A DNA stretch of 64,000 nt. Origin: Zootoca vivipara. Taxonomy: Eukaryota. Positions 1-64,000 of the stretch are shown one piece after another. The notes beneath the pieces are model-generated. The model searched no databases. It was not told where the DNA came from and saw only the letters and a list, made by a program, of their open reading frames with translations. The stretch is from contig NC_083283.1 in the NCBI RefSeq assembly GCF_963506605.1, forward strand, positions 56,916,001 through 56,980,000, given 5' to 3'. Position 1 is the stretch's first letter, and each line of letters begins with the position of its first letter. The position numbers were made by a program, and so were the translations under genes.

Positions 1-1194
1 TGATATGGAAATTAGCTGGCAAGTCTGCTATTTGACTATTGATAAATAAATACTGTATGCATTAATGCAACACTTAACTTTCTCAGGCTGTCAGGCTGTA
101 TTGTTTTTTTAACTTGAAACACTTGCTAATAAAACAACTTTAGTAAGCTTTTTCGGTGTTACAGGAAAAAAGACAGATGAATAATATTTCTAACCTTTTA
201 AACTTCAACATATTATCGTTTTCAACCATGCACCACAAATAAGACAGGAAGCAGAAATGTAAACAGGGAGTTTCAACCAAGTTTACATCGTGTGAGTTAG
301 TAGATCTTTGCACAGCACACTGGTAAAGATCACTACAAGCTAATGATGGAAATCAAAGAACAAAAAAAGATGCAGCAAAGGTTTTGCAAAAAAGAAAAAT
401 CCTTTTTGGGAAAAAGATGCAGCAGAAAATGTTCTGAACAATAGAATAATAAACCAACTTGCACACTGAGAAAAATGCTATTTCCTCCAATTCCAAAATA
501 TAAGGAATGTAAAATACTTTGCAGCCTCTTAAAAAAAGTGCCTCCTCTTGCAATCCATTCTCTTCTGGCTGCTTCAAGTCTTGCAACAGATTCAAACCTA
601 TTATAGGCTTGGATTATATTTAATCTCTGTGGCAGAGTTGTCACACACAAACCCATCTGTTCAGCTCTAAAATGCAATAGCAACATCTGCAGGTGCCATA
701 TCTCATAAATCACCTGGATTTTATTTTTCATCTCCTACAATTTACCAGATGCTGGCAAGGGAAGTTGAAACAACCTGGCTATGGAACTCTTACTCTTGAA
801 CTTCAGGCATGAGAAGAATGCAACATTATTACTGAGTGCATAAAAGGGGGAATAAAGATCAATTAAGAATGTGCACATCAAGGGACCTAAAAATTGGCCA
901 GGAAAGCTAACATAGAATAATATTTGGAAGATAAAATGTGTGGAAAGGAGTAAAAACTTGCTTGAGGAGCAAACCTGAATGCATCTTTTTCCTCAGTCAG
1001 TGTTAACACTGAAGTGGGATTTTATTATTATGAAAAATGTAGCACAGGCATCGTCTTCGTAGAAATGATAATCATGCATTCATTTCTAACACAACAAAAA
1101 TATTAAAAAGGCAAAAAGTAAAAATAAAAAGCAGTGCAGAACAGATGGAGTTCAGATGGCAACCTCATGCAGCTTGGGTTTGTAAAGTACATAC

Positions 1195-1248
1195 CCAGAA
1201 AGGATCTCTTGGGAGGTGTTTTGATTTCTTCATCCTTACTATCTGCAG
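1195..1248 (-). CDS. SLC66A2: SLC66A2/PQLC1 coding exon (54 nt, symmetric phase 1-1): (A)ADSKDEEIKTPPKRSFL(D)
   Basis: Minus strand reads ttttaatgtag|CTGCAGATAGTAAGGATGAAGAA...TCCTTTCTGG|gtatgt. The peptide matches the recalled PQLC1 segment AADSKDEEVKVAPRRSFLD and the phase fits the exon at 4417-4550. Not in the ORF track. Confidence 0.93.
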
Positions 1249-1561
1249 CTACATTAAAACATTGAAGAGAAAGCAAAGACAAAACAGACTAGTTGACTCC
1301 ATATAATAGCCAGCCTCTTAATTTGCTCTAAATTAGTTCAGGGTTAGTATATAATGCTGGTAGTCATGCTGGAAGGATTTGGTTATTTTAGTTCCTGTGC
1401 GTGCTGTCTACAAAACATTCTCCCCTGGAGTTTGAAGCTAGATACAATAATAATTGAGTCACAACGCACTGCTAAAAAAAATCTGAGAAATAATCTGAAA
1501 TACCGGTATATATTTACATAAACATATAGAATCCACAGCTTGAGCAAGTATTTAATGCAGT

Positions 1562-1797
1562 GTTGTTGTTGTTGTTTAGTCGTTTAGTCGTGTCCGACTC
1601 TTCGTGACCCCATGGACCACAGCACGCCAGGCACTCCTGTCTTGCACTGCCTCCTGCAGTTTGGTCAAACTTATGTTCGTAGCTTCGAGAACACTGTCCA
1701 ACCATCTCGTCCTCTGTCGTCCCCTTCTCCTAGTGCCCTCAATCTTTCCCAACATCAGGGTCTTTTCCAAGGATTCTTCTCTTCTCATTAGGTGGCC
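1562..1797 (-). mobile_element. 5'-truncated Bov-B (RTE-clade) LINE with (CAA)n tail and 8-bp TSD AATGCAGT (1554-1561 / 1798-1805)
   Basis: Encodes EKTLMLGKIEG.RRRGRQRTRWLD...WRA.VHGVTKSRTRL, the Bov-B C-terminus. Confidence 0.93.
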
Positions 1798-2964
1798 AAT
1801 GCAGTATATACATCAATACCAAACATGGATTATGTTGTCTTTTTACACTACTCTTAAATAAAATTTAACAGAATGTTTCACTTATGGAAGTTAAAACAGC
1901 ATGAAAGAGTTTACCCTCAGCATTTTGATAAATATTACTTAGAGATAGATTGCTTGATTGTAAATCAGTGACCATGTACATTGCATGTTCCATGTTCAAA
2001 CTTCAGTGAGTTACATACTATTGGATTCTTTGCTATTTCACTCGACTTGAGATAAACAGTTGCACACACTTCCTCACAGTGCTACGAAACCAACAATTAC
2101 TGAATTTAAACTCTATAGCCATGATTGTGTATATTCTGTGCTTAACACAATTAAATTCTGGGCAGCTACCTCAATTCTGCATTCTGTAAATTATTAATTC
2201 TGTATAAGTTTTGCAAATCAAGGAATTTAATATGGTTTCAGAGTTTCTGTTACTTTATTTTGCTTCTTCTAAGGAAACAACAAAATCAATGTTCTAGTCA
2301 GCTCCATGGCTGAATTAACCTTGATTCTACCTGCACACTGGCTAGCCTAACTTTGCGTTCTAATACCTGGGCTACAAATACACTTAAATATATATTTACT
2401 CAGTACTGTATACCAAATCTGAACAATTGTACAGCTTTTCTACACTGGAACACCGTGACCTAGCTAGTACAGGCTAGTCAATTAAGTGCAAAAACAGACA
2501 GATCACAATTACATATATATCTATTCAGAAGCAAGCCTCATTGAGTTCAGTGGGACTTATACCAAGGTAATCATATACAGCACTGTAGCCTTAGTGTTTG
2601 CTACAGCTAGGGGTGTTTCAAGTGTTCATTTTCTTTCTTCTTCTTCTTCGTCTGCAACATAGCAGGCATATCAGAAACTCACAGGTATCAACTGTGATAC
2701 ATTCCAAGATTCAAAGTCTTGAATTTTGAGGAAACAGATGCCAACAGGGTTTTGAAATGGGAGCTCTCTGTACACATTGCTCCAGAAAGTAAAGTATTAC
2801 CACAAAGGTGAAAAGGGGCATGATATTTATTGTGCAAACACAATTAAATGTGCAGGTTCTTGTTATGTAAACAGCAATCACAGTAAAGTGTGAGAATCCA
2901 ATGGAAGCTTTCCTTTAATTGAAAACAGCATTAAACTGTGGCTGGGAAATAAAAGGTTAAACTA

Positions 2965-3145
2965 CCGTATATTCCGGTGTATAAGACGACTGGGCATATA
3001 AGACAACCCCCAACTTTTCCAGTTAAAATATAAAGTTTGGGATATACTCACCGTATAAGAAATACGACCCGGCATAAAGATGACCCCCGACTTTTAGGAA
3101 GATTTTCCTGGGTTAAAAAGTAGTCTTATACGCAGGAATATACAG
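2965..3145. mobile_element. Tc1/mariner-pogo (Tc2-like) MITE with TA TSD
   Basis: ta|CCGTATATTCCGGTGTATAAGAC ... GTCTTATACGCAGGAATATACAG|ta imperfect TIRs. Confidence 0.8.
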
Positions 3146-4246
3146 TACCCCTCCCCACCCTTCATGATCCCAAACCTACTCAAGCTTTCCTGTGGCTCCT
3201 ATTTCCATAACAAAAGGCATGTACATTATTTGCATTCACACAATTAACACAACATCTAATTTAGCTCTAAAGCAGCTGGAAGTTGCACTTGTATGAGCAC
3301 TATGATTTTGGGGGGGTTAGGCTGTACTTGTAAAGAGAATTATTTCCAGAGCGAAAAGGAACCCAGCAGGAGGAATGGCTCTCTAGTCCAGTACTGTTGG
3401 TCTGATAACTATATCAATGTGATGGAGAAAATGTAAGGGGGAAACTTTTATTTATCTAATTTCAGCCATGACCCCCAGAAGTCCATACAAAAGCAGATCA
3501 GAAGTTGCTCGCAATTTCAACAGTTATTTCCAGCTTCCTAAAATTATCTTCTTAAAAGATACTTAATTGGAGTTAACAGAAAAACATCTCTTCCTACCAT
3601 CTTTCCCTATTCCTCTTGGGGAAAAGGGTGTTTCTCCATTATACGCAAAGGAATAAATACAATCAAGGAATACCTTGTGCTGATCACTTCCATGGTGCCA
3701 GCATTCAGAAGAAAAGCTCCAAAGGATCCCCCCCCATCTGACCCAAATACAAGCAGAGTGAGTTTTGTGCTACAATATGCTTGTCTCTCACATTATCTCA
3801 TAGCAAAGAAGGAATCTTGAAACTATTTCATTTGAAAATGTAAATGTCCTAGGCCAAGCAATTCATAAATTAAGGCAGCTATCTTGCATTTTAGGATTGC
3901 AGCATTTTCTTTTTTAAGTAAGCATATATTGAAGAATCAAAGCAAACTGACAACCAACAAAGACGTAATCAAAACAAAATAAAACTACAACCTGGAAAGT
4001 ATCTGGTTGCTCTTAGGACTGGAGATCAAAAAGTGAGACCACCCTTCTTCTACAGGCAAAATACCATTTTGTTCTGCAATTATCCCAGAGCTCAACTGAA
4101 TTAACTTTTGCAACAAAACATGATGCCAACTACTGAATAGGATTTGGCATATTCATAACAAAGCATTTTTTAAACAAATAACAAATTCCCCCCCCCAAAA
4201 AAAAGCCCATTGCCACAAGTCAGGCTGAATGTTCTTTTAGTACAGT

Positions 4247-4253
4247 ATTATTA

Positions 4254-4289
<36 letters not shown>
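4247..4289. repeat. (ATT)n microsatellite
   Basis: Seen directly. Confidence 0.9.
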
Positions 4290-4333
4290 TTAAAGACAGT
4301 ATTATATAACATGTGCCAAATTATTACAGTTCA

Positions 4334-4570
<237 letters not shown>

Positions 4571-4684
4571 TCAAATCGTGACCATTCATTCTACCAACTG
4601 CAACAGAAATAGTCACACACAAACAAATGTGGATCAAATAATTCCACTTGGACTATGCCAATACATTTATACTCCATACTAGCC

Positions 4685-4983
4685 CAAGTGTGGCACTGTG
4701 GGTTAAACCACAGAGCCTAGGGCTTGCCGATCAGAAGGTCGGCGGTTCGAATCCCCGCGACAGGGTGAGCTCCCGTTGCTCGGTGCCAGCTCCTGCCAAC
4801 CTAGCAGTTCGAAAGTACATCAAAGTGCAAGTAGATAAATAGCGGGAAGGTAAACAGTGTTTCTGTGTGCTGCTCTGGTTCACCATGACCTGGAAGCTGT
4901 ACGCCAATAGCGCGAGATGAGCGCCGCAACCCCAGAGTTAGTCATGACTGGACCTAATGGTTAGGGGTCCCTTTACCTTTACC
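4685..4983 (+). mobile_element. Sauria SINE (internally deleted) with (ACCTTT) tail
   Basis: tRNA-like head (B box GGTTCGAATCC), Sauria SINE body and cctttacctttac tail. Confidence 0.88.
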
Positions 4984-7508
4984 AGGACTTTTCAAATGTG
5001 GATGTGCACTTCTTTCTAGGGGCATAGGTTCCCCCCAGTGGAGATGTAAAGGTTTTTTTTTCCAGGTCCACCCTACGTGTCTCTTTCTGACCAGGCATCA
5101 GAGTAAAACCTTCTTGTGGGTTGATTACATTGCAAGCTGCTCAAAGCATGGAAGTCAACAACGTTTACTTTTACAATCAATTTACAAAATACAGTGAGTA
5201 AAGGTAGAAAAGGATTTTGAGGATATTAATTTTGTTAAAACCACCCCACAATCCAAGGAAACAATCCCATAGGAGTTGCTTAGCTGGGTGGCTATCCTTT
5301 GTGTTAACTAAATGATTCATTACAGTGTTCAAAACTCCCATTGTTCTAGGCGCATTTTGTGACCAGGAATTTCATTGGCGCGAGCAGTTTCTGAGCTCTG
5401 GGCGCAGTAGTGCGCCTAAGATTTCAGATTAAAACTGCAGAGTGGAAGGAAAGGAGGACCTTTTTCTGCCCACCCACTTCCAGCTACTCTCTGAAGACTG
5501 GAGAAGAGACCCTTTTGAGAATATTAGGGAGGTGGGTAGGAGAATGGCTAGACCATGTGAAAAATGAATATAATATTTTAGCTGCAGTTCATTCATTTTT
5601 AGCTTTGTATTCTTCTTATAAAAAAAGTGCCTCTGGACATTCCATTGTTGTGCCTATAACCTAGGTTTAAGGTGCCATTTAGCTCCTAGCTTTCCTGTCA
5701 GCTTCTAACACTGATTCTTTGGGGAAATGGTGAAATAGGAGGATTTTTTAAGGATATTTACAGTGAAATGGTTGAGATTATGTGGATATGACTGCTTTTC
5801 TTCTGTGCTTCTTGGGGTCACGTGATACAAATGAAGTTATTTAGGGGTAGTACTTCATCTCCTCAAGAACTGCTTTTAACTAGAAGATGCTTTCCCGTAA
5901 GTTTAAACTGATGTACTGTATAAAATTCAGTCTCTCTAATGAAAACCACTAGAGGGAGGTCTCTTCACTTCCTAAGGTTTAAAAATAATAATTGAAAGAC
6001 AGACTCATAGCAACAACTAACTTCCAAAAGATTATCTTAAATATATATTGCACATGCACAAACTTACTGGTTACCCAACCATGTGAATGTGTGCAATATG
6101 TGCAATCCTTTCCCTGATTTCAGACAAATGGGGATTTGCTGCAGTTACCAAGGGACAAGTCACACCCAACATGCTGAAAATCACATAGATACTGCACTTA
6201 ATCTCTGCAAACCTCTCACCTTAAAAATGGTAACAGAGATAATGCTATATGCACATACAACCTGTGTCACATGCTATGCACTATACTGGAAATGGGGAGG
6301 GGCTGTTTTCTGATGTACAGCATGTGTATTAGGGGAGAGTTTCAGCAAGCCTACAGTGGTGAAGGAAAGGTTTCTGCATGATACTTATCACTCTTTATTA
6401 TTCTCTCATCCAAAACTGAGCTTTAGTTTAATCAAATTCTAAGTTAGGTTCCAAGTGGGGTGGGGAGGGAGAGAAAACGAACCAAGAAACTTCACTGAAA
6501 ACACTACACCATATATAGCAGATTCTTTTAGTTCGGTCCTCCTCCTTTCCAAACTCAAACAAGCTTCCCACAGTTATAGCACATGATGTTCACAAATCTT
6601 CTAGTACTTTGAGAGGACTTGCTAGAAATGATATGTTTATGAACAGTGTCGCTTCTGTAAGCAAGTTTAGAAGATAGTAGGAAGAGCAATTGGTTGTGTG
6701 GCAGATGAGGAGACTGAAGACTGGTAAGAAGGCCTAGGATGTGTTGTTGGTTTTTTTAAGGTAAGGGACAGGGGTCCAAAGTTAGGGTAGCTTATAAAAG
6801 AACCATAGCAACAGTAGGCTAAAAATAGGCAGCTACGTATCTTCAATAAGTATTATTGAGGGCCAGGCAAAAATTAATTTAGGAAGCATAGGGAATCAAC
6901 TAAGAGTGAAATTAAGAAACAAGCCATCCAAAAGAAATTAATTTACTACTGTCTTTTAGCTATGTTTCCTGTGGATCAGGATTTGGCTATCAGCCAAATG
7001 TTACTGGATAGTCTACCTTTTATGACTGCATTAAATCCTAATCATAAAACCTGGGCATGACCTTCAATAAGAACTGGCTGCTATTCAAATTCTTCTTCCT
7101 GAATTGCATAGAAGCCTCCATAATCCCCTAATAAATCTCATGGGTAAGCACATGCAAAATTGAAGGCTTATAAAAGAAAAAAAAAGCTGTATCATTCGCT
7201 GACTATTCTGAAGACTATTGGATCTGTAATATTTGCAGTTCTACGTATACAGTATTGCAGTTAGTGCCAGTTTAATGTATTTCATTATCCTAAATTCAGT
7301 TATGGTCTATGACCAAAAGGCAAATGAACTGTAGGAAACATATGCCTGAAAATTGGAGGCTCCCACTTTCAACTTAATTTTTTTAAGGAGTCTTAAATCG
7401 TAACAATCACACTTCTCCATAAAAACCCTCTGTTATCCTTTGCTAATTCAATTTACTTTCTGTCATCATCACACCCTCCATTATGTAGACATGTAGCAGG
7501 CACTAGCA

Positions 7509-7925
7509 CAGGGGTGAGAAACCTCCAGTTCACAGGCCTAATTAGAGACAGCACAGGTCCCCAATTGACCCGACAGACAGTTTTCCACACCACACTTGCT
7601 CCTGATTGTGAACTAGCAAGGCAGCTTTGCTGCCATCACAAATCAGCTGGTAGATGCAGACTTCAAGCCTGCTGAGGTTGGCTAAGCTACCTGAACTCTC
7701 CATAGGGAACTCCGTGGTGAGCATATCCCAACAGAAAAGTAGAGCTTGAAGTCAGCATCAAACAGCTAATCGACAGTCACTTCAAGCCCTGCTTGGCTGG
7801 GTTTGGATGCTCATTTATGTCAGCTGATTTGACTGGTGGGGAGGTACTTCTGACCTCTCAAACTGGCCTGAAGGTAGAGGAACCTACAACCTAGCCTCCT
7901 GATTAGAGCCAATTCCCCACTCCTC
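7509..7925. mobile_element. Non-autonomous hAT element with exact 8-bp TSD CACTAGCA
   Basis: Begins CAGGGGTGAGAA and ends TTCCCCACTCCTC. Direct repeats at 7501-7508 and 7926-7933. Confidence 0.75.
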
Positions 7926-9751
7926 CACTAGCATAGTACAAACTCCCTAAGTAGATCAATGGTCCGTCTAGACCAGTATCCCCTCTCTCTGAGTAGACAA
8001 TACTGGTGTTCAAAGGAAGGGTGCAAAAGCAACGAACACTAATCTATTACTCTAGTTCCTGTTTTCAGTTCCAGTTCCAGCACCAATCTATATAAATTCT
8101 GGAGAAAAACTGCCAGGTATATTGCTCTTATCAAGCTAGGCAACAGATGGAAATGGGACCAAATAAATTCTGGGAAATGTGTTATGTGGTATAGTAGTGG
8201 GTGGGACAACTGTAGTGTCCCCCATGTGTGAGGAGAATGCTTCCACTCAAACATGGATATCATTAAATCCAAGCCTATAATTTATTACAGTTCAACTAGC
8301 ACTGAGGTTCCAAAACAGCTATAAATTACAACAGGTTTGTCACGCAATGTCATTTGCTCGTTTGCAAAGATAAAGAAGCACATATTAAAATTTAACAAAA
8401 AATGGATCCAGTTTTCACAAAGCATGGCAGAATAGTAAGCCTACCTTTAAGAAACAGTAAGTGATGTTGCTGTGGACCCCAGCGGCTATTTGAAATATAG
8501 CAAACCTGAACGTCTTCATACTCCATGGATGGGATTCATTCAAATAATAAGCCACGGCCACACACAAGGACTTCCACTAGCATAGAGGCTTCCACCCCGC
8601 TCCCCTCACTCTCCCCAAATCGGCTTGGAGAACCCCTAGAACAGCACGTGGGGGAGAAGAGGGCAGACCATTCTATCAGAAAAGCAGAACTGCTTGCAGC
8701 AATGAAGCAATCTGCTTAGCATTACACTGAGTTCTTCCCCATCTCTCCAACAGTTATAGGATCAGTTTTCCCATGGTATTTCAGCTCCCCCCTCCTTAAT
8801 TCCTTTTTAAAAAAAAGTTTAAATCCATTTTAACTTATTAAGCTACTGGAGGCCTGATTTATCTCTACTGAAATGGAAGAGAAAGTGACACTACTTTGGC
8901 CCTATGGATAGTGGACTAAAAGTACCATCAGCCCAAGCATGGCCGACAGTACTAGACCTGGAGTCCCAAATCATCTAGATGCATCTGATCCCTGATGGTT
9001 TTCAGGGTGTAACTGGAGTCCACTCTTATCTCCACCAATTTGTCAAAATATACCACTCAGAGGTCTAGTAAACACTATTTTATTTATTTAACAAAGTTTA
9101 TATACTGCTTGATTATATAACCACTAAGCAGTTTACAAGTACATAAACTTAGTAAATAAATAACTGAATGATTGGTGGGAACTTTGCCTCCATTATAAAT
9201 TCAATTTTTATACTGCTACAAAACTTCAGAAACACTGTAGTAGTAGTTTATTGAGCTAGGTGCTCTCTTCAACACAAGAGTTTTAAAACCAGTTAAAATT
9301 ACGGTGTCAAATGTATCTCAGCAGTTTTGCTGTTAGACAACATTTTTCTGTTTAAAAAACCCCTGAATCCAATTGTGGTCTTTCTTTCCAGCTAGAATTT
9401 AGAGGGTCCAGTGAACCCCACAGTAGATGGATACTGTTGAAATAAAAAAGTGGCAGAGAGTTAACCTTGGATCTCTGCTGCTTCTCCTAACCCTTCCTTG
9501 TGTCCCTTCCACCCCACTCAATATTCCTGAGATGTCTTTAAAGATTGCAAGCTTCTATTTCTATGCTTTGTTCTTTTAAGCCTAATTTACACTATGGCAC
9601 CTAATGCTGAGACATTTCACTATAATATTATTAATGAAAAAATATTATTTTTAGCTTTGACCCAGAAATTCTTAATAAGCAAGACATTTCATTACCCTTG
9701 GGTGGCCTCAGTCATTTTTTTTACAGTTTCCCAGATGTCAGTATGTGACCT

Positions 9752-9754
<3 letters not shown>

Positions 9755-9808
<54 letters not shown>
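9755..9808. repeat. (TC)n microsatellite
   Basis: Seen directly; it explains the SLSL/ERER ORFs. Confidence 0.95.
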
Positions 9809-9812
<4 letters not shown>

Positions 9813-10759
9813 TCCCCCCCCCACACAAACACTGCTGAGAAGCAACATGAGTTGTTCCATCCTTTGACAAATCTGTCCTGCCCACCCATAAATAAATTAT
9901 AAATATGGAATGTGAAACCGAGAGAGGTTTCTCCCCCCACCCCAAGAATGAGATATATGAGTAATATATTCTCCCTACCACTACCAAACTGACTCTACTT
10001 GGCTTCTTCTTTGCTCACTCATACAATTTCCCCCTGAAAACCTGTCATAAATCAACCTTGCCCCATTGACATTTAAAATAAGCATAGCTGGGAGTAGTTT
10101 GGCTACTCAGATTGCATTGCCTGTCTCCCAGTCACTGCTGTAGAGAGATGCTGGAAGATGCTTCTAACAGACTAGACAATACCTCTTGCCTGAAGTATGC
10201 CTCTATGTCTTACCAAACCTCACTTCCCCAAACTTGGGTGGGTGGGTTTTTAATTCATTGTGGCTCTTTGCCTTCTCTTTCCTGTAAGCCTTTTCCTGAC
10301 TAAATTCTGCCCTAAATTTCTTCCCAGTCCTGTTTGTTTCCTTCCAGCCTATCTGCCCTAGTTTCATTAAATCTCTGCAACCAAAACTTAATCCACCTCA
10401 GGTCCTGCAGCAATAAATGCTGCTCGTTACAGCAAGCATCCCAGACCTTTTCCTCATTTTTTCACTCCAACAAGTTCCTGGGGAGCAAAGTTTGCATCGT
10501 CCTCTCTACAGCTTGAGCCTTTTTTAGACTTCCCCAAAGTTTTCCCTTACCACCATTATGCCAAACCAGTTAATTTGTGGAGGGAAAGTTAGGTCAATAT
10601 GATGAATTTTTAGCTGAGACGCAGGTCTTTCAAACAAACTCCATGAAACAGTTTTTAGATTGAGTTTACAAAGTCTGGTCCATAGCATTACTGATAATCA
10701 ATTAAGATGCAATTTCCATCAGCATCAGAAGTTCTATAATTTAAGAATGAACATCATAG

Positions 10760-10901
10760 AATTGGCTCAGACAGAGCAAAGTGCAAGACTTTTAATCTCA
10801 GGTTTGTGGGTTCAAGCCCCATGTCAGGCAAAAGATTCCTGTGTTGCAGGAGGTTGGACTAGATGACCCTTGTGGTCCCTTCCAACTCTATGATTCTATG
10901 A
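10760..10901 (+). mobile_element. tRNA-derived SINE with a CR1-type 3' tail
   Basis: tRNA-like head (ggctcag...gggttcaagcccc) followed by ggactagatgacc...ggtcccttccaactctatgattctatg. Confidence 0.7.
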
Positions 10902-13900
10902 AACAGAAATAAACACATCTATGAAATTTTGACCATTAGTAGAAGCATAGCAGAAGCATAACCACACAATGGATAACAACTGACTAACTATTGTGCTGAT
11001 TAAAAGCCAGTTTATGCTGATTCAAGTAGCAAAGCTTTCTCTGTCATCACTGAACTCTCAACAACTTTTAAACAGGGAAAGGTATAAATGAAAATCCAAT
11101 TACAATTCCGCATGTTTAAAAAGTGACTGATGAGTTAATATTTTTGACCTACAACACACACCACTAAAAAGCTACTGTAAGAGCACCCATCTTATTCTCC
11201 TTCAGGAGACACAAGATGAATTTGGACAGTGGCCAATCCTCTGAAGGTCAGATGCAGGATTTACAGTGCAATCCAATGCAATCAACAGAGAAGAATACTC
11301 TTCAGTAACATTTGGCTTGTGTCCAAATTCCTGGTTTCACATTACATCTATGAGAGCTATAGCAATCCGACCTAAATGGCCATCCATAAACAAATTAAAA
11401 TCGGGGGATGGGTTATTTCCCCAAGATTCATGGATCAATAAATAAATAGTTTCATTGCAAGACTTTGGCATGGGGGAAACACTCCTTAAGATCAGTAATA
11501 AGATGATGAGAGTGCACTGACCAGGACCAGAGTGATGGTGGAGAAACACTGGCATAGAGGTAAAACTGAGTTACTCATTCACTGACTTAAGGTCCCAAAC
11601 TCCCTAAGCCCAGTGTTCATTTGACATTAAGATCAAATATTGAAATTGTACATTACAATAATCCTAGGGCAAACCCAGTTACCAAACCAAGCACTAAATT
11701 GTTACCACTCTAAACACAAATGCCTATCCACTTTACTGTGTTTGCCACAGACAAATACGGCTTATCAAAATGAAAGGGGCATGTTTATTTCCTGTGTCTT
11801 TTCTCACATGTTTCCCAGAACTTAGAACAAACACCATGGCTGTCCTTTGATAGGGGGCAAGGGCAGGGAGCAGCGGGGAAATTTTAAAAATACAGATGCA
11901 TTTTCCAACACTGCATCAAAAGAGTACGATTAGTTGTCTGACCTTGTGTGAGGGCGACAAGAGCAGTATAAGGGCTCAAAAGAGGTCCCCAGAATGTGCT
12001 TCTTGAACAGTATTTATTTAATACACTGCAGACTGTCACCTTGAAGTACCTACCTCTGACATAGAACAATACCTGCTAGGAGTCACATTGCTAGAAAAAT
12101 AATGGTGTGAATTCAGATTTCTGTGAAAAAATGTTTAGAGGACAGGAAGTTAAAACTACTTGTTTTTGTATCTCTTGCAGACAGCAGAACCGCATACTGT
12201 ACTACTATCCCAGAAAAACAGTAGTAATAATTTTAAATATTAGATTTGTGACAGAACTATTAAATTATAACATTATTTTCCCAGAGAGGTGGCTGTGTTA
12301 ATTTGCTGTAGCAAAAACAAAAACATTTTGTGAAGCCTTAAAGATTATCAAATTTATAATGACACAAGCTTTTGTGAACTAAAGTCCACATAATCAGATC
12401 ATTCTTCTTATGTTTCCTTTGTGGTAGGAACTTTCCCGGTTTATGATGTTTACATTTTATGCAGGTATAATGAATCAATGTTCCAAATAAAAACGTAACT
12501 ATACAAATAGACCAAAGCAGTAAATAAACATAAGGCTAGAAGAAAAAATGTCATGTGTTATAGGGTGACAATAGAACCAAGCAGCATGTCAAAGCAATGG
12601 TTGGACCCAATGACAAAATACTCTTGCACTATACTGTAAAATATGTTAACTTGTAATAGCTATTTGAGACATATCAGGGTGACATGCACTACACATCTAG
12701 CTAGCTATGGCGTTTCAAGCAAAAGTTTGCAGACATAGGAAATAATCCAAAAGAGTCTTGCAAAGAGTCACTCAAACACGGTGGGTTTGTTTGTGTATCT
12801 CTATTTCTATCCAACAAGTTACTGTAAATATCTCAAGTGCCTAATTCCAAGTGGTGCATGGGCAGGATAAACATTTTATATAAACAAATAATAAAATAGT
12901 TACAAAACCATGAAGCTATAACCACTGGGGGAAAAGGAAGCAACACCAGATTTGCCAGTTGCACTCATTGCTCCAATTAACTATACCAGCCTTCGTCAAC
13001 TTGCTGCCCTCCAGGTGTTGTTGGACTACAACTCCCATCAACCCTCACTCCTCGGTCGAGCTGGCTGGGGCCAACGGGAGTTGTAATCTAAATATCTGGA
13101 GGGTATCGGGATGGGAAAGGCCAACTTCCACAACTGACCTCTATTATTTAGAAATTAGGAAGTTTTAGGATCTTGATGCAAGAAAGCTATGTGGAACAAT
13201 CTTCTTTGAGGTTGATGGGTGGGGCGTCAATCCACTACTCTCTGTCTCTTCCTCAAACTGAACTTCTCATAAAATGTGTTGTTGGTTAGGGATAGTGGCC
13301 AAAGTTAATTATATTTTATTATGAAGCAAAATTTACCATATAAAGGAATGGTTATGCTCTCTTTAATACTGAGGCCCATTTTGACACCTGTATAGTAAGA
13401 GCAGAAAAGTGGGAAATGTTTTAAGAACAGTAGGAGGGCCACAGATTGCACACATGAATATTGTAGCCCAGAAGATTTCTACAATAAATGACTACACATA
13501 TCAGCTGTTAGAGGACAGCCTCAAGATTAACTGTGTTACTTATAAGCATAACCTTCTAATAGATGTGCCAAAAAATTCACATTCTGTGGACTCTAGCCAT
13601 AACTGGAACAGTAGAAAGCAAAGCAAGAATCTATTTTGGGAACACGGTGCAAAGCAACACAAAATTAAAAATTAGGAAGACAAATCTCTTCAGCTCCAGA
13701 CCCTCAACCACTTACATAAAGAATCCTATGGATTAGATCCATACCAGGGCTGTAATCTAAACCACACTTACCTGGGAGTAAGCCCTATTTAATTCACAGG
13801 ACACACTCTAATAAGACATAGTTGGGCTTTTAGCTTTAGCCATGCCTACAGTAAATCCACTGAAATCAGTAAGCATGATTAAGTCTGGATCCAACCCTAT

Positions 13901-14055
13901 GTGTTTGCAGCCAAATGGATAACAACACAAAGAGGGTATACTTGGGCAACATAAAGCATGCTGTGACTCACATGGATAGCAAGAAATCTGTGAAACTATT
14001 TCTAGCTCAATATTCTGTTTATTTTATTCTTCCATTGTAAGTTTTATTTAAAAAT

Positions 14056-14082
14056 TGTGTGTGTGTGTGTGTGTGTGTGTGT
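14056..14082. repeat. (TG)n microsatellite
   Basis: Seen directly. Confidence 0.95.
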
Positions 14083-14952
14083 ATAATTAAAAGTTTTCAG
14101 ATTGGGAATCAAAATAGACTTTTCCATAATATTTTACTCTCTCTGCTGTTCTATTACTGACAGCCAATGTGTTGCACTTGAGAGTGGATTGGGCTTGGGA
14201 CCTAGAATCAAATCTAGGATGGATCCTTCTTCTACTTCAGTTTTGCATGACCAATGCAGAATTTATGAATGATAATTCACAAAGTTGTTCACAATCAACT
14301 ACCCAGTAAAAGAATTGTGAACTTCAAGCAGATTTCATGTTCCTTCTGCAAATATTTTTTGTGATATCAAAATGGCACTTATTCCCTTCATGCTCTCTGG
14401 TTTTAAAGTGCTGATTAGCCTTTGCAACACATTTAACTATCCACTTCCAAACTAGAAACTAGAACCTTATTACATTGTTTGCCAGTTTCATCTTCCAGAA
14501 TTGGCTGAGGCACCACCTGAGATTAAAAGACTCCATAGTAAACTTCAAGATCTGCTGTGGAAGTGACATTATTGGTTTGGTTTTGCTTTATTATGTATTT
14601 TGCATTCTCATCTTGTATTTTTCTGTTGTGAACCACAATGGGATACAAATGTAGTAAATAAGATTTTTTTAAATTTAGGTTTACACCTTGCTCTATTTTG
14701 ACAGCATGCACAGACCCAAATGTGGGTCTGTCTCCAACTCCAATATAAATTTGTGATGTGGCATCTTAATTTAAAACAAAGACAGGGACCCACAGGAACT
14801 AGAACTTTTACTTTCACTCAGAGCGAGTTTACTATACTGTACTAGAATTTGACACTACATTAAAAACATATTTCATTCTCAGCATCTCTCACATCAACAT
14901 CCAGAAACTCAAGAAGAGAGGAAACATTCAAAGTGGTACAAGAGTCAACTTA

Positions 14953-15213
<261 letters not shown>

Positions 15214-17240
15214 TTACTTCTTCCTGAGGCTTTATTGGCGTTTATTCATATCTAATCAGTTTGTCATTCCATGTGTCCTTCTTTATGCAGCCCTAACAAA
15301 CAAACAAACAAACAAAAACCAAAGATAAAATCTCATAAAATTGTTACCGCAAGTTGGGCAAATCACAAAGCACCACAGAAAGTCACCATTCTTCAATCCA
15401 GTCCCAACCAGTGCCTGTTCTACCATGTTCAACAATGGATTGGTTGAGTGCCAAGACTGTGGAAGTCTAGCATGCCTAGAAACAAAATCCTCTGAGAAAG
15501 AACGTATATAAAGATGTACACACAGTCACTATAGGTTTTTCGGAAAATAAAGACTGCTCATTCATTATGCTACTGGTTCCAACACATTGGGCTCTCTCAA
15601 AATGTAGCAAAATAATGTACTTATGGGGTCTTCAGGTTACTCCACTACAATACAGCAGGCAAGATGACTCTGCAAGTTATTTGGCATGCTCCATTATTAT
15701 TTACAGGAATAACATGTCTTTCAGGGGCTAGGATAACCACTTAAGATAAATACTGCAGAAACCATACTCAAAGCAGAGAGTTCTTCAATGAGTTGCTTCT
15801 CTGTGGTTAAGAATGACTGTTTACATCCAGGCCTTCATGTTCCATCTCTTTCGGTATTGCCAGACACACATCTGCACGTGTTTTCCCCACCCCAACTGAA
15901 GATAACATGACACAACTTATTTGGAAAGCATTTTGTGAATGGCTCAATACATTTTCAGGTTGTGAGTGAATGCTTGTCAGCAGGTCATTTCACTGGATTT
16001 CTGCCATAAAGTATTGTTGTGACCTGCACCATTGAACCATGAGTAAAATCAGCTCAATTGGAACAAATCTCATCAGGAATAGTTATGTGATTCAGACCAA
16101 CATCTACTTGACAACATAGGGATGAAGCAGCACATGACTGAGGTTTAGAGAGATGACACCAAATAAAATGAATGTGGGTAGCCTAAGTTTTTATCAACTG
16201 TTTGGTAATAAATATTTTATAGCACCCTTACAAAATAAACAATTAAGATATTGACAGTCTTTGTGAGTTTTAGTTTACTATTTTTTCCTAAGCAAACTAA
16301 TAATCTAGAAAAAATATTTTTAGATTATGCACACATATCACTGTTACTATCATCTTTGCAGAGGCATTTACTCCTGTGTGTGAGAAGAGGGTATTTCTGT
16401 TAGAAGACAACACTTGCCAGCTGTACTTTTATAACTAGTTGAATTTTTTTTTATTTGAAATCAATTAAAATCTGCTGCCCAATCAACTGGGAGCACGTTC
16501 TGGAAAGTCGCATGAAATCAATTATCTAACCAATTAATCAGTGAGTGAAATATATGTCTTAAAACTCTGATTGCCCCACTAACTGCTTGTATGGTGTAAA
16601 GACCATAGAGAAAGGAAAGGGAAGTGACGGCGTTAACAAAAAACCCAAAAAGAGAGAGAAGAGAGAAATTGAATCCCAAGAAGTTATAGTAAAAAGAGAA
16701 ACCAGATGAAGGAAATGAAAAAGGCATGTCAAGTGCTACCGAGTATGGCTTGACTAAGGTGCACAGGAATGGCTGGGGCAGCTCTTCTACATTCTATTTT
16801 TGAGGGAACTTTGCAGACTTCCCCTCTAGCCTACTGAACCTATATGATCAACTGTGAACTGCTGGGAAATTAAATGACTGAGACTCCCGCACAGCTGAGC
16901 CATCTCAGCCTCCAGAGAGGACAGGCAGGGTGTGGGGACACTGGCCGTAGCCTTCACAGGAAGAGCCTTAAAACAGTTCGGGAAAGGAAGCGGAACTTTT
17001 TGGAGAGAGACATAATTCGCTTATCCCGAAGTGACTGATTGCCTGCCTTTTGAATGGCAGCCTCCTCTTCTAGCACAAAGCAACCGTTCCACCCTCGACT
17101 TCCCTCATACTCATCCTAGCAACTCTACCAAACTCTCCCCGCCCCCGCCGCAAAAGAAAAAAGAAAAAGGAGCTCCCCAACATGCATAAAGTGCTCTGGG
17201 ACGTGATCTCTCGCAGTCTCGCATCTCCCCGACACCTCAC

Positions 17241-17560
17241 CTCGGCTCTCTCCTCCCCTTATCAGGAACAGTTACGCCGCCGAGGGCCCCTTGCACCGAA
17301 ACCCGAGCATCTCCTCCTCTTCCTGCGACTGCCTGAGGGGGCAGCGCCGGCGGCGACCGACCTTCCTCCTCCCCCCCCCCCACCGCGCCACTCTTCCGGC
17401 CCCCTGCCCGCGACGCCTCCCCAGATGCAGCTCGCGCCTCCGCCGCTGTGCAGCTTCTTTTTTGCCGCTGCTCTTTCTGAGCGGTTGGCGACAATAGCAG
17501 AAGCAGCAAGGGAATCGGCCCTGCCTATGTGACGTCACGACAGCCAGCAGCGCCTCCGTC
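17241..17560 (-). other. SLC66A2: Probable non-coding exon 1 of SLC66A2 within a CpG island (5' end approximate)
   Basis: CpG-rich segment with a minus-strand donor CCGAG|gtgagg at 17241/17240, ~2 kb upstream of the exon-2 acceptor. Confidence 0.7.
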
Positions 17561-17860
17561 AATGAAAGGAACCGCCCCGCGCTTCCAGCCCCGCGACTCC
17601 TGGGTCCTAGCGAGAGACGCGTGCGTGACGATGTAGACGGGCAAGAGGAAGCGACGTCCCAGTTTATTTGTCTTTTCAAGAACGGGTACTGTTTTTTTTT
17701 TTGTTTTTTTTTTGCGCCAGACTCTCTGCCATGCGAGTACTGGAGTGTGCTTGGTGGGGTAGCTTTTCCGAAGATATGGGGAGAGGAAAAAAGTGTTTTT
17801 TTCGCAGAGCAGCATCAAGGAAGGTGTTTCTAAAAGGCATTTCAAATGACGTCATCCTCG
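17525..17860. promoter_or_regulatory. SLC66A2 CpG-island promoter with two palindromic CRE/ATF sites (TGACGTCA at 17530-17537 and 17847-17854) and a GC box (~17572-17578)
   Basis: GTGACGTCAC and ATGACGTCAT seen directly, along with CCGCCCC and high CpG density. Confidence 0.65.
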
Positions 17861-20733
17861 CCAAAGCAACAGCAGAGAACTTGCTATTTTTAACTATTGG
17901 TAAAAGTAATTGCTGGTCCATCCCCCCAATTAATTATCATTTTTTTATGCACTGTATGTAAATTCTTGCCTCGAACAGGATTTGTGATGACCTCTGAAGC
18001 AGTGAACCGATGGATAATTGACTTCCGTTATTAGTAGTAGTATTTATTCCCTTTTTTATATGCAATGTTGCTTTTAACCAAAGCAGAATAAAACCAGCTC
18101 TCTAAAACAGGGCTGGGGATTGGGGAACTAGTGGTCGCCCAGGCGTTGTTCTAAAACCTTGTAGGAAATGTAAAGGTCTGGAGTGCTACTGATATTCCTC
18201 AGAGATTACTTCACAATTACTGTTTTGTGTGCATGTATACTCTATTCTCACATGGTTGCTGAAATGGTCATATCTAAAAAGGAGGTTCCAGCTTCCAAAG
18301 CAAATCCAGGCTACAGTACAATCCCAAGTACATTTATTCATTTATTCAGAAGAAGAACCAAATTCAACAGGATAACAACCTTTATGTGTGTGTTTTTTTA
18401 GGCACCCCTCCAAAAAACCTCTGCTACTGTGGAGGCTCCTGAAGCACTTAGTGAAAGTGTGGATGGCTCGGAAGCTACTGGTGGTGGAAGTCCTGCCAGT
18501 GATAGCCAGTGTAAGACCACAAAACTGGAGTGTTGCAAATAGTGGAGCAGGACCAGTCATGGATCAGCTGAATCCTAAACTGCTCCAATTAAAGATTAGA
18601 ATCGAGGCTTGAGACAGGCGCCTCTGCTACATCAGCCTTGAGCTGGTGCAGCAAAACATAAAATCATAGAATTGTAGAGTTGGAACAGACCATGGGGGTC
18701 TCTCATGCAACTTAGTAAATATATATATAAGAAATAGGTTACTGATATATTGATAGCAAAGTAATACAAGACACCTGAAAATGATCTAGAATGTGCCTTG
18801 TATTTTATTTGAAAGTGATCTGTGATATTTCATGCATCTCAGTTATAAGCTAAATTACCCTCAAGGGGTCAGAGAAACCTTTGTTCCATAAATAGCTTTT
18901 CTATGTCAGCTTAAGTAACAGCATATACTTCACAGTTGCTAGAGGTCACACATCTCATGTGGCACTCATCATGCATCTTGTTCTAGCACACACTTGCTCA
19001 TACCACAGCCTGACTATAATGAATCCCATGCAGTTCACCTTAATGGCTATGATGGAAGCTAGCTTCAACCAGTCACATAGAACCATCTACCTCCCTTTAT
19101 TTTCTTTTATCAAACTGTGCATGGACAAGGAAACAATGTCTTGCTGAAACTGATTATCTGCAGGAGAGGAATATACAAATCATGTCAAATATTCAAATAC
19201 ACTAAATCTCTTTCTTAGGCATATCGTTCAACAAAATTTCAATAATGCTTATTTAGACAAAAATCCCATTGATAGCTATAAATCTTATAAATCTATAAAT
19301 CTTACTTTCACCAATTTTAAGCTTATTTATTTTGGAGAGTATATGGCTCTAGATTTCTTCACTGTGGCTCACAAAACATGCAGCCTTGTGTTGAAACAAA
19401 ACCAATCCACCAAGAGAACATTTTATTAGCTTTCTAACAAAAATCTTCCCTGTTCATGTGGAACTGTAGAGCAGGAGGAAGCACACGGTGGCCTCTGACA
19501 CCAAGGGACCAAAGGCTTTTGGAAAGCTGCAGTCCCTGCCCCACCAGGAAAAAAAACTGTGGCAAGAGAAATACCATTCCATCTTCAATCACACTCCCAT
19601 CTCACCTGTCCTTCCATTACTATTGGATGCCATCTTCAGTTCTCACATCTCAATTGCCAATCCTCATCTTTCCCCCTTATCTTTTCTCATGTCTAACCAG
19701 CATGGACAGGGGAATTTATAACTATACTGCCCAGCATACTCCTGACCAAAATAAAACACAAATCGTATTAAGAAGAAAATGGCAGTCTTTGGTCTGCAGC
19801 TCAGCAACCTATGGGACTCCCTAGCTGAGCTGTGGTGTTCTGTGTGGCGCTGGACAAGTAATTTCTCCTCCCCACAGTTGTCATTTATGACATGGAAACA
19901 TTTACAGTTAATAATGAATCTAGAAATGCAGTTGAGATTAATATGATAAAAACAACACATACACATGTAATCATCAATAATAATCTTTGTCATCTTTGTA
20001 AATACGGATATATTCAGTCAGGTATGTTTATCCAATTTTTTTGGATGACTCCCAGAAAGCTCAAAGAAAAGCAGTCACAATCTACAGTACCAGTATAACT
20101 TGTTCTGCCAGTCTCTCTCACATATTTTTCTCAGCAAATGCAAGCCATCTGTGTACTCAAGAGTGAGTAGGAACATTTGAGAGTACATCTCAACCTTAAT
20201 TATGGTTGCCAGGCACTCCTTATTTAAATAATTCCTCATTGACAACTCCACGGAGATATGTGGCCTGCATTTCCTTCCAAATATTATGGTCAGGATCTCA
20301 AGAACTGTGAAACCAGTTCTGCCAGTCCAGCAGGGCTTTTGACTTGTTTTCTCTAGCACCGTAATCTCCTTTCCCTGCCAGATGACAGCTAGCTATTGAA
20401 ACTGAGGGGCGCCATTGAGGCTCCCAGCCTGTGTGTGTGCGTGCGCGCGTGCGCAAGGGGGGGGGCAAAAACTGGGTCTTTGACCCGGGTGAAATAGTCT
20501 TGTTTCATTTACAGAAACTTAAAGAATGATGGAATGACCATACATACCAATATTATGTCTTTATATGTCTCCTCTCCCTTGTTTTCTTGATATTATGCAC
20601 TTTCTTATTAATTAAAAAGTATTTTCTTTCTTTTTTATAGATAAGTTCTCTCTTCTTGTTGTTTATACTATATTTGATGGGGGGAGGGGGTTTATGTTCA
20701 GAGCCACACGAGGGAATACTATATACATGAATA

Positions 20734-20885
20734 CAGTGATTTTTTTTTTGCTGGGGGTACGCAGGGGTATGCATACCCCTAAAGGTTTTGTGAATCTAAG
20801 TTTGGCCTCATTGAGGGGCAGTACTTCAATATGAGTAGGAAAAGGAGAGTGCCCCTAAACTTTTTTTTTAGGTGAAAAAGCACTG
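20734..20885. mobile_element. hAT MITE with exact 8-bp TSD CATGAATA, abutting the HSBP1L1 promoter
   Basis: CAGTGATTTTT ... AAAAAGCACTG TIRs. Same family as 60654-60816. Confidence 0.85.
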
Positions 20886-20949
20886 CATGAATACATCCCT
20901 CAGCTTGTACTATTCATTGAAACATCCAAGCTGTGTGTGCCTTGAGCGT

Positions 20950-21206
20950 TGGAAGTTGGCAGTTGGCGGGGGAACTGAGCGCGCAGCGCGGCCTTTCCCC
21001 AACGGTTGCCGCCTGGCGACAAGGCACGCGGGCGAGGCAGCCAGGCTCAACTGCCACCACCACTACCCCGTCGCTGCGCAGGCGCGGGGCTGAAGGCTTT
21101 CGATTCTCCCACTGGCTTGCCAACCAGCGGCCGTTTGAGGAGGGAAGAGCGGGAAGGTGAGGGACGAGGCGGCGGAGCCACCACAGCAAGGGAGGAGGAG
21201 GACAGG
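20950..21206 (+). promoter_or_regulatory. HSBP1L1 CpG-island promoter / 5' UTR
   Basis: CpG-dense region immediately upstream of the ATG at 21207. Contains TGCGCAGGCGC (NRF1-like) at ~21075-21085. Confidence 0.6.
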
Positions 21207-21251
21207 ATGGCGGACAACGACCCTCAGAGCGCCAGGGATCTCTCTCAGTTC
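21207..21251 (+). CDS. HSBP1L1: HSBP1L1 exon 1: MADNDPQSARDLSQF
   Basis: Strong Kozak aggATGg and donor TTC|gtgagt. Resembles the HSBP1-family N-terminus. Position between PQLC1 and TXNL4A is where HSBP1L1 lies in amniotes. Confidence 0.9.
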
Positions 21252-21723
21252 GTGAGTGCTGGACGCTGCCTCGCACCTGGCAGCGCCTCTCGGGGCTGCG
21301 TGGGTTTTAGCCCGAACTAGGCTGCGCCTCCCTCACGAAATGTGTTGCTGCCTGGAGAGAGGATGGGTCTCGTCGCTGCTTTGGCAATAAATGGGGCGTG
21401 GAAAATGGGGTACTCCTCCTAGCGGGCCAGGGAGAAATCCAGCCGTCGAAGATTTCACCAACTTGGAGCCGCAGGGAAGGCGGTCCATTAAGGGGGGAGG
21501 GAGAGCTTCTTGCCTCTCAGAAAAACGTAGCTGAAGGCAGAGAGGGCAGAAATACGGAAAGGCTTTTAACAGGGGACGGACGGGCGGTTATTCCTCTTAA
21601 CTGAAGGTTTCACGTCCTATGTTGCCACTCTGGTACCGGTAGTTATTGCCACTTTCAACTTTACTCCAGGAAATGCCTTTACTCCAGGAAATGAGACTAT
21701 ATACTTCTAAGTCATATCGCAAT

Positions 21724-21812
21724 CATAGCTGCCAAGTTTTCCCTTTTCTCGTGAGGAAGCCTATTCAGCATAAGGGAATTTCCCTTTAAAAAGGGAGAAC
21801 TTGGCAGTTATG
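21724..21812. mobile_element. 89-bp hAT MITE with exact 8-bp TSD ATCGCAAT
   Basis: CATAGCTGCCAAGTTTTCCCTTTT ... AAAAGGGAGAACTTGGCAGTTATG TIRs. Confidence 0.85.
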
Positions 21813-23022
21813 ATCGCAATCCTACCAGGAGATAATAAATCTGAAGTATGCAGATAAGTGCAGGAGTCCTAAAATGATACTTTCATTTTAGTAATTAATC
21901 CTCGCCCCTGTTTCATTTTTGTACTTCACAGGTGTGTCATATAGGTTGTGCCACACAAAGAAATCTGAGCCGATTAATAATGAGTTAGTCAAATCGGTTC
22001 CCATCTGTCTGCACAAATCAGCATACAAGACCAAGCTTTTTTAAAGGGAGAAATAGTTTGTTCTCATCTTAGACTTAGATGATGTACACATGAGCTGCAG
22101 AGGGAATGACTTGTATTGCATTTCAGAACTATTAACAGTGCAATAATCTTATCATTGTAGCTTTTTAGTTGATGAGACTGCTATATTGCATTAACTAATT
22201 AATCAACAAAAGGTTGCTGGACTAATAGCCACCAACAGATTGTTTCACTGTTCATACACAGAAATTCATATTTGTTATAGGTAACAAAATCTGCAATAGG
22301 AAGTGTTCCTACTTGAATTCTATATATCTTAATCACAATTGGTAGAGTAGAGAAAATGTAACCTTTAAAGTATATAGCTGGATATGGGCATATTTTGTAT
22401 TTTTAAGATGCTGACAGGTAGAGAGATTAACCTTACAATACATGGTTGTTGCACACTCTGCTTACAAGATTCTCATTTCCCAATAGCGTGTTACGTAATG
22501 GATTCATCCTTCAGCTTCATTGTTCTCTTATAATGACACTTTGATAATTACAGCTTCGATGTCAAATATAAATTCTTGTTGTACAAGCACTTATGCAATA
22601 ATTTCTGCCCCCAGCCCTGAGCATATTAGAGCATTCACACGTAAACAGAAATGTTACAGAGAAAAAACATGTTGTTGAAACAGATTGGCAGAGCAATCTC
22701 ATCGTGGTGGGTGGTCAGATTTAATGGTGGAAGAAGCGCTGTGTCTGAGTCCCACTGGGCTTGTCATTCAGTTTTCTTTCCCAACAATTCCAGTGTTCTT
22801 GTTTTTTGTTTCATTTGGTTTTCAGTTTTGCTCCTGTTGAGTCCCATAGGACATATTCCCTACACCAGTTCCAGGGCTGGTGTAGTTTTCTTCTAATTTG
22901 GAGGGTCTATCCAGGAAATGGGACACTTTGGATCCAATGCCTCATTCAATCTGGCCTCCCCCAGAGAATGAACCATCTCTTTGCATCAGAGCACTGGTGC
23001 TGCAGAGCTGAAACCTCTGTGG

Positions 23023-23159
23023 CAGGCATCCCCTAACTGCAGCCCTCCGAGATGTTTTGGCCTACAATTCCCATGATCCCTAGCTAACAGGACCAGTGGT
23101 CAGGGAAGGTGGGAATCGTAGTCCAAAACATCTGGAGGGCCGAAGTTTGGGGATGCCTG
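23023..23159. mobile_element. hAT MITE (CAGGCATCCCC...GGGGATGCCTG) with TSD ctctgtgg/ctctacgg
   Basis: TIRs plus an internal ctacaattccc/gggaatcgtag palindrome. Family members at 32766-32898 and 55841-55976. Confidence 0.85.
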
Positions 23160-24119
23160 CTCTACGGCCACAACAAAGAGGTCTCCAATAATGAAATTCT
23201 CTCTCCACATTCATAGTGAGGCAGCTACAATATCCTTTGCCCTTAAGAAAGCTTCTCAGTGACAATAGGACTGTGCTCTTCCATTCAAAATCTTACTTTT
23301 CCTCTGGGTCCCTCTAGCCTTACTTTATCCAGACCTTTACTGTACTGTTGTTTTAAACCACAATTTTCCTTGGTCCCTGAGCCATGGGCATAGCCAGGAT
23401 TTATTTTAGGGGGCAGACATTGCGTTGGGGGCAGAACCGAGTTATCTGTGATGCAATTGGTCAGTTAAGTATTTGAATTTATTTACTTGATTTAGGGAAG
23501 CAGCTGCTCTCCCTGGCTACACCCATGGGTCCCTCCATTCCTACTTTACTCAGACATCTGCACTTGTTTAAAGCACCCACTTTTTTCTTTCAGGATTATT
23601 TCCTTCTCACTGTACTCAACCTTTTCCCTCTTCCATTCCTTAGCTGTCTCATGTGAGAGAGATAAAGGATGTGGAGCCCTAAAATAGTCCATTGTATGAA
23701 GGTACTTTAAGCAAACCTCTGCCAATGTTCAAAATTGCTGTTCTCCTTTCAGTTTCTTCCATTCCTCCTTTATTCAATCTCCTGTTGTTTTGAGCCACTA
23801 CTTTAACCCTTCTCACTCCCATGCCATGGCCACTAGTGTTATACAAACTGCCTTTTCTTTTGCTCCACTGCCCTGACTCTATGCAAATTCAGGGTTGTGA
23901 TGAAGCCCATTGCACGTAGGAAGACATTCTTATTTCTTCTGAGTATACATGCACTTTAAAATATCTTCCTTTAGTCAGCTTTAATATGCAGTTAGCATTT
24001 CCTATCCCAGTGTACAAAATCCAAGCCGACTATTTTTATGCCATTTTATTACAGCAAATTGATGGACTCATTTTCCAACAGCATAAACACATTTTGCTAA
24101 CAGTATCTTTATTTCCCAG

Positions 24120-24186
24120 GCAGAAAATCTACTACAACAGTTACAGGAAAACTTTCAAGCACTAGCAGACAAATTACTTCTAAGAA
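24120..24186 (+). CDS. HSBP1L1: HSBP1L1 exon 2 (67 nt): AENLLQQLQENFQALADKLLLR
   Basis: Acceptor tttatttcccag|. Coiled-coil peptide matches recalled HSBP1L1 AENLFQELQEHFQAL. Followed by the U12 donor ATATCCTTTT. Confidence 0.92.
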
Positions 24187-25235
24187 ATATCCTTTTGAGT
24201 TTATTTTCGAAAATTAATATCACAAATTCTGCAAATTGATTACACTTTTGAAGCCATTTATATAACCTGCTTGATTTATAATTACCTTTTTTCCCCAAAA
24301 TAACTGCTTATGATTCTAAAAGTTGGATAAAAATACATTCAAATATATTGTAATAAGAATTGCTAAAAAGAAATTGTACTAATTGCCTGGAACAGTAATC
24401 AGTGATGGGAATCCAATAAATCTTATGCAAAAACATAAGGAAGCCCAGCAGCCCGAGGCTTGGGACCCTCGTACCTACGGAACCGCCTCTCCTGGTATGC
24501 CCCACAGAGGGCCTTAAGGTCCACAAACAACAATATTCTGTAGATCCCGAGCCATAAGGTGACTAGATTGGCCTCAACTAGGGCCAGGGCCTTTTCAGTA
24601 TTGGTCCCAACTTGGTGGAACGCTCTCTCACAGGAGACCAGAGCCCTGCAGGATTTGTCATCTTTCCGCAGGGCCTGCAAGACAGAGCTGTTCCGCCTGG
24701 CCTTTGGGTTGGATTCAGCCTGACCCCTGTGTTTTCCTCCCTCATGGTTTGGATTTATGGACTACTTAAAATGAGGCTGCATTTTAAATTTTAATATTGT
24801 ATTTTAATCTGTATTTTAATTAATTGTTTTCTTTTATGTCTTATTGTAATTTTATTGGTGTTAGCCGCCCTGAGCCCGGTTTTGACTGGGAAGGGCGGGG
24901 TATAAATAAAATTTTATTATTACTATTATTATTATTTATTTCAGTCCACCAAGGGCCATTAAAGGGCCAGAGAGAAGCTATACCAGTCATACTGACCAAT
25001 GCCTTTAAAATAAAAATCCTATGCCTACACAGAAGTAAGTTCCATTGAATTCACCGAGCATGCATATAGGATTGCAGCCTGTTTTCTCAGTCAAAACCAC
25101 TCTTGACTGGCATGTCCTTCAGTTTCATGTCACTCTGAGCATTAGACAATTCCTGGTGAAAGAGCAATCTGTCTTTCCACTACATGATTACTAAAGACAC
25201 AGAAAAGAAGCACAATGCTCTTTAACCTTTTTTAC
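24187..25235 (+). other. U12-type (minor spliceosome) AT-AC intron of HSBP1L1
   Basis: 5' splice site ATATCCTTTT at 24187, branch-like CTCTTTAAC at 25218-25226, terminal AC at 25234-25235. No GT donor preserves the frame and alignment. Confidence 0.88.
24440..24940 (+). mobile_element. L2-clade LINE 3' fragment with (TTA)n tail, inside the HSBP1L1 U12 intron
   Basis: agggccttttcagt..tggtcccaact.gtggaacgctct motif; ends gggaagggcggggtataaataaa followed by ttatta repeats. Confidence 0.8.
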
Positions 25236-25330
25236 CAGATGAAATGGGCGAGCGCATAAATGATTTAGAGAACCATGTTACTGGACTAATGGCACAAGCT
25301 GGGATAGAAAACACCAGTGAAGAACTAACG
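25236..25330 (+). CDS. HSBP1L1: HSBP1L1 exon 3: (T)DEMGERINDLENHVTGLMAQAGIENTSEELT
   Basis: Matches the HSBP1 family motif (D/E)M..RI.DLE....LM.QAG. Donor ACG|gtaaga. Confidence 0.93.
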
Positions 25331-25923
25331 GTAAGATTCTGGTTTTGTAAAATAATGTGGTATTGATAGTCATCTGTGAGTATAATACTTTTGAAACACC
25401 AGTTCAGACTCGTGAGTGTTCTTTTTGTTTGGGCTGCAGTAATACATTACATTGATTGACTGATTGCTTGAAGATTAATAGCCACTCTTCAATGATGGTG
25501 GTGGTGATGATGATGACCGCCCTATACCCGAAGGTTTCAGATTTATTGATAAAATCTTTTGCAAAACAAACTTTTTTCTTTCTTAAAAACACCAGCAAAC
25601 AGCTCAACAGAGAAGGCTAAATCAATCACTCATTTAAAATGTTTAAAGTAATAAATACATTTTTTACAAACAAAATTTAAAGTACCTGAGTAAACTAGTA
25701 CATTTCATTTAGCTCCTACATGTCAAAAATCCTGAGCATAGGACTGGGCTTCCCAGAGAAGGCTCTTCCATGTCATTACCAAATTAGCATCTCCTAACAA
25801 TGGAAAGTGAGGAAAATCCCCCTCTGATATTAAAGCATGAACAGGCTAATAGAGGTAGAAGTTAACTCAAGCCAATGAGAGAAGCAGTTATTTTAAGAGT
25901 GTGAATTCAACAACTGAGTAGTA

Positions 25924-26089
25924 CAGTGGTACCACATGTTGCGTAACCTCCAGGTTACGGCAGCGGCAAGCCCGGAAGTGTATACTTCCGTGTTTCGGCG
26001 CGCACGCAGAAGCAGCGCCTCTAGTTAGATTTTTCGGGGTGTGCACGGCACCCCGAAACAAATTAAATTCATAACCAGAAGTACTACTG
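25924..26089. mobile_element. Tigger/pogo-like MITE with TA TSD
   Basis: ta|CAGTGGTACC ... GTACTACTG|ta with a CpG-rich internal palindrome. Confidence 0.75.
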
Positions 26090-26507
26090 TACTCAAAAGT
26101 GCTTGGGGTGTGGAAAAGAAGGTATGAATGCATAGTACCTTAATGACAATGCAAATGTAGCTGAGTTTCTGCAAGACAGATGGCACTCAACTGAGTGTAG
26201 GGAAGACACGCAGATACAGATAGTTCAGGGAAACTAAAATTAAGTAGACATAGCATGTTGCAGAAGAATGGTATACCAGATGTCTGTTTAGCTTAACTAC
26301 ATATTCTTTCATAAGAATATTCTGGCGCTATATTCTAGTATAAAAAATGTGTCTGCTCATTCAATAGCAATCTTTTCATTATAAATTAGAAGCATATGTA
26401 AATGTGGAATGTGATAATGAAAGTCTATTTAGAGGCCTAATTCAGGCCTGATGGTTTCATTTTCCTAATTTTAACTCAAGCCTTATGCTAATATTCATTT
26501 TGTACAG

Positions 26508-26513
26508 CATTGA
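26508..26513 (+). CDS. HSBP1L1: HSBP1L1 probable last coding exon (H-stop), followed by the 3' UTR; total protein ~70 aa
   Basis: Acceptor ttcattttgtacag|CATTGA with a branch-like ctaat upstream. HSBP1-family genes end in a very short last coding exon. Inferred, too short to verify by homology. Confidence 0.6.
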   Translation, partial: H

Positions 26514-26927
26514 CGAGGAAGACATGAAAATGAAAAAAAACCTACTACTTGGAACTGATTAAGTATCTTTCTATACCACAGCAATGGCTATAGTGAAAGA
26601 AAATCAAGCAGAACATGTATAATCACTTGTATTCATTATTTCTCTAATGAAGGTAACATTTGCTCTTCAAAGTTTTGCATGAGTCAAAGTCATTATTCAT
26701 CCGAGATCGGTGGACTACTTAAGTTTACCTGAGTGTCTAACATTGGAATCACCCCAACACTGAAACGTAGTTTACTGTAACAGTGAAGACCATGGTGATT
26801 CATATTTTTATCAGCATATGAACAGACTATGTTCATGTAAGTTCCATTGTATTTTTGCCCATGGGTTCTTATCTTTCCCTAGGGTTGCCCTACATCCGCT
26901 GTGCTAGTTTTTTTGCTCAACAACTTT

Positions 26928-27274
26928 AAAGGTAAAGGGACCCCTGACCATTAGGTCCAGTCGTGACCGACTCTGGGGTTGCGTGCTCATCTCGCATTAT
27001 TGGCCGAGGGAGCCGGCGTACAGCTTCCAGGTCATGTGGCCAGCATGACAAAGCCACTTCTGGCAAACCAGAGCAGCACATGGAAACGCTGTTTACCTTC
27101 CCGCTGTAGCGGTTCCTATTTATCTACTTGCATTTTGACGTGCTTTCGAACTGCTAGGTTGGCAGGAGCTGGGACCAAGCAACGGGAGCTCACCCCGTCA
27201 CAGGGATTCGAACCGCCGACCTTCTGATCGACAAGCCCTAGGCTCAGTGGTTTAACCCACAGCGCCACCTGGGT
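26928..27274 (-). mobile_element. Full-length Sauria SINE with 12-bp TSD CTCAACAACTTT (26916-26927 / 27275-27286)
   Basis: aaaggtaaagggacccc tail, ggattcgaacc B box and exact direct repeats. Confidence 0.93.
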
Positions 27275-27894
27275 CTCAACAACTTTGGGCAAAGCTAAAT
27301 AAAGCTCAACAACCCTACTTTTCCTTTTGGTAGATCATACAGGGATAAATGTTATGAGCACCAGATGAGAAAAGGCAATACTAAGAATAATGAAATTGAG
27401 AGAAAGTTCAGAAGTTTGCATTCCCCTAGGTTCCCTCCCCCATTGGCTGGCTAGTACCTGTATGAGTTGCATGTTTTGAACTCTGACCGCTGCATCACTG
27501 GAACCCAGACCAGCCAGAACTAAATTGATTTTAATTCTCAGGATGAATTCAAGATATTAGGTCTTAATTATGTAAGAACTGTAACCCAGAAGCACACAAG
27601 CCCATGTCAATTAATAACACCATTAATTATGTGAATTACACAAATAAACCTAGGAACCAGTGGCAGATTTATAGATACACACAGAATTAGGGCCCCCTGA
27701 GGCTGAGCGGCCCCAAATTATTAATATAATTTTTTAACTGAGAGGATACTTTTGAAACAAATAAGGAATTGCCATTGATGAATTATAGTGTTTTAGTTTT
27801 GTTTCTACAAAATGTTGTTTGTGTGTAGAGGCCAAACAAAATATTTCTTTTTGAAGGAAATTCCTATACATCTCCTTTCAGTAAAAACTGTAGT

Positions 27895-28252
27895 AGGTAA
27901 AGGTAAAGGACCCCTGGACAGTTAAGACCAGTCAAACTTGACCATGGGGTGCGGCGCTCATCTTGCTTCAGGCCAAGGGAGCCAGCGTTTGTCCAGACAG
28001 CTTTCTGGGTCATGTGGCCAGCATGACTAAACCACCTGGCGCAACAGAACACCGTGACGGAAGCCAGAGCGCATGCAAATGCCGTTTAGTTTCCTGTCAC
28101 AGCGGTACCTATTTACTTCCACTGGTATGCTTTCGAGCTGCTAGTTTGGCAGAAGCTGGGACAGAGCAATGGGAGCTCACCCCATCACACGGATTCTAAC
28201 TGCTGACCTAACTGCTGAAGAGTCTCAGTGGTTTAGACCACAGCACCACCCT
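27895..28252 (-). mobile_element. Sauria SINE, more diverged subfamily
   Basis: aggtaaaggtaaaggacccc tail and a body homologous to 26928-27274. Confidence 0.85.
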
Positions 28253-28765
28253 TTACCTTTTTAAAAAGATAGCATAATTATGCTAAGAGGGGAGTAAATA
28301 AAAGGGCGGGAGGAAAGTTGCCTTTTTTCTTCAAAGACATCCTGGGACATGTATCTCTTTTTGGCCAGCAATGGGTACTGTGTGCCTTCCAACTGTTTTT
28401 GAAAAATCTATACTGGAACTGCTCTAGGCTCTGGAAGTGGAACACATAAAACACTGACTGGATTCCCTTATTACAATGATTACTTAATATTACAGTGATT
28501 AAGATCAGTTGGTGCTATGCATGTTTTCTGGTATCCATGACACTTTAGATTCCCAAATTCTAAAGGTGGGCCTTAAACAATTGCTTGAATCCAAAATTCC
28601 TGCTCTGTAAAGCACTTTCTACTTGCTTACACAAGAGGGATAATTCATTCCTATCCCTCCTATCTACAGACCTCCATATCCCCTGACCACCAACCCAAGC
28701 CACCTGGTGATAGAACAGTATTTGGATCCAAGCAAATTACAAAAATGTGCCTTGTGGGACATATA

Positions 28766-28982
28766 CAGTGGTATCTTGGTTCTCAAACTTAGTCTGTTCT
28801 GGGAGTCTGTCCGACTCCCAAAACGGTTCAAAAACCAAGGCGTGGCTCCCAATTAGCTGCAGGAGCTTCCTGCACTCAATCGGAAGCTGTGTCAATGTTC
28901 GGCTTCCAAAAAAAGTTCACAAACCGGAACACTTACTTGCGGTGTTCGGTAGCCAAACCGTTCAAGTACCAAGGTACCACTG
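28766..28982. mobile_element. Tigger/pogo-like MITE with TA TSD
   Basis: ta|CAGTGGTATCTTGGT ... ACCAAGGTACCACTG|ta. Confidence 0.82.
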
Positions 28983-29128
28983 TACTGTATTTTTATATTG
29001 TGATGAAATATGGTTTATGTTGTCTAGAGGCATTTGTTATGTTTCAACTGGACATAGCTCAATCTGTTCCTATAGAAAACAATAGTTTTATAAGGATAAT
29101 ATTCTGAAAAATGGAAGATTCAAAACAC

Positions 29129-29154
29129 TTTATTTGTAAAAGTCATACTTTATT
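29129..29154 (-). terminator. Two AATAAA polyadenylation signals of TXNL4A (29134-29129 and 29154-29149)
   Basis: TTTATT occurs twice on the + strand, ~160-185 nt past the TXNL4A stop. Confidence 0.65.
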
Positions 29155-29314
29155 TCTAAAATCAAATAAGATTTTTTTGCATAAAAAATAAGAACATATT
29201 TACATAAATTCAAAAATATATTCACAATGGAGACGAAAGCAGGAAAGAATACTTTATACAAAGTTTGAGTTTACGAAACTCCAGAAGTAGACTTGTAGTA
29301 AAATGATCAAATGA

Positions 29315-29486
29315 TCAATATCTGTACTTGGTTGAGTAGTCCTTGGGTGATACAACAAGACCTCTACCTTTACGTGCTCCTCTATAAACTGTTTCTATGA
29401 TGTCAATCATCTCTTGTTTGTCCTCCATTGCCCAGTTAATTTTGTTGTTGTTACCAGTGCCTAAATCAATCATTATGTGTTTGTTT
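29315..29486 (-). CDS. TXNL4A: TXNL4A last coding exon: (R)NKHIMIDLGTGNNNKINWAMEDKQEMIDIIETVYRGARKGRGLVVSPKDYSTKYRY*
   Basis: Near-invariant Dim1 C-terminus. Acceptor tttcttaaag|, stop TGA at 29317-29315. Confidence 0.98.
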
Positions 29487-29861
29487 CTTTAAGAAAGAAA
29501 AGAAAAATGGGGAAGGAAATTATTAATATATTATAGTTACATAGTATTTCATTTAAACCTCATGTTCTGCAATATATACTCCTCCCTCCCTAACTATCTC
29601 CATCCTACATTTGGGCAAGATGGAGTGATTTACTTTGATGTATATTTCCTTTATACTAAAACTAGATTAGATTAATGGGGTTGTATCCAGTGCTGTACCA
29701 GTGGTATTCAACAGAAATTTGTAGTACATTACGGACATCAATAAAGTTACTCTATTCTGCAGCTTATTTAGTTGCACTACATGACACAAATAAACAGATC
29801 CGGTCAAAAATTACAAAAAGTCTGGAAAAAGTCAGCTGAAAATACACAAGTTATAATATAC

Positions 29862-29965
29862 CTGAAGAAAAACATGACTGTACAGGGATCGTACAGTTCG
29901 TACATCTTGTTGAAGTCTGGCACTTCGGTGATATCCACAAGATAAATAACAGCAAAATTTTTCAC
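29862..29965 (-). CDS. TXNL4A: TXNL4A middle coding exon (104 nt): VKNFAVIYLVDITEVPDFNKMYELYDPCTVMFFFR
   Basis: Dim1 sequence with cccacag| acceptor and |gtatat donor. Confidence 0.98.
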
Positions 29966-32214
29966 CTGTGGGAGAGAAATGTATGTTCTAAAACATTAAT
30001 TGTAAGCAGAATAGCTTCACAATAGTGAAAGGTTTACAGAGAAACATGCTCACTGGGATTTGCTTCCCAAAGGATACAAGTGTTTCCCATTTTGTTTCAA
30101 AACGAAAGACACATAACATGAACTGAAAAACAGAATGTGGTTTTATATTTTAGATATGTTCAGGTCTGATCCATTTGCACTATACCCAATAGCAGCCGGA
30201 ATTCAATGTTTGTTCTTCTGCAAGCTTTAGAAAATCTCAAGGTGTTATAGTTGTTCAGTATTAATTTGCACATAATCTTCATTAGTTTACAGCTCCCACC
30301 CAATGCAATAGGTCATACTGATACAGTGGCAGTGATGATTGAAACAGCTTGATTTTAAAAAATACACTGTTCTGCAATTGCCAATGAGTTTAACACTTCA
30401 GACTTACTTTACTAGCAAATATGAGATTTGGGAAGGAGGAAAGACAAGAAGGTCAGGGATCTCCAGTGTGGTGTCTGTGGGCCACAGTGTACCCACCAGT
30501 ATCTCCTATGAGACCTACAAAAAGTCTCAGTAAATATCCCTTCTAAAAATTCACAATACATAACTGGGCTTCTGAGCCTCACAGGGGGGGCGGGGGACAG
30601 AAAGAATGTAGTTGGTAAAGTGAGCCGTGGACCCAAAAAGGTTGAAAACCTCTGCAGCACACTAACATACACATAAACCTGTAAGAACCTATGCATAAGT
30701 ACTGTATCTATTTTTTAATACAGTGAAATTTCTTAAGGCACTTACAAGACTTATTGAGAATTCTGAAAATTTAAAAATATTTGACCCTTGTGTTAGTATT
30801 AAAACCCTAAAACATGACAAACTCTCAATGCTCAAAGACCAGGAAATAAAAAGTCTCATTATGCCAAGGAGTTCATTTTTGATTTTGAATGCTAGAGACA
30901 GAGAGACCCCATTCCGCTTACAAAACAGTAATTTCCAGAATGGTTTTACAATCAATCCATCTCCCGGGGAACTATGGGAATTTTAGCTTTGTGAGGGAAT
31001 AGGGGTCTCCTAGCAGCTCTCAGCTCCTTTGACAAACTAGTTCTAAGAGTCCTTTGGCTGTTTAAAATGGTATGACACCGCTTTAAATGTTTATAGTGAT
31101 GATGGGGTCAGATATGCAATTTATAAGAACAGAAGTAGACAAATATTCTTAAAAGCCTTTTTCTTTAGCGGCACATATTGGCAAACTTTTTGTTTTGCTG
31201 GACCTGACAGGAAGTCACTGTTGTCCAAAACACGCATGTTACCATTTACACCCCAGAACTGCATGGTTATATTGGAAATTATGCATAGTGTATCAGAGAA
31301 GGAGCACAAATAGTGGAGGAACAAGCTGCACTTACTGGAAATTCTATCTAAGAAAGTGACCAGCATGGAAACTGGAAACTTTAGTGCTCACTGTCAACTA
31401 AATTTTCTCCCAATGCAGAATATAACTGTAACATAATAGGTTTGCATGATTGTTCTAGTGTAAATATGCAGTACAACTGATTACTCACTCTTTGTACAGC
31501 AGTGATATCCGAACAGGACTTGTTAGCAAGAAGATGAGGAAGGATGACCTTTTTTAATCTGCTTATTTCTGCAGAGGGAGATGTTTAAATACAAAGTTAC
31601 ATTGCTCTTTTCCCCCACATTAAAATTTAAGTGCCGATATGCTTGCCAACTTACTAGTTTTCCAACTACTACTACCTATAAAAGTATTCCAAAGAATATT
31701 ATGTCCTTTTCCTTGTCATTTCCTTGACAATGTTTCTCCCACCTATTAATATTTCTAGCTATATTTTCCTTTAAAATGTCAAAATACTCAATGGTTGTCT
31801 CAATTTTGGTACATGAACTTATTATATTTGCCCTGATGTTTAAAGTCAATTTGCCTTTTATTGTTCAGAAGCAGCAATACAAGCAGTTGGATTGCCTTTA
31901 GAATTGTTTTCATAACAGTTTGAATGAAACCATTCTATGCTGTTATTAATAGCATATGTATGAATTTTATTATTTTTGTTTTCATGAAAACTTCTGCAAT
32001 GCAATTTTATATAAGATTAGATCCAAAGGTGCCCTTCAAGTGACAGAAAGAGTCCCATTTTATTTCAGCCCCCATAACTTCTGCAACTACCTTTAGCATA
32101 TTTGCTGCTTTAAAATATACACCAAACCTCCCTCATCTACCACCCATGCAAGTAAATTCTTTACAATGATACAGAACACTGTTTTTCAAACTATGTTCCA
32201 ATAATGCAGGGGTT

Positions 32215-32535
32215 CCTGGAAGCTTATCAGGGGCTTGAAGGCATTCTTAATATCAGCACCCAAACTGTGGAATGTCCTTCTTTCCCAGATCCAACTGGTG
32301 GTGAAACTGATAGATTTTCAGCATCAGTTAAAAACATACCTATTCGCCCAGGTTTTTTTGCTAAACTGGTATACTGTTGTGTAGCCTACTCTCAGTGACT
32401 TATCAATCTGTTGTGATTAAGAATTTTTAGCATTTTATTTGTTTTATGAAAATGATTTGATTGCGAGTGATGTATTTATTTTGTATATTGTAAACCATTC
32501 TGGGATCATTTTTAATGATAAACAGGTTAGATAAA
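32215..32535 (+). mobile_element. Old L2-like 3' fragment
   Basis: gcacccaaactgtggaatgtcctt...ttaaaaacatacctattcgcccagg...tgtaaacc pattern. Confidence 0.5.
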
Positions 32536-32765
32536 TATTCAGATCAGCATTAGGTCTACCCTAAACTGTGGTTTGCAAATCCCTATCAATCTTCCTCTCT
32601 GATACAAAGCTGTGGGAAAATTAGGGTTCCATTCTAGGATATAATTTCAATTAAGATGATGCAATAATAAGATCTGAAAGGCTTATCCAGGCCTTTACAT
32701 GAGGTAGTTATACCCCTAGAACTTTCTTCAATAATGCAGGAGTGCTGCAGCAGATAGGTAAAAAG

Positions 32766-32898
32766 CAAGCTTCCTCAACCTTGGCCCTCATGTTTTTGGC
32801 CTACAACTCCCATGATCCCTAGCTAGCAGGACCGGTGGTCAGGGATGATGAGAATTGTAGTCTCAAAACATCTGGAGGGCCGAGGTTGAGGATGCCTC
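32766..32898. mobile_element. hAT MITE related to 23023-23159
   Basis: cctcaaccttggccctc ... gagggccgaggttgagg inverted ends and a shared internal sequence. Confidence 0.75.
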
Positions 32899-33476
32899 GT
32901 AAAGAGTTTTTCAGTAGAAAGGCTGATTTGAAAATAATTACTCTACAGTAATTAACAGTTAACAATAAAATTAAAGGACCACAGCTGCATAAAGCAATCA
33001 AACAAATGGCAATATAACATTGAAGAAATACAAGAATTTTGCCTTGTGCTGCCTCCTAATTCAGTTTCATTCATTGCAACCACAAAGACTACAAGTTTAG
33101 AAAAGCCAGTAACTTTTGTATTCTAACAAGAACCAAGATAATTCCTTATTATAGCATAATATAAACTTTTCTTTGCTCCCCTCCCACAAAATTGTGCTCC
33201 AGGGGGTTGGAAGACCCTCAGGCAGATTTCAGGAGTGCTACAGAGGGCAGAGGGGAAGTCTTGTGGTATAAGAGGGAGCTTACTCACATGACTCTGGATG
33301 CGTGCAACCTTTACTGAAAAAAGTATTTTACATAAAAACCATGCATTTCAGTTGTTCCTTCTTAGATAAAGTATAAACAAAATAATTGGCATGTTTTCTC
33401 ATAAGCTTATGTACTTGGTTTAATATATAAATTTGGATTAAACAGATATAATACAATATTAATAAAAATGAAATAC

Positions 33477-33629
33477 CTTCTCAGCAATACTATATAAAAC
33501 TTCGTCCATTTTCATACATGTTGGATCCCAGTCATGCCCAAAACGAATGACCACCACACGGTCTTCTTCTGAAAGAATGGCCTGGTCTACTTGCCAGCCA
33601 TTGTGTAAATGTGGAAGCATATACGACAT
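33477..33629 (-). CDS. TXNL4A: TXNL4A first coding exon (153 nt coding; exon starts at 33649): MSYMLPHLHNGWQVDQAILSEEDRVVVIRFGHDWDPTCMKMDEVLYSIAEK
   Basis: Canonical Dim1/U5-15K N-terminus. The three exons total 429 nt = 142 aa + stop. Acceptor ttctcctacag| lies 20 nt before the ATG. Confidence 0.98.
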
Positions 33630-34806
33630 TTTCAAAATATGTGAAAGACCTGTAGGAGAAAACAGAACAAGACAAGAATTTACAGTTCAGGTTCACTATG
33701 CTCAATGTTACAACAACAAAAAAAGGTTTGATTCAAGACAAAACAATTTGTTAGATTTTGACTGGTAAACTCTTGAAGTGAATTCTTGTGTAAGGCAAGC
33801 AAATTGTTATATAATCAGTTTACCCCATTAGTCCAGCCAGGTTAAGCTACCACAGCAGACTGCATAGTCAATGGTGTGACATAATTAGGGATGTGTTGAT
33901 GGGGGAGGTCAATTCTTCTGGTCCATGACAGTTGGTAATAAGTTCAGATTGTTCTCTCCAAAAGGAAGGAACAGAAGAACTTAGAGGTGACTTTGGGGTC
34001 TGGCTGGGGTCAGCAAAGAGAAAACAAGGGCATGATTAAAGGTTAATGTTAAAGGTTCTAATCAGGCAAGTCCAACAGGTCAAATGCAATCTACTGGTTG
34101 ATCACGGGGTGTTCCAGGTCAATCCTGATCCCCAGGTCAATCCTTGGACCCCTAGCTATCTCTATTCAAAAAAAAAAAAAAAAAGCTCAACAACTCTGGT
34201 GCATCCTCCCATGGCTAGATCACTGTCAGTTTTTTATACTGTGAGTTGATCACAGTCTCTTGGGAGTTGGACATGCCTGCTCTAAATGACCTGGAACCAA
34301 AAAGATAGACAGGACCAATACAATATGATACACCCCAAATATCAATATCATTTTTAAGAGGCCCTTAAACTGAAGGATAAACCTTCAATTATCCTGGGAT
34401 AAGGGCATTTTCGTGATTTGTGCCCTGGATCTGTAACACCTTCCCCTGACATCGAGCCTGATCTATCTAGGTGAAGTGTCTATCATATGCCCATGCCTTT
34501 TGAAACCATTTTATCTTACATCCTCTTAGTTAAGTCCTCTTCCCTCACGTTCCAGCTGCTTTCCTGCGTGTTCAGGGTTTTTTTTATACAGTGTATAAAT
34601 AGGGTAGCGTCATCTTGACCAGGGCTATGGCACGGGCTGTGAGACAGAGTGGGGTAAGGAAACCCGAGACCAGTTTAAGGTTCCGTGGGATCCTGCAAAC
34701 CCCAAGGGATGGGGAGCTTGCGGCCCTCCTAACGCCGCTGAACTCCTCAGTCTCCCGACCGTTCACCCGCCCGCGGACTCCAGCCCGCTAGATAACAGCC
34801 ACTCAC

Positions 34807-34960
34807 CGAACGCAAAGGAATAACGGCTGTAACGGCTCCCCACAGTCGCCTTGAAGGACACGTGCGCACTCGCAACGACCGGCGGCCGCCGAACTTAGAG
34901 GCCAAGCGGGGTAGGGGGTAAGCGCCGCCTAATGCAGCGCTACGCTTAGCCCCGCGAGGG
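34807..34960 (-). other. TXNL4A: Probable non-coding exon 1 of TXNL4A (5' end approximate)
   Basis: Minus-strand donor TTCG|gtgagt at 34807/34806 inside the CpG island. The first coding exon has its own acceptor. Confidence 0.7.
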
Positions 34961-35210
34961 CAAATGAAGCCGTTTGCCCGCCTTTTATTTCGCCACTTCC
35001 GGAGAGCTTCATTTCACGACGGAAGTGGAATGGCTGTTCTTTCATCGACGCCTGAGCGATGGGGACGAGTCCATTGCAAAAAGAAAGAGAGGTAAGGGGG
35101 GAACCGATCTGGTAAAACGGGTACTTGGTGCGTAGAAGAGAGTGGTTCTGACAACTATGAAGCCCACGTAGGTGGCTGCCATAGACTATGGGATGACGTC
35201 AACCGTTTGG
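34850..35210. promoter_or_regulatory. CpG-island, probably bidirectional promoter (TXNL4A / dehydrogenase copy 1) with an inverted ETS/GABP pair (CCACTTCCG 34993-35001; CGGAAGTGG 35020-35028) and a CRE (35194-35201)
   Basis: Motifs seen directly. Outward-facing splice donors at 34806 (-) and 35092 (+). Confidence 0.65.
35030..35091 (+). other. Candidate exon 1 of GRHPR-like copy 1 (5' end approximate; in-frame ATG at 35059 gives MGTSPLQKERE)
   Basis: Donor GAG|gtaagg at 35091/35092, phase 0, in frame with the exons starting at 36371 and 38336. Confidence 0.5.
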
Positions 35211-35597
35211 GAAAGGTTGTCCGCCGAAAGCTTGTATAGAGGAATTCTTCGTTTTGATGGTTTCTTCCAACCCGTAAGTAAAAGCAAATCGAGAGCTAGG
35301 ATTGATTGCTCGCGTCTGGCCGCAGTTCTTGCCATTGCCCCCTCCGGCGGGCAGAGACTTGCAAATTAAGCCTCTTGCCAGCTTCAAACCACGTGGTCCC
35401 TTTGAAGTGTATTTATCCTAGAGAGCCTTAATACATATTGTTTTTACATAGATATGCATTTACATATTTTAGCACCATGTGTAAACTATGAAAACATGGG
35501 CTGATAATGGCTTGTCCCTGTCATATTCTTGCACTGTAGACAGGGCAAAATAAACATAGCTACCACATATGTACCACATAACATAGCAACCACAAAA

Positions 35598-35810
35598 AAC
35601 CCTGATTTTGGGAAAGATTGAGGGCACAAGGAGAAGGGGACGACAGAGGACGAGATGGTTGGACAGTGTTCTCGAAGCCACCAACATGAGTCTGACCAAA
35701 CTGCGGGAGATAGTGGAAGACAGGAGTGCCTGGCGTGCTCTGGTCCATGGGGTCACGAAGAGTCGGACACGACTGAACGACTAAACAACCACCACCACCA
35801 CCACCACCAC
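35598..35810 (+). mobile_element. 5'-truncated Bov-B LINE with (CAA)/(CAC)n tail
   Basis: Highly similar to the copies at 1562-1797 and 62445-62860. Confidence 0.92.
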
Positions 35811-36370
35811 ATATGTGTTTTATCCAGGTTTGCTACTGTAATGAATATTTCCTTGGCTCCTAACTGATAATACATTGAGCATTTATTTTTAATTGAGAAT
35901 TAAATGCTGTTAATAAATATCTGGAAACCCAAGTATAAGACTGGGATACATCCTTGTTAGCAATGTGTACGTACGGTACTAAGGAACAGATGTGCTGTGT
36001 GCATAGCTCACATTCAGGCAGAGCCAGGCCAGCTAAGGGGCCTTAAAAGCACACAGTTAAAGAACTGGCTGTACTCGGTGCTATACACACTGTGTACTGT
36101 AGGAATCAAGAAATACGCAGACATTGTTTAATCCACCTCCCCAACCAAAACTGGTAAGTTAGTTACAGCAGAAGGTGTTGTTAATCTTGGTGTAATCTTT
36201 GTTAAAAGTTTTAAACATAATTATTTTGAGTGATTTATTTTGCTGACTCCACAAAGGTTTTTTAGAATATAATTGTACTGTTACTTCCTTTTTATTTAGA
36301 AATGTCTACTTTAGTATCTGCTAAACTTTCACAACACTAGCTTAGATTTAAATTGTTGTTTCTTGGACAG

Positions 36371-36571
36371 GTGTTCCCAAAACACTGTGTTTTATGTAGG
36401 ATTATGCTCAGAGTTAAAGCCTTCTGCTTGGCACAGTCTGTTCGCCTGCCTGCCGCCTGGGTGAAAGTCTCCAGCAAGCATTGGTCTCACTGGGCAAAGA
36501 CAAACACTACCAGTGTGCAAAGCTACAGAACTGAGCAAAACAGCACTGGGGGAGCAGCTTATCAGGCCAAG
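36371..36571 (+). CDS. Candidate 201-nt symmetric exon of GRHPR-like copy 1 encoding a mitochondrial-presequence-like N-terminus (ATG 36404: MLRVKAFCLAQSVRLPAAWVKVSSKHWSHWAKTNTTSVQSYRTEQNSTGGAAYQAK)
   Basis: Acceptor ttgtttcttggacag|, donor AAG|gttagt, open frame, phase 0 joining GGT-ATG at 38336. Has 7 Arg/Lys and no acidic residue before position 44. Confidence 0.6.
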
Positions 36572-38338
36572 GTTAGTACCAGGAGGAAGCAAATTGCCTT
36601 GTAGAAATATTCCTGTTTAGGATTAAAGTGCTTATTGTGATTATCTATGCTAATCACATAATATATACTGTAAATATAAAGCCATGTGTCTATATTGCAT
36701 GTCAAGGCAATGAGTGAAGGAATTACTATTCTTATCTCTAGCTTGCTGAAAAACAGAGATTTTATTCCTTAGCAGGAATCAGCTGAGGGTACTTGTACTA
36801 GTAGCCCCTGGACCAAATTATAGCCACCTATATTTAATTGCATCCTGGGAATGGAATGGGGTTGCTGCCAATCAAAGTGACTCTTTGGCAAAACTCACTG
36901 CTGACAAAATATGTGGAAAGACAGATGTAAACTATTCCAGTGCTGCAAGACAGGTGTTCCGCCACCTCTCAGGTGTGCTCCATTGCCATTCAAAGAGAAC
37001 GAGGGAAGTGTTCATGGTGAGTTATGGCACCTCTTTTTCTAGAAAAATAGCGCTGCCCACAGCCTTCCATTTTGAACACACTGCCTCACACACCACAACT
37101 GATAATTATATGGAAGGGTCCGCCGTGTTACATGATGCCTTTTCACTTAAATGTATTGCTCATATTAGACAGAAGTCCAGTAAGCATATCATAGAAGGCA
37201 GTAACTAATGGAGTCCCTCTTTTGTGGGTTGAAGCATACATATAAGGCAGAATTTGGGTGTGATGTGTATGTTTTAGTGGGGTGAGAGTTGTATATTGTG
37301 ACCCAAGATGTGCCTTGCCGAGAGGGAGGCTGAAGATGGAAGGGTTCATTGATTCTTTAAGAAGTTTTTAAAATGTGCTGCTATGTTTTGAGGGCTTAAG
37401 GATTTTATTGTTTTATGTTAGATTATATTACATTGTTTTGAAGTTTTTCATATTCATTGTTTCTTGTATATACATATTGTATTTGTTATTTTCAAGACCA
37501 CAAGGTTAGTGCCTTAATATTTAAGCAATATTTAAATACTGTATAGGAAACAATAATTTACTAGGGTTTTTCCCCTGATAAATCATCCAAAGTAGTGTAT
37601 GCTGTCCTTCTTTTAGGATGAACAAAATGAGTTGATGTTGGTGTTTCTATTAAAAGATAAGCAGCTAAATCTTGTGAAGTTTTTTGTCCTGTAACCACTT
37701 CTATGACAGGCTGCAGCTCAGTTTTTGTACAGAAGCTGACACAATTGGAATCAAAACTGAAAAAAGGCTAATTTGATCAGCATGAAGCATTCTCAGACAT
37801 TTTTAGAGAGGATCCCACTCCACTCCAGCAACGAAGCATTTTCCCTGCATCTTACATGATGAATACAGCTTTATCATTACATTGTAGTATCTTATTGCCA
37901 CAATTGGGCAAGAAAATTCGCATGTAGAAAGTCATCTGTTGCAATTAAATCCTGTTGTAAATTAATTCCTCCTGGGCATATTCTTTTTCTTATGTACCAG
38001 TATTTTTGTATAAAATCTTTATAAATATCTAAACACCACAAAATGCCATAGTAGTGTACAACAACATTAAAAAACAGGAAATAGAAAGAAATAAAGCGGA
38101 TCTCTAAAGAGAAATCCGATACTGCCTGTGAGTCAGCTCATCCTTCTGGGAACGCTTTTAGAAATAGATGTTTTAAGCACCCAACAAAATGTAATTATTG
38201 TCAGAGACTGTCTAACTGTTAATATAGAATAATGCAGAATACTGAGACTCCACTTTACATCCTTGGATATTTTCCAGTGGCTTTATGAAAGCCTAGTTTT
38301 CTGTTTAACATTTCTCGTCATCCCCTTTTCTTCAGGGT

Positions 38339-38720
38339 ATGGGAGAAAAAGAACTGCCAGGCGTTTTGATCTGTGAAATAGGAGGTGCATTTGGTGTACT
38401 GGAGAGCCATGTGGAATTCCTTAAGAAACACTTCAAGCTCATCACCCTGAGAGAGTTTCACAGAAACAAGGATGAACTTCGTGAAAAGATCAAGTCCATT
38501 TTTGTATTTGAGTGCAGACCTCTCATTGACCGGGAACTTCTTGAAAGCTTGCCCAGCCTAAAGGTGGTAGCAAACTCAGGGGTGGGAGTGAATCATTTGG
38601 ACTTGAAACTGATTTCGAGCTTTGGAGTAAAAGTCACCAACACCCCACATGCTGTTTCTGACTCCACAGCAGACATAGGCATGGCCTTAATGCTGGCATC
38701 TGCAAGAAGACTAGTGGAAG
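38339..38720 (+). CDS. GRHPR/GhrB-like D-2-hydroxyacid dehydrogenase copy 1, core exon A (exon starts at 38336)
   Basis: MGEKELP...LPSLKVVANSGVGVNHLDL...VTNTPHAVSDSTADIGMALMLASARRLVE is the 2-Hacid_dh substrate domain. ttcttcag| acceptor, G|gtaaag donor. Confidence 0.95.
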
Positions 38721-39355
38721 GTAAAGTCATTTTCTCTTGCAGTTTATGTAAGTTGTTGTGCAGATTTTGAGTTCACCACTCCCAATATCAATCAGTCCTT
38801 GGATCAGCTGATCAATAGTTACATGATAATGCCCATGATATACTGATAAATAATAATACAGGTATTTGCTCCCTTTTCTAGCTATTCAGGTACCAAGTAC
38901 CAGTAGAAATTACCCTTTAAACTGAAAATTATGGAGTACAGTACTCCAATTTTTGGCTTGCTTCTAGTTTGTAACTGAAATTGAGTCAGCCAATACCCAT
39001 TTAGCTCAACATTTTAAACCTTGATGTGTTGAAGCTCTTCAAACTCTTGAACAGATGTTTTCTCTAATCTTTCCATATGAAATTCCTTAACTAGATTTAA
39101 CGGTGATGGATTCTGCTACCTTATTCCCTAAATTTATTTTCCCACCTATATTTTTATGTGCTGCTTACTGTACAAATTCTAAGTAGAAATACCGGTATGC
39201 CTTACAGGGACTCCCATTTAGAGCTGTCTTCTGATTTTCAATAACTATTGTAAATAGTGCAGGCATGTTTTCTCATTTCTGAATTAAAGCTGTTGTAAGT
39301 ACTAACACTATTGTTTCTCATTCGCTGCTGTGTGGCTTCTGCTTTTGTTTCTTAG

Positions 39356-39527
39356 GCTGTCATATTGCAACATCTCCAGATACCACACATTTTGCGGTTG
39401 ACTGGCTGGGAGTAGAAGTTACCCGGGCCACTCTTGGTATCATTGGGATGGGCAGCATTGGGTATAAAGTAGCCAAGAGAGCAAAAGCTTTTGACATGAA
39501 CATCCTTTATCACAACAGGAACCGTAG
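39356..39527 (+). CDS. Dehydrogenase copy 1, exon B (172 nt; Rossmann LGIIGMGSIG...YHNRNR)
   Basis: GxxGxGxxG dinucleotide-binding motif, canonical splice sites, continuous frame. Confidence 0.95.
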
Positions 39528-39856
39528 GTATATCTTTGATGAAGGTGTTGTACAGTGCAGCGCAGCCCGTGCAAAATTAGCATGGGAGTAAGTCTCATGG
39601 ATCTCAGTGGGGCTTACTCCTGAGTAGATATCTACAAGACCTCAGCCTTAGTTATTTAACTTGCAATGTATTGGTAATCTAGGCTTCAAAGTCTGTTGGA
39701 AGCAGTTGCTCGAAACTACCAATCTCTGCACCATGTTACAGTGTCAGTCTGTGTGTAGTCATGGAGGCTAAGGGGCTGAGAGAGACAAAAAAACAATTCC
39801 TCCATCAGTTGAGACTATTTTCATCTCTACCATTAAAGTGGAAAAGTCATTGTATG

Positions 39857-40102
39857 GTAGGGTTGCCATATTTCAAGAGGTAAAAGTCTGGACACAAAAA
39901 GTTGTTGGGCTTCCTTAGGGCAATCGCTCAATAGTGCCTCCGCCACTGCTGAGCCTGAACTAGAGCCACCACCCCCACAAAAGAACCCCCACAAAAAATG
40001 CAGGACATTTGCTTTAAAATGTAAAATCACACACACCCGATGGGCATGTAGGATCCCAAAAGACGACATGTCCGGGAATTCCTGGACGCATGGCAAACCT
40101 AC
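39857..40102. mobile_element. hAT-like MITE (TAGGGTTGCCA...TGGCAAACCTA); related partial copy near 58098-58360
   Basis: Inverted termini. The 5' end gtagggttgccatatttcaa recurs at 58097. Confidence 0.65.
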
Positions 40103-40694
40103 ATGTATGATGATTTTTCTTGCTAATATTTGAATACTGAAGTGGAAAGCAAGTGATTTTTAAAGACATGGTGATTTTCAGACTTAGAATATGGTAAAAC
40201 GACCACACACACACCCCTGCCTGTTCAGAATTAATATATAAATAAGGATTTATTAGATTTTTGTCTTGAATCTCTTTTTGCAGCATGCACAGTGCGACAC
40301 ATACAAAATAAGGGTAATTTTGCTTATCTCCAGTATTGGCAATCAACACCTAAAGCAATCAACACAAGAAGGTGCACTAGAGGACTAGAAGATCTTTTCA
40401 AAGGATAGTAAACATTTTTTTAAAAAAAAATCACTGCTAACCAGAAACACATGCAGGCTCCCGTGTTCCTCAAATTTTCAGATTCCCATGATCAGCCAGC
40501 ATCCTTTAGCAATGCCTTTTGGCTGCCTTGAAAGGCAAGCGTGTAGCACCATGCAAGGAGCAACACTGATGTTCACATGGATGCTGCATTGAATAGGGAG
40601 GGATGCAGTGGACTTTAAATGCTGCCCTAGTAGCTCCAGGGACTAGAGTTACTAGTATAAGTGACAATGGTCACATTTATTTCCTTCCTTCCAG

Positions 40695-40873
40695 GAAAGA
40701 GGAGGAAGAACAGGCAGTTGGTGCCACTTACTGCAGAAACATAGAAGACTTGCTCCGACGGTCTGACTTTGTGATGTTGGTTGTGAATCTGACACCTGAG
40801 ACGCACAAGCTCATTGGGAAAAGAGAGCTGCAGCTGATGAAACCCACAGCTACTCTCATCAACATCTGCAGAG
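40695..40873 (+). CDS. Dehydrogenase copy 1, exon C (179 nt; SDFVMLVVNLTPET...MKPTATLINICRG)
   Basis: Family signature MK..A.LIN..RG containing the catalytic Arg. Canonical splice sites. Confidence 0.95.
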
Positions 40874-41534
40874 GTAGGGGATGTGTGACTACCTAAATGT
40901 AAACTTCAGCTATATACATTTTTTCAAATAACTATTTTTGCATATATTCCATCCTTTTCTTTGTATTTTTGTTTGTGAAAGGTTATACATTTCACCAGCA
41001 CTAATAAAGGGTGAGGCCGACAATCAATTTTCAGTGTCAGGAATCAATATGGGTTATTTTGAAACCAGTAGTATGGGGGCGGGGATCAGGAGTATGGTAT
41101 TCAATAAAAAGAAAGGGAAAATTCAGCGATGAAGCAACATATTTTGGGTACATTGGATTTGGCACAGCTACGGGTTTCATTACACCCTAATCCAGATGTA
41201 GAAGGATGGAAGGCCAACATCACATGAAGTGGCTTTATTGGTGAACTTTAACAGGTTTGCTGCAAAGGAAATGGATGAAGGACTGGATTTCATTTTTCCT
41301 ATTTTGGGTCAATCAAAATGTGTTTGGAGAGATAATGTGGAGAGACCCTTAGCTCCTTAAAATGTGTTCTTTGGCTGCAATCCTAAGAACACTTACCTAG
41401 GCATTTACTCCACTGGACACAATGTTGTGCTTTTCAAGTGAACAATGCACAGAAACGAGCTCTCAGTCCTTATCATGAGCTACTTTATGACTTTCTTGTT
41501 GTGATTATTGACATCAAAGTTCTGTCCGTATCAG

Positions 41535-41631
41535 GTGCAGTAGTTGATCAAGATGCCTTGGTAGAAGCGCTCAAAAATGGAGTTATTAAGGCTGCAGCTT
41601 TAGATGTGACTCACCCTGAACCACTGCCAAG
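41535..41631 (+). CDS. Dehydrogenase copy 1, exon D (97 nt; VVDQDALVEAL...AALDVTHPEPLP)
   Basis: LDV..PEP motif containing the catalytic Glu. Canonical splice sites. Confidence 0.95.
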
Positions 41632-42631
41632 GTAAAATATCACAAAAAAACCCCCACCTTTATTGTTGTTGTTTTAGTTCTGACATGGAATAATTATTAT
41701 TCATTGGTCCAAAACTTCAACATTAAGGCATAGATGATCATGGTTTGCCTCTGTTGCCTCCTCTGCTGCTGCCTCTTTTCCCTGTGTCCCGTTCCTGAGC
41801 CAGCATGACCTACTGTCATATTACAATGTTGATAATATGTGCTATGAGGGACATACATTGTCACCAATTTTCTTTTTGGGGGTTTTTAAAATCCATTTTA
41901 ATCAGACTTCTTAATGCTTGATGTGTTCAGAAATCTGTGTGTATGGATAGTCATAAATATGCCTTCTGTAAGTCATTTTGCCATTTCTTCTGACTGACCA
42001 GAGTCTCAGAGTATTTGGATTTAAACAAACTGAAGTAACACAAGAAATCATGATGGTAGAGGTATTAAATATAACCCAACAACACAATAGCACTTGCATT
42101 CAGGGCTGAGATAGCAACCTGTCCCTTGTCCCGAGGTCTCAAATCCTTTTCCTTTGCCCTCTAACTCTTTGAAACAAAACAACCTTCAGATTGTATAGTA
42201 GGTGGCAAAATTTGTTTTGCTGCTGTAATTCATTTTCACTCAAACCTGTACCGTGCATTTGAGATGCAAAAATAGAGCAGAATTGTAAGGGGGAGTTCTT
42301 GTTCTAAGCCTCGAATATAGACTGCATCGTTCTAAGCTTTCTGTCTAACAGTACTGCCATACAAACAAGTTTATAGGCGATGAGAAGTTTGATTCAGAGC
42401 ACCAGTCACTCAAAAGCAGATCTTCATAGGGCTAACTCCCTATAATGGTTTAGTAGATCATATCACACTTAATGATTGTGACCCACACAATGTATAGAAG
42501 ACAGCTCAGTGGAAGCTAACACTATTTTCCCCCATTTTGAGTCTTTTTCAGTGCAGTCATATAGCAATATAGTTCCTTTGATCTGCCTGTGCCAGATGAC
42601 TTCTGATTTTTCTGTTATGGCTTTCTTGCAG

Positions 42632-42788
42632 GGATCACCCATTATTGCAACTGAAGAATGTTATTATAACTCCTCACATTGGAACTGCAACTGTGCAAGC
42701 CCTGCTTATGATGACAGAAGAAGCAGTGGAAAATATACAGGCTGTTCTCAATGACCTCCCCATTCCTAGTGAAGTGATCACCCAATAG
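42632..42788 (+). CDS. Dehydrogenase copy 1, exon E (DHPLLQLKNVIITPHIGTATVQALLMMTEEAVENIQAVLNDLPIPSEVITQ*); core 328 aa
   Basis: TPH motif containing the catalytic His, stop TAG, AATAAA at 42939-42944. Confidence 0.95.
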
Positions 42789-43163
42789 TTTGATGGAGAA
42801 CATTAATAATCAATGGCTGGTCAGCAAAAGGACATTAACTGCTAAGTAACAATGGTGTATGAGAATCAAAACTCATCCTACGTAGTTTTCATTTATGGCC
42901 TCCTATTTTCTGTAATTATATTCTTAAGTAAAAGAACTAATAAATGTTGCTCCAAGGCTTTTGAGCGCAACAGCTGGCTTTCTGATTCTTCCAGCCCAAA
43001 ACAGATATGCACGTTTGTATGATAGCAAATACATTATGTAGTAAGGCTATGTAAATATTAGCCACTTGAAATGCAGCCAAGTTGTTTTTTCCCACTGCAT
43101 TTCAAGTTGTTTACTTACATTGCTGCACACAGCACAGAAGGAGAAGGATGTATTTACCTGATA

Positions 43164-43518
43164 AAGGTAAAAGGTAAAGGGACCCCTGACCATTAGGTCC
43201 AGTCGTGACCGACTCTGGGGTTGCGCGCTCATCTCGCATTATTGGCCGAGGGAGCCGGCGTATAGCTTCCAGGTCATGTAGCCAGCATGACAAAGCCGCT
43301 TCTGGCAAACCAGAGCAGCACATGGAAACGCCGTTTACCTTCCCGCTGTAGCGGTTCCTATTTATCTACTTGCATTTTTACGTGCTTTCGAACTGCTAGG
43401 TTGGCAGGAGCTGGGACCAAGCAACGGGAGCTCACCCCGTCACAGGGATTCGAACTGCCGACCTTCTGATCAGCAAGCCCTAGGCTCAGTGGTTTAACCA
43501 CAGCGCCACCTGGGTCCC
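43164..43518 (-). mobile_element. Full-length Sauria SINE with 12-bp TSD ATTTACCTGATA (43152-43163 / 43519-43530)
   Basis: Nearly identical to 26928-27274, with exact direct repeats. Confidence 0.93.
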
Positions 43519-45376
43519 ATTTACCTGATACACATTACAATACCTGATTTGTTTCCCCATACCTCCAACCCCGCTCTCCCCACAGAGTTCCAATGAAGCA
43601 GTTGTCTGCACATGCACAATGGCTGTCTGTGCAGATCTCGGCTTCACCACAGCCTGCATTTTCCAATCAAATGGGACACTGGTTTGAGGGAAAGCACTAG
43701 GATTCCTCAAGTAGCTTTAGGATAGTGTTGCAAACATCTCTATCGCTAAGCAGCGAGAGATTTCACAGGTGCCATTGGCTTACCCAATGGAGACTGGTTT
43801 CTTTAGGATATAAGGTTTTAGTTACACATATATACAACCTGAGCATAGGATGGAGGGACTCACACTCCAGCACATCTTGCTTCCCCATTAGGAAGAGTAT
43901 CCACACCCAGTTGTCTCTATGACAACATGACAAACTTCCATCATGCAGAAGGAGGGTGCTTAAGAGGGCCAGCTAGGTCATCAGCTCAACGAAGAAACTG
44001 GTTTGAACAATCCAGCAGTTCCTTCTACTACATGCCCCATCTTATAGATACAAAACTACCAGCTTGGTGGAGACCCAAAGGCGTAATCCAAACCAACATC
44101 CCAATCCTACAAAAATAGATATGAATTGTGACTAATGTCATGGGTACCCTATTCCAAACACCAATGGTGGGAGCATCCTGGAGCCCTGGTAAATAAGGAT
44201 GTGCATGCAGCCTCGGTCGCTTTCAAAAGTAAAATAATACATAATATCAATACCAAATTATACTGCAATTGAATAAGAGGCAGCTTGGTATTCTGTTGGA
44301 CATACCATCTACAGGTTTGATTTCTGTACCCTTAAAAACGTGAACTGTCCCAAACAGCAATGTTGTATCTTGTCCAACACATGCCGTTTGCATGAGGAAG
44401 ATGACACTCCCCAATATGCTGCAGTAGCCACCTTGTTTTCCCTTGCATTTTTTTGTTTCCCGAAAGAGCTACTGACCACTGCAGGCTACCCCTGCTTTTG
44501 AACGTCACACATCAAGCAAAAGCAGATTCCATTCATGGTGTAACTGAGAAGTGTGCAAAAAAGGTGGGTTGTTTTTTTTTTTACATACTAAAGCAGTGTG
44601 ATTGGATTATAAGCAACGCTATATAAGAGGAGTTCAACTTGAGCAACACCACATCCCCCTCCTCTCCCTTGCAGCCCCCTCATGTGTCCCCAGACTCTGC
44701 TCTGGGGGGGGGTCCCCTCAATGCTCTGGATTTTGAGTTAGGGGTGCTGCAGGGGAGAGGAGAGGGAAGTTTTGTGCAAGTGGAAGTCTGCTGTGCAAGT
44801 GGAACAGCAGTGCTGGAGGCAACCTGTTCTTTGCATTTGAAAACATTTCTTTATATTATTACGACAATGTTGAGGTTATAATCAAATAAGTGCATTGTGG
44901 TTGAGTCTCGGATTTAGCAAACAATGTATTTGGAGTGTTTTTTTTTGTTTTTTTTTTAAGAAACAATATGCCAAAGTACTCTCTGTTGATTAACTAGTGG
45001 AGAATTATGCATATATTTAATGCTCATGGATTGAACTTTGTTAGATAATTAAATAAGTTTAAATTAGTTTGGATTATACCCATTCTTGGCAAGCAAAGTG
45101 GCTTACAAAGTAACTTGATAAATTCCAGTGTTCAAAGTTCAGCAGTAGAGATTTGCATGCTACTATTTCAAGACATCCTTTTGATGAGCACAGCTTCACA
45201 ACTGGTATTGTGTTAATTTTTGATGTTTCCTTTTCTCTTGAAATAATTGCTTCACAGATAATCAACCACAGAGAGGTTTTCTTGCAGTCAAGCGGTATAT
45301 ACGTTTTGTTAAATAAATAAAATAAACAGGAATGAGTTTATGAGTGCTATCATACAAATCTTGACAGTTTAAGGAT

Positions 45377-45460
45377 CAGGCTTTGTGAAGTTTGATTTTA
45401 AGAGATTCAGAAGAGACAGGCTTTGTGAAGTTTGATTTTAAGAGATTCAGAAGAGACAGG
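45377..45460. repeat. Perfect tandem duplication of a 40-bp unit
   Basis: CAGGCTTTGTGAAGTTTGATTTTAAGAGATTCAGAAGAGA x2, followed by CAGG. Confidence 0.95.
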
Positions 45461-45623
45461 TTTACATCTTTCTGACCATGTTGGTGTTCCACCAATTTTT
45501 TGTATATTGTATGTCTTGCATATTGTAATGTATCACAATGAAGGAAAATAATCCAGTATTTTGTGGCATGGTTTGTTTCTATGCTTTTCAGAAAACTAGT
45601 TGTCTCCCATCCTTTCGAAGATC

Positions 45624-46005
45624 ATGCAAGATCCCAAGTTGCCTCTCTTACTGATCAATGAAGTAGGTGGCACCCTTGGTGTCTTAGAAGCGCACGTGCC
45701 ATTTCTGAAGAAACACTTTCAACTTATCACCATGAAGGAATTCCTCGAAAGCAAAGAATACTATCGTGCTAAAGTCAAAGCTATTTACTCGTGGTGGCAT
45801 AAGCCAGTCATTGACAGTGAGCTGCTGAAAAGTCTACCTAACTTAAAAGTGATTTCAAGTGCAGGAGTGGGTACTGATCACTTGGATTTGAAGCTGATCT
45901 CTGGGTTTGGAGTGAGAATTGCCAACACCCCTCATGCTGTCCACAGCACTACAGCAGATATTGGCATGGCCCTGCTTCTGGCAGCTGCTAGAAGGCTCGT
46001 AGAAG
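45624..46005 (+). CDS. Dehydrogenase copy 2, exon A (exon starts at 45592; MQDPKLP...ISSAGVGTDHLDL...AARRLVE)
   Basis: Same 382-nt coding length and phase as copy 1. In-frame TAG at 45597-45599 upstream of the ATG. Confidence 0.95.
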
Positions 46006-46665
46006 GTAACACTGGCAATACTGTGCACATTTTTTTACAGTTACCCTTGTCCCATTTTCCCGAGCAATGAGACGTTCCAGGGCGGAGCACTTATCCAGAT
46101 GGAAGGAGTTAAGTTGAGGCTGGTGTCAGGGATGAGGAGTCCGATTATTATTCAGGTGATGGAGTGGAGGAATCCAAAACAGAGGACAGGTACAGCCAGA
46201 CCCAGAAGCGTTGCTACCCAGTAAGCTCATGGAGTCAACGTAAGCCTGGCCAGAGGAAGTGGTACTGTCGTCCTCTGACTTGGAAGACTCCATGGAAAGT
46301 GACAAGCAACCAGTCTCCCACGTTCTGTCGCAGATAGAGATTAATGCTGAGAGCTAGGTCCCTTTAAGCAAAGCAGCACCTTCCAGTATGGGTGAGGCTC
46401 ACAATGGGGAAGTATCAACGCTGCTGATCTACAGGAAAGAAGCTCGCTTTGTTCCTTGCTGAAACAACATAGAAGCTTTCTGTTCAAAGAGTACAGCTCG
46501 AGTCTCTGACTTCAACCTCAACCTTTTTCTACCTAATATTGCGTCAGGTTGCCTTGTATCCTGCCTGAACCTCACCCTGCAGTTTGCAGATATATTTGTA
46601 ATGCTGAATTGGTCTGCTAACAGGCCTGGTGCCTGAAGCCAGCTCCCAGTAGAGCAATTACTTGC

Positions 46666-46666
<1 letters not shown>

Positions 46667-46706
<40 letters not shown>

Positions 46707-47195
46707 TATTATTTATTATTTATACCCCGCCCATCTGGCTGGGTTTCCCCAGCCACTCTGGGCGGCTTCCAACCGAATATTAAAAACAATAGTGCATCAA
46801 ACATTAAAAACTTCCCGAAACAGTGCCACCTTCAGTTGTCTTTTAAAAGTAAAATAGTTGCTTATTGCCTTGACATCTGCTGGAAGGCCCTCTGTCTGGT
46901 TCCCTGTGACCTCACTTCTCACAATGAGGGAACTGTCAGAAGGCCCTTGGCGCTGGATCTCAGTGTCCGGGCTGAACAATGGGGGTGGAGACGCTCCTTC
47001 AGGTACACATGACCGAGGCCGTTTAGGGCTTGAAAGGTCAGTACCAACACTTTGAATTGTGCTCGAAAACGTACTGGGAGCCAGTGTAGATCTCTCAGGT
47101 CCGGTGTTATGTGGTCCCGGCTACTCCCAGTCACCAGTCCAGCTGCCGCATTCTGGATTATTTGCACTTTCCGGATCACCTTCAAAGGTAGCCCC
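46667..47195 (-). mobile_element. L2-clade LINE 3' fragment with (TTA)n tail
   Basis: Minus-strand peptide QNAAAGLVTG...DHITPDLRDLHWLPVRFRAQFKVLVLTF.ALNGLG is the L2 ORF2 C-terminus. (TAA)n run at 46667-46706. Confidence 0.9.
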
Positions 47196-47415
47196 TGCTT
47201 GTGTATATGCTTGTGTATATGAAATTTTGTATGCAATATGACTTTTGTTACGATCTAAACAAATAATTTAACCCTGATGTATAATGAAAAATCACCTATT
47301 TACAGCCTCAACTGAATAACTCAGATTTCTTACAAAAATCACTTTCCTCCCTAGAATTCTGTTTTTAATTAACACCTCTTCTCCACCCGCCACCCCTTAT
47401 TTTGTCATTTTGCAG

Positions 47416-47587
47416 GTTGCCAGATTGCTGTTTCTCCTGACACAGACTATTTCTCTAATAACTGGTTAGGAGAGGAAGTCACTGGGGCAACTCTGGGTAT
47501 CATTGGAATGGGAAGCATTGGGTATAAAATTGCTCAGAGAGCCAGAGCTTTTGAGATGAAAATTCTTTATCATAACAGGAACAGAAG
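47416..47587 (+). CDS. Dehydrogenase copy 2, exon B (172 nt)
   Basis: [56 protein letters not shown] with canonical splice sites. Confidence 0.95.
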
Positions 47588-48592
47588 GTAAAAATACACA
47601 GTTTGGTCCCATACAAAATAGAACACATCTTCACCTCTAAAGCTATTTTGCCCCCGAATCTTTGTGCATGTGTATAGAGAGAAAGATCAGCTGGTCTTCA
47701 GAAGTGAACAAACACAGCGGTACTTTTCAGCTCGTATTTCTGTTTAATGTGATGAAGAGAGGCTAGCCTATTGTGCTTAGGAAAGGCGAGCCATCCGGTG
47801 AGAAGAAGAGAAGGAAAAATAAGGGCCATTTCACACAAACCAAGTTCATTTCTTTGTAAATAAGGAAACTGGCTAAGTAGCTTGTTCCAGCATTCACCCA
47901 AATCCTATAACAATATGTGAAGTCTTCCTGCCAGTCTTCCAACCCTCCCACTTTTTTTCTACAAGAGAGCCATGATTTAAGGTTGATATTCACCCCAAGT
48001 TATGTCTGAAATTGGCTTTCGCTGTGTTCCGTTTCATCTTCACTCTGGTTTTCTAAGCTGTTGCCTTGCTAGGGAGGAAACTAGCTATTACAAAAACCAC
48101 AAGGACTGCTGAAAAGAGTCATGGGCAAAGCTCTCTTCTTCCCTTCAGTAACACATTGTGGAACTTACCTGTGGTTTTCCTGTGCTTCAAATCAGAATAT
48201 TAAAAGAACTTAACCTCATCATGATGGAGGGAGAAGGGAGAAGCTCTACTACATGCAGTTGCCATTTTTGGTGTGTGTCAAGAGTTTGCTAGGAAAAAGT
48301 ATACAGCTCAGCTCATTTTTATGCTGAGTTCGATTATGTTATTAAATCTCAGTAGCTTGATTGCAATATTTTAGGTTCTTCAGCTTTGAAAAAGTCTTTA
48401 AACTTTTTTTAAAAGATAAACTTTTTTAGAAAGATAAGTATCAATACAATATACAGAGTAGATTGGAACATTATTCTGATCTACTGTGTAGCCTTGAACT
48501 ATGGTGCACCCCTTGTTCTACAAGGGATCTGCACATTTGTGAATTCCAACCCAAGAACAGGGGAGATCATCCTTGTTGTTGTTTTCTGGCAG

Positions 48593-48771
48593 GAAAGAAG
48601 ATGAAGAACAGGCTGTGGGTGCCTGCTATTGTGGGGCAATAGAAGACTTGCTCCAGCAGTCAGATTTTGTGATGCTGGTTGTAAATCTGACACCTCGGAC
48701 ATACAAGCTGATTGGGGAAAAAGAGTTGCAGCTGATGAAACCCACAGCTAGCCTTATAAATATCTCTAGAG
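48593..48771 (+). CDS. Dehydrogenase copy 2, exon C (179 nt)
   Basis: KEDEEQAVGACYCGAIEDLLQQSDFVMLVVNLTP...MKPTASLINISRG. Confidence 0.95.
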
Positions 48772-49089
48772 GTAGGTCATAAAGAGCTGCTTGAAGAAAA
48801 ATATTGATTGTTAGGACTTCAAAGCACAGCACTGTCTGAAAGTCCCTTTGCAAAAAGGCTTTGAAGCAGCCCAGTGTTCCCATTTTGAGCAGTTGCTTTT
48901 TGAAGAAGCCCTGCATTCTTTATCACAACATGTGAATCTGTGCTCAGCTTAACATCGTAGTTTGTTTTGAGAGAAACAAACTACAAGTCTTGGCTCACAA
49001 ATTGTGTTATACCAAGGCTCATGGTCTGTTGCTCCCAGCTTGATGAATGGAGGTGTGTAATGAGATCAGTTCGGCAGCCTGTACTTATG

Positions 49090-49248
49090 TTCTCCTTAAC
49101 TCGGAAGGTGGTGGTCTCTCCTCCTTTGGAGCTTTTTTAGCAGAGGCTGGGTGGCCATCTGTCATGGATGCTTTAGTTGAGATTCCTGCATTGCAGGGGA
49201 TTAGACTAGTGGACTCTTGGGGTGCCTTCCAACTGTATGATTTGATGA
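49090..49248 (+). mobile_element. Degenerate CR1 LINE 3' end
   Basis: agcagaggctgg..ggccatctgtc...gcaggggattagactag...ccttccaact.tatgatt pattern. Confidence 0.65.
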
Positions 49249-49304
49249 AACCGTACAATGCACAATTACCCAGCGGTTATCATAAGAACATGATTTCCAC
49301 ACAG

Positions 49305-49401
49305 GGCAAGTTGTAGACCAAGATATGCTTGTGGAAGCTCTTCAGACTGGTGTCATTAAAAGTGCCGCTATGGATGTCACTTATCCTGAACCACTACCCA
49401 G
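49305..49401 (+). CDS. Dehydrogenase copy 2, exon D (97 nt)
   Basis: QVVDQDMLVEALQTGVIKSAAMDVTYPEPLP with cacag| acceptor and |gtaaac donor. Confidence 0.95.
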
Positions 49402-51074
49402 GTAAACAACTATGTATTTATATATTTTTAAAAAATGAATGACTATAAGCACATTGTAAAGACTGCAGGAAAGCATAGAAGTAACCAGTGCTAAAGTTCA
49501 GACTGACATCTCTGCCTTCTTCCACTGTATACTCTGGGAAGTAGTAGGAGAACCTATATAGTACACAACATGCTTCCTTTCCAAATTAAAGCCATGAGGC
49601 AATGGACGGACAGTGTGAGCAGGTGTTAAGTACCATAAATGTTTGAGTTAGTGCTGAAAGCTTTCATCTGCAGCTGGGATTCCTAACTGCATCTTAAAAC
49701 ATCCCTTGCCGCCCACCAAGGCCTCTGTCCCTCCCAATTTGTTTAAAAAGTGTATTTGGCTTTTTTGTTATTGTTCATTTGGGAGGATCGCTTGATTTTT
49801 TTATTTTTTATTTAGAGGAAGGGGAGTATGGTCTGCTTTTAGTCTTTGTTTTGTTTGTGGATCGGGGTGGGAGCCTATTTTCAGATGCGCGGTTCTGAGC
49901 ATTGTCAGTTTTTTGTATACAAAATGGGAATTTTATGCTGGAGTTTGTAGATTTCCGAATGTTCCTCCAGACCAAAAATAGTTGGGGACCCTGCAGTTCA
50001 AAGGGCAGTTCTATAATTGTAGTGATTATCCCTGCACCACAGTTATACAAGCATTATGCTCGTGTATTATAGTTGAGATCCTATGCACCTTTTATCACGC
50101 AGATAAGACAGGAAAGGAGGAGCGTTATTCCATTCATAACAAGCAGCCAACCCTATTTCTCAGTGCAACATACATTGCACACCTACACCCTCTTCCTCCC
50201 AAAGACATGGGCTTATGGTCAGTTGTCTGACCACATAGATAGCTGAAAGAATACTCCACACATGAATTTATGGGATCTGTGTGATTGGAGCAAACATTTT
50301 GCAAAAGAGAGGGCCATATAGTCCCAAGAAAAGGAGGCACTTCAGCCATGAGTTCTTAATGTACAAGGAGATATCCAGAAGTTTAGTGAGAAGGAGCAAC
50401 GCAATGGGAGACAGAGGGTGGGGCTTTGAGTCGTCCGGGGCTCCCCATTGACTCCAATGTGAGTGTTTTCATTTTGCATTACCTGTTCTGCGGTTATAAT
50501 GGTGTGCTGGTGCCATGGACGCTACCAGTATCTGAGGTTCTCTCTCCTCCTACCTAATGCCTGAACTTCCTCAGTTCATGTTGGTGAATCAGTTAAACAT
50601 GCATTAAGCAGCACCAATGCAACAGTGATCCAACACCAATGTAATCCACAACACTTGCATGTTTTTGAGCTTCTAGCCTGCAGGTGGGCTATGGGGGTGA
50701 TCCAGTCTATAACTGCAGGCGTAAGTCATGGGTAGGATTGCTCCGTTAATATTCTACTTTAGAAATATAAGTTACATAGATCTACAGTGATTTATTTATA
50801 TATAACTACACATTAACTATTATACTCTACTAAAGCACCTGCATAATCAGAGGGAGTAAATATTTACCACGGCGGCTGAAACTGAAGGGTACACTTGCTT
50901 ATTTTCAAGTCCTTTGACTTGGGTACATTGCTAGAATATGGATGATTGCCAAGTCAGATAACAAAAATCCTTCAAACGGTGGATAGCTCTAAGTACCGGT
51001 ACTTTTCCTTCATTTGTTTGAATGAATGCCACTTCCTATATTAATAACCTGTCTTTTCCCCCTCTTCTTTTCAG

Positions 51075-51231
51075 AGATCATCCATTACTAAACTTAAAAA
51101 ATGTTATCATAACACCACATGTTGGTTGTAAAACACACAAAACTGCTTTTATGATGACAGAGGAAGCAGTAAGCAATGTATTGGCAGCTCTTAATGGTCT
51201 CCCAATGCCCAGTGAAGTGTTTCCTGACTAA
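51075..51231 (+). CDS. Dehydrogenase copy 2, exon E; protein 328 aa
   Basis: DHPLLNLKNVIITPHVGCKTHKTAFMMTEEAVSNVLAALNGLPMPSEVFPD*. Confidence 0.95.
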
Positions 51232-51539
51232 ACCTGCGGGCTGTCATCTAACATAGCAACATGGAACTATTCTACATTTTTCTCTAGTGCAAGAAACATA
51301 ATGACAGATGTACAAATTTAACCTGAATCTCATGCCTCATGTAGCAGTGTTTGTTCTGGACTGAAGACACAAAACAAGCCCATAGTAGATTTCATGTTTT
51401 GTTATCTCCTCATCATAGTTATAGCAGATATGTCCTTTGTTACCATTTCACACAATTAAATTTTAAACAGTGCTTGCTCGTTAATATGAAAGACTTGTGA
51501 AAATTTCTATGCTTGAATTTTAAATATTATATAAAATAT

Positions 51540-51585
<46 letters not shown>
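51540..51585. repeat. (TA)n(TG)n compound microsatellite
   Basis: Seen directly. Confidence 0.95.
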
Positions 51586-51588
<3 letters not shown>

Positions 51589-52886
51589 TTTGAAATTTGC
51601 AAGTAAGTTACTTATTTCACAATAATTTGTAGCCAAATTGAGTATTGCTACCTGGTAATCAATCAGAATGTGGAAACTATGCCTGACTGCCATTTCAAAG
51701 TAAACTTTTTCTAAAAGGTCAAAAATATCAAGTACCACCATCTTGGCTTTAAAAGTTATAAACTGGATAATTTAAGATCTTGGTGACAAGTTCTTCCAGC
51801 CCTTTTATTTTGTCAAATCACCCCTCAAAAACCAAGTTTTCTGTGAGGACTTTGGCACAACTCGCTTGTTCCATACTACCCTAACTAAGCCCTCCTACAC
51901 TGTAATTGGGAAAGTTCCTACTTCATTTCTCTCCCCTAGCCAGTGGGAGCAGCAAACCATGCAAGGCATGGAATATTTGAAAGACTGGACATGTGACCTT
52001 TGTTGAGAATAGGTCTATCAATGGCTGCTAGTTACAATGGCTATAGACAACCTTCAGTCCCTGCATGTAAATCACATTTCAGGGAGCATTTTTTTGATGC
52101 TAAGAACCTCGAAATAATAAAGTTGAAATACATAGATTTTTCATTTGTTGGGGGGGGGAGGGAAAAGTAGGTGTTTTTGTGACCAACACCAACATGCTCA
52201 AGCAACCCAAGTTTTATTGTCTTAAGCTCATGTGATTTTGTTCCTAACATAAAATTTATTGCCAGTTCACCAATGAGAAGGCAAAACTGTCAATACAATG
52301 AATAAATGTTAATTAACCTGTTGTCTACTTTATTGTATAAGCATTATCCAAGAAACCATGAACTTGAGAGAGAGAGAAACCACGATATTCTGAGTTGCGT
52401 TGCATGTCATACTTCTGGTTGTTTTGTTCACATGTGAAATAGAATTCTGAAAAACTGTTAGCAGAACCTGAAACTTTGGGAAATTATCTTTTAAATGATA
52501 TAAGAAAATTAAAAAATGGGTTTGTAGGTTGACATTTTCATGGAATTGCCATTGGGGTGCATCAACAGGAGAAGACCAACACATTCATGCCCTGCTGTTT
52601 GTTTCCCATAGGCATCAAGCAGGGCTCTGCTCATGTTACTCTGTAGTTTATTACACTATGGTTAGTCCCATGTTCATTTTTTCAGTGGAGGACAAATGAG
52701 TAAGTTTTCAAATGACCCAACTGTGGTTTCAGAACTGTAGGAAGAAGAATTGTTTGGTGTTGCTCTTTGACCACCTTCCTGAACTTTCTCATATACCCAT
52801 CTTCAAACACACAATTCCAAAACTGGAAGGAGCAGTTTGATATTTGCACACCCCGTTTTGTACTGGTATTTGCACACCCTCACAGA

Positions 52887-53206
52887 CAGCGCCAGATTTA
52901 GGTTTGATGAGGCCCTAAGCTACTGAAGGTGATGGGGCCCTTTATTGGTCCAGCTGTCCTTTGTCAACAATAAATTGTCACTGTTTTTGTGTGTGTTGAA
53001 TGTATGCTATATGGTAATTTATGGACCTAATAGATATCTAAAGCTATTTGCACATAACAAAATATGTATTTTATCAAAGTAATTGTTGAACTGAAAGACA
53101 AGAAGTATATTAATAGTGAAATACAATTAAAAAGAAGTATATTGGGGGGCAAGAGAGTGGGGCCCTAAGCTATAGCTTGTTTAGCTTATACGTAAATCCG
53201 GCACTG
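52887..53206. mobile_element. hAT MITE with TSD ctcacaga/ctcacata
   Basis: CAGCGCCAGATTTA ... TAAATCCGGCACTG TIRs and internal ggccctaagcta repeats. Confidence 0.8.
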
Positions 53207-53699
53207 CTCACATATAATATTTCATTAAGGATGGGGCTCCCAAAATACAAACAATTCATTCAAAGTAAACAGGTGGCAAGTTCTGTTTATGTGTGGAAGC
53301 AGGTACAATACTGAACTTGGGAGAGCTGGTGCAGGCTAGTAGCTGGACTAGGAGTGGAGAAGCTTGTACCGGTATTTAAGATTTCCAATACCTATCAAGC
53401 TCATTGGGTAGCCTCAGCCCAACCTACATCAAAGGGTTGACGTGAGGATAAAATGGATGGGGAGAACTGCCTTTACCATCCTGAGCATCTTGAGAAGTAA
53501 ATGTAAATAAATGACAGCGTATCCAGATAATGCCAAATTGTAAAATACTTGTTATTCTTATCTCTTTTTCTTCAACTTATTTCCCTTCCATTGCTGCTGG
53601 CTGCCAATATTTCCCTCTTTGGGTGAAATAACCGGCAGCAAGAGGGCTGGGTTTACCTCTAGTTACTCTCTTATCTGTACAGCAGATTTCCTCCAGCAG

Positions 53700-53910
53700 G
53701 TCCTCCTAGCTTGCAGCTTCGCGGTTTCCCAGCCCAGGGGGAACAAAGTCCTCCCTGCCGTGCCGACTCCTTAGCTGGGGACTCAAAACACTCCGGGATT
53801 TATTCCCCGTTGATTTCCACGTCCCGGTCCCTCAGCTCTGCTCCGAATCAGCAAGTGCCAATTCAAGAGCAACCTTCCTGAAGGAGCTGAAAGACGTTTC
53901 TTTCCACAAG
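53700..53910 (+). other. Candidate upstream exon / promoter region of dehydrogenase copy 3 (5' end approximate)
   Basis: Locally GC/CpG-enriched with a good donor AAG|gtaatt at 53910/53911. The next acceptor is at 55244. Confidence 0.5.
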
Positions 53911-54900
53911 GTAATTTGTATTTCGGGGGCAAGCGAAGGCGCCATAGTACTTGGTAGCATCTCTCGCTCGCTCGCTCTCTTTTAAGGTTGCTAATCTTTA
54001 TTAACCTTTAACTGACGCCTTTTCCCCTTTTTGCATCTTCTATCTAAGGGGTTGCTTGTCTGTGTAGGAATTTCCTAAAGGCAAACATTCTCACAAAACT
54101 AGCGAGCATATCAGCCCCTGCCCTAAGCAGAAGTTCCTAAATTCCATGGGGAATTTCATGGCTCTCCGTCTCCAGAAATGTCCCATCCCTAACTGTCATT
54201 TGCTTGGGTGGGTGTTTAATTCCAGCCAATAAGAGGGGTATATGCAAATTAATAGAGAGGGGGCGGGGTCCTTATCTGAGCTTTTTCCGGGAGCGGGGCA
54301 GGGATCACATTGTCTCTGCAGCTCAAGCTTTGTGACAGTAGGCAATTCTATTCTCACCGGGGGAAGGAAGGAGTGAGTTGTAATCGTCAGATTTTGTTTT
54401 AAATTGGGGCGCACTTTTTCGGAGAAATACACTTGGGCGAAGTGAACCCTTTTGTTCCTTCGTTCGCGACTGGACTTAACTGCCAGGGGTCCTTTACCTT
54501 TTTGCATTTGTTATCCCTGAATAGCAACTGGAGGCGTCATTTCACGAGGTGATAGTGACTCATGTCCTGTGACACTTGTTTATGAAGTTGGTTTTGTATT
54601 TAGTTCGTTGAACTTCTTCTTAAAATCCAGATGTATATTAAATTAGGGGAAAGAGTTTTGTGCATTGCAGTGCCTGAGGAGGAGAATACAGCATTCAGAA
54701 GCATTAACGTTCATCTTTTGATATGGTCAGGATTAGATTACAAAACGTCTACTATGTTTCATGATGGTGTTTAGTTTTTCCCCTTTATGTAAATCACTAA
54801 TCAGTGTTTCTCAACAGAATTTATACTAAGAACACTCCATTCTTGCTAATGAATCAGTAGTGGTAGGTATAGATTACCTGGACTCCCTTGGGGAGAAGGG

Positions 54901-54901
<1 letters not shown>

Positions 54902-54939
<38 letters not shown>
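54902..54939. repeat. (TTA)n microsatellite
   Basis: Seen directly. Confidence 0.9.
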
Positions 54940-55247
54940 TAATAGTGAAAACCTTGACCCTTGATGGGCACTTCCGCCTTGATCTTATTCAGAATTAAGC
55001 CCTGCTGAGTTCAGTTGGGTTTACTCCCAAATTAAATCTGCATAGATTACACAATTTTGGACTGAACGCTTCGGAATGCTAATTAGCAGTCTTGGATATC
55101 CCCACCCTTATTGTATAAAGGAACTACCCTATTAATCACAATGAACTAGAAAAAAACAATAATCTGAAGAGAAACACTGCTGTCTTCACATTGGTTTTAA
55201 AAAATGAGTTTTGATATATAAATTCTTTTTATATATATATACAGACC

Positions 55248-55629
55248 ATGGAAGAGAACGAGCATCCATATACACTGATAAATGTCATAGGAGGCACAAA
55301 TGGAGTATATGAAGACCATGTGGAGTTTCTGGAGAAACATTTTAAGCTCATTACCATGAAGGAGTTTACTGAAAACAAGCAAGCTCTTAGTCATAAAATC
55401 AAAGCAATTTTTATGTGGTTTCACAAACCAGTGGTTGACAGGGATCTCCTGCAAAGCTTGCCTAATTTAAAGGTGATTGCAAACTGTGGCGTAGGAGTGG
55501 ATCACTTGGACCTCAAACTGATCTCCAGCTTTGGCGTGAAAGTAGCAAACACCCCATTCGCAGTTTCCAATCCTACAGCAGACTTGGGGATGGCCTTGAT
55601 GCTGGCTTCCGCCAGGAGGATTGTGGAAG
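55248..55629 (+). CDS. Dehydrogenase copy 3, exon A (exon starts at 55245; MEENEHP...IANCGVGVDHLDL...SARRIVE)
   Basis: Kozak accATGg, 382 nt coding like the other copies, donor G|gtacac. Confidence 0.95.
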
Positions 55630-55840
55630 GTACACTTTAGCTTTCCGATTAACTTGCTTTAAAACATGGTGTGAATGCAACTGGTTGTGCACGGGTTGCT
55701 GTGCTTAAAAGTAATAGAGTGATCAAATAAAGGGAATTATTAAATGCTGTTTGTTGATAAAAAAAATATTTCCAAACAAATCCACCCTAGAAAACATATT
55801 CGGTCTTACGAAACACCTGCCCTGTAAAGACAGTCTATTG

Positions 55841-55976
55841 CAGACATCCCCAAACTTCGGCCCTCCAGATGTTTTGGACTACAATTCCCATCTTCCCTGA
55901 CCACTGGTCCTGTTAGCTAGGGATCATGGGAGTTGTAGACGGAAACATCTGGAGGGCCGCAGTTTGGGGATGCCTG
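55841..55976. mobile_element. hAT MITE with TSD gtctattg/gtttattg
   Basis: CAGACATCCCCAAACT ... AGTTTGGGGATGCCTG. Confidence 0.85.
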
Positions 55977-56880
55977 GTTTATTGGATTTTGCAAACAGTT
56001 TCTTGGACGAGGAAGTTTTTTTCTCATGGTCTACAAGCGCTTGATTATATAGGCCTATAAATAGGCACGTGCAGAGAGGTTTATCTGTAAAATGTCTACA
56101 TAGTCAGCAGGATGTCTGTATAGGTTGGAGAACGCCTTGTTGCACTAGCAAACACATGGATAAACCTGTTCTACATCGTTTTCAATATGCATAAAATATA
56201 CAGCCTAGCTGCTGAATGCTAAATACTGAAAGTGGGTCACGGATAATTGCACTGCCACAGATGTTTGATTTAGATCCACTAGCACAGGTATCGTTTGAAG
56301 GATGTGATGACATCCTGCTGTTGGTAGAACTATATCTTCATATCTGTTTATTTTACATATTTATACTACCTTCCAGCTCAGATTAAGAACTCCCACAGAC
56401 AAGTTCACAACAGTCAATGTCTTAGTTTGCAAAATCAGAGAGCAGTGAAAGACAAAGTAAAATGTTTAGAACAAAAATAATAGCTAGCAAGATTAAAACA
56501 CACTGGTATCATGACATAATAAAAATGTATTAATTGTCAAAAAGAGGAGGGGGACAGATAAACAGGGAGAGATTTCCATAATTGGGGTTCTGTCAATGAA
56601 AAGGCCCTACCCCAACCATCCCCCCCCCATCACTCCTCTGATGAGTATAACTGTACATTTGGGCTAAAAGGGTGTGTGCCTTTAAGGAAGATTTGGGACC
56701 TGGTATGTAGTATTTTAGAAATCAAAGCAGTTGGTGGGTTGCTGTTGTTCAAATACAGCTCAGAGCTGTTAAAACCAGAGCAATTTGCCACACTGGGATT
56801 GGCATCACACCATATGTTTGTTGGTTGTTTTCCTAAAACGCTGCAAACCCTCGTTTTCTTTTGTCTATCTTAATTTCTAG

Positions 56881-57052
56881 GTCATCAGATTGCAGTTTCT
56901 CCTGACACTAAATGTTTTATGGCTGACTGGTTAGGAGAGGAAATTAACGGTGCAACGCTGGGGATCATTGGAATGGGCACTATCGGGTATAAAGTGGCCC
57001 AGAGAGCCAGAGCTTTTGAAATGAACATTCTTTATCATAATAGGAACCAGAG
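56881..57052 (+). CDS. Dehydrogenase copy 3, exon B (172 nt)
   Basis: [56 protein letters not shown]. Confidence 0.95.
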
Positions 57053-58652
57053 GTAAACCTGTGCCTGATCTCGGTGTTTTAATCTGATTTTACCCACCTG
57101 TTAACTTCAGCATTTATTTTGTCACTGCCTGGCATAAATCCATTGTAACTGAGTTTCCCTGGACTGCCTAAACATTTACTGTGAATGTTAATACCGGTAG
57201 AGTTCCTATTAAACAAGGCCTACTTCTCTGAGAAGTGACAAGGTCATGAGTAGGAATAGAAAGATCTGTCAATTTCCGTTCTTTCAGTTTTTCAATCATA
57301 CATTTGGTTCTCTATATCTCTGCAACAATTGGGGAATTCTTTTTTTTTAATCCCCATGAGAATTCATCAGTATTGCAATGCAAATTTTCCCAGGTGAAGA
57401 CATTTTGGATTAAAGTACACATTTTTGCAAGCAATTTTTCCTAACACAATGCATTTTTAATGTTAGTTTAACTAATAGATTCAGTTTTATGCACACTTTC
57501 TCCTAATATATTCATTTTTGCTAACATTGTTTGTGCATTGCACAATTCAGACAAGTACTAATTCCCAAGGATAGCTGTATTTTCATTTCACCAATCCTTT
57601 CTAATATCATCTCCATGTCTATCTAGTCACCGGGCAGGTCTTACTTCGTTTGATTTTGTTTGGAAGGAGAGGTCACTGGGGACTTAAGGTGTTTTGGTAA
57701 TATCTGGGTTTGTTTACAAATATAAAATGTGATCGACGGAAGCAGAAAGCACAGGACTTCTACAAGCAGAAAATTCGCTGCTGCCCCATCCAACCTCCAT
57801 AGGGAAGAGGTATTCCCAAATGCTTGTTTTTACTTACAGCTTAGCTGTTTTACTGCCCCCCCCCCAGCCTCCAAAATCCTGTCTTTTTACACACACATAG
57901 CTGGGAGGAGGAAGAAATGCCACTTATCCTGCCCCGCCCCCGGCACTCTGATGGATTTCACATTCTTCATAAATTTCTGTTTTGTAGCCCTGAATGCTGG
58001 TTGTAACTTGGAGAAAGTCATGCGACCTTCCTTCTCCAAAAAGGATGTACAGTATAAAGCTGGTACACTAGCTTTAATTTGGCAAAAGCAATTCTAGGTA
58101 GGGTTGCCATATTTCAAAAATTGAAAATCCGGACAGCTTTTTTTTTTTTTTTTTGCAAAGTTGTTGAGATGGTTTTGGGGTTTTTTTGGCCAGAGATTTT
58201 TTATTTTATTTTTTGCAAAGTCTCAAGAAAAGAAGAAGATGTTTTGAGCTATTTTAAAAGAAATGAACCGAAATCTACACTTCCGACATGGGTTGCCATA
58301 TGTCCGGATGTTCCCTGTGGCTGAATCCTGGCTATGTCTGGGAAATTCCGGACGTATTGCAACCTGTATATCCAGAGGTCATGTTGGTTCCAGGAGAATG
58401 CCCAAACAATATACAGTTGCATCCAGAAGAGCAAAAGTTTCAGTTTATTATTAGTCCTTCAGTGATCCTTGACAAAAAGTCCTGGATTTTTTTGGGAAAG
58501 GAAAGAATGAACTAGGTATCACCTGCATATTGCTGACACTAAAACTCACATCCCCAGATGACCTTTCCTGGTGGTTTCATGAAAATGTTTAACAACAACC
58601 TCGATGTTATTTTTGTTAAATGCTTAACTAGCTAAATGTCTGTTTCCTGAAG

Positions 58653-58831
58653 GAATGAGGTTGATGAACGGGCTGTCGGTGCTGTTTATTGCCCAAAGTT
58701 GGAAGACTTACTCCAGCGTTCTGACTTCGTCATACTGTCTGTGAACCTGACACCTCAAACACAAAAACTGATCGGTAAAAAGGAGCTGGAGCTCATGAAA
58801 CCCACTGCTACTCTTATCAACATCTCTAGAG
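58653..58831 (+). CDS. Dehydrogenase copy 3, exon C (179 nt)
   Basis: NEVDERAVGAVYCPKLEDLLQRSDFVILSVNLTPQT...MKPTATLINISRG. Confidence 0.95.
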
Positions 58832-59323
58832 GTAGGATACCGAATCATGTTTGGGAAGTAAACCACATTTTCCTGGAGAGATGCCGGCCTAGAGACTGAG
58901 GACTCTCCATTATTTTGTGGAGTCAACACACAAGAATGAGAGGAGTTGGGGGAAATCATGTCATCTCCAGCAACTGTCCACTGCACTTGCTTCAGGTGAT
59001 TAGTCTCCTACTTTTTAGGCGCTGTAGAGCTAGATAAGCCTCTCCCAACCTGGTGTCCTTATAATGTTTTGGAGCATAAATCTAAACCATTCCAGCAGGC
59101 AGCATAGAATGGTCCATGGTAAGGGATTATGGGAGTTCTAGCCCAAACCTGGAAGGCACCAGATTGGGAAAGGCTGAGCTAGATTGGAACAGATATTGGA
59201 CACACATTATAGTTCTGCAGAAATCTCGGCTGATAGGATTTTGAAGTCCTTGCTTTCTATATTGCTGTCTATAATGCAGTCTTATGTTTCAGTTCAAAGA
59301 AAACAGTACAATTTTTCATTTAG

Positions 59324-59420
59324 GTCAAGTGGTTGATCAAGATTCATTGGTGAACGCACTGAAAAATGGAGTTATTAAGGCCGCAGCTTTGGATGTGACA
59401 TATCCTGAGCCATTGCCAAG
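59324..59420 (+). CDS. Dehydrogenase copy 3, exon D (97 nt)
   Basis: QVVDQDSLVNALKNGVIKAAALDVTYPEPLP. Confidence 0.95.
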
Positions 59421-60653
59421 GTAAAAATGGTTCTGCATGGAAATGCTTAAGCAGAAATCAGAATCAATGTTTGTCTATTAACTATTTGGTTTGCCATCGA
59501 TTGCCCCATCTTTGGCATAATCTATGTCCCAAAATGTATTCTGACTCATTTCTGATTTGCCTGAAGATGGATGAATCAGTTTTGGTTTTCAAAGTTTCTT
59601 ACTTTTCTAATCTTAAATTCATTTCTCCACATTTCCACAGCAAATGTGCTAATTTAAAGAAAAAATCTTCATGAAAATTCACCAGCATTTTTGTACAAAT
59701 TTATCCTTAAAACCACATTTTTATATTTAAATTTTTTTGAATTTTTTTTACATTTTTCTCTTTTATGGCTGCAACTTTTCACTATATTTATATGTGTCTT
59801 TTGTAATTGTATATTTCATTGTTGAAGCGCACCCTGGCACTTCACGTTAAAGGGCCGGTTAGAAATCTAATACGTAAATATAAACATCTGGAGGGCGCCA
59901 TCACCAAGGGCAATTTAAGATGAAGCAGCTGGACATTTACTCCAAACCATGGCAATTGTTAATTCTTCAGGTTACTGTAGATGTGATGTAGGGTTGTTAT
60001 CTAGTATTAGTCAGGGTGGATCCATTAAATTCAATGAATCTAAGTCGGAATATGATTTAGTTGGGTATCACTCATAGTGTGTTAATGCAAACTTTACATT
60101 GTAATGGCTCTGAAATGTTAACTGGTTTGCATAGGCAAGGTGGTATAATTTTAAACCTCATGGTGCACAGACAATACTTATGCAATCAGTTTAATAACAG
60201 TTGCTCATGGACCTTGGAATTCAGATTCCAAGGCCTCCTTTGACCTCATATGTGCAAATCTCCTTAAGTGAACTGTGAAATTGCAGCACCTATGCAAATG
60301 GCTGCCATTGCAGCATAAGAGTAGATCAGTCATTCAGACCTCTTAAACCTTGAACATGTTAGCAGGCAAATTAATGGACACAACTTACCTTCTTTTTTTT
60401 TACTATTTCAATCATAGGGTTGGGTCATACTTATTACTCCATTTTATAATGCAGATGTGAATATTACTTGTATTTTGTGTATGCAGAAAACAATCTGAAG
60501 GTTCCTTATTCAGTTCCATCTCTATGTACACTATCTGGAACTCCTCAAATGAAGGAGAGGATATAAATGTTTACAAACAGATTAAAATGTGATGTGTGAC
60601 TAGCAGACACATACCGTAGAACATGCCTGTCATTTAGATACAGTACCTTTTTG

Positions 60654-60816
60654 CAGTGCTTTTTTCTGGGGGGACGCATACCCCTAAACATTTTGTGAAT
60701 CTTTGTACTTTTGTCCATTTACTGTATTTATTTCCCCTGATTTGAACTATAAAATGGTGGTTTTCTTGAGTCAAAATGAGAGTACCCCTAAACATTTTTT
60801 AAAGAAAAAAGCACTG
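60654..60816. mobile_element. hAT MITE with TSD cctttttg/cctttgtg
   Basis: CAGTGCTTTTTT ... AAAAAAGCACTG. Same family as 20734-20885. Confidence 0.82.
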
Positions 60817-61275
60817 CCTTTGTGGCCCTGAACTGATTTTAAGAATGGGATTTGATTGTGCGTGTAATGGCATATTTTAGTTAGTTTCCTTCCAATTATA
60901 GAATGGACTGAGCAGTGGAGGGTTCTGTCAGCAAATGAAGGAAGGTAATTTTCACTGATTTCCCTTTAAGTCACCCTCCTCTCTGTCCCTCATGCTGTTC
61001 TGAAGGGTCCCCCAACCCTTTGGAGCAAATTTTCATGGGCATTGGGCATTTCAGGGAGAACAAGGAATCAGTCAGTCACGTCTTCCCCTTCTCCTGGCAG
61101 AAGCGTCCTGCGAACAGAACTCTGTGTAGGAATGTTTCTGCCAGCAACTGCCTTGTTAGGAACCAAGCCTAACATAATAATCGGTTCATTTTCACAAACT
61201 TTTTGTGGTCAAAATAGTGGCATGCTTTACTAAGATTTTAAGTAAATTTATGATTTATTTTCTTCCTTCCTTCAG

Positions 61276-61429
61276 AGATCATGCTTTATTACATTTAAAG
61301 AATGTCATTATAACTCCTCACCTTGGAAGTGCAACTTCAAAAACTCGCCGTCTGATGATGAAAAACATGGTTGAAAGTATCTTGGCTGGCGTCAGTGGTC
61401 TCCCAGTCCCTAACGAAGTACATGTATAA
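61276..61429 (+). CDS. Dehydrogenase copy 3, exon E; protein 327 aa
   Basis: DHALLHLKNVIITPHLGSATSKTRRLMMKNMVESILAGVSGLPVPNEVHV*. Confidence 0.95.
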
Positions 61430-62444
61430 CATTCTCCACATGATACAGATGAAATGTTAATTCGGTGTACGTTTTGCTATACAGTATCTGTTTCAATGTT
61501 TTCATATGAAAATTATATATTCGATTTTTATTTTCAGTACAAAACAAAATTTGCACTTATATTCAGATATGAAAAAGAAAAAATGAATGAATATGTTATT
61601 TGATGTGTTTCCTTTATTGTATTGTTCAAATTGTTTTACAGGGCTTTGCTAAATGGAATGGAAACACAAATTAAAAAAAAAAAGTTGTAATATGTGCTTT
61701 TTTCTGTTTTTTAAAAAAATATTGCTGGATGAGATCTTTAGCGCTGGCATATTAAATGAGTGTGCTGTAAAACATCAGAAGAATTATTCTGAAAAATTCC
61801 ATGACATTTGTATAGCTATATTCAATCCAATCCAAATAACTTTATTGTACTAGCCAATGGCCATGACAAATCTGAATAAAAAATAAATACAAGCGAGAAG
61901 GGTGTTGTGCCACAAATACTGGTCTCCGTTTAGATCTCTGTGTCTCCCTTACAGTTCACTGCTACATTGTCCAGGGTACAACCTGTGTGACATGCTGTGT
62001 TTTCTCATATATAAAAGTTTCTGTTTTGAAAATTATGAAATGAGATATGCTCATAAGAGAAGTAATTGATAGTGATTTCTTTTACTTCGTCACATTTAGG
62101 TGTCTATATTTTCTTTGTAAACATAGCCGTAATTGTACCTCCCTAAAACAAGAGTTGACATCTCCATCTCATCAAGGGTTTGGAAGCAGGAAATGTTATA
62201 ACAATGGCGTTCAGGTTTAAGAAAGAGAATCACAAGAGCACAGTAAACAAAAGTTCAGAAGAAAAAATGGTATGTTGCCCGATGATCCTACATAAATTCA
62301 GAGGTTAAGTACCACAGAGTTTAATGGGATTTGGGCTGCCGTCTTAATCCTACTTGCCTGGGAATAAATTCAACAGGATTTTCTTCCTCGTAGATATGCA
62401 GTGTTATTCCCTGGCAAAGGAGCACAGGATTCAGCCTCCGTAAA

Positions 62445-62860
62445 TATGGAAGTGAGAGCTGGACCATAAAGAAGGCTGATCGCTGAAGAATTGATGCTTT
62501 TGAATTATGGTGCTGGAGGAGACTCTTGAGAGTCCCATGGACTGCAAGAAGATCAAACCTATCCATTCTTAAGGAAATCAGCCCTGAGTGCTCCCTGGAA
62601 GGACAGATCGTGAAGCTGAGGCTCCAATACTTTGGCCACCTCATGAGAAGAGAAGAATCCTTGGAAAAGACCCTGATGTTGGGAAAGATTGAGGGCACTA
62701 GGAGAAGGGGACGACAGAGGACAAGATGGTTGGACAGTGTTCTCGAAGCTACGAACATGAGTTTGACCAAACTGCGGGAGGCAGTGCAAGACAGGAGTGC
62801 CTGGCGTGCTATGGTCCATGGGGTCACGAAGAGTCGGACACGACTAAACAACAACAACAA
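62445..62860 (+). mobile_element. 5'-truncated Bov-B LINE (~415 bp) with (CAA)n tail and an in-frame TGA at 62484
   Basis: YGSESWTIKKAD...FELWCWRRLLRVPWTARRSNLSILKEI...KSRTRL is the RTE ORF C-terminus. Confidence 0.95.
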
Positions 62861-63344
62861 ATACATTAAAAGCCAAATAAAAATAGTCAATAGAGGTCAC
62901 ACATCTTCAAAGCACAAAACATATACAGTAGTCACATATGGACAGCATTCCTGCACAACGGTTATCTGTCCCTGCACACCAAACACGTCATCACTGAACA
63001 GCACATTCCAGGATTAAAATGAGATTAGAGGATACTGATCACCAGCTCATCTCTTCCTCAAAAATACATATTTTGGAGCGGCTGTAAACAGTCCCACTCT
63101 TGCTCTATTTGGGGTTTGAAATATGTAGCCTTACTGAGAAAAAAAGAAGGCACTCAAATGTATAATGAATGGGTACACATTTCAACCTTAATTGGCAAGG
63201 AATTGCATGGGATTTGGTGGAACACACATCAATATTGTTATTACGGTAATAATAATTTGTATTGTCACCCAAGATATCGGACATACCATCCAGATGGAGC
63301 AATGGGGAATATTGTGGAAGCAAGATAAAAGATTTATTACTTGT

Positions 63345-63860
63345 TACACAATAAGAGAAAATCTTATGAAGATTATGTACAGGTGGTACCGTATATGTCT
63401 TCCTCTAAACTGGCTAAGATCTGCAAATTAAAAACAAACACTTGTTGGAGATGCAATATGGTAGAAGGAACGATGTACCACGTATGGTGAGGATGTGGGA
63501 AAATAAAAAAAATCTGGAATAGTATTCACGAGGAACTGAAAAAGATGTTTAAAACATCATTTGAGGAAAAACCAGAAGCGTTCCTGTTAGGCATTGTATC
63601 AATAGACATCCCCAACGACAAGAAAAAAGTGTTTTTATATACTACAGCTGCTGCCAGAATACTAATAGCCAAAAATTGGAAAGGGGACACTGTCCCATGA
63701 ATAATGGATTGGCAAAATAAACTATGTGAATTTATAGAATGGCAGCAGCTATCAGATACCAATCAAATCAGAAACTAAGGAAAGAATGGGAATGCATGGA
63801 ATAATATATAACAAAACATCGTTCTAAAACAAACTTATTGATATGCATTGACTAAATTTT
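63345..63860 (+). mobile_element. Degenerate L1-clade LINE, ORF2 C-terminal region (frameshift and stops)
   Basis: Fragments RENLMKIMYRWY / CWRCNMVEGTMYHVW*GC (CCHC) / PEAFLLG / AAARILIAKNWK are typical of non-mammalian L1. Confidence 0.85.
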
Positions 63861-64000
63861 GTAAAGCTAAGATATTGACAGACGTTTTATGGGGAAAATA
63901 CAGACAATATACACAACACAATACAATAGGAAACAAAAACAAAAGAAGCTGTAAAGTGGTGGAGGGAAGACACAGGGGTAGGAATAAGGGAAATACCGTG

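Follow-up and report, generated by a model that had tools for sequence, protein, structure and literature searches.

The interval between TXNL4A and RBFA in Zootoca vivipara holds three intact five-exon D-2-hydroxyacid dehydrogenase genes, here termed g1, g2 and g3, and the question raised by this locus is which reactions these enzymes perform and why there are three of them. We examined it in a window of 64,000 nucleotides, the whole stretch of DNA that was analysed and to which all coordinates refer.

Gene structure at the TXNL4A–RBFA interval

The features of the locus are as follows.

29315..35001, minus strand: TXNL4A, ATG 33629, first non-coding exon about 34807-35001 (coding exons read; junction 33647-34805 in RNA reads)
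34601..35200, no strand: CpG island between TXNL4A and g1 (CpG observed/expected 0.95-1.11)
36080..36153, plus strand: alternative non-coding exon of g1, start approximate (junction to 38336; donor GT after 36153)
36371..36571, plus strand: leader exon of g1, ATG 36404, 56 codons, in frame with the exon at 38336 (RNA junctions; RefSeq P0312)
38336..42788, plus strand: g1 core, five exons read from sequence (38339-38720, 39356-39527, 40695-40873, 41535-41631, 42632-42788), all four junctions in RNA reads; orthologue of chicken 2KTGRL
45624..51231, plus strand: g2, five exons read from sequence (45624-46005, 47416-47587, 48593-48771, 49305-49401, 51075-51231); orthologue of chicken LOC420808
ending at 53910, plus strand: candidate upstream non-coding exon of g3, by eye
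55248..61429, plus strand: g3, five exons read from sequence (55248-55629, 56881-57052, 58653-58831, 59324-59420, 61276-61429)

The first-pass annotation had described three intact genes on the same strand with matching exon sizes. Its account of the core exons was verified: they measure 382, 172, 179 and 97 nucleotides followed by 157 (g1 and g2) or 154 (g3), all 12 introns are bounded by GT-AG and there are no internal stops. The 5′ coding exon of g1 at 36371-36571 had, however, been overlooked. The core proteins contain 328 (g1), 328 (g2) and 327 (g3) residues, with pairwise amino acid identities of 69.5, 69.4 and 68.8%. The spliced proteins are identical to RefSeq models (P0316, P0119 and P0321; g2 at 100%), so that, as had been anticipated, all three genes are already held in RefSeq, under the automatic names 'probable 2-ketogluconate reductase' or 'GhrB-like'. 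The introns had seemed dissimilar by eye; blastn found no match for two of the gene pairs, whereas a single 69 bp match (78%) was detected between g1 and g3 in intron 2. The left neighbour, which we take to be TXNL4A from its protein motifs, lies head-to-head with g1, and the intervening CpG island is a candidate shared promoter for the two genes.

An optional leader on g1

Splicing of the leader exon to 38336 was observed in all four RNA runs (24 reads in X19, one read in X21 and contigs in X1 and X2) and gives a 385-residue isoform, identical to RefSeq P0312, with a leader of 57 residues. A junction from 36153 to 38336, represented by four X19 reads and a single contig in X2, skips this exon and yields the 328-residue isoform. 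The leader contains 8 K/R and 1 D/E, and pLDDT is under 50 across residues 1-59 in the model of the long isoform. All 19 long g1 isoforms picked by hand from sauropsids have 7-13 K/R and 0-3 D/E, while none of the 271 windows of 57 residues in the core is acid-poor (at most one acidic residue). Comparable leaders are found in sharks, a chimaera, a sturgeon and a cyprinid. Long g1 therefore carries a basic, acid-poor, unstructured N-terminal extension whose character is conserved. This leader is likely a mitochondrial presequence, a call made from composition, conservation and disorder, and import of long g1 into mitochondria is predicted with good confidence. Searching by tblastn with 22 leaders returned 36404-36571 and nothing else under E 0.05, so that no second leader exon was detected ahead of g2 or g3.

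Enzyme family and predicted chemistry

Assignment to the D-isomer-specific 2-hydroxyacid dehydrogenase family, originally made from motifs, agrees with both Pfam and fold. The two-domain architecture (PF00389 and PF02826) was recognised by Pfam on homologues, with PF02826 above cut-off on the window exons, and the predicted structure (pLDDT 87) matches the GHRB enzymes 9m0t, 6bii and 2gcg with a Foldseek probability of 1.0; an ESM Atlas search returned nothing beyond the same family. The GxGxxG motif and the Arg/Glu/His catalytic residues are present in all three genes, and R301, E330 and H349 (385-residue numbering) do not vary across the 52 rows of the alignment. The top PDB sequence, fold and NCBIfam matches are all glyoxylate/hydroxypyruvate reductases of the GHRB type, a placement (subfamily of Matelska 2018) that reflects nearest matches. 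Scores against the NCBIfam GhrB and glyoxylate reductase equivalogs (233-270 bits) fall below the cut-offs of 455-492.

The cofactor loop reads Tyr-His-Asn-Arg in all three genes and lacks Asp, from which we infer NADPH preference and operation in the reductive direction; in PMC6303947, GHRB enzymes without the loop Asp are described as using NADPH. NADPH-dependent 2-keto-acid reductase chemistry is thus strongly predicted for g1, g2 and g3. Any named substrate would be doubtful, and PMC6303947 describes GHRB members as promiscuous, with functions that extrapolate poorly.

Bacillus subtilis YvcT/TkrA (PDB 9m0t) is the best PDB sequence match (E 2.6e-61), is among the top fold matches and has a similar His-Asn-Arg cofactor loop, but is only about 39% identical. 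It is the probable source of the RefSeq name of the window genes, a transferred label. The 9m0t protein is itself named 'probable 2-ketogluconate reductase', while its entry title reads glyoxylate/hydroxypyruvate reductase. Escherichia coli GhrB (NCBIfam NF011938) shares superfamily and motifs (E about 1e-69), although the window genes score 233-242 bits against its cut-off of 492 and lie in a separate clade.

Vertebrate GRHPR, the oxalate-disease gene, resembles the window genes in fold, catalytic triad, absence of the loop Asp and length (human PDB 2gcg, 328 residues). A lineage separate from GRHPR, with another exon structure, had been proposed, and phylogeny and gene structure both uphold it. 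One clade with vertebrate GRHPR was rejected (AU test p=0.0004) in a comparison where the lizard copy was the only named vertebrate GRHPR and the tested group was chosen after seeing the first tree. The true GRHPR of Z. vivipara, the one copy found in its genome, has nine exons on contig C16 and is 40% identical to the window genes, which have five core exons and lie on C8. Exon structure, contig and the AU test together exclude nesting within GRHPR.

Age and distribution of the subfamily

The subfamily ranges from brachiopods, amphioxus and sharks to most mammals. The window genes belong to an animal clade (100/98) that also includes brachiopods, tunicates, echinoderms and amphioxus; since the vertebrate clade is nested among these invertebrate sequences, a recent bacterial origin by horizontal transfer, raised by a top match in Bacillus, was rejected. 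Every sauropsid copy falls in a single clade (97/93). Lizard, turtle and bird sequences occur in both the g1 (100/99) and the g2 (100/95) clade, as they do in a second tree, while g3-type sequences form an unresolved grade rather than a clade in both trees. The triplication dates to the sauropsid stem. The first-pass annotation had not recognised that turtles and birds share it with lizards, and a lizard-specific expansion was rejected. A pre-amniote triplication, suggested by the presence of three copies in coelacanth and two in sharks, found no support, those copies lying outside the tetrapod clade. Separate duplications of the subfamily occurred in sharks, coelacanth, lungfish and marsupials.

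Chicken 2KTGRL falls with g1 and LOC420808 with g2, while pig LOC100157017 and cattle LOC515578 are co-orthologues of all three genes; these four and zebrafish zgc:136493 belong to the same subfamily as annotations only, and a bichir member carries the name Zgc:136493. The genes had been regarded as a non-mammalian lineage, which is contradicted by annotated orthologues in lemurs, tarsier, pig, cattle, horse, cats, bats, rabbit, squirrels, afrotheres and marsupials. Among the 120 matches listed there was no simian, mouse or rat, dog-side carnivore, whale or guinea-pig-type rodent, and this mammalian gap appears to reflect lineage-specific loss, humans and mice included. Co-loss with GULO does not fit, the gene being retained in tarsier and bats.

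Our literature search found no study of function, in keeping with the earlier description of the genes as uncharacterised, and yielded table mentions only (PMC6839265, PMC11083045, PMC11816201). PMC6839265 lists 2KTGRL as bird-specific, liver-expressed and without mammalian homologues, its function given as '?'; the mammalian matches and trees reported here contradict this view. Chicken LOC420808 is listed as differentially expressed in a 'stroma' table of PMC11816201. The gene is not mentioned in the available part of PMC7555810 or in nine searched supplement files of PMC6886504, and gene-name matches in the eight supplement files of PMC6303947 amount to one row of a chicken genome list.

Selection and expression

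NG86 dN/dS values among the three gene pairs are 0.13, 0.18 and 0.16, with bootstrap upper limits of 0.20-0.25 and dS (1.15-1.65) near saturation. These ratios are far from 1 and the frames are intact, as expected of the old duplicates under purifying selection that had been postulated. For g1 against its broken retrocopy, which lies on contig C15 and had been considered as a fourth working copy, dN/dS is 0.46.

RNA evidence came from four runs, two of them raw runs chosen by species label, with 6% of each raw run read. RNA cover differs strongly between g1 and g2: for g2, depth is zero in the bins containing exons 1 and 3, the last exon is covered by a single contig (depth 3.8) and no junctions were found among the matches listed (four runs, 6% of raw reads, tissues unspecified). 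This near absence of RNA, and a branch that is the longest of the three window genes (0.16-0.27), would fit a g2 that is decaying or non-catalytic, leaving g1 and g3 as the only active enzymes. We consider this very improbable, since the g2 frame and catalytic triad are intact with dN/dS of 0.13-0.16, intact g2 orthologues occur in skink, turtles and birds, and the chicken orthologue is the differentially expressed gene of the 'stroma' table.

Substrate-pocket residues

PMC6303947 links the Gly-Ser of GHRB enzymes to hydroxypyruvate activity and describes Arg-x-x-Met and Trp141 as keeping large substrates out of the pocket. The hydroxypyruvate-type combination of Gly-Ser and Arg-x-x-Met is present in g3, as in its mammalian orthologues and GRHPR (Ser296, Arg302 and Met305 equivalents), and absent from g1 and g2. 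At the Ser296 and Arg302 sites g1 has Thr and Leu and g2 has Cys and Ala; their substrate loops read F-E-x-R-P and W-W-H-K-P, respectively, the alignment to GRHPR Leu59 being uncertain because it spans a gap. Among rows with a C-terminus, the Ser296 site is T in 76/78 g1 rows, I/V/C in 14/15 g2 rows and S in 30/35 g3 and 59/67 mammal rows, and the Arg302 site is R in 0/78, 0/15, 31/35 and 59/67, respectively. Pocket types are thus largely fixed per copy, as T/non-R in g1, mostly I/T in g2 and S/R in g3 and mammals. Fish and amphibian rows are labile at these sites (Arg in 5/25, Thr in 15/25), which limits g3 as the ancestral function to tetrapods and means that the g1 Thr may predate g1. Relative to GRHPR, the window genes also have a longer substrate loop, and most of the family has Phe in place of Trp141 and Gly in place of Ser82.

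These last two replacements would open the pocket and, with the separate duplications, several apparent mammalian losses and the variable pocket in fishes, are compatible with broad clean-up enzymes that evolve by birth and death and serve no single pathway, acting on dietary, microbial or damage-derived 2-keto acids such as 2-keto sugar acids and aromatic pyruvates. Pocket residues that have been stable since the ancestor of lizards, turtles and birds fit defined endogenous substrates better, and we hold this reading to be improbable. Scarcely stronger, and still unlikely, is the view that all three perform the same chemistry on glyoxylate and hydroxypyruvate as a backup to GRHPR, and were kept for tissue, compartment or dosage only. 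The 69% identity, identical cofactor and catalytic motifs, differing RNA cover of g1 and g2 and closest solved relatives would all suit it; repeated mammalian loss fits redundancy and, one GRHPR having been found, long g1 could provide the mitochondrial glyoxylate reductase. Against it, the clade-fixed changes sit on residues that set GHRB specificity, and the hydroxypyruvate-binding Ser and Arg are missing from g1 and g2.

A proposed division of labour among the three enzymes

On balance we lean towards g1, g2 and g3 being long-conserved GHRB-type duplicates, likely 2-keto-acid reductases that use NADPH and divide their work between compartments and substrates. The division of labour proposed at the outset gains indirect support from the clade-specific pocket residues and the leader on g1 only. 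With Ser and Arg-x-x-Met, g3 and the single mammalian gene would favour small hydroxylated substrates, for example hydroxypyruvate or glyoxylate. Given its Thr, its acidic loop and the lack of Arg, g1 might take bulkier 2-keto acids from amino acid transamination in both mitochondria and cytosol. For g2, which combines a Trp-Trp loop with the absence of both Ser and Arg, a cytosolic role in particular tissues would be expected, with hydrophobic 2-keto acids as substrates.

More tentatively, most vertebrates may possess an undescribed, partly mitochondrial NADPH-dependent reduction of 2-keto acids that was lost independently in humans, other simians and mice, and split three ways by substrate in sauropsids. 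If true, this would be a sauropsid metabolic branch not visible from the two main model species. An enzyme kept from amphioxus to pigs and chickens but apparently absent in humans and mice would have slipped past mainstream biochemistry, and its database name was probably taken from a Bacillus protein; the loci are already in databases, and the novelty lies in function and history. The three copies make it easy to test how a GHRB enzyme is changed by a few pocket residues and a targeting exon. Identifying the substrates would add a missing piece to what is known of metabolism in livestock, birds and reptiles, and could be relevant to how species differ in their handling of glyoxylate/oxalate or keto acids.

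Structure and setting of the gene trio

The three same-strand 2-hydroxyacid dehydrogenase genes claimed by the first-pass annotation, designated here g1, g2 and g3, are real and annotated, yet unstudied. Each has five coding exons (382/172/179/97/157 bases, the last being 157 in g1 and g2 and 154 in g3), all 12 introns obey the GT-AG rule, and the reading frames encode proteins of 327-328 amino acids without stops. As expected, the genes had been auto-annotated: each spliced protein is identical to a Zootoca vivipara (Lacertidae) RefSeq model, so that the loci already exist under borrowed names. Any two proteins are ~69% identical, the introns are essentially unalignable, in line with the lack of similarity first noticed by eye, and the proposed dN/dS check gave 0.13-0.18 for the pairs, with dS close to saturation. 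The predicted five-exon structure stood as the core of all three genes but missed a coding exon at the 5′ end of g1.

Features of the window and of contig C15
38336-42788: g1, five-exon core
45624-51231: g2
55248-61429: g3
36371-36571: upstream coding exon of g1, in frame, adding 57 residues
34601-35200: CpG island between head-to-head g1 and TXNL4A
26930-27280, 35594-35790, 43170-43518, 62447-62860: SINE-like or Bov-B-like repeats, abundant transcribed interspersed copies
C15:36,703,600-36,705,950 (locus L025): g1 processed pseudogene, intronless over the core junctions

SLC66A2, HSBP1L1 and TXNL4A precede the array; RBFA starts just beyond the window end and ADNP2 lies ~34 kb further on, the names of these neighbours being provisional and based on protein motifs. 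Synteny outside Z. vivipara is suggested indirectly by two gene models: hyena P0149 opens with an antisense reading of the first coding exon of TXNL4A, and the cartilaginous-fish-type P0333 is fused to RBFA. The repeats, which we take to be SINE-like and Bov-B-like from their appearance, dominate read depth in the window.

The g1 retrocopy carries one stop, one frameshift and two interruptions, and is 86-92% identical to g1 in DNA; the comparison of g1 with this broken copy gave a dN/dS of 0.46 (~240 codons). Such a retrocopy implies that g1 is transcribed in the germline. Just downstream of it (C15 ~36,706,300-36,711,600, L025-L026) is an LTR retrotransposon-like element whose gag and pol frames are long.

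An old animal subfamily distinct from GRHPR

The trio are GHRB-like (glyoxylate/hydroxypyruvate reductase subfamily) members of the D-2-hydroxyacid dehydrogenase family, not GRHPR. True GRHPR of Z. vivipara has nine exons, lies on contig C16 and is 40% identical to g1, g2 and g3; a genome search with its exon 8 as sole query returned a single match (C16:23,652,886-23,653,017). In a tree of 40 rows selected out of 134, the vertebrate genes fall inside an animal clade (support 100/98). That clade belongs to a larger group (99/98) whose proteins, one of bacterial origin, are mostly unnamed; GRHPR and E. coli GhrB branch separately. A single clade with GRHPR was rejected (p=0.0004), which bears out the separate lineage proposed earlier.

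The subfamily takes in proteins of brachiopod, tunicate, sea urchin, sea cucumber and amphioxus, of which ten representatives were looked up, and it also occurs in sharks, ray-finned fish, coelacanth, lungfish and amphibians. It is likewise present in many mammals, and the label 'non-mammalian' must be dropped. The best 120 of 2087 matches to a lemur query span mammals and then reach birds and reptiles, with no named simian, muroid, caniform, whale or caviomorph among them. Three unnamed mammalian clusters proved to be horse and bat sequences, and eight more were nearest to rabbit (four), bats (two), shrew (one) and an unplaced laurasiatherian (one). These matches point to apparent losses in simians, muroids, caniforms, whales and caviomorphs, in agreement with human and mouse annotation, in which the gene is not known to occur.

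Vertebrate trees were built from 66 and 62 hand-picked rows, 33 having been dropped for the second. In both, the sauropsid copies all group together in a single clade (99/95 and 97/93, respectively) next to a mammalian one. Within the sauropsid clade, g1 (lizard, tuatara, turtle, crocodile, bird) and g2 (lizard, skink, turtle, bird) are sister groups, and the g3-type sequences lie basally as an unresolved grade. Since the g1 and g2 groups each span lizard, turtle and bird within this single clade, the trees place the triplication on the sauropsid stem. Additional copies in sharks, coelacanth, lungfish and Australian marsupials fall outside the sauropsid clade.

A putative presequence on g1

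The junction from the leader exon to 38336 was present in four of four runs and a leader-skipping junction from 36153 in two of the four; reads support all four core junctions of g1. The leader contains eight basic residues and one acidic residue. The 19 long g1 isoforms picked by hand from lizards, snakes, turtles and birds all share this basic, acid-poor character, whereas each of 271 57-residue windows across the core has at least two acidic residues. Residues 1-59 of the long, 385-residue g1 are unstructured in the AlphaFold model. Basic, acid-poor, unstructured N-terminal extensions are typical of mitochondrial presequences, and we infer that long g1 would be imported into mitochondria. 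Leaders of this kind are also found in horn shark, chimaera, sturgeon and a cyprinid; the N-terminal extensions examined in pig, cat, coelacanth and damselfish include none.

No second leader exon for g2 or g3 was found within the window, so both are probably cytosolic in Z. vivipara. RNA cover of g2 was almost nil in the four runs (tissues unspecified), and the junctions listed included none that joins the g1 leader exon to g2. A possible alternative g2 acceptor lies at 45599, within window positions 45592-45623, open and in frame with the g2 ATG. Turtle g2-type models (P0091, P0085, P0097) carry a leader nearly identical to that of turtle g1; turtles may therefore share a single leader exon between the two genes by splicing, or may have duplicated it.

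Predicted chemistry and pocket differences

The Arg, Glu and His of the catalytic site do not vary across the aligned rows, and the cofactor loop of g1, g2 and g3 has no Asp of the kind that distinguishes NADH-dependent enzymes (PMC6303947); NADPH-dependent reduction of 2-keto acids is thus the expected chemistry. The same paper attributes GHRB specificity to Ser296, Arg-x-x-Met, Trp141 and the loop at Leu59. We placed these sites via lizard GRHPR and tallied them over matches with a C-terminus (27 of 247 rows have none). Ser and Arg are largely kept in g3 and mammal rows. The g1 rows have Thr (76 of 78), never Arg, and an acidic loop; g2 rows have Ile, Val or Cys (14 of 15), never Arg, and a Trp-Trp loop. 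Most members show Trp141 to Phe and Ser82 to Gly. A second copy in Australian marsupials (wombat P0191, possum P0182) also lacks the Ser and Arg, in parallel with g1 and g2.

From these differences we propose a substrate split: g3 would act on small hydroxy-keto acids, g1 on bulkier keto acids in both mitochondria and cytosol, and a tissue-restricted g2 on hydrophobic keto acids in the cytosol. The proposal is weakened by the free variation of the pocket sites in fishes (5 of 25 fish and amphibian rows carry Arg) and by the warning, in PMC6303947, that GHRB function extrapolates poorly.

Prior knowledge and significance

The description of the genes as functionally uncharacterised held: we found no characterisation in the open-access literature, and other sources, such as livestock metabolite GWAS, may hold more. 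Table entries exist for chicken 2KTGRL (g1), given as 'bird-specific' and liver-expressed (PMC6839265), for pig LOC100157017, in meat proteomics data (PMC11083045), and for chicken LOC420808, among expression data (PMC11816201). What is new is the history of an old animal subfamily, triplicated in sauropsids and apparently lost in humans and mice, together with the optional, putative presequence of g1 and the fixed pocket differences among the copies.
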